A DNA stretch of 64,000 nucleotides from Mustelus asterias (Eukaryota): positions 42,036,001 through 42,100,000 of the forward strand of contig NC_135806.1 in the NCBI RefSeq assembly GCF_964213995.1, read 5' to 3'. A program made the position numbers and the translations under genes. Under the pieces are notes generated by a model. The model ran no database searches and had not been told where the DNA came from. It was given only the letters and a program-made list of their open reading frames with translations. Positions 1 through 64,000 of this stretch are shown one piece after another (the stretch's first letter is position 1; every line of letters begins with the position of its first letter).

Positions 1-18
1 CCTGCCCAAGTGCATTGT

Positions 19-190
19 TGGATCCTGGGTGACAAGGGCTATCTCCGAAGGAAGTGGCTCATGGCATCATCCATGCGGCCCTTTGAAGAAGTGTTCCAAT
101 GCACCACACTGATTGACCAGGGCAATATTAGAGCAGATTATATTGCACTGCCAAAAATGCACTTCTGCTCACTGCCTTGATCACTCCAGC
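19..190 (+). mobile_element. Degraded PIF/Harbinger transposase fragment
   Basis: Manual translation gives WILGDKGYLRRKWLM, then (frameshifted) TRAILEQ...CLDHS, resembling the DDE_Tnp_4 motifs LLGDxGY..WLM and TR..IEQ...RCLD. Confidence 0.7.
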
Positions 191-526
191 GCCACAGAGG
201 ATATGTAGGATTATCATAATGAAAAGGGGAGGGGAGTTGCCATGTAACAACGTGGAAGAGCTGCTAACCATCTCAAATGACAATGACAGGGAGGGATATA
301 AGAGAGAGGGCAGAATGTTGCAGGTCCTCTCCAAGATGCCAGGGCCATGGTGAGACATCAGAGCTGTCAGAGACAACCTCCTCTTCAATCATTTTGCCCA
401 CAAATGAGGCATCTCCCAGAAGATCAGTACCTTTCCTGAGAACCTTTGCCTGTTCTGATTATGCTCCCACCTCTGCCAACCTTCATCTGGAGCTATCTTA
501 CTACCCAGTTAGAAGGCCAAGGGCAA

Positions 527-1110
527 ACATAGAAGTACAGAAAATAGGAACAGGAGGAGGCCACTTGGCCCTTCGAGTCTGCTCTGCCATTCACTATGAT
601 CATGGCTGATCATTCAACTCAATAGCCTGATCCTGCCTTTCCCCAATATCCTTTGATTCCCTTCACCTCGAGTACTATATCTAACTGCTTCTTAAAAACA
701 TACTTGGTGGGATTTTACGGCCTCACGCGTCCCGAAACTGGAAAATCCCGCCCAAGGTCAACGGACGTTTCCATGGTCCGCCCCTCGCCTGCTCCGATTC
801 CATGGCAGGCCGGACGGTTAAATTCCAGCTACAATGTTTTGGCTTCAACTGCTTTCTGTGGTAGTGAATTCCACAGGCTGACCACTCTCTGGGTGCAGAC
901 ATTTCTCCTCATCTCTGTCCTAAACAGTCTATCCTGTATCCTCAGACTGTGACCCCTTGTTCTGGACACCCAGCTATCAGGAACATCCTTCTTGCATCTA
1001 CCATGTCTAGTACTGTTAGAATTTTATAGGTTTCTATAAAATCCCCCCTCATTCTTCTGAACTCCAGCAAATACAATCTTAACTGACTCAATTTCTCCTC
1101 AAACGTCCCC
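527..1110 (-). mobile_element. CR1-clade LINE 3' fragment, interrupted by a short insertion at ~704-829
   Basis: ORF 942..1124(-) reads LRLYLLEFRRMRGDFIETYKIL, a typical CR1 ORF2 C-terminus; CR1-type 3' tail near 527. Confidence 0.8.
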
Positions 1111-1439
1111 CAACCCCACTTCACATACCACTCTCACCACTGACTCACCTTTGCTGGTCCCATGCCTCCATTCTGAGGCAAATCACAAGTGCAAAACTCT
1201 ATATTGCTCCCGGGTTGCTAGTAGCAGTGCAAAGAAGATTTATCTTTCATTCAGGGAGACACCCAAACCAGCCAGAAGGGAATGGAAACCCTGGATGGAA
1301 CAGTGGGTATTGATGAATTTAAAAAGAGATTTGATGTAAACGTGACAGTCCCATGCCTCTGCGCCAACTGCCACTTTCCTTATTCCTCCCTTGCACCCCA
1401 GAGTTCAAGGAAAGCTGTTGCACGTCATCGTGCAATGGA

Positions 1440-1785
1440 AAAGTGATATTATCGCTTGACAATTAATCCAGAAACTCAGCTAATGCTCTCGAAACCCGGG
1501 TTCAAATCCCGCCACGGCAGATGATGGAATTTGAATTCAATAAAAAATATCTAGAATTAAGAATCTACTGATGACCATGAAACCATTGTCGATTGTTGGG
1601 AAAACCCATCTGGTTCACTCATGTCCTTTAGGGAAGGAAATCTGCTGTCCTTATCTGGTCTGACCTACATGCGACTCCAGAGCCACAGCAATGTGGTTGA
1701 CTCTCAACTGCCCTCCAAGGGCAACTAAGGATGAACAATAAATGCTGGCCAGCCAGCAACGTCCCATGTCCCACAAATAAAAAAA
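1440..1785 (+). mobile_element. tRNA-derived SINE with LINE-derived tail (family also at ~9165-9325, 27990-28110, 29215-29540, 47545-47675, 59840-60120)
   Basis: B-box-like GGTTCAAATCCC; shared core CCCATCTGGTTCAC...GGGAAGGAAATCTGC; tail GCTGGCCAGCCAGC...CCCATGTCCCAC matches the 3' end of the LINE at 29643-30796. Confidence 0.75.
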
Positions 1786-2227
1786 CCCTTTAAACCCATT
1801 TTTGGGACATCAAAGGACATATTGCACTGTCAGCTTCAAGTTTGGCAGTCATTGCTGAATGAGGGACATCTTGCTTTTATAGGCAACAATATGGTGGTGA
1901 GTTAGAGGTCGGTCTTTATTGGATGGTAAATGTGTGTGACATGATTTGTATTATCAAGGTGATGATAATGCCACTGAATGTCATGGGGCAATGATTAAAT
2001 TTTCTCTTGTTGGAGATGGCCATTGTCTGGCAGTTGTGTGATATGAATATTCCTGGCCACTTGTTAGTTCAAGACAGAATATTGTCCAGGTCTTGCTGCA
2101 TTTGAACATGGACTGCTTCAGTATCTGAGGAGTCGCAATGGTGCTGAACATTGTTCACTGTTGACTGCACATCCTTCTGAACTTATGAGGGAAAAAAAGA
2201 CAATGATGAAAAAACTGAAAACAGAGC

Positions 2228-2540
2228 AGCACGGTAGTAGTGGTTAGCACTGCTGACTCACAGCACCAGGGACCCTGGTTGAATTCCAGGCTTGAGTGAC
2301 TGTTTGCGTGGAGTTTGCACATTCTCCCCATGTCTGCATGGGTTTCCTCCGTACGCTCCAGTTTCCTCCACAGTCCAAAGATGTGCCAGTTAGGTTGATT
2401 GGCAGTATTAAATTGCCCCTTAATGTCAGGGGGATGAGCAGGATAAATATTTGGGGTTACAGGGATAGGGCCTGGGTGGGAATATTGTTAGTGCAGGTTT
2501 CATGAGCCGAATGGCCTCCTTCCGCACCGTATTCTATGAT
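2228..2540 (+). mobile_element. HE1-like shark tRNA SINE
   Basis: GTGGTTAGCACTGCTG (A box) and GGTTGAATTCC (B box), body GTGGAGTTTGCACATTCTCCCC, CR1-like tail; many copies in the window. Confidence 0.85.
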
Positions 2541-2545
2541 ATGAA

Positions 2546-2762
2546 TGATGTAGGGATGCCAGCGTTGGGGGCTATCTCCACTGGTGGGGTGGGCACAGTA
2601 AGAAGTCTCACAACACCAGGTTAAAGTCCAACAGGTTTATTTGGAATCATGTGCTTTCGGGGCGCTGCTCCTTCATCAGGTGGGTGGATGAAGCGCCTGA
2701 TGAAGGAGCAGCGCTCCGAAAGCTCTGTTGGACATGAACCTGGTGTTGTGAGACTTCTTACT
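2546..2762. mobile_element. Short palindromic Penelope-like (pLTR) insertion A
   Basis: Inverted arms bounded by AGTAAGAAG (2597) and CTTCTTACT (2762); tail on the left side only; flanks ATGATATGAAT/ATGATAAGAAT form a probable TSD. Confidence 0.8.
2694..2725 (+). ncRNA. Minimal hammerhead ribozyme motif (Penelope pLTR); 3' strand of helix I deleted
   Basis: CTGATGA-A-GGAGC/AGC/GCTCC-GAAA-GC-TC. Confidence 0.65.
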
Positions 2763-3074
2763 ATGATAAGAATGGACTAGGACACTACCCTGAGGAACTT
2801 CTGCAGTGATGATCTGGAATACAATGGATATTCATGGACGCACAGCCGGGACCATCACCCCATGTGCCTGCCACTGATTTAATCTCTAAATTTGAACCCA
2901 CCATTGGGAAAGCAAACATTCGGCTCCTGCCCAAAGTAATACCATTGTCGACTCCATAAAATCTCCCTCTCTCCACAGGCGCTGTTAAATCTTCTGAGAA
3001 TTTCCAGAATTTTCTCATTTAACTTCAGCTCACAACAGCCACTCAGTCTCAGAATAATCTCCGAGCAACCGCCA

Positions 3075-3420
3075 CCTGCCCGGGGGCGGGGCTGGTGCGG
3101 GGTCAGAGGGGGGGGCGGGGCCAGGAAAGCGACGGAGCGGGAATGGGGCGGGGCCGGAGGGCGACGGAGCGGGGAGGGGGCGGGGCCGGAGGGGGCGGGG
3201 CAGATGAGGCATGGGGCGGGGCCAGGAGAGCGACGGAGCGGGTCCGGAGGGGGCGGGGCGGGGCGGGTCCGGAGGGGGCGGGGCGGGGCCACGGGTCTCA
3301 GTTCCGATTGGATAGTGGCAAGTGGCGTCACTGGCGCGAGGCAGCCTTCTGATTGGAGCAAGGTGGTCATGTGAGAACGGGGTCAGCGGTCAGCAGCCGC
3401 ACTGTGGGGGCCGCCATGTT
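3075..3420 (+). promoter_or_regulatory. TOMM5 CpG-island promoter
   Basis: About ten GGGGCGGG GC-boxes, inverted CCAAT boxes (ATTGG at 3307 and 3352), a CGTCA half-CRE, and YY1 consensus CCGCCATGTT overlapping the ATG. Confidence 0.85.
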
Positions 3421-3536
3421 CAGGATGGAGGCGCTGGGGCCGAAGATGGATCCGGAGGAGATGCGGAAAAAGATGCGGGCCGATGTGCTGCGCTCCGTCC
3501 GCAACTTCTTCATTTACGTGGCCATCCTGCGGGCCA
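3416..3536 (+). CDS. TOMM5: TOMM5 coding exon 1 (mitochondrial import receptor subunit TOM5)
   Basis: Kozak GCCGCCATG; [40 protein letters not shown] closely matches vertebrate TOM5; phase-1 donor A|GTGAGT at 3537. Confidence 0.97.
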
Positions 3537-4106
3537 GTGAGTGTCGGGAGGAAGCGGGGAGGGGGGAAAATGGTTGGGAATTAGGAATCTGAGGTCATGG
3601 CTTCGTGCTCACGGTCACCGGGAAGCAGAGCAGCTGTCCCGGTCCCGGCAGCTGTACCGGCCCGGGCCCCTGTCCTGCAATGTCCAAACTACGAGAGTTG
3701 GGCCCGAGCAGCGATGCCTCCTCTCCCCCACCCACCCGGGGAGCGGGCATCGCACATGGGCGGCCAGTGAAGCAAATCAATCTCTGGGAGAGACTGCAGG
3801 AGCCGGCCACTCAGCCCTTCAAGCCTACTTTCCTATTCAATAAGATAATGTCTGATTGGTTTATGTTTCTAATTCTACATTCCCATCTACCCCTAATACC
3901 CCTACCACCTCTGCCTTAAAAATATTCAATGACCCCACTGTGTTCTGAGGTAGAGAGTTCCCAAGTCACACATCCCTCTGAGAAAAATTTCTGATCTGTC
4001 TTAAAAAGGTGACCCCTAATTTTAAAACAGTGCTGCTTAGTTTTGGGCTCTTTCACAAGAGGAAACATCCTTTCCATTCCACCTTATTAAGACCATACAG
4101 GATCTT

Positions 4107-4772
4107 AAGGTTAACGTGCAGGTTCAGTCGGCAGTTAGGAAGGTAAATGCAATGTTAGCATTCATGTTGACAGAGCTAGAATGCAAGAGCAGGGATGTAC
4201 TTCTGAGGCTGTATAAGGCTCTGGTTAGACCCCATTTGGAGTATTGTGAGCAGTTTTGGGCCCCATATATAAGGAAGGATGTGCTGGCCTTGGAAAGGGT
4301 CCAGAGGAGGTTCAAAAGAATGATCCCTGGAATGAAGAGCTTGTCGTATGAGGAACGGTTGAGGACTCTGGGTCTGTACTCGTTGGAGTTTAGAAAGATA
4401 TGGGGGGATATTATTGAAACTTACAGGATACTGTGGGGCCTGGATAGAGTGGACGTGGACAAGACGTTTCCACTCGTAGGAAAGACTAGAACCAGAGGGC
4501 AGAACCTCAGGCTAAAGGGACGAATCTTTCAAACAGAGATGAGGAGGAATTTCTTCAGCCAGAGAGTGGTGAATCTTTGCTGCAGAAGACTGTGGAGGCC
4601 AGGTCATTGAGTGTCTTTAAGACAGAGCTAGGTTCTTGATTAATAAGGGGGTCAAGGGTTATGGGGAAAAGGCAGGAGAATGGGGATGAGAAAAGTATCA
4701 GTCATGATTGAATGGTGGAGCAGACTTGATGGGCCAAGTGGCCTAATTCTGCTCCTATGTCTTATGGTCTTT
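4107..4772 (+). mobile_element. CR1 LINE 3' fragment inserted in an older antisense CR1 remnant (TOMM5 intron)
   Basis: ORF 4116..4610 contains LYKALVRPHLEYCEQFWAP...; minus-strand CR1 pieces lie on both sides. Confidence 0.9.
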
Positions 4773-4887
4773 TATACTTCACAAATCACCCCTCATTCTT
4801 CTAAGCTCCAATGGAAACAAGCCCAACCTGTTCAACATGCCCTCATAAGACAACCCACTCATTCTTGATATCAATCTAGTAAACCTA

Positions 4888-5165
4888 TGGGTGGCACAGT
4901 GGTTAGTACTGTTGCCTCTCAGCACCAGGGACCCAGGTTCGATTCTGGCTTGGGTCATTGTCTGTGCGGAGTCTGCACATTTTCCCCATGTCTGCATGGG
5001 TTTCCTCCCACAGTTTGAAAGACATGCTAATTAGGTGCATTGACCATGCTAAATTCTCCCTCAGTGTATCTGAACAGGTGTCGGAGTGTGGCGTCTAGGG
5101 GATTTTCGCAGTAACTTCATTGCACTGTTAATGTAATGCTACTTGTGACACTAATGAATAAACTT
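4888..5165 (+). mobile_element. HE1-headed SINE with alternative tail (also ~10035-10328 and ~43410-43692 on the minus strand)
   Basis: Same tRNA-like head as HE1, followed by CTAGGGGATTTTC...GTAACTTCATTGCA...AATAAACTTTAA. Confidence 0.75.
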
Positions 5166-5254
5166 TAAACCCCTCTGAACTGTCTCCAATGCATTTATAT
5201 CCTTTCTTAAATAAAGAGACTAACACTGCACCCAATATTTGAGAATCCAGTTTT

Positions 5255-5748
5255 GACCTTGGGTGTGTGGAGTTTGCATATTCTCCTCGTGCCTGCGTGA
5301 TTTTCCTCTGGGTGTTCTGGTTTCCACCCACAGTCCAAAGATGTGCAGGTTAGGTGGATTAGCCATGGTAAATACTTAGGGATTATGGGGATAGGGCAGA
5401 GGGGAGGGCCTGGGTGGAATGCTCTTTTGGAGAATCATAGAATCCCTACAGTGCAGAAGGAGACCATTCGGCCCATCAAGTCTGCACCGACCACAATCCC
5501 ACCCACGCCCTATTCCCGTAACCCCACATATTTACCCTGCTAAGTCCCCTGACACGAGGGTCAAGTTAGCATTGCCAATCAGCCTAACCCGAACATCTTT
5601 GGAGTGTGGGAGGTAACCGGAGCACCTGGAAGAAACCCATGCAGACATGGGAGAATGTGCAAACTCCAGACAGACAGTGACCTGAGGCTGGAATTGAACC
5701 CAGGTCCCTGGTGGTGTGAAGCAGCAGTGCTAACCACTGTGCTGCCCT
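5255..5748. mobile_element. Two HE1-like SINE copies in opposite orientation (5255-5420 +, 5435-5748 -)
   Basis: The SINE body is seen on + and then as its reverse complement immediately downstream. Confidence 0.8.
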
Positions 5749-6314
5749 GGTGCAGACTTGATGACTGATTGGCATCAACATAGCCCTGTATAGCTGAAGC
5801 ATAACTTTTTTTTAATGTTCAATTCCTTTTGTAATAAAGGATAGCATTCCGTTAGCTGCCTTAATTGCTTGTGCGTATACACTAACTTTTTGTGACTCAT
5901 GCTAGCAACACCTACATCCCTCTGCGCCTCTGAATTCTGCAGTTGTTCTCCATTTAAGTAACACTCGGTTTCTTTTATTCTTCCTGCCAAAGTGAACAAA
6001 TTCAGATTTTCCCACAACCACCAGATGTTTGCCCATTTACTCAACCTATTTATATCCAACCTCCTTATGTCCCCATCACAACATATTATCCTACCTTTGT
6101 GTCATCTGCAAATTTAGCTACTGTATGCCCCTCATCTATGTCATAAATATATAATTTGCGAAAAGAGGCCCCAGTACAGACTCCTGTGGATCTCCACTCG
6201 TGATATATTACCATCAAAAAAACACCCATTTTTCTGCCAGCCAGCCAATCATCTACTCATGCTGATATGTTAACCCTGACACAATGAGCTTTCATTTTCC
6301 ACAATAACCTTGGA

Positions 6315-7330
6315 TGTACTGTGACTGTGTGGAGTTCCCCACAACAGATGTAGAGAGAGAGAGACTGTTCCAGGCTTGAGAGACGAGGAGAGATGAGCTG
6401 TACCCGGATAGAGAGAGTGGAGGAGAGGTAGGCTGTACTAGTTTAGGGGCACAGAAAGAAGAGAGAGAGACTGTACTGTGACAGAGAGAAGGGGATGAGC
6501 GATGCTTCACTGGGAGAGACTCTATTGGGACAGAGAGAGGGGGGTGAGCAATGCTGTACAGGGAGGCTGTAGTGGGACAGAGAGAGTTGGTGAGAGAGGC
6601 TCTATTGGGAGAGAAGGATAGAGACAGTAAGAGTTTTAACAGGTTAAAGTCCAACAGATTTATTTGGTAGCAAATACCATTAGCTTTCGGAGCGCTGCTC
6701 CTTTGTCAGATGGAGTGAAAATCTGCTCTCAAACAGGGCACAGAGACACAAAATCAAGTTACAGAATACTGATTAGAATGCGAATTCTAATCAGTATTCT
6801 GTAACTTGATTTTGTGTCTTTGTGCCCTGTTTGAGAGCAGATTTCCACTCCATCGGACGAAGGAGCAGGGCCCTGAAAGCTAATGGTATTTGCTACCAAA
6901 TAAACCTGTTGGACTTTAACCTGGTGTTGTTAAAACTCTTACTGTATTTACCCCAGTCCAACGCCGGCATCTCCACACCAGGATAGAGAGACAGAGGTGG
7001 GGTGGAGAGCCTGTATCGGGATAGAAAAACAAGGGGAGAGGGAGAGTGTACCAGGATAGAGATGCCTGCGGTGATGTGGGATGATGGGGGGGGAGGGCAG
7101 CCTCTACTGGGATAGGGAGAGAGTTGGTGAGAGGCGCTGTACCAGGATAGAGAGAGAGGGAGAATATACTGGGGAAAGAGGCACTGCACTTTGGTAGATT
7201 GTGGGCTGAGGAGTTGGGAGTGCAGAGAGATGGATTGGTGGAGGGCAGCTGCACTGGGGACATAATCAGAGGTCATGTATGGCTGTATTGGGAAGAATTG
7301 GGGCATCTTCTGGAATAGATCCCATGTGTA
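6315..7330 (+). repeat. Degenerate GA-rich minisatellite (unit like CTGTACTGGGATAGAGAGAG...) split by Penelope insertion B
   Basis: Recurrent CTGTAC/CTCTA + GGGA(T/C)AGAGAGAG units on both sides of 6625-6980. Confidence 0.7.
6624..6978. mobile_element. Palindromic Penelope-like insertion B (TOMM5 intron)
   Basis: Arms of ~155 bp around a centre near 6780; tail CCCCAGTCCAACGCCGGCATCTCCAC on the right only; GGATAGAGA on both flanks; hammerhead motifs at 6677-6713(-) and 6850-6886(+). Confidence 0.88.
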
Positions 7331-7953
7331 GACTTTACTGGGGTATGGGGGAAACATCTTGAGCTAAAGCTGCAATACATTTGGTGTGGGGAGGGGTGTT
7401 GTAGGTTTGCTAACATTTTGGGATTTCTGATCTTTTTCCTGTGACCCTGAAAGGGTCGATGTTTCTAGTTGAGCCTCCCAGTCAGAAGTGCTAGGAAGTG
7501 TTATCTTCCCTCCACTACTCCATACAGTTCAGAAATTGAATGTAGCATAAATCAGTCCCTCAGCCACAGCAATGTCACTCCTATTACAAACTGAGAGACC
7601 AGATGTAATGTGTACAAAAGTCTCAACAATTTCTCTTGTATTATTTTGCTTGACATCGATAATCAAATCTTCTAACAGAGATTCAGTTGATTTACCGTAG
7701 CACTGAGCAAATCCCCATTGGCTTTTTGATGTTTTTATGGCTTTTTTATTTTCATGTACAAGTATTGAGGCAAGAAGGTCCAAATGCAAGTATTTTTAAT
7801 AAATAAAGGCTATTGGAGCTTGCATGTCTGTTAATGTATCTAAACTCAACCAGCCTACTTTCACATCGTAATTCTCTCCAGTACATATTTATGATGCCCT
7901 TTACAAATTGCTTTAATCTGCAAATTATATTAAATGATGAATTTGTTTTCCAG

Positions 7954-7988
7954 CTCCATTTATCCTAATGAAACTGGATAGTATTTGA
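7954..7988 (+). CDS. TOMM5: TOMM5 coding exon 2
   Basis: Acceptor TTTGTTTTCCAG; the spliced frame gives TPFILMKLDSI-TGA (human TPFILKKLDSI); total 51 aa. Confidence 0.97.
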
Positions 7989-8981
7989 ACTTCGCTGCCC
8001 GCAGAGATCAGCATGGTGCAGGACAATCATCAAGCCGTACTTGATCCTCGTTGGTACAGAATGATAAAATGAATGTGGACAATTGGGAATCATAGTGCTG
8101 CGAAGAAATGGATCATTTAAACTCAGCTAAAGGACAAACTATCAACCCTCAACATATTAGAAACTCTTCTGCCTATGGAACTGGATTAATTGCTGGTTAT
8201 GCTTATCTCACATTGACCATTCCCCGTGTTATTTCATACAAGGACTCTGTTGTTTTGTGATTGTTTTACACCACAGATTCGCTGCATGCACTAACGTGTC
8301 AGTGTGCAAAACAAAACCTGTGTTTATAACACTTTTTGTCTGCCCTGAGTGTGAACCTGATCCACAATCCACCTGATTTTGAGATCAGCTGAATTCCCTC
8401 CTTTCTGGGGAATCGTGTAGGAATTGCAGTATTTGATAACTGTGCCTCAGTGACACAAAACTAATATTTTGAACCTGTAAGGAGTACATGACTGAAAAAG
8501 ATATGAGATACTTGCTATACCTCCAGGCTTGAGGGGTGCAGTGTAAGAAATGACACGAAGCAGTGATACTTTCCCCCCTGTGAGTTTAGTTGACGTTTTT
8601 TCACTAGATTTGCTTTAATAATTGGATTTGCACAAAAAAATCAATTTTCATATTGGATTATCTATTAAAACTATTGATAATTTTTCATTTGGTCTGATTA
8701 AAGATTACAAAATCTCATGTTACTTGCACTGATGTAAAGGTCACAACTCTGATTTCAAAGTTTTTTCTTAAGCCACTTGTTACATTCTCCTTTACATTTT
8801 CATTCCTACTTTTTTTCTTTAATCTATCTAAATTGTAGTGTAACTTGCTGCTACATTTTGACCTTCCTCTGCCTTCCAAATATCTGTAAAAGCTTTAAAT
8901 TGTGCTGCACATCAGTGGTTTTCGTTGATTAATTTACTTTTATTGAACCGAGAGTGATAGTTGGATTATGTTCTTTTAAGC

Positions 8982-8987
8982 AATAAA
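8982..8987 (+). terminator. Candidate TOMM5 polyadenylation signal
   Basis: AATAAA ~1 kb after the stop, at the end of a repeat-free AT-rich 3' UTR-like stretch; ATTAAA variants also occur upstream. Confidence 0.45.
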
Positions 8988-11449
8988 GTGGATTGTTGGT
9001 CCTTCATGGAACCATTGGTAACAATCAGCTGGCCTATTCAAATTGAAATGGGGTAAGTGATTATTTAGTTCATTCTGCCATTAACTACCTAATGACTTGC
9101 AGTGCATACAAAGAAGGAGGACAGGAGGAGTAGGTTATTTAGCCTCTTCAGCCTATTCCACCACTGTCCTTACTGGTCTGGCCCAAGTGATTCCAGACCC
9201 ACAACAATGTGATTAACTCTTAACGGCCGTCTGAAATGGCTTAGCAAGCCACTCAGTTCAAGGGTGATTAGGGGGATGGGCAACAAATCCTGTCCTTGTC
9301 AGTAATGCCCACATCCCATGAAAGATTTTTTAAAAATTATGGCAAATCTATGCTGCAGTCCTTCCTAGGCTAATATATCCCCCCCCTGAGGTGTGTCCAG
9401 AATTGCTCTCGGTACTCCAGGGCTTTATGTAACTGAACCATGACTTCTACCCCTTGTACCTATTGCTCGAGATATAAAGGCCACCTCACTAAGCAAGTAA
9501 GGCAGACTGAACGAGGAGTGAGGCCGACTGATGGACTGACCGAGGGAAGTTAACTGACCGAGTGAGTGAGGCCATAAGAGCGAGTAACCGATATCGGAAC
9601 ATTGGGGTATGTGACTTTCTATCCCCTCATCTAAGTTGTTAATAAATATGGTAAATAGTTCAAGCCCCAATACACATTCTTAGGCAGAATGTGACCAGTG
9701 GTGACCTAATCAGATTACCGGCTTCTAATCCTTATTCCAAGTCTCCTGCTCAGCCAGTTCCATAACCAGGTCAGTACTACCTTCAATTCCAGGAGGCTCA
9801 TCTTTAGCCAGCATTCTCTTATGAGGGACTTTATGAAATGCCTTTTAAAAATTCATGTAAATAATATCTAGAATATGTCCACAACTTTAGTCACCTTTTC
9901 AAAAAAATCAGATTCATCCCACACCAGCATGGTTGGCACTTCATGCCCTCTGAAATGACCAGCAAGCCAATGCAGTTGTTCCAAGAAGACCCACCACCAC
10001 CTTTCAAGAAACCAAGAAAAGGCAATAAGTTTTTTATAAAGTTTATTTATTAGTGTCACAAGAAGGCTTACATTAACGCTTCATTGAAGTTACTGTGAAA
10101 ATCCCCTAGTCGCAACACTCCAGTGCCTGTTCAGGTACACTCGGAGAATTTAGCATAGCTAATGCCCCTAACCAGTATGTCTTTCGGACTGTGGGAAGAA
10201 ACCGGAGCACCCGGAGGAAACCCACGGGGAGAATGTGCAGACTCAACACAGACAGTGACTCGAGCCGGGAATCGAACCTGGGTTCTGGTGCTGTGAGGCA
10301 GCAGTGCTAACCACTGTGCCACCATGCTGCTAAAGGTACTGGTGAAGCCCACAGGAAGGAGTGAATAAAAAGTACTAAATATACCAATATAGACATCCAA
10401 AAAGTGCAGTGTTCAGGCAATAAGATTTCATCAAGCTTTCCTTTAGATGGTTTTGTAACTTCCAACAATAACTTACATAGCACCTTGAATGTAATAAAAC
10501 ATCTCAAGGTACTTCTTAGGGGCAGTGTGAAATATGACACCGAGCCATGTAAGATCAAGTCAGATGACCAACAGCTTGCTCCGAGGTGGGGTTTAAGGAC
10601 TTTTAAAGGAGAAAAGAGAGGTAGAGATCCAACCATGCAGAAGTGTTTTTATTCATTGGTGGGATGTGGGAATCATTGGTAAGGACAGCATCCAAATCCG
10701 ATTCTTAATTGCGAAGGTGGTGGTGAGCTGCCTTCTTGAACAACTGTAGTCTTTGTCTAAGTCCATCCATGGTGTTCATGGTATGTTCACTTGTGAGAAG
10801 TTATGGAAGACCTATTGGATAATGGAACATTTGGCTTAACCTGTTGACATATGTGCACAATTTTTGAACTTTCTTTTGTGGCCCCAACAAACATCAGTTC
10901 GAAATTTGTGAAACAGCTACCCAGACTTTTCTGTCCCCCACCAAGTTCAGTGCCAAAGAATTGGTTTGACATTTATTTGGCCAATGTCTCATTGTAGCAA
11001 GGTCTGGTGTCAAACAGAAACCCCAGTCGGTACTTAACAGTTATGTTATGGGACTTCTGTAATTTCCCCAACTTTGTAAAGCAGAATAAACATTTACCAA
11101 ATTATACTTTAAACCAATGGTTCTCAAAGTGGTTGTGAAGGTCTCGAGGTGATCTGTGAACTTTTAGCTCTAACTATGGGCATTCACCAATGCAGTTTTG
11201 AAGCACTTGCTGCCATCCCCAGCAACATGCAAAATCATATTTTCAACACTTGGGGCTGAAAATATAAAGGAACTGGTTGAATGTGGGCCCAACATGAGAT
11301 GGAAGCTCTTCAGCTTGGAACCAGGTGGGCAGCATGGAATCGATATGTGGTCTGCTGGATCTCTTGTCACACCTAAATGGTTCTTGGATGAACAGGTTTG
11401 AGAACCACTGCTTTAAATTATAAACCACCAGTTGAATTTATTAACTACA

Positions 11450-13960
11450 AATAGGTCATTTAAAGGTAAATCAGCGTCAGCAGTGGGAGCCATTTAAGGA
11501 TAAGATAGTGAGGGTTCAGAACATCAACCAACAAAGAAAAGGATAGGGCTCATAAATCTAAAGCACCCTGTAGGATATGGCAAAAAATGAGAAAATTACA
11601 TTAGATATCAAAAGCCTGAAGGACTATAGAAAGTAAGTGAAATTTAAAAGGAAATTAGGAAAGTACAAAGAGGACATGAAAGAATATTGACAAATAAAAT
11701 CAGAGATAGCCCAAAACATTTCTAAAGAGCAGACGATAATCAAGGAAAGTGAGGGCAACTGGAGACCAAAAAAGGTAACACATTTGGAGGTGGAAGATTG
11801 CGGCACGTTTCTTCAAGACTACTTTGCAATTGTTTTCATGAAGGTGCAGACATTGAAATTGAGAAGCAGTATGAAATATTGGATGGGATAAACAGTGCTA
11901 GAGGAAATCTTAAGGGTTTAATATTTGTGAAGGCAGATAAATTACCAAGCCTAGATGAAATGCATTCCAGGCTGCTCAGGGAGGCAAATAGTGGAGGCTC
12001 TCACCATTTTCCAATCCTCTTTGGCTATGGGCTTGGTGCTGGAAGATTGTTCATGTACCATTGTTTAAAAAGGGACAGACTAAACAAAAATAGGCCAATC
12101 AGCCTTCCCCAGTGGTGGGCAAATTATTGGAATAGATTTTGTGGGACAATAAAGCACAGCTTGAATAAGGGCAGGTGCACAGATTTATTGAGAAATAGTC
12201 TAAATTGTAGTAAGCAATGAGGGTGTGGCATTTGGTGTAGTCTACTTAGATTTTATCAAGGCTTTTGACAAGATCCCACATGACAGACTGGTCAGAAAAG
12301 TAAAAGCCCATGGATTTTGAGGGAAAATGCTAAGTTCGATCCATAAATATATTTGTGGCAGGAAGCAATGGGTAATGGTTAATGGGATGTTGGCCGTTAT
12401 TTCAAGGGGTTGGAGTAAAAGAATAAGGAAGTCTTGTTGCAACTGTACAAGGTACTGGTGAGACCATATCTGAAGTACTGTGAGCAGTTTTGGTCCCTTA
12501 TTTAAGGAAATATATTATTTCATTGGAGGCAGTTCAGAGAAGGTTCATTAGGATGATCCCAGTGTGGAGGGATTATCTTATAAGGAAAGGTTAAAAGGGT
12601 TGGAATTCATTGGAATTTAGAAGAATGAGAGGTGAAACAAATAGGATCCTTAAAGCATTTGACAAGGTAAATTCTGAAGGGTGTTTTCCTTCATGGGAGA
12701 GTCTAGGACCAGAGGGTTTAGTCTTGGAATAAAGGGGCACCAATTTAAGATTGAGATGAGGAATTTTTTTCGCTCAAGAGGGTTGTGAGTCTTTGGAATC
12801 CTTGCCACAGAGAGCTGTGGGAGCAGAGTCCTTGTGTGTATTTATGGCTGAGATATATAAATTTTTGATCAGTAAGGGCAACTAGGGTTATGGGGAAAGG
12901 GCAAGAAAGTGGACCTGAGGAATGTTGAATCAGCGATGAATGGTGGAGCAGGCTCGAGGGGCCAAAAAAAACATATTTCCTTTCCTATTTCTTGTGGTCT
13001 TATGGTGACTAGAAGACTGAGTTCTGGAGGGCTTAATGCAGAATCCTTTGCTTTTTGTGGTATATATCAATGATTTAGACTTAAATGTTCGGGGTGGGTT
13101 GAGGTGGCATGGTTTTTTAAAAATGCAAATGATAAAAAATTGGCCATGTAATTTGCAGGAAAGTATAAATAGATTGGTTAGGTGGGCAGACATGTGTAAA
13201 ATGGAGTTCAACCTGGAGAAATGTGAGATATATGAATTTGCGGAGTACAAAGAAAGCAAGGGAATACACAATAAATGGTAGGATACTGAGAAGTATAGAG
13301 GAACAGAGCGATCTTGCTCTGCATGTCCACGGGCCCCTGAAGGTAGCAGGACTGGTTGATCAAGTGGTTAAGAAAGCATACTTTATTCGTGGATGCATGG
13401 AATATAGAGCAGGGAAGTTATGTTAGAACTATAAAATGAGTTGGGCTGCAGCGAGAGTACTGTGTACAGTTCTGGTCACTGCATTCCAGGAAGAATGTGG
13501 TTGCATTAGAGAGGGTACAGAGGAGATGTACAAGGATTTTATCAAGACTGAAAAGGCTGGGCTTGTTTTCTCTGGAACAGAGGAAGCTGAGGGGAAATAT
13601 AATTAAGTATGTAAAATTCTGAGGGACCTGATAAGGTGGATAGTAAGAAGCTATCTTTCTTAGCAGAGAGGTCCACAACCAGGGGGATAGATTTAAAGTA
13701 TTTGGTAGATAGATTAGAGGAAAGATGGGAAATCTTTTCATCCAGAGGATGGTGGGGGTTTGGAACTTATTGACAGAAAAATGGTAGAGACGGAATCCCT
13801 CATCATCTTTCAAAAGTACTTGGATATACACATGAAGTGTCATAACCTATAAAGTTATGGGTCAAGAACAAGAAATTAGGATTAAGCTGTATAGCTAGGT
13901 TTCCCATGGCACATATACATTGGCTCTAATGTCCCCCTTATTTGCTGTAAATTTCTATGA
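11450..13960 (+). mobile_element. Cluster of degraded, nested CR1 LINE fragments
   Basis: RT-type peptides (YLDFIKAFDKIPH, PLLFVVYINDLD, WADMCKMEFNLEKC); a younger CR1 3' piece at ~12410-13005. Confidence 0.85.
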
Positions 13961-15109
13961 CTTTTATTATTGAACAGTAACAAAGCAGACAGATTTATAG
14001 TAATAAGTAGACTTATCCAATTACTCTTCAGCGCCGGAAGCAGACAGTTCAGTGCCCTGTTTACTAGATTGATCCAGTAATTAGGTAACAAATAGAATAC
14101 CTAAATATGATGATATTTTTTGTAGGGTGCTGATATTTTTTGTAGGGTGTTGGTTATGGTTCGGTCGGTCTGAAGAAGTAATGATCATACGTTGGTTAAT
14201 TGAGTATTGACACTTCATATGCATATCCATATTAAATATGATGACTCTTAGAACTATTTACAAATATACAGTAGAGGGTACAAGCTAGGAACTGTCTCCA
14301 TACTTGCTCTTGATGCAAGTCGTGTGCTCTCCTACATCACTACGTGGGCCACGCTATACTCTAGCCCACATTAACGTTATATATGCCAGACCCTTGTGCT
14401 ACAATATTATGATTCTTCCCTTTAAATTGAGACAAAGATTTAACTGTTACAAGACATGGGAATGTCACCCCGTATAATGGAATGCTAATATTGTGGCTGA
14501 GTTAAAGAGCCACAGCAAAATCTGCTCCTAAATCAACTGGGTTCCCAAACCACTACTGACATCCCAACTGCATGCAACTCTGTTAGTCCAACGCCAGCAT
14601 CTCCACATCATGGTAAGATCAGACTCATTGCTTCCCATTGGTGATCAAATCATGGCCTGAGATCCTGGTGTCACATTGACTCAGAGTGGGAACACAACAG
14701 TCAAAAGATTCAGCTGGTCCATGTTCCATCCTGACCAGTGGATGATCCATGCTGAGTGAGTCCACAAGCTTTCGTATATTACAGCAGGTGGTGCTTCTCA
14801 TTAATCCTTTACTGGCCCCACAACACATGTTTCTCAGACATTATTGTTGTGGAAATTTGTCTGTGTAACCACAGGGGCACTATGGAGAATGCCAAGTCAT
14901 TTGATGTGTAAAGACAATCGGCCTTTTAATGAGGAAATCATTATTTTCCCAAACATTGCCCAACTGTTATTCAGGGTGACCACGACACATCCTGCTAGGC
15001 CACATAGACAAACAAAGTCTCTTTTGCAGATGCTAGAAGCAGTTAAGCTGAATTACCAGTTTTTGATGACCTGACTGCTGAGGTGGAAAGTGTATCAGAT
15101 TATTGTATA

Positions 15110-15278
15110 CCAGTCCAAAGATGTGCACGTTAGATGGATTGGCCATGCTCAATTGCCCCTTAGTGTCAGAGGGACTAGCTGTAAAATACGTGGGCTTATG
15201 GGGACAGGTGACGGGTGGGATTGTTGTTGGTGCAGGCTCGATGGGCCACATAGAATCCTTACAGTGCAGAAGGAGGCT
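15110..15278 (+). mobile_element. HE1-like SINE 3' half fragment
   Basis: CAGTCCAAAGATGTG...TTGCCCCTTAGTGTC body; short inverted tail piece at the end. Confidence 0.75.
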
Positions 15279-17339
15279 AAGACAGCCTTTGGTGAATTGC
15301 TTAATGTACAGCAGTCATGTGGGACTAGTTTTTGATGGACGAGTATCTTTTCATGTCTGTCGTTTTTCATATGATCTAATCCTTTATTTCAGTGACTTAA
15401 AATGTGAGAACATCTGGAAATGAACATGGAAGGAAAATTAACTATCATTGTGTGGTCTGATTTGTGTATGGATCATAGCAAGGAACAGATAGTGGGAAAG
15501 GTGAGTTCTATTATGGGGCATTGGGGCCTGGTCCTTAGCTACTGACAGGGTGAACACTGAGCCACAAACCAGACACAATACATTACCTGCACTTATGATA
15601 GTACAAACTGAAGAGCAAGTAAAGACTTCAAGCTTGTCCCAATCAGTTCAGAGTATTAACTTGCTGTCCCACAACCTAGGAATGCTGTATTTTGGAAGAT
15701 ACCCATATCCAGGTAATTCCTTCCCTACTCCTTGAGGCTCCAGAAGAGCTACATTACAATCCAATTTAACCCCAGTACTGGCAATTTTCATCCAGGAACT
15801 TGTCATTTCAGAGACTGTAGTGACCCAACACTCAACACACATTGCCTAAGTTACTTCAGATCATGATAACTCTGTGACAAGTCGTACCATCATGCATCAG
15901 CATAGCTGCCAAAACTCAGGTAAGCCAGCCAATGAATGACAGAACACTGATGTCAAGTGTTTATTCATTTATCAGTTTTTATTCACAATGATACACATTG
16001 CATACCAATAGAAACAGCACTGTTTCAGCCTGCTCCTAAATATATTTATATATACATATGAGCACAAGTGAGTCCTGAATTAATACCCTCTATTTGAATA
16101 CAATTAACACAAAATTAATGTGCAATTAACAGATTCTCTTCTCTTTTTTTAAATAAGCATAGACTTTGTGCTGGATTTTACAGGGTGCCATAGTCCCAGC
16201 TGCCCCTGGATAAAAAGTCAGTGATAAGCCTGCCTCAAGATCCTGTCGGCTGTCACACAACAATTTGACACTGGAAGCAGTATTAATTGCTTTAAGGTGA
16301 GACTTATGCCCCTACCTCTGGAGGAAGTCCAGCCTTAAGAGAGCTGCCAGCACCCAACTCCAGCCAGGAGCAGTGGCCACTGCTAACACTACTGCTAACT
16401 GTGCCTTACAAAGAGGAGCCCAGACTCACAGGTAAACTGGGGATATCATTGGCACCAAGCTAGCAGGCCCCACTGATGGGGTTGAGGGACCGGGTCTGCA
16501 AGGCCATGTAGAATGGTAAAGGAGTAGCTATGAGCTTGTGGGGAGCTGCCTCCGATGGGCCCAGGGGACCCACATAGCCTCTCCCAGCTTTCCTGATAAC
16601 ACCCTGCGCAGCTAAAGCTGCTGGGCTTCCCACATAGTGTAGGCCTCCTCCTTCCATGAATAAAATAATGATGGGGGCTGGATGTGACTCTTGGGTGACC
16701 ATTATTTGGCTCTTTTACTTAATCCATTTGTGTATAAGCTCAATTTGTTAAAACTTTCTACATAAGACAAGCCTCACATCCCAGGAATGTGTTGAGTGAA
16801 CCTTCCCTGAACTGTTTCTAATGCAATTACCAGCTGAACTTCACCGATGCCAGGTGCATTAGACAGGAATAGAAGCGGATGTAAAACCCGCCTCCACCCA
16901 ATGTTCCTGAAAAAATGCGATGTAATGCTGGAGGACTAATTTACACCCTCCCAGCATGAAACACACCTATTGGTTGGGTCGGCGCTGTAGAGGGTGGTGG
17001 GTGGGAGGATGTCAGGCCTCAGGTCCAATGGTCCCCGAGACTTTAGTAACTGCAATTAAATTTCCAGTGGAAAAAAAGATAGGTCCTACATATGGAAACA
17101 AATCTGGTGTTAATACTGTGGCTTTTCGGTTATGAATTGGTTCTGGCTAAAATCTTCACTAACTCAATGTATTTGGATATCGTAGCTCTTAAATATGCCT
17201 TGGAAATCTACAAGTTCTGCCCAGTATCTGCCATTGGTCCAATTAAATTTTGTGGCAGCAGTGTGGAAGTGGGTGGAAAGAGGGGGGATAATGCTGGGGA
17301 GGGGGTTCCCTTTATCTACTTACATCACTGAAGAAAGAA

Positions 17340-17690
17340 AAAATAATGAATAAACATTTCTCCAGCACCTTTCATGACTTTAGGACGTCCCAGAGTGCCT
17401 CACCGCTCTTTGAAATGTGGCCGGCCGCTGCTATAACGTGGAAAATGTGCCGGGAAGCCAATTTGTGCACAACAAGCTCCCATAGACAGCAATGTTGGAT
17501 CTTTTACATCCATCTGAGGGTAGGCGTGGTTTCAGATTAACAGCTCACCTAAACACTGGCACCACAGATAGTTCAGCACTCTCTGCGCTGGGACTGTGAG
17601 CGTATGTGCATAACTCTCTGATGTGGAATTTGAATCTATAAACAACTGTACTCCGGAGAGCTGACTGCTCCAGCATGGTAAACACCCGTG
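17340..17690 (-). mobile_element. Degraded Deu-domain-type SINE (also ~50950-51330 +, 62260-62535 -, 63770-63990 +)
   Basis: Across copies: GGGAGTGCTGCA..GTC, AGGCTGACA, and a 3' end of AAGTAATTCATTGG/TTTGGGACGTCC type. Confidence 0.55.
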
Positions 17691-17971
17691 CCATAAAGGT
17701 GAATGCATCTGGTCTATCTGCTATTGCAGCAGCTTCTGGACTGCTCGGTTGAGGTGGTGCAGCTGGGGCTAGTAGCCATGGTGGGGGCAAAGTGAGGCCG
17801 AGGGTGCTGGGGGCGGCAAACAAAGTGTTGTGGTTCCCTTTGTAGGGGAATCTTTTTTTTTTAACTGCTTTTAATTATGCTGGGAACTGGTCATATTCTA
17901 CACCTACTGGGTCAATCAAAACACCCCAGATGACTAACCTACAGTATCTGTATGCAGGGTCATAATGAAGG

Positions 17972-18318
17972 GGCGGCACGGTAGCACAGTGGTTAGCACT
18001 GCTGCTTCACAGCTCCAGGGACCTGGGTTCGATTCCCGGCTTGGGTCACTGTCTGTGTGGAGTTTGCACATTCTCCTCGTGTCTGCATGGGTTTCCTCCA
18101 GGTGCTCCGGTTTCTTCCCACAGTCCAAAGATGTGCGGGTTAGGTTGATTGGCCATGCTAAAATTGCCCCTTAGTGTCCTGGGATGCGTAGATTAGAGGG
18201 ATTAGTGGGTAAAATATGTAGGGATATGGGGGTAGGGCCTGGGTGGGATTGTGGTCGGTGCAGACTCGATGGGCCGAATGGCCTCTTTCTGTACTGTAGG
18301 GTTTCTATGATTTCTATG
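17972..18318 (+). mobile_element. Full-length, young HE1-like SINE
   Basis: Complete head-body-tail ending TTTCTATGATTTCTATGA; near-identical to 57560-57905. Confidence 0.92.
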
Positions 18319-19089
18319 AAGGCCTGAGTTATGGGGAATCTGACATTCAGAGAGTTCCTACTCTCCACTCAGCTGGCCCCCCTAACTCCCCATATAACTA
18401 GAATGGCAATATGCCAGATGGTCAGGGATTTTCAAAGCCAATATCTTTTGTAAACGTCAATGTTCCCCATGGTTTGTACAGACTGATCTATTTTGTTCGC
18501 ACTTTGGCGGAGATTTGTAAATGAACCAGTTTAGAAAGCTAGCACAATCAAAAGGAAATCTGGCAAAACTCAGAAACACGACAGCAGCAAAATCACAAAT
18601 AAAATAAATGTGCTTGTGCTTCAAGGATCTTTTATCCCGACCTTAGATGACAAATTGATAAAAAAATAATGTCCACTGCCCTTTTTGCCCATCTGACAAG
18701 GGCAAAATCACACAGGCAATGTAAAATCTTTAATGTAAAATCTTGGTCAATAGGCTTTTTAATGGCCTTAATTGGCTCTTTAGTTGTCGGCACGTGCCTG
18801 CTGATCTCAATATTACACACATGTGTGATGACATCGGGAGATGTGCCTGACATCTTGCATAATTTGACATGTTCAGATTGGGTACACACCCATCAGAGCG
18901 CTGTAAAATTCTGGCCTATATCTTCTTTCAAAATAAGGAGACAAATGCACCATACTCCAGATGTTGTCCCACCAATGCCCTGTACAGCTACAGAAAAACT
19001 TCCTCACTTTTCTACAATAGATGCCAACATTCCATTTGCCATCTGAATCACTTGTTGTACCTGCATACTTTTTTTTGTGATTTGTCTAC

Positions 19090-20050
19090 CAGGTGACATC
19101 AGCTCTCGCCAGAACTCGGAGGTGCGGGACCCACTAGCCTCCCCCTCCCACACCCGCCGCCAGGAGTGTTTCACTCCAGTGGGGTTTACAATAGCTCCCC
19201 ATGACTTGGCTGGAGTGAAAGGGGACAATCGAGGCCCCCAGAGAGTCAGGGGTAAGGGGGGTGCCCCCTGGGCATTGCCACCTTGGCAGTGCCAGCCTGG
19301 CCCCCTGGCATTGCCCAAAGCACAAAATAGCAATGCCCAAGGGGGCATCTTGGTGCTGCCCACTGGGCATCAGGCAATGACAAGGGATGGGGCCTAATGT
19401 GGGGCGCAGCCTATTTGGGTGGTCTCTGGAGGGAGATCGGAGGGGGTAGGGCAGTCCCGCTGCCACTCTGCACTGGGAACAGTGACAAAGGGAGGGAGGC
19501 CAATGATCGGGGCTTGCAATCGGGGTGGGGGAGAGAAGCGACCTGCTGAGGGGGTTGGGACTGTGGGGAAGAGGTCAGGACTGCAGTGGGGGGGTGGAGG
19601 ATCTGCCGGTGCAGGGAATCGGGAGATCAGGGCTCCCAAGGGGATAAAGATTGAGGCAGGCTGGGAAGTTGAAGCTTGTTGGACATGTTCGGGGGCCCAA
19701 CAACTGGGCTGTGGGGGAATCGGAGGGGGCCAGCAATGTGGGGTTGCAAGACTGGTCAGCGATTGAGCTGGCTAGCCATCGGAAGGCTGGCAGTGCGGGG
19801 CCACTGCGCATGCGCCGATCTCGGCACTGACAGATCGGCGCATGCACAGTGGCCGCTCAGCGCTATGCTACCAGCCTCTCTAGCGGGAATAGGCCCCATC
19901 CCCGGATTTTTCACAAGATTTACAATAGTCTACTCTGTAGTGCAGAGTGTGGGAGATTCATTTTGAAACTCCCGTTGAAAGAAACAGCGGGATTTACTCC
20001 AGTTTTTACTTGAATTTGACACTTAGAAATTTTTTGGAAGATTCGCCCCC
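19090..20050 (-). mobile_element. GC-rich non-autonomous Harbinger-like element (one end visible)
   Basis: Right end CACTTAGAAATTTTTTGGAAGATTCGCCC is the reverse complement of the left ends at 23073 and 55142; shared internal CCACTGCGCATGC and GGCAGTGCCAGCCTGG blocks. Confidence 0.7.
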
Positions 20051-20761
20051 ATAGTTCTTCAGTTTCTGGAGTGAAACTGTCTTTACTCCTGTCAGGCACT
20101 CCATCTAGTGGTCAGGTAAAATATCAATACATCTGACATTTTCTGTCAAGGTTTGAGAAATGAAAAAATAGGTTAATATTCCAGGTAAAAACCTATTATT
20201 GAAATTATTAACTTGTTTTTCCCCTTTTCAGAAGATGGATGATCTACTGTATATTTCTAGATATTTACCTTTTGCAGTATTTTATAAATCTTAAGGTCTT
20301 TTATTCTGTTTTGTTTTTTTAATGATTTCTATACCTTCCAGACTCTTATGAGCTCAAAGATTACACTGCGTCTAGTGTAGTGTCTTTATTGAACTGAATG
20401 CATCATGGCTGTCCCCAACCATTCCCTCATGTCAGAGGTCACATGACTACAACAAGCCAGATAGAGCATGTAGCAATGATTGCATTTCAAAACCCAAACA
20501 TCCCCCTTTTCATAACAAACAACAGGCAAATATGTATGCACTATAATGTATAACTATGAGTTACCCAAGTTACCCACTACACCACAACTGTTCTCATGCA
20601 CTAACAAGCTGCTGGTTATTCTCATCAGTCACTGTACATGCATTGCATACATAGTCATTAAATCATGCAGGCCTCTGAATGGTACACGTGTGCATTGTCA
20701 TTGGCTGTTCATCTGAGTGATGTTTCTGCTCCAGGGGTGTCATTCCCAAGGCACTTGTTGG

Positions 20762-21480
20762 CCTCTTTTTAGGTCAAACCAAATAAACAAACTCAGATTA
20801 AGTCAGGACAAAGTAAAAGGGGCAGCTCCCCAAAAGGAGGGGGAACGGCCCGAACAAAAATCAAAGTACAAAGGAAACTTGAAAACATCAAATTAAAATG
20901 TGATCATCAGGGTCGATAACGCACCCCAACCCCTGCGGTGCCCAACGGGCACGGAAGGCATCAACCGTGCCCGTGGACACCGTATGCTCCCTCTCCAGGG
21001 ACACCTGGCCGCGGTAGAGGGGCAGACAGTCAGGATGGACGGCCCCCTCGATCGCCCGCTGCCTGGACCGGTAAATGGCACGTTTCGCCAGGCCCAGGAG
21101 CAGGTTCACGAGGAGGTCGCCATCCCTCCCCTCCCCTCTCCGCACCAGGTGTCCGTAGATCAGGAGCGTGGGACTGAAGTGCAAACAAAACATCAATAAA
21201 AGGTTCTTTAGGAAAACAAAAAGGAAGTGCAGCCTAAGACACAAAACATAGACATGGTCCACGGACTCCACAAGGCCGCAGAAAGGGCAGTCTTCGGAGC
21301 CCGTGAACCAGTGAATCCTACGGTTGTGCGGAACTGCTGCATGCATCACCCTCCACCCCAGGTCCCCGACGTAATTGGGGGAGATCCCTCCGTAGAGGGA
21401 CCTCCAGCGGGGACCTCCGCCGCCCGGCGGCAACAAGGCCCACCAAGGTGTATCCGGGCGACAGGCGAGGACGCGGTAGT
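20762..21480 (-). mobile_element. 5'-truncated Tx1/L1-clade LINE with zinc-knuckle C-terminus
   Basis: ORF 20888..21487(-) with CPFCGLVESVDHVYVLC; exact 14-bp TSD AAGGCACTTGTTGG at 20748-20761 and 21481-21494. Confidence 0.9.
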
Positions 21481-24044
21481 AAGGCACTTGTTGGTGCCAT
21501 GGTAACTGTTACTGTTACTCCATTTCCGTTGTTAGGAACCAGTGGGCCACTGGGAATGATGGTTGTTCTGTCCTCTGTGCAACCAGTGAGATCCCATCTT
21601 CCTGATTGGCCACTTGCAATGAAGGAACTGCCTAATTGTTTGTATATCCTTGTGGTTTCATTGGTATATTTGGTAATTGACCTCCAACACATTAAATCAA
21701 GGTGACAACTGCTCTACACATGTCCCAAGTTGCAATGTGGGCCAACTCCTGTTGAGAGCATTGAAGGTTTATACTCTGATTGACTTTCCAATGCTCACAT
21801 CTGGCAATGATTTGGCAATTTTGTCAAAATGAAATGTGGTTTTCTGCCCCTTCACTTTGATATTTTTACTCATGCCTGTTATTACTTCTGGTTTCAGTAG
21901 CTTTTTTGCTGCTGGAAGAATAGTTTGGGTGCAACATGACATTAATCTTTGGACTGGACTACTTTCCATACCTTCACTCAATGTGTTTCTCCATTCAAGG
22001 ATTGCTTTGTGTACATCAATGCCAGGCTTGCTTGAGTTCCTTGATGATTTATTTGACGATTGTTGTGAGGTCTTTTCAGAAACTTCAGGTAATACAAAGA
22101 CTCACGGAGTCAGTGTCTCGGTTAAAGATGTATCTTTATTTAACCAACAATCGATGGGAGAGATTAGCATTGGGCAGTCCAATGCCTTTCTAGAAGAGAA
22201 GGCCTTGAACATTCCAACACCACTCTGAAGTTACAATGTATCAAGACAGATCAATTACACATTTCCCAAATGTTACTTTCCCGCCCATCCAGTAGTTATG
22301 AACCAGTCATCATTAGTACAAATCAATCTATGTGCATAATTAGTGTCTTAATTACCTGATTATTTGAAATTTCTCTAACCTACTATGAATTTCTCCAACA
22401 GCGATTTTCACTGCCACTTCAGCCTTTCCATTTGATTGGCAATAGTGCAAAGTTATGTTTAGTGTTTAATTTTCCAATACTTTGTGAAGCAGCTGGTTTC
22501 TTCATGTGTGGACTGAGGGCCAATGTCACTCATCACAATATCTGAAATGCCACAATGACCGAAGTGTGCTTTCAAGCATTCTACTATCTCTCCTGTCATT
22601 CTTGAGGTCAGCTGGTCTACGTCCCACTAGTCAGTGACAAGATAATCAATTCTTGCTACAGTGAAGAGGTTTGGGATGTCATACGTCACCAACAGTCGTC
22701 TAGTTGTTTAGTTTGGTGCTGGATAAGAGCACTGTACTGGTCAAGGTGGTCTTTAATTTCATTAATCATGTTTGGCCAATAGAGCACTCTTCTTGCCTCC
22801 CTCAGACTCGATTCAATTCCTTGAGGTTTGCATGGATACACTTCAGCATCTCTCTCTCAACTCCTTAGGAATTATGACTCTTTCCTTTGTACAAGATGCC
22901 ATCTTGGGCTGTCAGTTCATCTCGATATGCTCAATATGCTCCTGTGACCACAGCTGTGTTCTTGATGCTTTTGGGTCATTATTTCATCACTACTTCTTGC
23001 AGCAGTTGGAGAGTTGTATCATGTTGGGTAGTTCACTTGATTTGTTCAAGGTGCTTGTCTGTCAGAATCAATGGTTGGGATTCTCCCAAAAAAACCTAAG
23101 TGCCCAACGGGCTGGAAAACGGGAGAATTTCCCACCTGTTTTTTGGGCGTACTTACCTGAATGGATCTCCAACACTCTGTGCATCACAGAGTGTCTCAGA
23201 GGGATTCACTGGAAAGGTGGGGGGAGCTCATCCCACTGGACAGGCCGGAGGAGAGTGCTGAGCGGCCACTGCGCATGCACCAATCTGTCAGTGGGGAGAT
23301 TGGCACATGCACACTGGCCGCCAACTCTCTCTACCACCCCTCCCCAACACCTCCCCCCCCAAACGCCCCACCCCCCCCCCCCCCAGTCTCCAACCTCCTA
23401 ATCACTGGCCTTCACTTTTAAAGATATCGCTGACATGAAAGAGGATAACAATCAAAAAACAAGCTGCAAGTTGTGACATTGGGATTCTTATACATGATAA
23501 TGAGTAAAATATCATGTTAGGGGTTAGATGTTGCTCAGAAATAAACTTCTGTTTATGACGATGTGCTTCTTTGAAAAGCAGATCGAGTGAGCAAAATAAA
23601 TCTTCCCAGGCCCTTCAGGGTGCCCCTTGGGCACTGCCAGGATGCCAGGCTGGCACTGCCCAAGGGGCAACCCCCTTGACACCGACTTCCATAGGGGCCT
23701 CAATGGCCTCTGTTCCCACCAGTGGTGGGAAGCAGTTGTAAACCCCGATGGTGGGACCTTTCCCAGTGAGGTGAGACGCTAGCAGGCCCAGAGAATACTG
23801 TCCTGGGCCCTAATCATATGGAAAATCATATACTAAAAATCATATGCTAAAACAATGGGCCAGAGGGACTCGCAATCGGCCGGACGCCAGTTACAAGTCC
23901 CTCTAAAAGCTGATGTTTCCCGGCCCGCTGCACTATTTGAGCAGTCATGATGTGGAGATGCTGGCGTTGGACTGGGGTAAACACAGTAAGAAGTTTAACA
24001 ATATCAGGTTAAAGTCGAACAGGTTTATTTGGTAGCAAAAGCCA

Positions 24045-24081
24045 CACAAGCTTTCGGAGCTCCAAGCCCCTTCTTCAGGTG
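24045..24081 (-). ncRNA. Minimal hammerhead ribozyme motif with intact core
   Basis: CAC-CTGAAGA-A-GGGGC/TTGGA/GCTCC-GAAA-GC-TT-GTG. Confidence 0.75.
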
Positions 24082-24578
24082 AGTGGGAATTCTGTTCACA
24101 AACAGGACATATAAAAACACAGACTCAATTTACATGAATAATGGTTGGAATGCAAATACTTACAGCTAATCAAGTCTTTAAGATACAAACAACGTGAGTG
24201 GAGAGAGCATCAAGACAGGCTAAAAAGATGTGTATTGTCTCCAGACAAGACAGCCAATGAAACTCTGCAGGTCCAGGCAGGCTGTGGGGGTCACAAATAG
24301 TGTGACATGAACCCAATATCCCGGTTGAGGACGGCCTCAACCGGGATATTGGGTTCATGTCACACTATTTGTAACCCCCACAGCCTGCCTGGACCTGCAG
24401 AGTTTCACTGGCTGTCTTGTCTGGAGACAATACACATCTTTTTAGCCTGTCTTGATGCTCTCTCCACTCACGTTGTTTGTATCTTAAAGACTTGATTAGC
24501 TGTAAGTATTCGCATTCCAACCATTATTCATGTAAATTGAATCCGTGTCTTTATATGCCCTGTTTGTGAACAGAATTC

Positions 24579-24621
24579 CCACTCCTGAAGAAGGGGCTTG
24601 GAGCTCCGAAAGCTTGCGTGG
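24579..24621 (+). ncRNA. Minimal hammerhead ribozyme motif with intact core
   Basis: CCACTC-CTGAAGA-A-GGGGC/TTGGA/GCTCC-GAAA-GC-TT-GCGTGG. Confidence 0.72.
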
Positions 24622-27288
24622 CTTTTGCTACCAAATAAACCTGTTGGACTTTAACCTGGTGTTGTTAAACTTCTTACTATTTGAGCAGTGCAGCGAACTG
24701 GGAGAATCCCAGCCAATGTCTCTGCTGGGTTGATGAATTCCAGAGCATGAAGAGCTGCTATTTCATTTTGAACCTGGAAGATTTCACATTCTGTTGTAGC
24801 AGTTTCAACTTTCCCCGTGGTGGGTGCTGCTCTTGACAGCATGTCAGTGATATACATCTGTTTCCCTTGCTTGTATGTGGCATTCAGATGACACCTCTGT
24901 AAATGAAGTAGCATTCTTTCAAGCAGATATTAGCAGTTCAAGAAAAATGCTTTGAAATGGCTTCTGGTTGGGTTCCACTGTTACTTTCTCTCTCCTAAGC
25001 TGGTAGTGATGAAAATGCTGACAAGCAAAAACAACAGCCAGGCACTCTTTCTTGATCTGAGCAGAGCATCGCTCAGTTTGCCTTAATTCCCTGGATACAA
25101 ATGCAGCTAGCTGTCCTTGCTGCATTAGGGATGTTCCAAGACCTGTCTCACTGGTATCACACTGCAAGGTGACTTCATTGATGTCATAGCACTTCACACA
25201 GTCACCAGTTGTTTGATTTTAGTGAAAGCTGCTTCTTATTCTATGCCCCAATACCACAGCACATCCTTGGCAGTGAGCTTCTGTAATGGTTCACACTCTG
25301 ACAACAAATTCGACAAAAGGTTTGCTAAATCATTCACAAATCCAACACATCGTTGGTTGCTACGTTGCTGCTATGGCTCTCACCATGTCAGGATCTGGGC
25401 AAAGACCTTTTTCTGTCAGTGCATAATCTATGTACTTGACTTTGGGCATCTTCAATTGCAATTTTAGTCTTGCTTAGCTTCTGGCTCATCTGGTGAGCTC
25501 TCTCTAGCAGTCGTATTAAATTCAGATCATGGTCAGCAATGGTTTCTTCCATTGTGTCTCCACATCCATAGACTTGCAGATCATCCACTAAGGTTTCCAC
25601 TTCAAAATGATGACTGACTATCTCATGCTGTCCACATTGATTCTTCTGGAGCCATAGAAATGCCAAACAGCATGCACAACAATGCATATCTCGCAAACAG
25701 CATCCAAAATATAATTAGAAAGCTGCTGCTTTCATCCAGCTTCACTTTCTAGCAACCATCCTCCTCACCTTGTGTAGTAAAGATCTTTGCCTTGGCAGGT
25801 TGTGGCAAAATTGCTCCGGTAGTTGGCATGGGGTAATGAGATCTCTTCAACACTATTCTGATCTTTTGGATCCAGGCATACTCTCAGCTTCGATCTCACG
25901 GCTACCATGCTGCTAACCCAACCTGTCGGAGTTGTCACTTTTTAAAATTACTCCCCTCTTTTCGAGCTCTTCAGTCTTGTTTCTTAGCCTTGAATTTAGG
26001 GCAGCTGGAACTCTTCTCGGCAGATGCTGAATTAGTCTGATACTTTCATCTACCTTGAGATGATACTCTCCCAAGTAGACACCCAAACTCTGTAAACACA
26101 TCTTTTAGGATCTGTTCAGCAGACAATGGTTGTGTGTGCTGTGACACATTGTAAATCTCTGTTGGCATGTTTAGGGTTACCAGTCCAAGCTTCAGAGTTG
26201 CTCCAGCTGAGATGAGTCATTGTGTACTGTCTATGATTTGGAACTCCAGATCTTTATTCTTGCCATTGCTTTGGCCTCTCAGACTAAATTGTCCTCCCAG
26301 TATGAGTATTACATCATCATATAGCCTCAATCCTACTTTTGAGAGCTTCATTTTTGGATCACCATATTGTGCCACTTTGCACAGGTCTGTGAAGGTCATG
26401 ATGTCGCAAAGGTGACCAGGCTACAAAGGCCATTTTTAATTCAAAGTTTGAAGCAGTTGGAAATTTAATTGCTGCCCCCATTTTGGGCCACCCTCTCATT
26501 CTGCCTTCCCCACTGCAGCTTTCAAGCTGGAAAGCTTCTGATTGTCCCTCCTGCTTTGTGAGCCCACCTGCGGTCCTTAGTTGGACAGCAAGCCGTTCTC
26601 TATCCATTAATTGACCGTTCCAGGGAAAATCACATTTAGGGATTATTCCCCACATAGTGTGGGCTTCTAACTGACAATTGAACCTGATAACAGAATTCAG
26701 AAAGCAACAGGACAAAATTTGCCCTGTACTCCTGCATATGCTTATGGGGTCCCACCACCCCCTCGGCCCTGCTCAGATCCACCTCCTCCGTGGACCTGCC
26801 CATCCTTCTCTGGCCTGCCCGGATCCCCCTCCTTTTTGGATCTGCTCTTTCTCCTCGGGCCCACTTGGACCTCTACCTCCCTCAGATCTGCCAGACCAAC
26901 CCCACCTCAGGTTTGTCCAGTCCTCTCCATATTAGGTCTCCCCTTACCTTCCAACTGAGCCTACCACAAGGACTGCAATACAGGAAGCCAAATTCTAGGA
27001 AAATTCCCAGATGGTTGGTGTCTGAGCTGTACTCATCCAGGCAAGTAGAAAGTGTGCCATCACATTCCTGATTCATGCCTTGCAGAATGTGAATAGGCTA
27101 TGGGAGTCAGGAAGTGAGTTATTCACCAGAGTTTCCAGCTTCCCCACTCTTGTAGCCACAGTACTTACTATAAATACAGTGATCAAATGTCATGTGATCA
27201 AGCAGTACAGGAATGGTACCAATGATCAACTAAACTACCTGTGTCACGTGATCAAATCTCCAACAAAATAACTAACCAGAATTGGCAA

Positions 27289-27295
<7 letters not shown>

Positions 27296-27329
<34 letters not shown>
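27296..27329 (+). repeat. (TG)n microsatellite
   Basis: About 17 perfect GT/TG units. Confidence 0.97.
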
Positions 27330-27330
<1 letters not shown>

Positions 27331-29642
27331 CATCTCCTCTCCTCTGACTGATTCTCCTGAAAATACTAATAGACTTCCATTACACAAAGAACGTTATTTT
27401 GATAAAGTAACAGAAGTCTGCCTGGGAGACTACTATCCATTGTTTGCTGCTTTCCAGAAAGTTAATGTTGAGACAACTGGGTATAAAATCATTAAAATAA
27501 CTATTCCAGCAGATGTCCAAAGAACAGAGAACTTATGGAACTTCTTCAAATATTTCAGCAAACTTTCTATCACTATATTTTTCACACCAAACTATTTGCT
27601 TTCACACATTCATAGCGATCTTTACAAAGTCATTAATTAGAATTGGCATATACATATAATCACAGATGACTCACTCATTTCAGAGACACGACTACTACTT
27701 CCAAACAAACCCACGCTTGCTTCTGACAATTGTTAAGAACTAATCCTCAAGGAACTGGAACATCTTGGGTGAAAGCAGAAGCCAAGTAGCTGGAAATACA
27801 CAAGTAACTTTCATATGTCAATTAAAGAAAAGATGCTGAGCATCAAGTTATGGAGGTGTTGAGAGAGGAGGCTTATATTAGCCAGTGCTGCAGTCAACTA
27901 GAAAACCTCCAACCAGTGATCCCATGCATTCAACTCACATACAATCAAAGGTAGTTGGAATCCAGACACTGACATTTTTAAGCTGTGATATATCAAGATC
28001 ACATCAGTAAAAATGACCATCAACTGTTGGATTGCTCTAGAAATCCAATCAGTTCGCTAATATCCTTTAGGGAAGAAAACTTGTCATCCATCTCCAGTCT
28101 GGCCTGTATACAACAGGTCAAAGCCAGTGTTTATTCTCTATATTCGCCTCCTCCCACTTCACTTCATACAAACCTTTCAGCATAACCTTTTATTCTTTTC
28201 TTCCTCATGTGTTTATTAAACATCCCCTTTAATGCAACTGTGCTATCTGTTTCAACTATTCCTTGTGCCAGTAAGTAGTACATTCCAACTACTCTCTGGA
28301 TAAAGAGGTTCCTCTTGAATTCCCTACTGATTTATCAGTACAATCTTAAAATTATGGTCGCCAGTTTTCTGTCCCCAAATGTGGAAATATCGCTTCTCGA
28401 TCTTTTGGCTAAAATCAAGTGTCAGATCAAGCCCAATTTGGGATGCAATGCCTTTTCTTGTCAGCTTGGATTTTGTTTGCCTCTCCATGAATTGGATTCA
28501 ATTTGAATTGTTTCTTGGAGCAAGAAAGGAAATGGACGCGGGATTGCCCGGTCTACTCTGCACATTGGCTTTGTAACTTTAAAAATGGAGTAAAACATTG
28601 TTATAAAATCGGGTGATATTTTACAGGGCACTGGTGGAAGGATAGGCAGCAGAGGAGTGCCCAGTAAAATGCTGGGAAGTTATATCAGGAGGACACTGTG
28701 ACACAGCTTGCTGCTGAGCAACTTTACAAGTGATGGGAATGGCAGCATTTGGTCAATTTAGATGATTAAAGGTACAATTAGGAACCATTTTTATGAACTG
28801 CTGGCATTTTGCCAAGAGTGGAGCAGCAATCTCCCAATGGTTTCCTTGGAGGATGGGGAGCATCGCATTCGGAGACTCCATGGACCAAGGAGGGGGCCTC
28901 AGGCAGTGAAGGCCACCCCTGTTGCAAGAAATGTTAATAATTAGATTGAGTTTAGTTTGATGCAATTATCAAGGAATCAAATTAACTTAATATGATATTC
29001 CAATGTAAGTTGCATTCCTCCTTGACAAGTGAAATGTGCCATATTGCCTTAGGCCAAAGTAGGGTTACATTTTACTACAAGTCAAATGTTGGAGGAAACC
29101 CACTGTTACATTTTATGACTTGATTACAGGACAAATGTAAGGTCACTTGTAGTTTAAAGCAAATGTTGCAAAGATTCTTAAGGTTGGATAAATTAGACTC
29201 TGGGAAGTGATTTGTTTTATTCATTAATGGGATGTGGGTGTTGCTGGGCCACCATTTGTTGCTCATCCTTGAGAGTATTTAAGTGTCAACCACATTGCTG
29301 TTGATCTGGAGTCACATGTAGGCCAGACCAGGTAAGTACAGCTGATTTCCTTCCCTAAAGGACATTAGTAAACCAGATAGGTTTTTATGACAATCGACAG
29401 TGGTTTAATGGTCATGGTTAGATTTCTATTGAATTTAAATTTCACCATCTGCCGTGGTGGGTTTCGAATCTGGTTCCTCAGAGCATTACCCTGGGTCTCT
29501 GGATTACTAGTCCAGTGACAATACCACTGTGTCACTGCCATTTAACACTTATCATGCTGTAATCCACTCAAAAACCTACTCTGTGAAGTAAAACAGTTTC
29601 AGGTCTCAAGATACAGTTCTATGTCTTAAATTGACTTAGCTT

Positions 29643-30796
29643 GTTTTTTTATTCATTCGTGAGACATGGGCGTCGCTGGCTGACCAGCATTATTGCCCAT
29701 CCCTAGTTGTCCTTGAGAAGGTGGTGGTGAGCTGCCTTCTTGAAATGCTGCAGTCCACGTGCTGTGGGTTGACCCACAATGCTGGGAGGGAGGGAATTCC
29801 AGGATTTTGATCCAGTGACTGCAAAGGAAAGGTGATATATTTCCAAGTCAAGATAGTGAGTGGCTTGGAGGGGAACTTGCAGGTGGTGGTATTCCCATGT
29901 ATCTGCTGCCCTTGTCCTTCTATATTGAAGTGGTCGTGGGTTTGGAAGGTGCTGTCTAAGGATCTTTGGTGGATTGCTGCAGTGCATCTTGTAGATAGCA
30001 CACACTGCTGCTACTGAATGTCGGTGGTGGAGGAGTGGATATTTGTGGATGTGGTGCCAATCAAGCAGGCTGCTTTGTTCTGGATGGTGTCAAGCTTCTT
30101 GAGTGTTGTTGGAGCTGCACTCATCCAGGCAAGTAGGGAGTATGCCATCACATTCCTGACTTGTGCCTTTGTAGATGGTGGACAGCTTTGGGGAGCCAGG
30201 AGATGAATTATATGCCACAGTATTCCTAGGCTCTGACCTGCTCTTTTAGCCACTGAGTCCAATTGAGTTACTGGTCAATGGTAACCCCAAGAATGTTGAT
30301 AGTGGGGGATTCAGTGATGGTAACACCATTGAATGTCAAGAAGTGGTGGTTAGCGTGTCTCTTATTGGTGATGGTCATTTCCTGGCATTTGTGTGGCGCG
30401 TATGTTACTTGCCACTTGTCAGCCCAAGCCTGGATATTGTCCAGATCTTGCTGCATTTTAACATGGACTGCTTCAGTATCTGAGGAGTCGCAAATGGTGC
30501 TGAACATTGCGTAATCATCAACGAACATCCCCACTTCTGACCTTATGACGGAGGAAAGGTCATTGATGAAGCAGCTGAAGATGGTTGAGTCTAGGACACT
30601 AGCCTGAGGACGTCCTGTAGAGATGTCCTGGAATTGAGATGACTGACCGTCCACAATCACAACCATTTTTCTATGTGCTAGGTATGACTCCAACCAGCAC
30701 AGAGTTTGCCACCTGATACCCATTGCTCTCAGTTTTGTTAGGGCTCCTTGATGCCATACTCGGTCAAATATGGCCTTGATGTCAAGGGCTGTCATG
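29643..30796 (-). mobile_element. CR1-group LINE 3' part (second family; another piece at ~1960-2222)
   Basis: RT motifs ALDIKAIFDRVWH, PQASVL, FVDD, WADKWQV; A-rich tail GAATGAATAAAAAA. Confidence 0.88.
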
Positions 30797-32754
30797 TCTT
30801 GAATTGTTTATATGTATATATATATATAATCACATCATATTTATATATTACTTTGAAATGAGGTTCTGTGATCAATTTTGTAGTTATTGAGACGTTAATT
30901 ACTTAGGAACATCTATTACTTTAATGTGTTATGCTGTACCTTATATATGTACCTTGTTACTTCAGTTTTAATGCACTGGTCTCTATGCACAGATTTTTAT
31001 ACATACTTCGTATTGTTTCATGTTGGAGTAACTTTGTAATTGAGGCTGTGTGCCTTTTGGACTCATTTGTTAATTCTAATGACCAGGATAAGTAGACTAG
31101 GAAGCCACATAAAGGCGTTTGGGCTCTCCAGGCCAGGTAAATGTATCAATTTAGAATGTGACACTACATAGCCTCTTGAGCAGACACACACTATCTTGTG
31201 GTGCTTTGCTCTCTTAGTGGAAAGCTATAAACTTAGTAAAATAACAAGGAAAAGCTGTAATGAGAAGGGCAATCCCAAAAGTGACAGACATCTTGAGGAA
31301 CCAGTCAGGCTTTAACAGGAAGTGACATCAGTAAGGTGACCACCATCCTGAAGAGACCAGTCGGACATGGATGATGCACTAATCAGTGACTGATCATGCA
31401 TTGCCTGGACCAATGAGAACTCAGGGATTCTACTGACATTGCACAGGGGTAATGGTTAGCAAGGAGTAATAAGCAGCAACTTTTAGCAGCAGGTGTGCAA
31501 CATAAAGAAGCAAGACAGAAGGTAGATTTCGGCCAACAGAATACCTCAAGTGATAGTACTGTAGTTGACCAGAAAACCTCAAACCGGTGATCCAAAGTGA
31601 ACTGACCACTCCCATTGCCTTTACTATGCATTGTATTTTTGTACTTATTGCAATTAATTTAATAAATTCTGTGAAGCTTGTGATAATACACTTCTCCCCA
31701 GAATGGACTTACAGCTAATTGGAATTGAAAGTCCTTTTTAAAATCGGCTCTCCCTCCCCACTCAGTCTAAAAATTGTAATTGACCTATGTCTTCTAATTA
31801 AGTAAAAATGAAACCCTCCAATCACAATGTCCTACCTGCCTGGACTCAGTACAACAAAAAAATTCTAACTCCCCGATGAATCTCATCAAAATGGGGATAC
31901 CCACTCAAACTCCTTGCAACCTTAGCAAATGGTCACCTCTGTTGCTACTGAAGCTGCAGAGCTGCCAGATTAGATAGGATGGCTGGTGCAGATATAAAGG
32001 GCCTCTTTTGACTGAACCAACAGCCAGCCTGCCCACCAGGAAAATTACTGCTGCAATCCCACTGTCTGCCTGCAGAAGCTTGGAACGAGCATTTTGTCCC
32101 AACATTGTGACTTAACACCTGCCAATAAAATCCTGGCCACCGTCTTTACTTATTGTAGAAGGAGATACATCCAACTGAAGGTCAGAAGGTCAGGCGAGAA
32201 ATGATCGCCTGGATTTTGAGGTAGGAAACTAGGAGCAGAGTGGCAATTGACTCTGCCACTCCATGAAATTTCAGGTATGATATATTTAAGACTGCAATAG
32301 ACAGATTTTTGTTCATTCTGGGCTATGGGACCCATGACAAAAAATGGAGCCAAGGCAGCAGATCAGCCTAGATAAATAAATTGTATTTTGCCAACATTCA
32401 AGGACAGTCCAAATTTATTGTCTGCAAACTGAAGAGTGGCAAGCCAGAGTGGACAATGACATTGCAGTCATCTGCAAACTGTAGATCATGGATATTTAGG
32501 GTGGTCAGTTTAGTTTAGCATGGAAGCAACCATGATTAAAGAGGTTTCCATCGAGACGATATTTAATACTGACACAAGAGGGCAGTTAACCTTTGATGAG
32601 ATGAGTAGCCACTGGTGAATAGATTGTAATTAGTGTGGATACTATCATACAGTTCTGCCTGCGTGGTCTGGATTTTGATGCCATCTGGTCCAGATCTCTC
32701 GCTCAAGACAGTTGCTGTGATATATCATCATGAAGTGATTACAGGACTGCGGTA

Positions 32755-32920
32755 AAAGCAAAATACTGCAGATGCAGTAACAAAAACAAAAACTGCTGGA
32801 AAAGCTCAACAGGTCTGACAGCATCTGGGCAGAGAGAATAGGGAAAAGAAAGAACACGAAACATTGGCTCTATTCTCTCTCCACAGGTGCTGTCAGACCT
32901 GCTGAGATTTTCCAGCATTG
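32755..32920. repeat. Short inverted repeat of a second dispersed family (single arms at ~2965-3020, 48598-48650, 58170-58262)
   Basis: TGCTGGAAAAGCTCAACAGGTCTGACAGCATCTG...GAGAGAATAG versus CTATTCTCTCTCCACAGGTGCTGTCAGACCTGCTGAGATTTTCCAGCA. Confidence 0.75.
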
Positions 32921-33959
32921 CAGGATTGTGATGGAGTTTCTTGGATATCCATATCTTTGGAGCACAATCAACTGACTAAGCCTCATGATTTACTGAATCA
33001 AATGCTTTGGACAGGTCGATTAACGCAATGAAGAGTTCCTGGTGTTATCCTCAAGTTTTCTTGTGTTTGTTGCAACCAAGACTGTATTGGAGCTTTCTCT
33101 GGAAGGTCTAAAACAACACTGTGGCTGTCTGAGGTTTTTGGGGTCTCCCTTCCCACCATCCAAAGGGTTGGCAGGGAACACATCCCCGCTAATTCAGAGT
33201 TTCCCACAGACGATTTATGCTCAAATAAGCGTCAATTGGCTGTAGGCATCACTTCCATCTCTCTCACAAGAGGAGGTCCTGCCAATCCGATTGGCCGGCA
33301 GCTTTCACTGAAGTGGACAGAGAGGAAGTTCAGCAAGTGGTCGGAGCCAAAGTCTGGGGAGCAGAGGCCAAGGTAAGTTTAAGGGGTGCTAGGTGTGAAG
33401 AGTAGAAAAGGCCTGCCCCGGGGGGGGGGGGGGGGGGGGGGTGTTGTAGGAGGGGTTGGGGGAGAGCAAAGGGGATGATCAGGGTGACAGGGCGAGGCCA
33501 CTGAGGAAAGGGAGGTCCAGTGGCCACCAGACCTTAAGAGAGAGGGCACCGCCATTCAGAAGGGGGTTTCTAGTCGAGCCCTCCCACCCCCGTTCCTGCC
33601 CAAGATCTAGGCCCATGGATGTTTGGGTTTCCCCAAGTCCATCCCCCTGCCAGCCAAAAAATTGAAACGGGGTGGGAAATGGCAGTTAAGTAGCCAATAA
33701 TTGGCCACTTAAGGGTCTCAATTGAGACGAGGGTGGACTTGCCATCTGAGGCCTTGCCCAGCCTAGCATAGAATCGCTACCTGGTCGGAGTTGGGGGGAA
33801 ATCCAGAGGGAATCCAGTTCCTTCAATTTCACACTGCCCTACCCCACCTAAAAACCCACTGGTGGGAGAGAGTGAAATTCTGGCCAGTGTCTGGGAGTAT
33901 TTCCTCAGCCACAGGAAATAAGCAATTCAGGAGAATTGCTTTCTTGAAGACAGTTAAAA

Positions 33960-36030
33960 TTGTTGTGTTCTGAAATCAGGTGGGAGTTCTTTTCGCTCAA
34001 ATATCCATAACATGAGTGCATGGAATATTGAAGACCTCAGCTGGAATACCTTCAGGAATGCAGGCTTTGTTGTTCTTCATCTATTTGATTGCTTTGAGAG
34101 TGGATGACCCATGGATTTTACCACAAGGTACAGGGGGATAGCCTGGAGAATATCGGCTGTCATGCTTGGGGACCTGTTCAAAATGTTTTTTCCCGCATTG
34201 ACGGATGATATTGTCATCCTTAAGAAGAGAAACACAACCCTGAGAGCAAAGAGAATTTTGTCCATTTGACTTTGATCTAGAGATAATGGCCTTGGTAGTT
34301 TCAAAATGGCTTTGTATGTCATGACAGTCAACATATTGTTGGATCTCTCAGGCTTTCTCTTCCCACCATTTGTCCTTTATCTTCCAGAATTGTCTTTAGG
34401 TGTCAACCGTGAGCTGTTGGAATGCTGTCTTCTTGATTTGCGACCTTGGATTGACCTGCCAGGCATTGAAGGCTATTTGCTTTTGCTTCAGATTGCGGGG
34501 GGAGGGTCTTATATTTCAGCATCATTTTTATCGAATCAGTCCTGGTGACAATGATACTCAGACCCAATGGTCTCGATACAGGCATCTGTACAGCTGACTT
34601 ATTTGATTGCACTCTTCTGGAATTCAATTGGGTGTGTGGAAGTTTTCTCGGTCGATCGTGAACTTCCTTGGGAATTCCTCTCTTCAGTCGGATTGCTTTA
34701 GGGTTGAGAGATTGTTCTTTTTTTTGGACTTGCGATGTCTTGGTGCAAGGCAGATATTCATCACTGATCGAACAAGTTGATGATCTGTCCAGCAGGCATC
34801 AGTTCCCCACTTGGATTGAGGCATACGGACATCACTTAGCTCTTGCACCCGATCAATAAAATAATCCAGAAAGTGTCAATACTGCGATCTAGGATGTCTC
34901 TATATGGTTTGGTATTTATCCTTCTGGCAGAAGAGGGTGTTTGATATCATGAGGCCATAAGCTCACTTTGTCAACAGGGGGACTTCATTTGCATTGTTTC
35001 TTCCCACACAACTTTTTCCAAATGGTTCTGTTCCAGACATTAGGTCAAGGCCAACCCTGGGATTAAAGTCACTCAGAAGAATGATAATTTCTTCTGGGTT
35101 GGCAGTGAGGATTTCATCCTTCATTTATACAGTTGGGAAGTTCTGGCAGTACCTCCTAGATTCTATTCCAGGCAGCATAATCAACCTGGTGATCTTGAGA
35201 ATCGCTGTCAGCCTTTCCTTTTCAGTAGAAGTTGAATCCCCTTGCTTGTTCCTTCAGCTACCCCTACTTAGGAAGACATCTCACTGAGGGTGGTGATGTC
35301 AATTTGGAGTTTTGATAGTTTATGTGATACGACTGCACTTCTTCTTTCCAGACAGTCATTCTTGAGATTATTCATAAGTGTTCTAACATTCCAAGCTGGA
35401 AAGTTTAAAGTTTTCTTCCTTTGACCACAAAAAGCCCTGCAGAATGTGATTCCCCAGTCAGGCGAAAGCGGACAGCCTATCTTTAGGGCATCTTGCCCCA
35501 TCCCCACTGGGGTGAGTAGGAGGTATCCTGAAGAGAACTGCTCAGTCACAGATGTTGCTGCCCAAAGACACCTCTGTCCCAACACAGGCATCCAACCACC
35601 TTTATGTGTCTGTCTCCTGTATGCAGATTCTTTACTAGGGACTCCAAGGTTTACAGTCCTGTCCCCCATTGCCAATCCTCCAAAGACACAGGACTTGGCA
35701 TTTATAATAGACCCTGGTAGAAGCCTAGGCATGACTTTGTGTAATATGGGGACCTTGGGATGCCGATATTGTCCTCGAGACTTTGACAGGTTGGTGACTG
35801 GATTTTGGTGACATGCTAAATCACGATGACTGGGATCACGATGACTGGGACCACCAAACCTCCTTCCCCTGTTCTGCCATTGAGCACTTTTGGAATGCAT
35901 TTTGTCCAACACCTCCTCCTGACCTTGCTACCACGGGTGTCCCTGCAAGGAGCAAGGGGCTCCTGACAGCATCACTCAAAGGATCATTAGAGTGCACAAA
36001 TGTCCATCATGTCAAGCCAACAACCCACGG
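33960..36030 (-). mobile_element. RTE-clade LINE, 5' portion (5' region, AP endonuclease, linker)
   Basis: LNFPAWNVRTL...ERRSAVVSHKL..LQIDI..LSE is the RTE endonuclease N-terminus; further degraded ORF pieces lie downstream. Confidence 0.8.
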
Positions 36031-37027
36031 TAAAGTTCCAGAGCCTGGGGCTTAGATGACTGAAATCAAAACTACCAATGGTGGGACAAAGTGAGGAGGG
36101 ATTCACAGGAGGCCAGAGTCTGAATCATGGAGGGTTCAGGAGAAGTTGTAGAGCTGGAACAGGTTTGGAAGAGATGAAGCCATAAAGTGAATTAAGCACA
36201 AGGATGTAAGTGTTATTTTGGAGACATTGGTGGAGTGGATATTGCACACACAAATGAAACATAAGCAAGATCTGGTGCTTGATAGGATAACGGCAGCAGT
36301 GTTTAGGTTGAACTGAAGTTTACAGAGGGTGAAGGAGAGCTAGGGGAGCCTTGGAATGCCACTTTTCTTTATACATTAGTTATAGTTGTGTTGGATAAGC
36401 AGAATTTCCATGGTGAATTACACTTCATAAAATGTCGCCCCATGAAAAAATAATTCATACTTCACATAATTCTTCCCAGAGGACTATCCTCTATTTGTAG
36501 CATGGAAATAAATCATTTCAGTCCACTGTGTGAAGTAGTAAACAATGATTCACATGTGAAATATAGCATCTTTCCACAAACTACATAACAGTTAGCAGGC
36601 CACAATAGAATACCATAAATCCACTGGGAAAAATTGCAGGCTGAACATTCCCTGGGCTGTTTCAATGGGAGGTTCTCTAACCTGTTTAAAGGGTCACAGC
36701 CGGGCTGTTTACACATTTGAAAGTTGCTTGCTCTCGAGTTTAACCCAGTTAAGTTTAATATTGTGCCTATGGATATGAATATTTTCTGTGTTGGGTGCTA
36801 CATCCTCATTTAATTCAATCAATAGTGAAGTGGGCTCCTGGCCTGTCTTGGTGAAGGGACTCACCTGAAATCTGAATCAACTTTCTCTATTAAATGCTAA
36901 GTCAACTGCTGTGCATTTAAATTTTTCTGTTTTTATTCCAGATTCTGTCGGTTAGCACTGCAAACCAGGATTGAAATTGCACCACAAGAATTGTCAGCTT
37001 TTAAAAACGCCCATGTTTATGTCTTAA

Positions 37028-39510
37028 AGTAAGAAGTCTCACAACACCAGGTTAAAGTCCAACAGGTTTAGTTGGTAGCGCTGCCCCTTCATCAGGTGAG
37101 TGAAGAATTAGGTTCACAAACAGGGCATATATAGACACAAACTCAATTACAAATAATGATTGGAATGCAAATCTTAACAGGTAATCAAGTCTTTACAGGT
37201 GCAGACAATGCAAGTGGAGAGAGGGTTAAGCACAGGTTAAAGAGGTGTGAATTGTCTCAAGCCAGGACAGTTAGTGAGATTTTGCAAGTCCAAGCAAGTC
37301 GTGAGGGTTACAGATAGTGTGACATGAACCCAAGATCCCGGTTGAGGCCATCCTCATGTGTGCGGAACTTGGCTATCAGTTTCTGCTTGGCAATTCTGCA
37401 TTGTCGTGTGTCTTGAAGGCCACCTTGGAGAACACTTACCCGAAGATCAGAGGCTGAATGCCCTTGACTGCTGAAGTATTCCCTGACAGGAAGGGAACAC
37501 TCCTGCCTGGTGATTGTCGAGCGGTGTTCATTCATTCATTGTCGCAGCGTCTGCATGGTCTCGCCAATGTACCATGCCTCAGGACATCCTTTCCTGCAGC
37601 GTATCAGGTAGACAATGTTGGCCGAGTTGCAAGAGTAGGTACCGTGTACCTGTTGGATGGTGTTCTCACGTGAGATGATGGCATCCACGTCGATGATCCA
37701 GTACATCTTGCAGAGGCTGCTGTGGCAGGGTTATGTGTTGTTGTGGTCACTGTTCTCCTGAAGGCTGGGTAGTTTGCTGCAGACAATGGTAGGTTTGAGG
37801 TTGCGTGGCTGTTTGAAGGAAAGTAGTGGGGCTGTGGGGATGGCCTTGGCGAGATGTTCGTCTTCACCGATGACATGTTGAAGGCTCTGGAGAAGATGTC
37901 ATAGCTTCTCCGCTCCAGGGAAGTACTGGATGACGAAGGGTATTCTGTCCGCCGTGTCCCGTGTTTGCCTTCTGAGGAGGTCAGTGCGGTTTTTCGCTGT
38001 GGCACGTCGGAACTGTCAATCGATGAGTCGAGCATCATATCCTGTTCTTACGGGGGCATCTTTCAGTGTCTGGAGGTGTCTGTTGTGATCCTCCTCATTT
38101 GAGCAGATCCTGTGTATACAGAGGGCTTGTCCATAGGGGATGGCTTCTTTAACGTGTTTAGGGTGGAAGCAGGAGAAGTGGAGCATCGTGAGGTTATCTG
38201 TGGGCTTGCGGTACAGTGAAGTGCGGAGGTGACTGTCCTTGATGGAGATGTGTGTGTCCAAGAATGCAACCAATTCTGGAGAGTAGTCCATGGTGAGTCT
38301 GATGGTGGGATGGAACTTGTTGATGTCATCATATACTTGTTTCAGTGTTCACCGTGAGTCCAAAAGGAAGAAAATGTCATTGATGTATCTAGTGTATTGC
38401 GTCGGTTGAAGGTCCTGTGCAGTGAAGAGGTCTTATTTGAACTTGTGCATGAAGATATTGGCATATTGAGGTGCGAATTTGGTCCCCATGGCTGTTCCAT
38501 GTGTCTGGATGAAGACCTCCTCAGAAGACAAACATGGAACACGGTGGACAGAGTATCCTTTGTCGTCCAGTACTTCCCCAGAGCGGAGAAGCTACGACAT
38601 CTTCTCCGGAGCCTTCAACATGTCATCGATGAAGACATGTTGAACATCTCGCCAAGGCCATCCCCACAACCCCACTACTTGCCTTCAAACAACCGCGCAA
38701 CCTCAAACAGACCATTCTACGCAGTAAACTACTCAGCCTTCAGGAGAACAGTGACCACGACACCACACAACCCTGCCACAGCAACCTCTGCAAGACGTGC
38801 TGGATCATCGACACGGATGCCATCATCTCACGTGAGAACACCATCCAACAGATACATGGCACATACTCTTGCAACTCGGCCAATGCTGTCTGCCTGATAC
38901 GCTGCAGGAAAGGATGTCCTGAGGCATGGTACATTGGTGAGACCATGCAGACACTACAACAACAAATGAATGGACACCACTCGACGATCACCAGGCAGGA
39001 ATGTTCCCTTCCTGTTGAGGAACACCTCAGCAGTCAAGGGCATTGAGCCTCTGATCTTCGGCTAAGTGTTCTTCAAGACACATGACAACGCAGAATCGCT
39101 GAGCAGAAATTGATAGCCAAGTTCCGCACACATGAGGACGGCCTCAACTGGGATCTTGGGTTCATGTCACACAATCTGTAACCCTCACGACTTGCCTGGG
39201 CTTACAAAATCTCACTAACCGTCCTGGCCTGAGACAATTCACATCTCTTTAACCGGTGCTTAACCCTCTCTCCATTCATTGTCTGCAACTGCAAAGACTT
39301 GATTACCTGTTAAGACTCGCATTCCAACCATTATCTTGTAATTGAGTTTGTGTCTATATATGCCCTGTTTGTGAACCCAATTCTTCACTCACCTGATGAA
39401 GGGGCAGTGCTCCGGAAGCTTGTGTTACCAAATAAACATGTTGGACTTTAACCTGGTGCTGTGAGACTTCTTACTGTGTCTACCCCAGTCCAATGCCAGC
39501 ATCTCCACAT
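37028..39510. mobile_element. Large two-armed Penelope-like element D (RT C-terminal part + GIY-YIG)
   Basis: Minus arm: FLDTHISIKD..TSLYRKPTD..LHFSCFHPKHVKEAIPYGQA (RT). GIY-YIG region (WYIGET) in both arms. Arms of ~960 bp (37028-37985 and 38513-39475); tail on the right only; flanks TATGTCTTAA/TATGTTTTAA. Confidence 0.93.
39390..39424 (+). ncRNA. Hammerhead motif with one core substitution (GGAA for GAAA)
   Basis: CAC-CTGATGA-A-GGGGC/AGT/GCTCC-GGAA-GC-TT-GTG. Confidence 0.6.
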
Positions 39511-40299
39511 TATGTTTTAAAAAGAAGGGCTGTTTAAACTTCATCTTTGCATTTTGCATCATCCAAGAACAGCAAACTGCCTCTCCACCAGTTATCAATG
39601 GAGACTGGGAAATGAATTTTAGCTATAGCCCTGAGTGGCACATCATGGAACAACCAGGAAGTTTGGATGGGCTGAATTGTATGTCATTTCTTACACCCTT
39701 CAAAGAGAGTGCTTGAACAATAAAGCTATTGAAACTTTAAAGGGCCCAGATGATTCACATTTTTACTGCTCTGTATTAAAGAGTTATTTTTAAGAAGATA
39801 GAAAATTAACACTAAATGACTTTTTTTAAAAAGCTGTTCTTGCAGATTCTGCTACCTCTTTACTTACTCATTACTTCTGCACAGTGTGTCATGGGTGAAT
39901 GGACATGGAAGTGAGATAACTTGGCATGAAGGTTATGAAGGGGCATAGGGTTTGGTATGATCCCTCATGCCCCTCCTTGGCAGGAGGGGCATGAGGGATC
40001 ATAGAGGCTGGATGGGGACCTCGCCTTGGCACAGGGACCATAGGGGCTGGTGGGGTGTGGGTCTTTACTTTGACATGGGGGGGCATAAGAAGCCATGAGG
40101 GGAAGAGGGGGGGCGGTCTTACATTGGTATGTGGAGGCATAAGTAGGACCTTTTGAACTTAACTTTAAAAGCTCCCCTCACACAGACTATGATTCATGAT
40201 TTATGTGAGGGCGCCAATGAGTCCTTTAATAGCCGACCCAACTGCATGAAAACTGCAGAGGACTAGTCATGTCTGTCCCCACAATGGAGCTAACCAGGT

Positions 40300-43200
40300 C
40301 AAGAGTGCAGGGTGTGGGATATAGATAGTTTAAGTGAATGGACAAAAATTTGACAGATGGAGTATTACATGGAAAGATGTGTGGTTATCCACTTTGGTAG
40401 GAAGAACAGGAAAGCAGATTATTATTTAAATAGAGAGAGATTACAATATGCTGCAGTACAGAGGCACCTGGATGTCCTTCTACATGAATCACAAAAGGTC
40501 AGCATGCAGGTCAGCAAGTAATTAAGAAGACAAGTGGAATGTTAAACTTTATTGCAAGGGGGATAGAATCCTACAGTGCAGAAGGAAGCCACTTGGCCCA
40601 TCGAGTCTGCACCGACCACAATCCCACCAAGGCCCTATCCCCATAATCCCATGCATTTACCCTAAGTAGTCCCCCTGACACTAAGGGGCAATTTAGCATA
40701 GCCGATCTATCTAACCCACACATCTTCGGACTGTGGGAGGAAACCAGAGCATCCGGAAGAAACACACGCAGACACGGACGGGATCCGAGGTGAGGTAGCC
40801 AAATGGATACAAAATTGGCTTGATGACAGAAGACAGGGTGGTTGTAGAGGATTGTGTTGCAAACTGGAGGCCTGTGACCAGCGGTGTGCCTCAGGGATCA
40901 GTACTGGGTCCACTGTTAATTGTCATTTATATTAATGATTTGGATGAGAATTTAGTAGGCATGGTTAGTAAATTTGCAGATGGCATTAAGATTGATAGCA
41001 TAGTGCACAGTGAAGAAGGTTATCTAGGATTGCAACGGGATTTTAGTCAATTGGGCCAGTGGGCTGACGAATGGCAGATGGAGTTTAATTTAGATAAATG
41101 TGAGGTGATGCATTTTGGTAGATTGAACCAGGGCAGGACTTATTCAGTTAATGGTAGGGCGTTGGGGAAAGTTATAGAATAAAGAGATCTAGGGGTACAG
41201 GTTCTTAGCTCCTTGAAAGTGGAGTCACAGGTGGCCAGAATGGTGAAGAAGACATTCGGCATGCTTGGTTTCATTGGTCAGAACATTGAATACAGGAGTT
41301 GGGACATCTTGTTGAAGTTGTACAAGACATTGGTAAGGCCACACTTGGAATACTGTGTACAGTTCTGGTCACCCTATTATAGCAAGGATATTATTAAACT
41401 AGAAAGAGTGGAGAAAAGATATACTAGGATGCTACCGGGACTTGATGGTTTGAGTTATAAGGAGAGGCTGGATAGACTGGGATTTTTTTCCGTGGAGCAT
41501 AGGAGACTTAGGGGTGACCTTATAGAAGTCTGTAAAATAATGAGGGGCATAGATCAGCTAGATAGTCAACATCTTTTCCCAAAGATAGGGGAGTCTAAAA
41601 CCAGAGGACATAGGTTTAAGGTGAGAGGGGAGAGATACAAAAGGGTCCAGAGGGGCTATTTTTTCACACAGAGGGTGGTGAGTATCTGGAACAAACTGCC
41701 AGAGGCAGTAGTAGAAGCGGGTACAATTTTAAATAACATTTAGACAGTTACATGGGTAAGATGGGTATAGAGGGATATAGGCCAAATGCGGGCAACTGGG
41801 ACTAACTTAGTGGTTAAAAAAAACAGCGGCCTGGACAAGTTGGGCCGAAGGGCCTGTTCCTATGCTGTAAACCTCTATGACTCTAATGTGCAAACTCCAC
41901 ACAGACCGTGACCTGAGCCAGGAATTGAACCCAAGTCCCTGATGCTGTGAGGCAGCAGTGCTAACCACTGTGCCACCATGCCACCTCGATGGAGAATAAA
42001 AGTAGAGAAGTCTTGTTACAACTATACAGGGCATTGGTGAACTACACCTAGAGTACTATGTACAGTTTTGATCCCCTAATTAAAGGAGGAATATACTTGC
42101 ACTAGTTCAGAGTAGGTTGTTTCCTGGGATGAAGTGGTAGTCTTATGAAGAATTGTTGGGCCCTGATTCACTGGAGTTCAGATGAATGAAAAGTGATCTT
42201 ATTGAAGTGCTTAAGATTCTATGTGTGCTTAAAAATGGTGGTGTAGTAAATGGCGAGGAGGAAAGCCTTATATTACAGGAGGATATGGACAAACTGGTCA
42301 GATGGGCAGAACAGTGACAAATGGAATTTAACCCTGAAAAGTGTGAGGTGATGCATTTTGGTAGGATTAACAAGACAAGAGAATACACAATGAATAGTTG
42401 GACATTAGGAAGTACAGAATAGCAGAGGGACCTTGGGATACATTTCCATAGATCCCTGAAGTAAGCAGGACAGGCAGATAAGGTAGTTAAGAAGGCATCT
42501 GGGATACTTGCCTTTATTAGCTGAGGCATAGAACAGGGAAGTTTTGATAGAGTTGCATAAAATGTTTGCTATGCCACAGCTGGAAGGGTCCAGTGGTTAG
42601 CACTGCTGCCTCAAAGCGCCAGGGACCCACGTTCAATTCTGGCGTTGGATGACTGTGTGGAGTTTGCACATTCTCCCCGTGTCTGCATGAGTTTCCTCCA
42701 GGTGCTCCAATTTCCTCCCACACTCCAAAGATGTGCGGGTTAGGTTGAATGGCCATGCTAAATTGCCCATTAGTGTCAGGGAGATTAGCAGGGTAAATAT
42801 GTGGGGTTACGGGGATAGAGCCTGGGTGGAATTCTGCTCGTTTAGACTTGATGAGCCACATGGCTCCCTTCTGCATTGTAGGGATTCTATGAATCTATGA
42901 GAATGGTGTGTGCAGTTCTGCTTGCTACAAGATAAGAACAGTAAGAAGTCTCACAACACCAAGTTAAAGTCCAACAGGTTTATTTGGTAGCACGAGCTTT
43001 CAGAGTGCTGTTTCTTCATCACGTGAGTCTCAAGATAGATGCCAAGAGGCTATTTCCCCTCACAGCAGTCTAGGACTAGGGCACAGTTTCAGAATAAATG
43101 ATCCTCTATTTAAGATGGAGATGAGAAGGAATTTCTTCTCTCAGAATGTTAATCATTGGAATTCTCTGCCCCAGAGAGCTGTGGAGGCTGGACATTAAAT

Positions 43201-43370
43201 ATATTAAGGCTGGGTTAGATAGATTTTTGATCTTCAAGGGAGTCAAGGCTTATGATATATAGGCAGGAAAGTGGAGTGGAGTCCATAAACACATTAGCCA
43301 TGATCTAATTGAATAGCAGATCAGGCTCAAGGGGCCAAATTGCCTATTTCTGCCCTGATTTCTTATCCTG
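40300..43370 (+). mobile_element. Nested CR1/SINE cluster
   Basis: Older CR1 pieces are interrupted by an HE1-like SINE (40563-41985, minus), a second SINE (42590-42900) and a Penelope pLTR arm (42939-43030). Confidence 0.8.
40780..41885 (+). mobile_element. Young CR1 LINE 3' fragment inserted inside an HE1-like SINE
   Basis: ORFs 40820..41182 (GVPQGSVLGP, INDLD) and 41213..41743; tail CTCTATGACTCT; SINE halves on either side. Confidence 0.9.
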
Positions 43371-44959
43371 ATCTTTCTCTATGTCACTTTGTACCTAAAG
43401 TAAAAAGTTAAAGTTCATTTATTAGTCACAAGTAGGCTTACATAAACACTGCAATGAAGTTACTGTGAAAATCCCCTAGTCGCCACACTCGGGCACCTGT
43501 TTGGGTATACTGGGGGAGAATTTAGCATAGCCAATTCACCTAACCAGCATGGGAGGAAACCGGAGCACCTGGAGGAAACCCACGCAGACATGGGAAGAAC
43601 GTACAAACTCCACACAGTGACCCAAGCTGGGAATTGAACCCAGGTCCCTGGTGTTGTGAGGCAGCAGTGCTAACCACTGTGCCACCGTGCCAAGATGATG
43701 GAGATTGAGTTGTAATAAATGTATACTAAAACAGTTCCGATGCAACCCAGGATCTGTAAGGGTACTTCCGGAGTTAAGAGCTGCTCGAAAATAATGCCAT
43801 TCTAAATGCGGAAGGTTAAGTCAACTATATAATGTTTACTATTTGGAATAAACCTAGAGGTAGGGGCTTTCTCTTACAAGATTAGGCTTACTTAGACGTA
43901 ATACCGCCTATGATGGTATCACTACAGTCCTGGAAATTCTATATTTTACATGCAAGGATCACAATATATCCAAAAATAACATCTGGGGGCGTCGTTGTTC
44001 TGCTTTGTAATTGACAAGTTTAAGTTTCAATTCTGCTGTTCAAAAACTGTTGATAGGCTTTGAAGATGTTCTGTTTAGCATAGAAGTCTATCGTATAACA
44101 CTGCTTTTTATAGACTATCCCATAAGTACCGTCAGATACTGTCAGAAAACGTTAATGATTCATGGTCTACTTAACAATAAATGTCCCAGTGCTTGCTTAG
44201 AGGAATTTCGGTTTATAATTCTTGAAGAGGTAACTTGGGGAACAGAAAAGGGAAAAGTCGTCCCAAGATTTTGATTCCAGTGTGCTACTACAAAGATTTT
44301 CCTGGTAAGTAATGCCGCAATTATAAAGAAAATCAGTGATTCAAAATACAGAAGAGCTTAGTATTTGCTGTACTCAAGGTAACTATTTAGAATGTTACAA
44401 ATTGGCTTTACTAACAATATTTTAAGTGTTCGGTCAAGCCCCTGAGTATCGTCGAGGAATGGAGTGTACGAAGACCAGAAAGATGATTCGTCTAGAAGAC
44501 CAGTTGACAAGTCTATAACCTGCCAGTATTTGTAACTTGGGTTAAAGCTGGGCAAGATCACTTCTACTTACAATCTCGTACTTCATATTTAGGATCTGGA
44601 TGACAGCAAAGCCATTTGGAATCAATGGCAAGGGAATGACTTTTGAAATTTTCCATGATTTAGGTGCATTTTATCAACTACCCGTGAAAGTGTCTGAATT
44701 GGAGAATTAAGAGCACCTATGACATATTTGTCAGATGGATTAATTGAAAGTGTCAGGTTTTTAGTGTTCACAGCGCACAGGCAGTGCTTTGAATGGATTT
44801 TTAATAACCAATTGATACAATCTGTCAGTGAGTTACATTATGTAACAATGTCCTCTTCCTTTCTGTGTTAAGTGTTCATTGGAGACATCTCTTACCCTGA
44901 GTGTCCTTCTTTGCCTTTTGGAAGCCTCCAGCTCATCTCCCTAACGACCGTGCTGTTGC

Positions 44960-45260
44960 TAGGTGATGTCACCCCCTCCCCCCGGGCTCGGGATGCCGGG
45001 CGGTGGTGGCGGCGGCGGCTGCTTGCGACATTCGGGTGGAGGCAGCCGGCCGGCCAGGCGGCGGCGGAGGACGGAGGCTCAGCTGGCTGCTCTCGGCTGC
45101 CCTCGGAGGCCGATGGAGCGGCAGAAGGCGGCTGGTGGTTGCTGCGGCCAGGCCGGGCCGAGCGGAGAGTGAGAGTCCGCGGACTCGGAGCTCTGCGGGC
45201 GCCATGTGTCGGCCTCACTGAAGAAACAAAAAAAAAGGTGAGTTCGGAGCCCGGTACCGG
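44960..45260 (+). promoter_or_regulatory. FBXO10: FBXO10 CpG island and non-coding exon 1 (donor AAG|GTGAGT after 45237)
   Basis: Non-repetitive CpG/GGC-rich island ~6 kb upstream of the ATG exon, ending in a consensus splice donor; TSS not determinable. Confidence 0.8.
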
Positions 45261-47804
45261 CACTGGGAGAGTTGGTGGATGAACCCCCTCCCGAGCTGGG
45301 TCCTGCTCTGGAATCGGAACAAATGAGTTTACATCATCACATGAGAGAGAGCAAAACAATGTACATTCAAAACAAATCCACAGAAAGATCTTCAATTAAA
45401 TCTACATTTTAAGTGGGAAAGTGTCAGTTATCCCATGCATTTCCTTACAGTGCATCTTTCCTAGCTGAGGTCATGGCAAGTAACCCTATTATCATAGCAT
45501 AATACTGCACAGAAGAGGCCACATGCCCAATACTGGATCTTGGGTAGAGTTATCCAATTAGTCCCACTCTCCTCATCCTTCACAATTTGCAGTGTTTTCC
45601 TTTTTAAGTATTTATTCAATTCCATATTGAAAGTTACTAATGAATCTGTTTCTGCCTCTCTCCCAGGCAGTCCATTCCTAATCACAACTCTGAGTGACCA
45701 ACTCTGATCAAAAATATGGGACACTTCACTGTGTGGGTACTAGTGAAGCCTTGACAGCAGGGCTGACAAACCTATGTGTGGGGTAGTAAAACTTCTAAGA
45801 GCAGGAGGATGCAGGCACTTGACACACCCCAACTCTGACATACATGCTAGGTCTGCACTCCTGCACAGGCCCGAACACAAACTATGAACTTGCCGCCTGA
45901 TGCTTTAAAGAGCCCAAAGTTTTGGGATGAAATGTGTTCTGGGAAAGCCTGATCCAGGATCTGGGATGAAAGGCTGAACTAACCCTCTACCACAGGAAAC
46001 AGTTCCTCCTTCTATTAAAGCCCTTCATGATTTTGAACATTTCTGTCAAATCTCTTCTTAACCTCTATGTTCGAAGGAGAACAATCAGAACTTTGTTCTC
46101 AGAACTTTTCCCGTCTCCAGTCCCTGGTACCATTCCAATAAACCTCTTGTGCATCCTCTCTAAGGCCTTCCCAATCTTTCTAAAGTTTTGTGCCCACACT
46201 ACTTCAGCGGAGGCCAAACCAGTGTTTTATTAAGTGTGACCAAATAATCTTTTCTTCACTTAAAGGACCATGGAAGAAATGAGGTGTTGGATTCAGCCCT
46301 CCAAATTGTGCTGTTTTCACTTTCCCTATTCTAGTAGACAATACGCTGCACAAACACTTCCTCTGGATGTGATGCTAGGCAATTTGATAAGGGGACCCAG
46401 TGAACCTTGGTAACATGAGAAAACCCTTTTAAGTCATTTCAATAATAACAGCTCATCTTTAACAGATGAGCTCATGAACTTTTAACTAAAAGATTGACAG
46501 TAATATTAATGGTGACTGCGTTTCAGAGTAATTCATTGTACATGAAATGTCTTGGGATGTTTTGAGAGATAAGATCATGTGTCGTAAGACATTAAGGCCA
46601 TTAAAGGGATATCTCACACTTTAGTATGGAGTTGTACCAACTGATAGAAGATAACTCAGCTCTAACTCTCCTGATTTGGATGGTTCAGTGTGACACCTTA
46701 CTGTGTGTTTATGGAAAATGCAGCCAATAATTCTGATTGCATTATGGTCCTGTTGCCCTTCTATCTATTTGTGTTTTATTTGCAAACTTTTTGGTTGTTG
46801 TTTGGCAAGGAAAGTTAGTCACTACTCATGTACTTGTGTTAACTTTGCATAGAACCTTGGTTGGAGACGGTTCTGATTTCTATATTACAGAAAGAATATT
46901 GAATGGCACTGGAGGGGGGAGTAAAAATAAGTGCAAGGATGAGACCACAACTGAGACTAAACAGGATGAGGGCTGAGGGGTGACCAAACACAGGTCTTTA
47001 AAAAATATGAAGGGATTCAGTCGAGTAGATGTAGAGAAAGTGGTTCTGTTTCTGGAGAATCCAAAACAGGGATCATAAATATAAAATAGTCATGAATCCA
47101 ATAAAATTTTGGGTGAGAATTCTTCACCTAGAGAGTGATCAGAATGTGAAACTTGCTACAGTGCGGAGTAATTGACATGTAGATATGTTTAAGAGGAAGC
47201 TAGATAAGTACATAAGGAAGAAAATAATCAAAGGTTACGGGCTCGGATTACGCGAAATAGAGTGGGAGGATCCTTGTTTGCAGCATGTTGCGGAATAGAC
47301 CCATTGGTCCAAATGACCGTTAAATAACGTGTTGTAGTAAAGGAGTTACTACATTGGTGCACATTAACCCCTTTAAGACAATGGTAAGAATATCCCATTG
47401 GTTTCAAAGATTTGGGAAATTGGAATCAACAAATGCTGATGTTGAAATGTTGCTGAATTTGTGACTGTACCTCAGTAATACCTGATTCACTATTTTACTC
47501 TTGTTATCTCAATACATTGTTGTTCACACTTGCTTCATCAGTAGATTCTTAATTCCAGATTCTTTATATTGAAATCAAATTCCACCATCTGTCTTGGTGG
47601 GATTTGAACCTGGATCCCCAGAACATTAGCTGAGTTTCTGGATTAATAGTCTAGCGATAATGCCGTCACCTCCCCTATTTGTGAGAAGTGATTGGGTGTG
47701 GTATAAATTCAAGTTAATTATTCTTCATGAAGGAATAAATTGAGCACCTTATCCATTTTAAACTCTCTCCTGCACATCTCCTGGATTACAGGGTCAAAGG
47801 TAGG

Positions 47805-48517
47805 GTTCTGAAGACTATGGAGGAACAGAGAGATCTTGGGGTTCATATCCACAGATCTCTAAAGGTTGCCACTCAAGTGGATAGAGCTGTGAAGAAGGCC
47901 TATAGTGTGTTAGCTTTTATTAACGGGGTTGGAGTTTAAGAGCCGTGGGGTTATGCTGCAACTGTACAGGACCTTGGTGAGACCACATTTGGAATATTGT
48001 GTGCAGTTCTGGTCACCTCACTATAAGAAGGATGTGGAAGCGCTGGAAAGAGTGCAGAGGAGATTTACCAGGATGCTGCCTGGTTTGGAGGGTAGGTCTT
48101 ATGAGGAAAGGTTGAGGGAGCTAGGGCTGTTCTCTCTGGAGCGGAGGAGGCTGAGGGGAGACTTAATAGAGGTTTATAAAATGATGAAGGGGATAGATAG
48201 AGTGAACGTTCAAAGACTATTTCCTCGGGTGGATGGAGCTATTACAAGGGGGCATAACTATAGGGTTCGTGGTGGGAGATACAGGAAGGATATCAGAGGT
48301 AGGTTCTTTACGCAGAGAGTGGTTGGGGTGTGGAATGGACTGCCTGCAGTGATAGTGGAGTCAGACACTTTAGGAACATTTAAGCGGTTATGGGATAGGC
48401 ACATGGAGCACACCAGGATGATAGGGAGTGGGATAGCTTGATCTTGGTTTCAGATAAAGCTCGGCACAACATCGTGGGCCGAAGGGCCTGTTCTGTGCTG
48501 TACTGTTCTATGTTCTA
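47805..48517 (+). mobile_element. Young CR1 LINE 3' fragment (FBXO10 intron 1)
   Basis: Open ORF 47929..48441 ([19 protein letters not shown]); tail TGTTCTATGTTCTAT. Confidence 0.92.
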
Positions 48518-49199
48518 TCTTTTGATCTGTCCAATTATAAACCAAAGACTTGGTTTCTGTCTGTCTGCTAGAGGTGGACGTTAAAGGCCCCTGGCATCTG
48601 AAATAAAAACAGAAAATGCAGGAAAACAACTCCAGCATCTGAAGAAGAGTGGACCATGTTCCTGGTGTTCTGATTACATTCCTTTCTCAACCAATAGCAC
48701 CAGAAAAATATGCCGAATGTTGATAGTTTGGCTACATAACAGCTACTAGTAATTGTGTCTGAAGTCCTTTAAAATCTTTTGATACATTACTTGCCTTTAT
48801 TTAGTTCCTTATGTACCAATATTGCAATTAGATGGGTTAGTGTCAGTCTCTTTGCAGCCTTTTGAATTTTTTGGTATTCCTGTACATTCCAGTTCTTGTT
48901 TAGGTTTTTAATTTGATTTAGTTTATCAGAAAGTCAGTGATGGGAATGAGTGCAGTTCCAGATGAACAATTTAAGCCTTCTTGAAACAGTTTGATTCAGT
49001 TACAGCTGAACAGTTTGGCTTTTTATATAAATGTATTTTGTGCCGCCTTAAGGAGCATCGTTGCCCTGTGAAGGATCTTGCGAGGCTACTAATGAAGGTT
49101 ACCAATGTAGGAAAACTAAGGTTGTTTTTGCATTTTCGTGCACTTCCACTGCTTAGCTAGGAGAGCAGGAAGTTCTCATTTCCTTCCTCAACCAATATA

Positions 49200-50330
49200 A
49201 CAACAAAAGCTTGCATTTGTATAGTGCCTTTAATGTGAGAAAGGTACCAGGTATTTTGCAGGAAAGTTAACATAAAATTTGACACTGAGCCACAAGATGA
49301 CCAAATGCTTGATCAAAAAGCTAGGTTTTAAGGAGTATCTGAAAAGAGGAGAGAAAGCTAGAGGTTTAAGAATGCCAGAGTTTGGAGTCTAGACAAGGCT
49401 ACCAACAGTGGGGTGAAAGAAGTCGGCGACACTTAATAGGCCAGACTTGGAGGTTCCTGAAGTGTTGTAGGGCTGGGGGAAGTTATAGAAATATGGAGGG
49501 GGAGACTAGTGAGAGAATAGAGGAGACAATTTTAGATGTGAGGTGTTGCTGGACTGGGAACCACTATAGGTCACCAAGTGTAGGTGATGGTGAACAGTTT
49601 TAGATAAGTTTAAGTTTACTAAGGGTGAAAGATGGGAGGCTTGTTAGGAGAACATTGAAATAGCTGCGTCTGGAGATAACAAAGTATTGATGAGTATTTA
49701 AATTGCAGATGGACTGAGGCAGGAGCAGAGATGGGTAATATTATGGAGATTGCAGTCTTAGTGATAGAGGACATGGAACACAACTTTGGATCAAATAGAA
49801 TGCTAAGGTTCAGCTTCAGATAGTGGCCAGGGAGGGGAATAAAATTGATGGCTAGGGAATGGAGTTTGTGGCGGGAACTGAAGACAATTGCTTTGATCTT
49901 CCTATTATCTAAATTGGAGGAAATTTCTGTCAATTCAATACTGGATGTCTAACCAACTTACTTACCAGAGATTTTGTAGGGTTCAAGAGAAGTGGTGCTG
50001 AGGTTGAGTTGTTTGTCAGGATATATCTGTGGAATCTGATTTGTTTTCAGGTGATGCTGCTAAGAGGCAATATGCAGGTGAGGAATAGAATGGGGCCCAG
50101 GAAAAATCCTTTGGGTACCTTGGAGGTAATTATGCAGAAGTGGAAAGAGAAGTCATTGCAAGAGATTCTCTGGCTGTTACTGGATCGACAAGAATTAAAC
50201 CAAGTGAGGATAGTGCCACCCAACTGAGCAAAGATGGAGAAATGTTGGAGGAGGGTGGTGGGGTCAACTGTGTCAAAGTCTGCAGACAGGACAGGAAGAT
50301 TGAGTGTGTAAAGTTTATAGTGCTAGATTA
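49200..50330 (-). mobile_element. Degraded L2-like LINE 3' part (related pieces at ~10465-10630 and 36060-36350)
   Basis: 3' end reads as the reverse complement of AACAACAAAAGCTTGCATTTGTATAGTGCCTTT; RT-like remnants are present; family assignment is inferred. Confidence 0.55.
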
Positions 50331-51391
50331 ACTGGCTGTCTCTCTAATTTGTGCTGGGGCCGTGAAAAATGTTATATAAATTCATGTTCTTTTTGGTGCA
50401 AAATGATTCGGTGATACAGTTGTATGATTCAAGTGCACTCTGAAACATTTATATGAAAATAGTCACTGTTGCTGCTTGTTATTCCTCCTACTTAATTGTT
50501 TATGACACAGCTTTGATCAATGAGTTGGAAATGAACAGGCAGAATTGGATGAGTTATTTTTCACAGTAGCTGCTGATCAAGCAATCAGAGGAGATCCTCT
50601 GACTCCTTGTTGGATTGGCCTCACTGCTTAAATGACTACATCCACGTAGATCATAGGGATTTCCTATGAGCGAAACAATACCCAGAAACAGCATTGAGTG
50701 AAAATGTGAGTTGTACCATGTCGTGCTTGCATATGCTGTTCATCCAAAACCCAAGTTCAATGAATGAGTGGTTAAAAACAGTATTCCGATCAAGAACTGT
50801 AATTCCTCAGGCATTCTGGTAACTAACCCAGATAAACCTCACATTTGATATCCTAAAGGACCATGCACAGTCAGTGACACATCCCAAAAGTAGTATGGAG
50901 GATAAAAACAGACAACATTTGTCATTCCAAGATTTACCAACTATGACCGTGGCCCCATGATAGCACTCTTGCCTCTGAAATGGAAGGTTTTATTTAATTC
51001 TTAACCTAGGATTTAAGCATGTAATCCAGGCTGACAATTCACTGTATTACGCAGGGAGTGCTGCAGTGTCACAGATGCTGACTTTGGATGATATGAGGTT
51101 CTGTCTTCCTGTTCAGATGGTTGCAGAAGTTTCTGTGCTGTTGTTTGAAAAAGATCATGGGTATCCTGAAAATAGACATCCCTTGACAAACATCAGTCAA
51201 ACACATCATTGGTCATTGTACTGCTGTTTGTGCACAAAACTGGCTAAATAATAAACACAATGACTGCACTTAAAAGTAATTCATTGGCATTAGCAATATT
51301 TTGATGACTCAATAGCACTACACCAATGTAACCCCTTTCTTTATGTTTTAATAAGTTTGTCTAATGGTCTCTATTTAATTCATAGGTAACC

Positions 51392-51976
51392 ATGGAGATC
51401 AGTGGTCTCCCACTGGAGTTGTGGCGCCTGATTCTGGCTTATTTACCTCTTCCAGACCTGGGTCGCTGCTGCGTGGTGTGCAGAGCTTGGCAAGAACTGA
51501 TTATCAGCCTGGATAATACCCGTTGGAGGCAACTGTGTCTTGGATGTAGTGAGTGCAAACACCCAAACTGGCCTATTCATCCTAATGTTGAGCCTCATTC
51601 CTGGCGGGATGCTTTTAAACAACATCATTTAACTTCAAAGATCTGGACCAGAAATGCCCAGGACCTGGAATCCTCAAACTGCTTGTATTTATTTAGGCGG
51701 AAGAAGGATAGAAAAACTATATTTGTTGGCCCAACAAGTGAACATGTAAACCTCAGGAGTGCCTTAGCAGTTGCCAATGTGTATGATAAGATTATTATTT
51801 CCCCTGGAGTATATGAAGAACAGAATGAGGTGACGTTAAAAGTCCCTGTGGAAATAATTGGACATGGAAAGCTAGGGGATGTGGCACTCCTCATTAGTTT
51901 CGACCAACATTGTCCAACAGTACGACTATGCAATCTGGCCCTCATGCCCGCATGGTTCACACCTGTTGTGTACAAG
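51392..51976 (+). CDS. FBXO10: FBXO10 first coding exon (exon starts at 51386): F-box and start of beta-helix region, 195 aa
   Basis: MEISGLPLELWRLILAYLPLPDLGRCCVVCRAW (F-box)...CKHPNWP...PAWFTPVVYK matches vertebrate FBXO10; acceptor TAG at 51385; phase-0 donor AAG|GTGAGC. Confidence 0.96.
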
Positions 51977-54299
51977 GTGAGCATCTATTCTAGAATATCT
52001 AGTAGGAACTTAGCAATCTAATGTTTCACCCCAATATGAGTGGGCACTGCCAGTCACTGGCTAGCACCATCAGCTGTTCGCCATTTCCTGCACCGGATAC
52101 CCTGTGCCCCTGAGTTGGTTTGCAGTTTAACATTAGACTTGTGCTACAGGCTTGTTCACAATAGGCATTAGACTGAATATCCTATGTAGGATCCTTGCAA
52201 ACAGCAAAGGAGATGATTGCCTTGGTAGTCTGAATTGATTTGAAACCAGGTTTGAGAGGCTAAAGACTAGAGTTTGATCTAACATGCACACCAGTCACAT
52301 GAACATGTCTTGAAGTGAGAGGCCTTTTACTTAGAGTGCCATTTGATAATGGCCAGTGATCATTCAGGCTGTATATAAGAGTGTGTACTGAAAAGGAAGG
52401 TTGAGTAATTGCTACAAAGGCTCTGGTTGTCTGACCGTTCTTGAAGCTGCTGGTTTATGGATTTAATAAATTACATGCTCAATCCATATTAGTTTGCACT
52501 TTTCTTTGCCAAACACATCCAATTTCCTACAGCTAAAAGCTAAGATTTAACCTGCCAGACATTAGATGCTCTTGCTGCCTTTCCAGGTAATGGTGTGGAT
52601 TAAATCTGTAGGGGGGATGGAGGAAGTGGGTCGCTTTGGCCAATACTGGTTATCTGCATTTGCCACCTGTCAACAAGTGGCCTGCAAATTTAAGGGACCT
52701 TACAATGTTTTTGGTATGGGGGGGGGGGATTTGCATATTTTTGACGATATTTTTTGCACTGTTCAAAACTGTGTAATATTCAAGACTGATAGATTTATGT
52801 TGGGTAAGGGTATCTAGAGACATAAATTAAAGGGAAGTAAATGGAGTCGAGCTGCAGATCAGCCATGAACTAATTGAATGCTAGAACAGGCGCAAGGGTC
52901 TGAAAGGCTTACTCCTATTCCTCAGTTCCCTAGTGCAGAACATTTTGGATGGCCCAGCATATAGATGTTGTACTTCAGTCCTATGGCCTACACACAATAA
53001 CTTGGTGCATTGTGAAAAAATAGTCCTTAACATTATTAATTTGAGTAGCTGGCCATTTTGTATTTAATTGAAAATGCCTAGTTGCTGATATGCGGCAAAT
53101 AGTCATGTTCAATAATTTAGATTAATAATTTAAATCAGTTTATTAGATTATTGATTATAAACCTCTCTAAATGTCAATATTCATTTTGCTTGTAGTTAGG
53201 CTAAATCAGTAGCTTGTCAAATTTTATTCCGATAATTTATATAATTGCACTGTCAATAAATAGTCAAACATAAGATTAAAAGGTGAAGTGAAGGTGTGGT
53301 CTTACTGGTACTTGGTCACTGTAGAAAAGTTTAGCATGAATAATAGCTTGAGGAAAATCTTATTTTGTGCATTTTTGAGCACAGAGAAAGGAGTACACTC
53401 TCAAACAATTTGAACTTTGCGGAAACATCATGGAAATATACATATGGAATTAAATAAGTGTTTAACCTATCTAGGGGCAATTACCTAAAATGGTCCACGT
53501 CCAACTGACACCATTATAAATCTCCAAACCTTGTTTAATCTCCTGAATAATGATGTCTAAAATAATCATTTTGAAATTTCTTTATGAGCCAGTCAGTCAG
53601 AAATTCATTGCATTACCTATTTATGGCTGATTGCATCCCACTGATCATCCATTGGTCTATGGCCATGCTCCATTTGAGGGTATGGTGGAAGATGGAGGCA
53701 TTTGGGAAGAAGCATAAATGACTGAAAGAGTGGATAGGGGAGTGACTTGTAGGCCAATATGAAACAAACAGGGCTGTGTGCAGCTGTATGAGTGAAAGAA
53801 GCTGCTGAAATTGGGTGCAGCAAGGCCACAAAGTAAACAAGGATGGGAAACTTAAAACCAATTCACTGGGGATGCAGTGCAGCGAGATGAGAGTGTGGGA
53901 TTTTACATGGGTGAGCATACATGTTGAGGTATTCAGTCGGAATTGTAACCTGTGGAGCTTGCAAGAGTAGCGCTTGAAAAATTGAATGTAGAGACGATAA
54001 AGGTGTGGATTGTGCTTTTCGTAATGCCAAAGGCAGATTGGAGCAAATATGGAAGGAGCTAGCATAGGTGTTAATGTAGATGTGGGAAAGGAAAAGTAAT
54101 ATAGAAAAGGAGAGAACAGTTTTTTGCTACTTCCTTGAAAACTGTTTATAAAAATTAATGGAGAGTTTTAATTAAGGGTACATTTTGTCTAGTGACTCAC
54201 TGATTTATGCTTTTAAAAATTCCTTGTCATGCATAAATTAAGGTGCAAGAATTACCGACAGGGAGATTTTTTGAAGATTTTAACAAAATAGAAATGGAA

Positions 54300-55720
54300 A
54301 AACACTAATAGGTATGTTGCAAAGGCCAGCAATGAGTGGGGAAGATACAATGGAGAAAAATTGCCAGGAGTTGCAAAAACTGGGGAGTAGTGAAAAATGG
54401 AGGATTTCAGTTTTCTTAATACAGATTAGGATAGCCAGCATGGATTTGTTGAAGGCAAATTGTGTTTAACTAACTTGATTGAATTTTTTGATGAGTTAAC
54501 AGGAATGGTTGATGAGGGTAATGTTCTTGATGTGTTGTGTATGGACTTCCAAAAGATATTTAATGAAGTGTTACCTAATAGACTTGCAGAGCTGAAGTCC
54601 ATGAAATAAAAGGTACGATGGCAGCATGGATACAAAGTTGGTTAGTGATAGAAAACAGAGTAGTGGTGAATGGTTGCTTTTTTGGACTGGAGGAAACTAT
54701 ACAGCAAGGTTCCACAGGGCCTGGTGTTAGGACCCTTGCTTTTCTTGGTGACTTAGACCTGGGTGTGCGTGGCACAATTTCAAAATTTTCAGGTGACACA
54801 AAACTTGGAAGCATTGTAAACTGTGAGGAGGATAATGATAGACGAGGACTAGGACAGGCTGGTGGAATGGGCAGATTGTAGCAGATGTGGAGAAATATGA
54901 AGTGGTATATTTTGGTAAGAAGAACAAGGAGCGCCAATATGAAATAAAGTGCATAATTCTAATGGGGATGGTGAAACCAAGAGTCCTGAGGTATGTGTGC
55001 GCACATGGTTGAAGGGCACGTGAGTGGTTAAAAAGACATGCACGATTTTGGGCCATATAAATCAGGGCATAGTGCTCAACAGAAAGGAAGAGGAAGTTAA
55101 GATAAACTTATAAACTCTGATTTGGCTTTAACAGGAATATTGACCGGAATTCTCCCAAAACAATTCTAAGTGTAGAATTTGCGTGAAAACTGGAGTAATT
55201 CTCGGTGGGAATTCAGAGAAGAATCTCCCACACTCTGTGCACTGCAGAAGTCACTAGCGTGTATATCATTATAAATCAGTAAGCAGAGCCTATCCCCACT
55301 GGAGAGACTGAAATCGGCATGCTGAGCGGCCGACTGTGCATGCGCTGATCTGTCGGTGCCAAGATTGGCGCGTGCGCTGTAGCCTCACACTGCTGGCCTC
55401 CCGACTGCTGGCCAGCCTGATCGCCGACACCCCCCCACCCCGACGCTATTGGGGCAGGAATGCCTGCGTGAATGCCGCACATCGGCCGCCATGAGATTCT
55501 CCCAGCCTGCTGTGCTAAGAAATTAGCGCAGCAGGATGGGAGAATCACCCCCATTGTGTCCAATTCAGGGCACCACACTTGAGGAAGGATGTGAAGTCAT
55601 TAGAGAGGATGCAGAAGCTATTTGGGAGAATGGTTGCAGGGATGAGAGACTTCAGTTACAGATTGGAGCAGCTGGGGTTGTTTGCCTTAGAGAAGGGAAA
55701 TTGTGAGGAGATTAGATAGA
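54300..55720 (+). mobile_element. Degraded CR1 LINE interrupted by a MITE
   Basis: SQHGFVEGKLCLTNLIEFF, MDFQK and SKFSGDTKL motifs; the EY|CVQF codons are split at 55141/55553. Confidence 0.85.
55142..55552 (+). mobile_element. Short Harbinger-type MITE
   Basis: Imperfect TIRs (GAATTCTCCC / GGGAGAATC); 3-bp TSD ATT; removing it restores the CR1 sequence GAATATTGTGTCCAATTC. Confidence 0.82.
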
Positions 55721-56640
55721 TGCTGAACAGGGCTGCCAGGGCAGTTGACCTTGGGAAGGAGGTAAAAACAGGCAGTTCAGAGTTTGGGGACAATGAGATT
55801 GGAGGCCTTGAAAAGAAGAGCTCCAGAGGAGATGAGGTCAGTGACAGACCTAGAGATGAAGGCTTGATCTTTGGTGGTGGGATCATGGTCCAAGGGGAGG
55901 TAGAAGGTGGTGTCAGAGAGCTGTTTTTTGGCCTAAGAGAATGGAGTGCAGAGATTTCAGAGGAAGACCGGTTAAAGTGAGTGAGAGGAGCAGAGAAATT
56001 GAGATGGCCAGTGCCATACTGGCAGTTCTTAAGATCTGGAGAAGGTGAGGAGCCAGAGGGAGGGGTCCGGATAGAGGGAAGATTCTAAAAACACTGGGAA
56101 GGGAAGACACCTGGCCAAGGAAGTGGGTGGGAAGTTGAAAGTGACGGAAGAAGAGCTCCGTGTTATGCCATGTTCAAAAGTCATTGAGATTGGGTTGTAA
56201 GGGGAGGGGATTGAGGCCTTTGCTCAGGACAGATCATTTTAAGTCAGAGAGCGGAAGGTGAGAGGGTGTTGTAAATACGTGGCAAGAGGTAAGATTAGAA
56301 GAAGGGATGGGGTCAGAGGGAATTGAAGTGGAAGAAAAATCTGCAGGGCCATTGCTATCCATGAATTGCTGAAGCTTGTGATCTTTCGAATGAGACAGAA
56401 TGAAATGAAAGTGTGGACCAGGAGAGCTTTGAGAGAGTTCTTGCTGCTGAAGAGAGAAGCTGAGTGTGTGCATTTGGGTGTGGATTGCAGAATGTGATGA
56501 GAACAATGGTTCGAGGAACACTGAATGTCTAGGAGATATCTGTAATTGTGAGATGAAGTAAAACATGAAGGGTGGAATTTCAGATGGAATCCAGATGAAG
56601 TAAGTCAGAGCTGGAGACAGTTGCAAAATCCTTCACCCTT
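55720..56640 (-). mobile_element. Degraded N-terminal portion of a different Penelope-like family
   Basis: Minus-strand CHVFTTPSHLPLSDLK*SVLSKGL resembles the LSKGL motif preceding the PLE RT. Confidence 0.6.
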
Positions 56641-57559
56641 TACAACCATTCAGAAGTGATAATTATGGGAAGAGTTTTAAGATACTGGGATTGATTCACT
56701 GGAACAGAATTAATGGAGTAGTGAGGGATTTGGGGCATCTTTAAGAGAATATAAGTAGTTGAAGCAGAGAACACACTGGATCATGGGGAGAGCAGAGCAG
56801 TGGACTAGATTTTTGATTGCTCTAGCAAAGACATGGCACACACCATATCATCTGAATGGCCTCCAGCTGTGCTATAAATTTCTTTAATACTGTGGAAAGC
56901 ACCAAGCTGCACACTACCTGAGAAAACTAAGTCCCTTAGAGCTTGATTAATGTACAATGGACAACTTATTCATCTTTAATGGAAGATTGTACTGGACTTT
57001 TCAATATGGGCCTTTTGAGTAAGAGGAATTCTATTGCAAGGCTGTAGTTACAGATACTTAGAACAACTATTGAAAAAATAGATTTTGGGATTTGAAGCTG
57101 CAATTGTAAGTGCGTAATTCTACAATTTTAGAGAGCTAAAATTATCAAGTGCCCCTCTAGCTTTTGAGGTTCCATTGCTATGTGATGAGTCAGAACACTT
57201 TCTTTATGTGAATTTATGCTAATTTATTTCCCTTGTTCATCACTTCCACACTGTTGTTTAGACTCAGTCTTGACTTGCAATTTTTAAAAAGAATTGAGTG
57301 GATGATGAGCTCCCACACCCCTCCACAAGTGCCCCTGCAGGTGGATTAAAGGTGCAAGATGCCATCTTGGCTTGATTTCCCCATCTAATTCTAAGATTCT
57401 AAGATCTGATCTTCCTTCATTCGTCAGCCTCATCTCAGCATTGGCCCATGTCAACGTGGCTCCATCAAGAAGTAGAATTGGACCCGAATTTCTTAATACT
57501 GTGTTAATGATCCAACACTCAAAACTCTAACTGGATTTTGGTCATTTTGAATACAGGAT

Positions 57560-57905
57560 CGGCATGGTAGCACAGTGGTTAGCACTGCTGCTTCACAGCT
57601 CCAGGGACCTGGGTTCGATTCCCGGCTTGGGTCAGTGTCTGTGTGGAGTTTGCACATTCGCCTCGTGTCTGCGTGGGTTTCCTCCGGGTGCTCCGGTTTC
57701 CTCCCACAGTCCAAAGATGTGCGGGTTAGGTTGATTGGCCATGCTAAAATTGCCCCTTAGTGTCCTGAGATGTGTAGGTTAGAGGGATTAGTGGGTAAAT
57801 ATGTGGGGATATGGGGATAGGGCCTGGGTGGGAATGTGGTCGGTGCAGACTCGATGGGCCAAATGGCCTCCTTCTGCACTGTAGGGTTTCTATGATTTCT
57901 ATGAT
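57560..57905 (+). mobile_element. Full-length young HE1-like SINE (FBXO10 intron 2)
   Basis: Near-identical to 17972-18318. Confidence 0.92.
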
Positions 57906-59079
57906 CCCTTCAAAAAGTTTTGTTTCTCAGTTCCTGGATTAAACAGTCAGAACTGATTATTAGAACCCTAGTTTGAAATTAATTTTCATTTGGTCCAAAT
58001 GGGGAGTGGGATCTGTCTGATGCAGAGGGGCTGAGCAACTAAGGAACTGTACTCTCAGTAATTCACATACAAATGTTGGCAATTCCGTTCATTTTCCTTT
58101 TTGCTATAAGATAGTCCTCGGCTGCTTCATGTAGTCTTTTGCTCATCTGTGTCAAAGGAGGAGGTAAGATTAAAAGCAAAATACCGCGGATGCTGGAATC
58201 TGAACCAAAAACAGAGTGTGCTGGAAAAACTCAGCAGGTCTGACGGCATTTGTCAGGAGAAAAGATGGAGGCAAGGTACCATGGAGATAGAGGAGGCAAG
58301 ATTGTTGCTGTAAGGGGAATATCCTTGTACTGCATCTTTACCAGCTAACTCAGGTGTCTGCGGTGTCTATTAGTGTATTTGATTTGGCTTTGTATTTCAT
58401 TCTTTGCTGAGCCACTGGTGAATCCAGGGCAGCTTGGAGTAATTGGAATTATTCACACAATGGAGTCAAAGCTGATTTTACCGGCACTTGGTTCAGGATA
58501 AGTATTTACAGTGTGTTTTTATACCAATCCTCAGTCATTGTTGCTTCCAGCAGTTGGCAGCAACGTCAGGTTAGACTTGTCAACACATATACTGCCAGTG
58601 AGGAACATTCGTTTCTCGTTGGGGAGTCTTAGTTGTCACAGCTGTTGAAGCTGGGTAAACAGTGACTGCAGTACCTTTCATTGGTCACGATGCTGTGTTA
58701 TATCTGTAACGTGTGTGATAAATTACCAGTGTTACCACTGAGAAGACACTACTACTACTGGGTGCAGCACAACATCAATACATAGAAAACTTAGTGCCAC
58801 AGACTAGGTCACCGCTCAATATTGGATATCATTATAGTCTCTCAGATTTTTAGGACACTGGGTTTGTGTGCACAGTGACACAGATTGATGGGGTACAGTT
58901 TAATTTTTGGTTTCGTTGTGCAGATCCACAGGCTGAATAGTGCAAGCTTAATTCCCCCCAGCTCTGCTTTGTGCATGAGTAAACTGATTCCGCATTGAGG
59001 AGATGATCCAATCAGCTTTCCTTGCACCACCTCCCCATCATGGAGACAAATCAGGTGATGAGTTGCAATGGGGCAGCAT

Positions 59080-59402
59080 TTCATAGAATCCCTACAGTGC
59101 AGAAGGAGGCCATTCGGCCCATTTGAGTCTGCACTGACCACAATCCCACCCAGGCCCTATTCCCGTAACCCGTCATTCACCCTGCTAATCCCCCTGACAC
59201 TAGGGTTAATTTTAGCATGGCCAATCAACCTAACCCACACATCTTTGGATTGTGGGAGGAAACTGGAGCACCCAGAGGAAACCCACGCAGACATGGGGAG
59301 AATGTGCAAGCTCCACACAGACAGTGACCCGAAGCTGGAATTGAACCTGGGTCCCTGGTGCTGTGAGACAGCAGTGCCAATCATTGTGCCACCGTGCCGC
59401 CC
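59080..59402 (-). mobile_element. Full-length HE1-like SINE
   Basis: Reverse complement of the SINE head, body and tail. Confidence 0.9.
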
Positions 59403-60203
59403 CATTTGCACAACTTAGTGGCAATATGAAATAATGTTGGTGAATGTATCCATGGACATTGCTTCTAAGGAGTGTCTGTTGTTGAGAAGACCAGTGTTAG
59501 AAAAAATACAAAGTAAACTATTGAATAAATGCTATTTTTCTGGTATTAGAAAAATCCCTAATCATTAATTTATTTCTATTAGTAACTAAATATAGCAGTT
59601 TAGCTTTAGCTCTGGCACAGACCTCCGTAAAACCAACAGGGGCATGAAAATCAGTTGGATGATTTGAACACCATTGAAATTAATCACTGAAAAAATCATG
59701 ACTGCCATAAATCATGCTGAGTTTCACTCCTGAATTCCTGATGTATGTTTCTGTTGCAAAAAAGCCCTATACTGCAAATGAGGGAATCATAAGTCAACCG
59801 GTAACAATTTTGGAATTGTTTGTATTTATACAGGATGTGTTACCTTGGTATTGGGCAAGTAATCCAGAGATTGCAAGTTAAAATGCCACCAATAAATCTG
59901 ATAATTTGTGGATGAGGCAAGTGAGGCAGTGAAAGCTGTTGGTTTATTAAAAACCTAACAGGTTCACCTTATGTCCTTCAGAAAGGGGAAGCTGCCACCC
60001 TTAGCCCATCTGGGTCTATATATGGCTCTGGTCCCATGTTACATGATGGACCCAATGCCCTCAGAGCAAGCAATGTTGAGCAATAAGTACTACCTTGTCA
60101 GTGTCACCTCCCCCATCTCAAATAAAACGGAAAAGAACTAGTCTAACATGATGTGAAGAGATTGACAAGCATGCATGTTGACTTTGTCACTTTTAATCAA
60201 CAG

Positions 60204-61064
60204 ACGTTGTCCGGCCATGTCCAGTTTGATAACTGCAATATAGAAAATGGGCAGCTGCAGATCCACGCACCTGGAACCTGTCAAGTGAAGTTCTGTACTT
60301 TCAGCCAGTCTAGCATCAATTTCCACAATGTAGCTCTCAGCATAATTGAAAACTGCGAGTTTATTGGGAGTGAGAGCACATCGGTGACTGTAGAGGGCCC
60401 TGGTCTGACTGACAGAAACTGGGCCTGCAAACACCTGGCGGTGGCTGCCAAATCCAACTCTGTTTTGAATGTGCCAGGCCAAACACTTACAAATGCTTGT
60501 AGCTCTGAAAATCACTGTCAGCGTTCATCAAGCAACTTTAGAACATTTGAATTGAATGAGAATGTGACTGATTCACGCCAGGCTTCGGCCTCCAAACAAA
60601 ATTTCCAGATGCCCTGCGAGAAGGATGGTCAGTGTAATGGAGAAGGATTTGTTACAAAACGGAGCCCTTGTGAGGGGGAGGTCATCACCTTGGAGACAGA
60701 TTACAGTGACAGTGAAATGAGCACGTGTAGTGAGAATGAAGATGATGAGCAGTCTGTGTATAAACTCTCCTATCAGTCTCATGGCCTGAGTCGTTTGTTG
60801 GCAAGGACCAATCCATTTAGATCTCAGAAGAAGGGAACTGACCTCCTGCAAATGGACTTGGAGTTAAAAACTCTCCAAAAGGAGCTGCAGAAGGATAAAG
60901 ATGCTCAGATTCTTGCCACCACCCTGCAGGGCTGCTTAATCCGGAAGTGCCTGTTTCGGGATGGAAAGGGCGGTGTGTTTGTCTGCAGTCAAGGACAAGC
61001 TAGGCTGGAATGCAATATCTTCAGAAATCTGAGCTACGCTGTACGATGCATCCAAAATGCCAAG
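60204..61064 (+). CDS. FBXO10: FBXO10 second coding exon, 287 aa
   Basis: Acceptor TTTTAATCAACAG; TLSGHVQFDNCNIENGQLQIHAPGTCQVKFCTF...LQGCLIRKCLFRDGKGGVFVCS...AVRCIQNAK; donor AAG|GTATAA; in frame with the previous exon. Confidence 0.95.
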
Positions 61065-61139
61065 GTATAACTAAGAGTAATGATTTAAATCACAGAAGGG
61101 CAAGGTTACAGAGTTTTAAATAACGGGGGAACCCCTGAA

Positions 61140-61630
61140 CACTTCAGGATGATGTCGATGGGTGAAATGGGTGGGCACATGGCAGCTGCAATTTAATGCT
61201 GTGAAATGATGACGTTTGGAAGGATGAGGCAAAACATTATGAATGAAATGGTCCAGTTTTAAATGGGGTGCAGAAACAGAGACACCTGGGGTTTGCATAC
61301 ATAAATGTTTGAAGATGGCAGGACAAGTTGTTAAGGCTGTTTTTTTTTAAATAGGCATGTAGGATCCTTGGCTTTGTTTAGTACAAAAGCAAGGAAGTTA
61401 TGCTAAAAGTTTATAAATCACTTGTTATATTCAATTCTAGTCACCACACTTTAGGAAGGATGTCAAAGCCTCTGAGAGGATGCAAATGAGAATTACCTGA
61501 ATTTTTTGAGGGATGAGCTACTTTGGTTATGGTGAGGAATTAGAGCATCTGGGATTGTTTTTCTTAGAGCTGAGATGGTATTGGGGGAATTTTAATAATG
61601 GGGCTCATATTTATGAAGGATTTTGATAAA
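61140..61630 (+). mobile_element. Degraded CR1 fragment
   Basis: Remnants such as TCACCACACTTTAGGAAGGATGT and GAAGTTATGCTAAA typical of the CR1 ORF2 end. Confidence 0.7.
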
Positions 61631-62572
61631 GAGGGGAAACTTGAATGCTTTTGGAACATTCTGAAATTATAAAAGACCATAAATAGATGCAAGTTTTGTC
61701 TTGCTCTACACTTTCAAAACAGACATCTGCACTGGGTTTTCCTCCACTATCTTCTCTGAATGTTGAATTTACCAAAACCCTCTGAGGGATTCATTACTAG
61801 TCAGAGGGAACAATATTCACACAACATACAGTCCACTGTGGCTATTTCCATCAATAGTGACCTGGTGGAAGTCAGTTTTCCACTAATATCAGGGTTCAAT
61901 ACTGTAATGTACTTATTACAGTAAGTGGATGTTGCCTTCAAACATCCCCCAAGGATAGTGTGACAACCATCAGAGGAACAGGGATAGTGAATTCTAATAA
62001 TTCCAGAGTTAATTACCACTCTGTACTTTGGCTGTAGGACAAAGGTTCCGAAAGGCCATGACTTTGTCTATTTGATCTTATAAACACTGTGCATATGATC
62101 TGATGGAAAAAAGTGGCTATTGATGTTCCCAGAAGAGCTGATGTCAGGAGGTGGAAATGCATCCACTCTGAGACCTGATTTTATTGTGTGGAGGACACAA
62201 TCGAAAATAAATTTCAGATATAACTTAGGTATTGTAGAAATTCTATCTATTTATAGAGAGAATTAATATAGCATGTTTCACAACATCCGATGTCTCAAAG
62301 TGTTTTACAGTCGATTAAATACTTTTGAAGTGTAGTTACTTCACGAGTTAAATGACCAGATAATCTGTTTTTAATGATGTTGGTTAAAGGAAAAATATTC
62401 TCCCGGACACTGGAGGGAACGCTCCAGTTCTTCCTGGATAGTGTTCTGTGATCTTTTAGAGGGTAGATGGGGATTATCGTCTCATCTGAAAGATGACACC
62501 TTCAACATTGCAGCACTCCCTCAGTCCTGCTGTAAAGTGTATGCATACACTGTCTATCCTGTTCATTTGCTT

Positions 62573-62877
62573 ATAGAACCATAGAATCCTTACAGTGCAG
62601 AAGGAGGCCATTTGGCCCATTGAGTCTGCACCAAGAACAATCCCACCAAGGCCCTATCCCCGTAAGCCCATGTATTTATCCTGCTGGTCCCCCTAACACT
62701 AAGGGGCAATTTATCATGGCCAATCAACCTAACCCACACATCTTTGGATTGTGGGAGGAAACCCGCACAGACACAGGAGAACTTGCAAATTCCACACACA
62801 GTGACCCAAGACCAGAATTGAACTGGGGTCCCTGGCGCTGTGAGGCAGCAGTGCGAAACATTGTGCCACCGTGCCGT
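62573..62877 (-). mobile_element. HE1-like SINE (FBXO10 intron 3)
   Basis: Reverse complement of the SINE consensus seen elsewhere in the window. Confidence 0.9.
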
Positions 62878-64000
62878 ATAAAGGAAAACTGCAGGCTCTA
62901 AACAAACCTATCTGTGATCATTTTTGATGCTAGTTCAATATTTTCTTCTAACTATTGGATAAGAAGCATAACAATAGCACAGCAGGACTCCACGTTGATC
63001 CTTGATAATCTAGCTGTCTGTTGAATCAGCATTCTTCAGCAGTGATCAATTCAAGACGAAGGCTATAGTACCGGCTACATTTTGATGCATCATATGTCAT
63101 CTTTGGGAGTGGAGGAAGAGGAAAAAAAACTGAAGGCAAATACTTAATACAAGACAGGAGGAAATGGCCAAAAAATGTTTTTAAAATTGAATTGGATTAA
63201 TAATCATTTACTGGCATTAAGCTTAGTTTAGATATTCTACCTGTGCTATTGAGGCAAATACAACCTAATTGGTGTGATTAGTTTGCAGAAGAACAGATTT
63301 TTCTGGTACATAAAGATCTTGATGAGCTAAAACAGAGAGCCAGTTGGATTCACAACAGCAATGGTGTGTTTTCCAAGGTCTACATTTATAAAATTAATGT
63401 TTAAAGATGAAATGTCTCAATTAATGCTATTCACAATTTCTTTCTCTACAAGATTTTATAATTAATAATGCCAGAAAGTTGACTATTTCTAAATATTTTC
63501 ATCTAACTTGGTGCTGCTGAGAATGGGGTGAGATCAAGCAAGTATTTGTAGGAATCATTAAACCTAATAGTTAAACTTCTCTAAATAAACAAGTATCAAG
63601 GTGTCAGGAGAGCAACACAAGTTTAAAAATAGAGCTTCATTTAATTTTGAGCCACTGGTAGTGAGATTAAGCAAAGCTTCTTGCTGAAAGAAAAAGTGTT
63701 TAATACAGTTACAGTGAATAGATATTCATAAACACAATAATTTGATGTTGGTCTGACTCAGTCGCTAGGACTCGTACCTTGGGGTCAGAAGACTTTAGGT
63801 TCAAGACTCCAGAATTTGAGTATACCATCTAGCTTCAGTGCACTATAGGTAATGTGTGCAGTATTAACAGGGGTACGACAGCAAACAAAGACACCAAAAG
63901 GAGAATGGAAAAGATCTACAACACTGTTTCAACAGCAGGGGAATTCCCTTGCTATCTGTCAAAATTCCTCCCTTAATTGGTATAATTCATTTGTGAAGCA

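Follow-up and report, generated by a model that had tools for sequence, protein, structure and literature searches.

Inverted insertions of Penelope-like elements (PLEs) that carry one tail and lie within a single target-site duplication (TSD) have already been published, for Pen2 and Pen2a of Adineta vaga (PMC3846280) and as a general scheme (PMC8557442). In the portions of these papers available to us, Pen2/Pen2a units combine an inverted 5'-truncated copy, a tail of 30-40 bases at one end, one duplication round the unit and palindromes at the junction (PMC3846280). The duplication length of EN+ PLEs is described there as variable and ascribed to a second nick after target-primed reverse transcription (TPRT) (PMC3846280, PMC8557442). 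The general scheme likewise holds that this nick follows cDNA synthesis and sets the variable duplication, and it names the origin of inverted one-tailed insertions as an open question (PMC8557442). According to the available text on PAc, a Poseidon element of Anolis carolinensis, both strands are cut and extended in vitro, two internal reverse transcription (RT) start sites bound the tail, the protein is a predicted dimer and a hammerhead lies upstream of the start sites (PMC11167929). We compared these systems with a PLE family of Mustelus asterias, starting from insertions in one 64-kb stretch of its genome (hereafter the window).

Two further kinds of system resemble this family in part. 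In LINE-1 twin priming, both cut strands prime RT, the inverted product lies inside one duplication and microhomology is found at the priming sites; the internal site used by the second primer varies, and each arm is copied from a different part of the RNA. Dimeric interrupted-palindrome cutters, and DDE integrases with a palindromic target consensus, act on dyad sites with a fixed stagger and leave near-constant duplications. Our literature search found no paper on twin priming in Penelope elements, and none reporting that PLE targets are symmetric or that duplications follow a 12-base rule.

Four insertions in the window (A-D), which an earlier note had reported, are all present where it placed them and are genuine truncated copies of a Neptune-type PLE (Table 1). 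As described there, each consists of two inverted arms; we measured arm identities over ungapped columns of 66/70 (A), 153/164 (B), 333/344 (C) and 858/941 (D). One arm ends at or beside CTTACT (2762, 6626, 24678 and 37028, respectively) and the other carries a tail, although that of A is broken by an insertion. The tail-less arm of D is indeed the longer one. A duplication flanks every unit, but the uniform length of 9-11 bp claimed for it did not hold; that of C is 11 if its last three bases are assigned to the element. We additionally identified a fifth insertion, E, which was absent from the earlier note and consists of a single arm. A 17-base core of the element has 11 matches in the window at ≤3 mismatches, against 0.28 expected, and nine of the 11 are element arms. 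Genome-wide, the element core has about 190,000 exact matches, and the young units are represented by about 9,500 motif matches.

Table 1. Insertions of the PLE family in the window, with positions counted from its first base.
Feature	Position	Strand	Remarks
A: 8-base duplication	left copy 2534..2541, right copy 2761-2768	.	right copy overlaps final two bases of CTTACT
A: tailed arm	2546..2689	-	tail 2546-2596, split by insertion; predicted hammerhead-type motif 2653-2679
A: tail-less arm	2696..2762	+	17-base deletion; predicted hammerhead-type motif 2697-2723
B: 10-base duplication	left copy 6615..6624, right copy 6980-6989	.	
B: tail-less arm	6625..6779	-	
B: tailed arm	6784..6979	+	CTTACT ends 6943; tail 6944-6979
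Tail-only fragment, same family	14585..14612	+	without resolved partner or duplication
C: duplication, maximal 14	left 23932..23945, right 24676-24689	.	12-base core within TG-N16-CA
C: tailed arm	23946..24330	-	tail 23946-23984; predicted hammerhead-type motif 24050-24078
C: tail-less arm	24335..24678	+	predicted hammerhead-type motif 24585-24613; reach equals tailed arm; junction is a short element palindrome
D: 11-base duplication, one mismatch	left 37017..37027, right 39510-39520	.	
D: tail-less arm	37028..38518	-	about 1490 bases: decayed RT-end/linker/GIY-YIG coding region and 3' UTR
D: tailed arm	38514..39509	+	about 960 bases plus tail; CTTACT ends 39475; 5-base microhomology with other arm
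E: single tail-less arm	42940..43030	-	duplication and TG-N16-CA read by eye; one copy short by one base

The copies in the window have been truncated and have decayed. The protein was read from a young copy elsewhere in the genome (L163:5915-8563), which has a natural open frame of 883 aa. This frame contains an RT domain (RVT_1, E-value of 3.7e-10, above cut-off) and, at its C-terminal end, an endonuclease of the GIY-YIG type (PF01541, E-value of 2.5e-5, 24.9 bits against a cut-off of 22.6). A CCHH motif could be read from the translation, with its two cysteines flanked by the GIY- and YIG-like motifs and both histidines lying downstream. In an AlphaFold model of the protein (pLDDT of 91.8), the six top Foldseek matches were all TERT structures. 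The RT thus appears most like telomerase RT, judged by structure matches rather than a tree; a sequence search for a solved PLE protein structure found none. Prediction of a dimer from two copies of residues 1-250 scored 0.47, compared to 0.36 for one control, and speaks neither for nor against dimerisation. The linker between RT and endonuclease carries CX4CxxC ahead of the GIY-YIG domain, in line with the CX2-5CxxC that characterises Neptune/Nematis. We therefore place the family by its linker in Neptune/Nematis, taken undivided, its homologues being unnamed or 'uncharacterized'. Relatives in turtles are about 43% identical. The Penelope/Poseidon clade, which requires the absence of this linker, was rejected.

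Outside the coding region, the core and tail continue into an ORF start in one locus (L082), so the tail represents the beginning of the following tandem unit, as in a pLTR organisation. No full pLTR-ORF-pLTR tandem was recovered. A predicted minimal hammerhead-type motif (CUGANGA-stem II-GAAA) was found in the arms of A and C. An Rfam search returned no hammerhead match, only hairpin look-alikes due to the palindrome, and the last 140 nt of the element fold no better than shuffled sequences (z -0.22).

To follow the layout beyond the window, we tabulated tail side and TSDs in genome samples, as the earlier note had suggested. One tailed and one tail-less end within one TSD were found in 99/99 two-armed, TSD-bounded units, comprising 59/59 in a mixed-age set (set 1) and 40/40 in an independent young set, both filtered for duplications of at least 10 bases. 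Among these 99 there was no tail/tail or tail-less/tail-less unit. Of the window units, only C and D are part of the 59, as the script scored A as tail-less/tail-less and lost the left arm of B through a 6-base deletion. Without the duplication filter, 69/75 and 45/46 adjacent outward pairs followed the one-tail rule, and in a third sample, 39 tail-selected loci processed with a crude script, 1/26 partners was tailed. The available descriptions of EN+ PLE units, by contrast, speak of a tail that is 'optional' or 'often' one-sided. Among 20 unpaired young arms, nine tail-less and three tailed arms had a duplication but no partner, and in five cases all that remained of the tailed arm was a stump of 5-73 bases. 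Because single arms of either kind and stumps keep the duplication, the formation of one end does not require a copy of the other.

The insertions share a target. A dyad in which TG-NN and NN-CA enclose 12 bp (TG-N16-CA) was found at 69/99 units: 37/59 in set 1 (29/50 once look-alike flanks were removed), against a background of 2.6%, and 32/40 in the young set. The signal was weaker in the crudely processed third sample of 39 tail-selected loci (6/14 duplications). Where the maximal repeat was exactly 12, both half-sites were present at 18/18 young and 12/17 mixed-age sites, compared to 0.56% per position. Since single sites hold both half-sites (18/18), the symmetry is more than a population average. 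The duplication core measured 12 in 34/36 cases, with a penalty of 1.5 bits placed on 13 in the 12-versus-13 calls. The spacing between TG and CA is not rigid, as TG-N17-CA occurs at 12/59 and 5/40 units and N14 is seen at a SINE hot spot. Among A-D, the full motif is present only in C, and D is without it; no symmetric target site had been described in the earlier note. Published EN+ PLE duplications, as far as the available sources describe them, are 8-10 bases long, whereas those of the M. asterias family are mostly 12 with a symmetric motif over both flanks. Neptune-type linkers have been linked to microsatellite targeting, a tendency rather than a defining trait in the part of the source available (PMC8557442). 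The sites found here are a spaced dyad in mixed sequence, with no microsatellite insertion bias.

We also looked at where the arms start. Arm ends fall in two windows in young copies, -4..+4 and +34..+41. The two defined 3' registers proposed in the earlier note thus stand, but its fixed endpoints are windows of 8-9 nt. Microhomology exceeded expectation at the tail-less junction (1.66 vs 0.65 and 0.92 vs 0.47 in the two sets) and at the tailed junction (0.98 vs 0.38 and 1.22 vs 0.42), with ≤1/5000 permutations reaching the observed values. Together with the 99 one-tail units and the duplication-bearing single arms of either kind, this excess supports the suggestion that both cut strands prime RT at two registers. 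Within a unit, the two start positions were not correlated (rho 0.06; -0.17), and no fixed distance between them was found. While the layout itself is published, our searches turned up no published account of the one-tail rule, the dyad target, the junction microhomology at both ends, the ability of either end to stand alone, or the equal reach and common source of arm pairs described next.

In about half of the pairs, the two arms stop at nearly the same base, and both derive from one source. Equal reach (within 17 nt) was observed in 19/42 pairs, compared to a null of 2.1 (max 8), with a median difference of 0. A longer tail-less arm, as in D, is not the rule: it was longer in 13 of the 42 pairs and shorter in 10. 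Divergence was 0.11% between the arms of a unit vs 0.22% between units, a 77-base indel was concordant between arms in 20/20 units, and a subfamily marker in 40/40 against 0.34 expected. Arms from different subfamilies, which would have spoken against the earlier note, were not seen in either marker test. Arms of the same source are what one RNA and two RNAs of one locus would yield alike. Equal-reach units are short (median of 257, vs 748 for the longer arm in unequal units), which is also compatible with trimming down to the shorter arm. The RNA just upstream of equal stops was slightly more structured in a post hoc comparison (-5.57 vs -3.98, p 0.005).

Taken together, we consider it probable that each unit is one truncated Neptune-type PLE insertion, usually inside TG-N16-CA, made by two-ended TPRT. 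The GIY-YIG domains of a likely protein dimer would nick both strands in concert, 12 (sometimes 13) bases apart and in each case two bases 5' of CA(G). The resulting 3' ends may then each pair through 0-4 bases with the element RNA, one at a priming site near CTTACT and the other about 37 nt further downstream, where the next tandem unit has its start codon. Both sites are probably on a single RNA, as each site is usable only once per molecule. The two cDNAs would often finish at the same template position and be joined head to head through end-joining repair, while abortion of one cDNA would leave a single arm or a tail stump. There was no clear pile-up of stumps at the tail-less site (eight are scattered over -28..+12) and no leader/trailer length bias; a roadblock on one RNA might have produced both, and their absence counts against this reading. 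A bolder version, which we put forward tentatively, takes the enzyme as a dimeric interrupted-palindrome cutter that breaks TG-N16-CA in a concerted manner, with a stagger of 12 nt. Each cut strand would have its own start, 37 nt from the other, and a single RNA would be copied twice at once. On this view, every Penelope-type insertion would normally yield the inverted one-tailed unit, and a single arm would mark an aborted event.

Two-ended TPRT would differ from the known systems in several respects. The arms overlap, fewer than 40 nt separate the starts of the two primers, and a 9-nt window contains the second start, which upholds the contrast with LINE-1 twin priming drawn earlier. Compared to dimeric cutters and DDE integrases, a GIY-YIG domain is here coupled to RT and the cuts would serve as primers. 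PAc offers a parallel in its cut and extended strands, start sites and predicted dimer, and in its hammerhead if the predicted motif of our family is one. However, the available text on PAc describes a Poseidon-clade element without the CX2-5CxxC linker, an AT-rich ATT cleavage preference rather than TG-N16-CA, start sites said to be without homology to the cut DNA, where we find microhomology, and start sites 111-118 nt into the ORF, where our distal site is at the start codon; it does not report the pairing of both start sites within one insertion or the spacing of paired cuts (PMC11167929).

Equal reach might instead arise if a cDNA snapped back and copied itself, or if a joined unequal pair lost its loop, which would make the second arm a DNA copy and equal reach a repair product. 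This fits the 19/42 pairs ending within 17 nt, the tiny palindromes or palindromic fillers at some junctions (L209, L225, C) and a length of equal-reach units like that of the shorter arm, and self-priming was proposed from junction palindromes in the available part of PMC3846280. As the sole mechanism, however, it conflicts with the tail-less arm being much longer in 13/42 pairs, near-identical young copies included (3030 vs 254), and with the duplication being kept where only a tail-less arm is present and where the tailed arm is reduced to a stump of 5-73 bases. Length differences also lie on both sides of zero, hairpin energy of the cDNA is ordinary at equal junctions (-2.79 vs -2.56, sd 1.70), 8/19 equal junctions contain insertions and there is no increase of the equal share with age (14/24 vs 18/29). 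Variants private to a unit and common to both arms numbered two in equal and one in unequal units, too few to serve as a fold-back test. We regard such trimming as unlikely to be the explanation, though it may add to two-ended priming.

The RNA dimer put forward in the earlier note appears more doubtful still. Here, two element RNAs, perhaps paired via the self-complementary stem III of minimal hammerheads, would each be copied from one cut end. The predicted hammerhead-type motif in the arms counts in its favour, since type I hammerhead motifs work as dimers (PMC6155905), as do arms unequal in both directions (23/42) and a LINE-like 3' piece at the junction in 2/59 units. Yet a symmetric pair of RNAs leaves the single tail of every unit unexplained, independent RNAs would not share a unique stop base in 19/42 pairs, and subfamily-discordant pairs numbered zero in 40 and 20 tests. 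Time-synchronous stopping predicts an offset of +37, but only 2/42 pairs differ by +25..+50. In vitro, ribozyme mutants leave insertion unchanged, according to the available text of PMC11167929. The data thus do not call for an RNA dimer and are fitted better by one template, given the lack of tail/tail and tail-less/tail-less units, the one-source arms and same-base ends far above chance. That the units are adjacent separate insertions or assembly fold-back artefacts is highly improbable. In set 1, 6/75 adjacent outward pairs were neither one-tailed nor flanked by a duplication, which shows that adjacent copies are in some cases separate insertions. In the units, by contrast, both arms share one enclosing duplication, the difference between the two ends is fixed, the arms have diverged by 0-14%, the flanks are unique on both sides and the target motif spans both of them; the layout is also published for other animals.

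The number of core matches, the near-identical young copies, the natural open frame and the dyad target together make a two-ended mechanism testable. For this, our analysis supplies TG-N16-CA as a substrate, predicts where the nicks and the two start windows lie, and provides a sharp pairing rule. The dyad-target reading would also account for insertion hot spots in other repeats and for a steady supply of palindromes in the genome.

The four inverted two-armed insertions of the Penelope-like family in the window (A to D) are present where the earlier note had placed them, and in each one arm ends at or beside CTTACT while the opposite arm carries the tail, as it had described. Its flanking duplications of 9–11 bp held for B (10) and D (11, with one mismatch), but A has 8 and C a maximal 14. 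In A and C, the element's final two or three bases double as the opening bases of the duplication.

Insertions and fragments of the Penelope-like family in the window, and units elsewhere that share one host-repeat site
Feature	Position	Arm-to-arm identity (ungapped columns)	Remarks
A, two-armed unit	2546–2762	66/70
B, two-armed unit	6624–6978	153/164
Tail-only fragment	14585–14612		no core
C, two-armed unit	23946–24678	333/344	the only one of A–D with the full TG-N16-CA motif
D, two-armed unit	37028–39510	858/941
Fifth insertion, single tail-less arm	42940–43030		duplication and target (TG-N16-CA) both judged by eye
Insertions at the dyad of a presumed CR1-like LINE	G000:C1 units 68582, 348407, 402532, 1970211, 2067485; L216, L222

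By the definitions in the sections of PMC8557442 covered here, the element is, judging from its sequence, of the Neptune/Nematis type of Penelope-like elements. The predicted fold of its protein is nearest to telomerase RT, and the named homologues are shark proteins (81–94%) and turtle proteins (about 43%). Exact matches in the 3.68-Gb genome number 189,956 for its 24-base core, 53,528 for a 33-base subfamily motif and 9,522 for a young-subfamily motif. The tail corresponds to the first part of the following tandem unit, up to that unit's start codon (locus L082). Some 60 nt upstream of CTTACT there is a minimal hammerhead-type motif, on which Rfam made no call. The youngest subfamily is marked by a duplication-like insert of 77 bases at the end of the ORF (L163 near 8550–8630; 16 of 20 units tested).

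Other family copies were sampled in three sets, all biased to well-kept copies and mostly from one contig. Set 1 (967,420 bases) started from the first 100 plus-strand core matches on contig C1, with 80 of the 86 regions planned for them, and also took in the window with 100-kb flanks. It yielded 199 arms from 201 anchors, one false match and the left arm of B being dropped. Set 2 (young) consisted of 57 regions with young-subfamily motif sites absent from set 1, and set 3 of 39 tail-selected 3-kb loci.

Arm end positions in set 1 were bimodal. All two-armed units flanked by a duplication of at least 10 bases had one tailed and one tail-less arm (59/59 in set 1, 40/40 in set 2), and the side of the tail varied (32/27 and 21/19, respectively). 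Without the duplication filter, one-tail pairs made up 69/75 and 45/46; the pairs breaking the rule all lacked a duplication, one of them being A, whose tail is damaged. Partner arms in set 3 were tail-less in 25 of 26 cases. The last templated base in young units lay at −4 to +4 relative to CTTACT in the tail-less arm and at +34 to +41 in the tailed arm (35/36), with no correlation between the two positions.

Empty target sites were reconstructed from the insertion flanks. The dyad TG-N16-CA was found in 37/59 set 1 sites (29/50 once look-alike flanks were removed) compared to a background of 2.6%, and other spacings occurred in 1–6/59 each, except for N17 at 12/59. The dyad was also present in 32/40 set 2 sites. 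Agreement was weaker in set 3, where a crude script found it in 6/14 sites, several of the remainder resembling N17 by eye, and in the window, where only C of A–D has the full motif. Among sites with a maximal repeat of exactly 12, whose register is thereby fixed, both half-sites were present in 18/18 young and 12/17 mixed-age sites, versus 0.56% per position. A profile trained on set 1 alone called a 12-base core in 34/36 young sites, with TG at 94–100% on either side, the register being picked among a few offsets and 13 penalised. The target rule is (C)TG-NN/N12/NN-CA(G), by which each nick would be placed two bases 5' of CA. A repeat that we take to be a tRNA-type SINE was hit recurrently (L176, L187, L190, L078) with a TG-N14-CA spacing, an exception to the 12-base rule; in these landings the tail-less end shows microhomology of 5–6 bases. 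Many independent insertions share one site in the coding region of what is presumably a CR1-like LINE, which carries a perfect CTG-N16-CAG dyad.

Both ends behave like primers: the opening bases of the duplication match the element's onward sequence above chance at both junctions (1.66 versus 0.65 and 0.98 versus 0.38 by chance in set 1; 0.92 versus 0.47 and 1.22 versus 0.42 in the young set). Arm lengths were correlated in set 1 (Spearman 0.92; 53/59 units, six with long spacers being dropped) and lay within 20% of each other in 36/53 units, versus 7.5 by permutation. Among 42 young units (seven from set 1; L179 dropped), arm pairs ended at most 17 nt apart in 19, versus 2.1 expected, and the median difference in this equal-reach class was 0. 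The tail-less arm was longer in 13 of the other units and shorter in 10, and only 2/42 fell at +25 to +50. Arms were joined by short microhomology, bluntly or with a small insertion in 6, 5 and 8 equal-reach and 8, 8 and 6 unequal units. Divergence between arms was 0.11% within units versus 0.22% between units. Arms were concordant in 20/20 indel and 40/40 subfamily tests, which excludes no more than a random pairing of arms drawn from a pool, as subfamilies may have differed in their time of activity.

Eleven of 84 young arm 5' ends cluster at −86 to −101 from CTTACT, just 5' of the hammerhead core (L173, L184, L211, L214, L218, L202), and none lies at −106 to −147; the search motif needs arms of at least about 85 nt, hiding shorter ends. 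A LINE-like 3' piece, which may be a template jump or a later insertion, separates the arms of G000:C1 units 788582 (1439 bases) and 1970211 (379 bases), its 3' end adjoining one arm. In each arm of the small palindrome at L182:1193–1607, the ORF start is fused directly to position −120: both arms are copies of a derivative with an internal deletion, and at the centre of the palindrome the ORF-start ends are unequal. At L209:1045–1380 and G000:C1:1475764, the family is inserted in or against its own sequence (nested or abutting).

The consulted part of PMC3846280 describes inverted pLTRs, a 31-base tail on one of them and 9–10 base duplications, with self-priming inferred from palindromes at the junction. 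PMC8557442, as far as covered, gives the same inverted-pLTR scheme, the tail often being at a single end only, and ascribes variable duplications to a second nick that follows the first later and at a variable distance from it. In the excerpts used of PMC11167929, a Poseidon protein, predicted to dimerise, cleaves and extends both strands in vitro, with two internal start sites bounding the tail. By these accounts, the inverted one-tailed layout and the two start sites are already known, so that the earlier note's layout, and most of its mechanism of both cut strands priming reverse transcription at two registers, possibly on an RNA dimer, were anticipated. Literature searches, together with passages of PMC8969392, PMC12910113, PMC6155905 and bioRxiv 10.64898/2026.07.22.740005 and term searches of the PMC8557442 supplement table and the PMC11167929 supplement, turned up neither a dyad target with its mostly 12-base duplication nor the strict pairing or the equal-reach statistics, older subscription papers and Repbase being outside their scope.

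A large role for fold-back, with a cDNA snapping back or being trimmed when the arms are joined, seems unlikely but deserves weight, as it also accounts for equal reach centred on zero; equal-reach units are short, and palindromes occur in a few of the junction fillers. Of 20 unpaired young arms that we examined, nine tail-less ones have a duplication but lack a partner (one with a 24-base filler), three tailed ones have a duplication (as does a fourth, judged by eye), five keep a stump of the tailed arm (5, 14, 32, 67 or 73 bases) and two are of undecided type. Fold-back on a tailed cDNA therefore cannot account for every tail-less arm. Two RNAs, one per arm, are improbable, since a symmetric RNA pair would yield tail/tail and tail-less/tail-less units, against the strict one-of-each rule, and an artefact is hardly credible.

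We consider two-ended priming on one RNA the probable mechanism. The symmetric site and near-constant stagger suggest two endonuclease domains at a fixed distance, which would cut both strands. The two RT start sites would be located at two places on one RNA, the simplest reading because free site choice, like a symmetric RNA pair, would break the one-tail rule. Both cDNAs would then run off the common template end, giving equal reach centred on zero.

Follow-up and report, generated by a model that had tools for sequence, protein, structure and literature searches.

Minimal hammerhead ribozymes (min-HHRs) in the pseudo-LTRs (pLTRs) of metazoan Penelope-like elements (PLEs) were described by Cervera and De la Pena in 2014 (PMC4209133). 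It is already published there that their cleavage likely needs two copies paired via AGCU, and that activity is low even as dimers; the parts of that paper used here name no cartilaginous fish and hold no evidence of cleavage in vivo. The PLE hammerheads of Lunse, Weinberg and Breaker (RNA Biol 14:1499), which we liken to ours through their description in PMC6765202 and PMC6466107, have the same palindromic, very short stem III and cleave as dimers, the tandem arrangement being thought to provide the partner. In the Anolis Poseidon element PAc, according to the sections of Frangieh et al. 2024 (PMC11167929) considered here, two internal reverse-transcription starts define the tail, as in our element. 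Both target strands are nicked and extended, and the hammerhead upstream of the starts cuts with the assistance of protein, as demonstrated in vitro. What hammerheads do in PLEs is called unclear in a passage of PMC8557442.

We analysed a window of 64,000 nucleotides of the Mustelus asterias genome (contig NC_135806.1), in which the original prediction placed nine minimal hammerhead motifs. All nine stretches were found at the positions and on the strands claimed (Table 1), although a strict CTGA-N-GA...GAAA pattern recovers only 4 of them. A structure descriptor matched 6 times in the window, and 200 dinucleotide-resampled windows gave 0.05 matches on average and 1 at most, so the motifs are not a product of chance. 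They are copies of one repeat and not independent occurrences. Read copy by copy, 8 of the 9 are damaged; the single core mutations announced for several copies were seen in four motifs, one each. The palindromic AGCU, which had been attributed to the whole set, stands in seven motifs and not in the other two. The catalytic boxes CUGANGA and GAAA, together with U16.1 and H17, are intact in 24045-24081(-).

Table 1. PLE insertions, hammerhead motifs and coding remains in the 64-kb window.
Feature	Position	Strand	Description
Insertion 1, two-armed	2548..2760		tail long (rearranged) on the left, short on the right; target duplication of 14 bp, one mismatch; contains 2649-2682(-) and 2694-2725(+), both damaged
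Motif	2649-2682	-	AGCA instead of AGCU; mismatches in both helices
Motif	2694-2725	+	core and AGCU kept; helix I lost
Insertion 2, two-armed, CCAU/AUGG subfamily	6628..6979		short tail left, long tail right; ~13-bp duplication with 2-nt indel; arms 94% complementary, 4-nt spacer
Minimal hammerhead	6677-6713	-	G8>A
Minimal hammerhead	6850-6886	+	U4>G, helix II damaged; predicted cut 6882/6883
Insertion 3, two-armed, family A	23946..24676		tail long on the left, short on the right; duplication of 13 bp, perfect; 97% complementarity of arms, 4-nt spacer
Hammerhead	24045-24081	-	sole fully intact copy by sequence reading (core, helix I, helix II, AGCU); predicted cut after GAAAGCUU, between 24048 and 24047
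Minimal hammerhead	24579-24621	+	core intact; 5' strand of helix I short by 2-nt deletion
Insertion 4, two-armed, broken ORF pieces	37029..39509		tail short on the left, long on the right; duplication of 12 bp, one mismatch; contains 37079-37098(-) and 39390-39424(+)
Motif	37079-37098	-	loop II through cut site deleted
PLE linker (CX4CxxC) and GIY-YIG-type endonuclease fragment	38633..39046	+	within insertion 4 span; 88% identity (134 aa) with the 887-aa open frame of L043
Motif	39390-39424	+	A13>G
Insertion 5, single-armed, short tail	42938..43028	-	contains 42991-43025(-); 5'-truncated 6 nt ahead of hammerhead core; weak ~10-bp duplication
Motif	42991-43025	-	C3>G; helix II damaged

Rfam covariance models gave 10 matches at E<=5, none of them to a hammerhead family, as would be expected of a motif without helix III. 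The MIR841 match at 6668-6894 (93 bits vs a cutoff of 200) is the inverted repeat itself, and loose motif matches at 1568, 4527 and 29462 were discarded, as they have no helices. Nine PLE ends per 64 kb are unremarkable in this genome (mean 5.5, P(>=9)=0.16). In general, the nine motifs themselves are ordinary, mostly decayed copies of the known PLE hammerhead. The new part lies in about 1,000 sister insertions which begin exactly at the predicted cut and are likely a fossil record of cutting in living cells.

The motifs sit in the 3' pLTRs of five dead PLE insertions. Judging the clade by its linker motif, the element is a very abundant Neptune-type Penelope-like retrotransposon. Intact frames of 887 and 883 aa carry a reverse transcriptase (Pfam RVT_1, E 5e-9 and 1e-9, above cutoff). 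The endonuclease of the 887-aa frame (locus L043) we take to be of GIY-YIG type from the motif pattern YLIRC...YIGET; a Pfam search of the PLE frames gave no GIY-YIG match. A CX4CxxC linker separates the two domains in L043 and recurs in the window fragment, and a CX2-5CxxC linker in this place is given as defining Neptune, and as common to Nematis, in PMC8557442. Genome-wide, the endonuclease piece has 57,420 first-look candidates, and the 138 PLE 3' ends counted over 1.6 Mb of randomly drawn sequence extrapolate to about 317,000.

The hammerhead lies ~235 nt downstream of the ORF stop. In two tandem copies (L056 and L057), the ORF is flanked by two hammerheads on the same strand, separated by 3,017 and 3,014 nt respectively, and the ribozyme is 98 nt ahead of the next ATG, unlike in PAc, a member of the Poseidon clade, where it is described as lying inside the ORF start (PMC11167929). 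Insertions stop at either of two fixed points, ~60 and ~97 nt past the predicted cut; the two tail end points are ~35 nt apart. Hallmarks of EN+ PLEs are present: the partial-tandem pLTR of L056 and L057, the inverted 5' copy and the one-sided tail. Complex EN+ insertions described in PMC3846280 and PMC8557442 resemble ours in their head-to-head arms, 5'-truncated inverted copy, palindromic junctions, one-sided 30-40 bp tail, ~10 bp duplications and partial tandems. We also considered a non-LTR retrozyme, which consists of short tandem repeats with one hammerhead per unit (10.64898/2026.07.22.740005), and rejected it, since in the window each insertion has a target duplication of its own and the copies stand singly or in inverted orientation. 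These copies are dead by-products.

The assignment to minimal type I hammerheads of PLE pLTRs was borne out, including the absence of helix III in the monomer. Among 60 copies, H17 is U in 36, A in 19 and C in 5, the extra nucleotide between 9 and 10.1 is A in 58, and G10.1-C11.1 is present in 54; in both helices 96% of cells are paired vs 26-53% in slid controls. With the min-HHRs of PMC4209133, as far as that account goes, our motifs share a type I core without helix III, the palindromic 15.2-16.2 segment, the extra nucleotide between 9 and 10.1, G10.1-C11.1, a short helix I, families with compensatory changes and opposite-strand pairs 100-700 bp apart, and fish Neptune elements are included there. 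Helix II differs, having 5 bp here vs the 7-8 bp stated for Schistosoma. The minimal type I hammerhead, palindromic 15.1-16.1 tetramer, extra A, dimer cleavage, inverted arms and one-sided tail are all already published.

Covariation of the helices between subfamilies had also been proposed. It is real, and it rests chiefly on one base-pair swap. An alignment of 60 of the 78 eligible arms, drawn from random regions, contained 51 distinct copies; in these, pair 2.1-1.1 of helix I is C-G in 35, U-A in 11, U-G in 1 and unpaired in 4, and double changes affect 1/4 pairs of helix I and 2/5 of helix II. The covariation score was reached in 0/500 shuffles, a control that ignores the relatedness of copies, and the C-G/U-A swap is probably one evolutionary event. 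As predicted, N7, loop II and H17 are variable and the core is fixed: 0/11 core columns and 0/2 central GC columns differ between subfamilies, compared with 35/103 upstream columns (56 copies; core vs upstream, Fisher p=0.017). The core is not uniquely constrained, because the 50 columns downstream are conserved as well (4/50 vary). The GC between A15.1 and U16.1 occurs in 60/65 descriptor matches and is invariant in the family, so it gives no covariation signal for the AGCU palindrome. The 4-bp AGCU duplex is worth about -4.4 kcal/mol (duplexfold); unconstrained cofolding of two copies, a method that cannot represent a double hammerhead, favours mispaired extended duplexes.

In family A, 1,018 arms of short two-armed insertions begin exactly at +1, the predicted scissile bond, compared with 1,175 starts at all upstream positions of a 24-nt gap combined and 170 starts at +2 after A or C. 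The 100 listed upstream arms, tallied by eye, are spread over -1 (17), -2 (20), -3 (5), -4 (2), -5 (11), -6 (21), -7 (16), -8 (2) and beyond (6), which gives about 140 per base and places +1 at about 5-10 times the nearby level. Among the first 50 of 2,164 loci, likewise by eye, the longer arm is at +1 in 15 (p=1e-8 vs uniform over 20 positions), followed by -7 (8), +3 (6) and +6 (4). An independent pattern found 1,047 copies beginning at +1 behind four non-matching bases. The locus listings behind these tallies overlap, including the 1,018 arms and the 2,164-locus set, and the tallies by eye cover the first listed places on the two largest contigs. No palindrome is present at the family A cut site, microhomology there is <=1 nt, and the commonest junction of this family is ambiguous between +1 and +2.

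In family B, 1,530 arms reach +1, and the pattern applied traces only 399 of these to -3; a single junction with 2-3 nt of microhomology accounts for 27 of 100 listed arms, which makes this family a confounded replicate. Of 138 random arms, about 5 start at +1 or within a few bases, and the share at +1 is only about 2-4%. Over 90% of arms run past the cut site, so most templates were uncut or re-ligated. Another 44 of the 138 have their ends spread widely between 20 and 60 nt upstream of the cut, for which cleavage offers no explanation.

The pile-up at +1 is likely the footprint of ribozyme cleavage in vivo, as far as genomic ends can tell. It could also mark a site where transcription starts, where reverse transcriptase pauses at helix I or where ends are preferentially joined, the hammerhead being a mostly inactive passenger or a protein-binding fold. 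This we consider unlikely. It would suit the pyrimidine/purine step at the family A site, the extra G ahead of +1 in 18/50 listed arms (by eye) and the presence of other sharp peaks, such as one 6 nt before the core in 16/50 family A loci. In the lizard element, as reported in the available part of PMC11167929, cleavage was dispensable in vitro and RNA-seq ends at the cut were not found, whereas here genomic insertions begin there. Against it, the peak sits precisely at the scissile bond across subfamilies that differ in sequence there, lacks a palindrome in family A and accompanies a catalytic core kept across subfamilies; a helix I pause would be expected at the 3' edge (+3 to +6), and a helix III pause at -1. 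Four contig sets presumed to come from RNA, compared with 24480-24680, display no start or end sites, which data of this type cannot reveal. In a literature search covering only a minority of subscription journals, neither a cut-site footprint nor twin priming in PLEs was found.

The original prediction went further in holding that helix III forms only between molecules, and that RNA dimerisation is thereby linked to two-armed insertions. Neither part was supported. Tandem copies L056 and L057 have two same-strand hammerheads, so one transcript can provide both. Opposite strands, arms that are almost always of one subfamily and long+short tails speak against the link to dimerisation; read-through of both arms would fold as a hairpin with 95-96% of bases paired.

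Two-armed insertions have one long and one short end and a 12-14 bp target duplication. Among random inverted pairs the tails are long+short in 31/38 and long+long in 0, that is, 31/33 classifiable pairs (p=1e-7). Arm subfamily labels are the same at 2,164 loci vs mixed at 16, though all subfamilies share AGCU. A check by nearest-copy identity, with a small comparison pool, agreed in 49/53 pairs; of the 4 discordant ones, 3 are mis-paired or lack a clear duplication. At least one locus (C4:131994036) is truly mixed. Agreement of the two labels is also compatible with two RNAs of a single source locus, or with subfamilies that were active in different periods.

These counts bear on a model in which two AGCU-joined RNA molecules are both copied at one site, one arm from each. 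It can draw on the invariant AGCU and its ability to form a 4-bp duplex, on the predicted dimer of the lizard PLE protein (PMC11167929, in the part used here), on the mixed loci and on AAGCTT at the centre of a minority of junctions (9 perfect palindromes among 100 listed arms, by eye). We find it very unlikely, given the scarcity of mixed loci, the strict long+short pairing, the two loci in 30 (L210 and L228) where the partner arm consists of nothing but the tail and begins at the short site, and the ability of tandem hammerheads to pair in cis. Additionally, other junctions are centred on GAATTC or GATATC, upstream of the ribozyme, and palindromic junctions at several sites suggest ordinary DNA-level microhomology.

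Self-priming, in which one cDNA folds back and copies itself, or endonuclease resolution has been used to explain such layouts (PMC3846280 and PMC8557442, in the parts considered). Fold-back would account for hairpin-like junctions, near-identical arms and the long tail on the arm that reaches +1 in 24/30 cut-site loci. It seems quite unlikely here, because the short-tail arm extends further 5' than the long-tail arm in L204, and also in L110, and because tail-only partners exist. Short-tail ends also stand alone (70 short vs 54 long among 138), which marks the short end as a start site in its own right. Double priming on one RNA agrees with the arm layout and is favoured by the long+short pairs and the tail-only partners.

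As a whole, we regard it as probable that these are decaying PLE-pLTR hammerheads with likely partial RNA cutting in vivo and likely priming on both strands from one RNA. Two hammerheads, most simply both pLTR copies on one transcript, would pair via AGCU, thereby completing helix III, and would cleave behind the CUH triplet, probably with help of the element's protein. Reverse transcriptase would then initiate at two internal sites, one per target strand, and run off at +1 where the RNA is cut; joining of the two cDNA ends would leave mirror-image stumps of 130-200 bp. We lean, with more reserve, towards the stronger statement that thousands of insertions from ribozyme-cut RNA, doubly primed at two internal sites of one RNA, form a base-exact germ-line record. 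If true, this record would be the first in vivo evidence of cutting by PLE minimal ribozymes, and double priming would supply an insertion mechanism for inverted pLTRs with a one-sided tail. With the scissile-bond pile-up, the role of the PLE hammerhead can be tested in any species or subfamily by genome sequence alone, and the long+short arm rule directly predicts an outcome of the in vitro insertion assay that already exists.

A capped transcription start 6 nt before the core was considered for the 16/50 listed family A loci whose longer arm begins there, 12 of the 16 after G (by eye). It was rejected, as 0/50 loci start at the homologous base in family B and the G often belongs to the other arm. 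The window copy 42938-43028 belongs to this class.

All nine hammerhead stretches of the original prediction were found in place, and their identification as hammerheads stands. The strict core is retained in four of the nine and AGCU, the palindromic tetramer that replaces helix III, in seven; the motif at 24045–24081(-) is the sole one in the window with every feature intact. A descriptor search returned 6 matches in the window versus 0.05 in resampled sequence, these matches being copies of one repeat, and an Rfam search of the window gave no hammerhead match. The window hammerheads belong to an already known kind of ribozyme: in published descriptions of minimal hammerheads, the additional A, G10.1-C11.1 and the AGCU tetramer agree with those in this Penelope-like element (PLE) family. 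Four descriptor matches outside the family, in other stretches of the genome (L026:6852, L042:1168, L146:6700 and L157:9118), have non-palindromic dinucleotides; three of them share one sequence resembling another repeat, and they are probably not ribozymes.

Across 51 distinct copies, 96% of cells are paired in both helices, and the pair adjacent to the cut reads C-G in 35 copies and U-A in 11. The claimed covariation is therefore real but thin, because this swap probably represents a single event. Between subfamilies none of the 11 core columns varies, versus 35 of 103 upstream, and 50 columns downstream of the core are likewise conserved. Since the GC of AGCU is invariant, covariation is silent on the palindrome.

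The nine motifs sit in five insertions, four two-armed (inverted 5′-truncated copies, head-to-head) and one single, most of them with target duplications of 12–14 bp. A fragment within the insertion at 37029–39509 shares 88% identity with the final part of an open frame of 887 aa elsewhere in the genome. That frame encodes a reverse transcriptase, a CX4CxxC linker and a motif of GIY-YIG type, the same layout as that given for Neptune/Nematis PLEs in PMC8557442. In two other stretches (L056 and L057), same-strand hammerheads 3.0 kb apart stand on either side of the ORF, whose ATG lies 98 nt past the predicted cut, where the long tail ends. An AATAAA hexamer about 16 nt past the cut (6899–6904 in the window, and equivalents) is kept in all subfamilies. 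In 160 random 10-kb stretches we counted 138 element 3′ ends, which extrapolates to ~317,000 in the 3.68-Gb genome; nine per 64 kb is thus ordinary (P=0.16).

At no fewer than 5,172 loci, the junction of the two arms lies no more than 30 nt from the downstream anchors. In subfamily A, 1,018 arms begin exactly at the predicted scissile bond, the eight bases upstream together receive 1,175 (~140 per base, a spread judged from 100 listed rows), and 170 begin at +2 after A or C. The longer arm begins at +1 in 15 of 50 listed loci, the largest class (p=1e-8 versus uniform), and no palindrome was found at the predicted cut site of this subfamily. Subfamily B agrees, with 1,530 arms reaching +1 and 399 reaching -3; one junction with microhomology is common to 27 of its 100 listed arms. 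Judged from these sequences, the pile-up is likely the footprint of in vivo hammerhead cleavage. It comprises only ~2–4% of arms, and of 138 random arms 44 stop within a broad stretch 20–60 nt upstream of the cut. The tallies of listed arms and loci were read by eye, and the lists overlap. What lies behind the +1 peak may be a start site or a pause rather than cleavage. According to PMC11167929, the hammerhead of a lizard PLE is protein-assisted, was dispensable for insertion and left no RNA-seq ends.

A second cluster of 5′ ends occurs genome-wide 30–55 nt upstream of the cut (42938–43028 is an example in the window). In subfamily A it is sharp and cap-like, with 16 of 50 listed loci beginning 6 nt ahead of the core; in subfamily B it is broad and further upstream, and the cap-like peak is not repeated. 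A start site, or pausing at the folded ribozyme, may account for this cluster.

Dimer cleavage is already in print, and the proposed link between dimerisation through AGCU and the two-armed insertions found no support. The two arms lie on opposite strands, and a read-through transcript of them would fold as a long hairpin. The tails of 38 random inverted pairs were long+short in 31 cases and never long+long (the remainder being 4 long+unclear, 2 short+short and 1 short+unclear). Among short two-armed loci, both arms bear the same downstream label in 2,164 and mixed labels in 16, a count to which differing times of subfamily activity may contribute. Some arm junctions are drawn to AAGCTT, yet GAATTC and GATATC, upstream, attract junctions as well. 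Overall, RNA dimers probably do not make the two arms. The evidence is also against simple fold-back: at L204, another stretch of this genome, the short-tail arm runs past its partner in the 5′ direction. Tail alone, starting at the short site, makes up the partner arm in 2 of 30 loci. We infer that double priming on one RNA is the simplest reading, in which two enzyme sites would prime both target strands at two starts of the same molecule. What deserves follow-up is the footprint at the cut site, together with the long+short rule.

PMC4209133 already describes the minimal motif with its palindrome, its action as a dimer, pairs on opposite strands and Neptune elements of fish; PMC3846280 and PMC8557442 do so for inverted arms, the one-sided tail and duplications. 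PMC11167929 reports a tail defined by two internal starts and extension of both target strands; PMC6765202, PMC6466107, PMC7229834 and 10.64898/2026.07.22.740005 give further context. In this incompletely covered literature, no report of a cut-site footprint or twin priming in PLEs was found.

One true mixed two-armed insertion (G000:C4:131994036-131994141, in the whole genome) joins two subfamilies, each arm starting at its own predicted cut. Between-arm junctions in three other stretches (L221:1450-1517, L039:6245-6384 and L080:5397-5527) contain pieces of the first 30–80 nt of the ORF, which suggests template jumps to RNA just past the start sites.

Other features of the window
Feature	Position	Strand	Remarks
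F-box gene exons	51386-52021, 60147-61070	+	Pfam F-box; gene which we take to be FBXO10
GC-rich islands	~3.0-3.6 kb, ~44.9-45.4 kb		may be promoters
Degenerate U2 snRNA-like fragment	28389-28598	+	score under gathering cutoff; likely a pseudogene
Short inverted repeat, unrelated to the PLE	32802-32910		weak matches to three microRNA models
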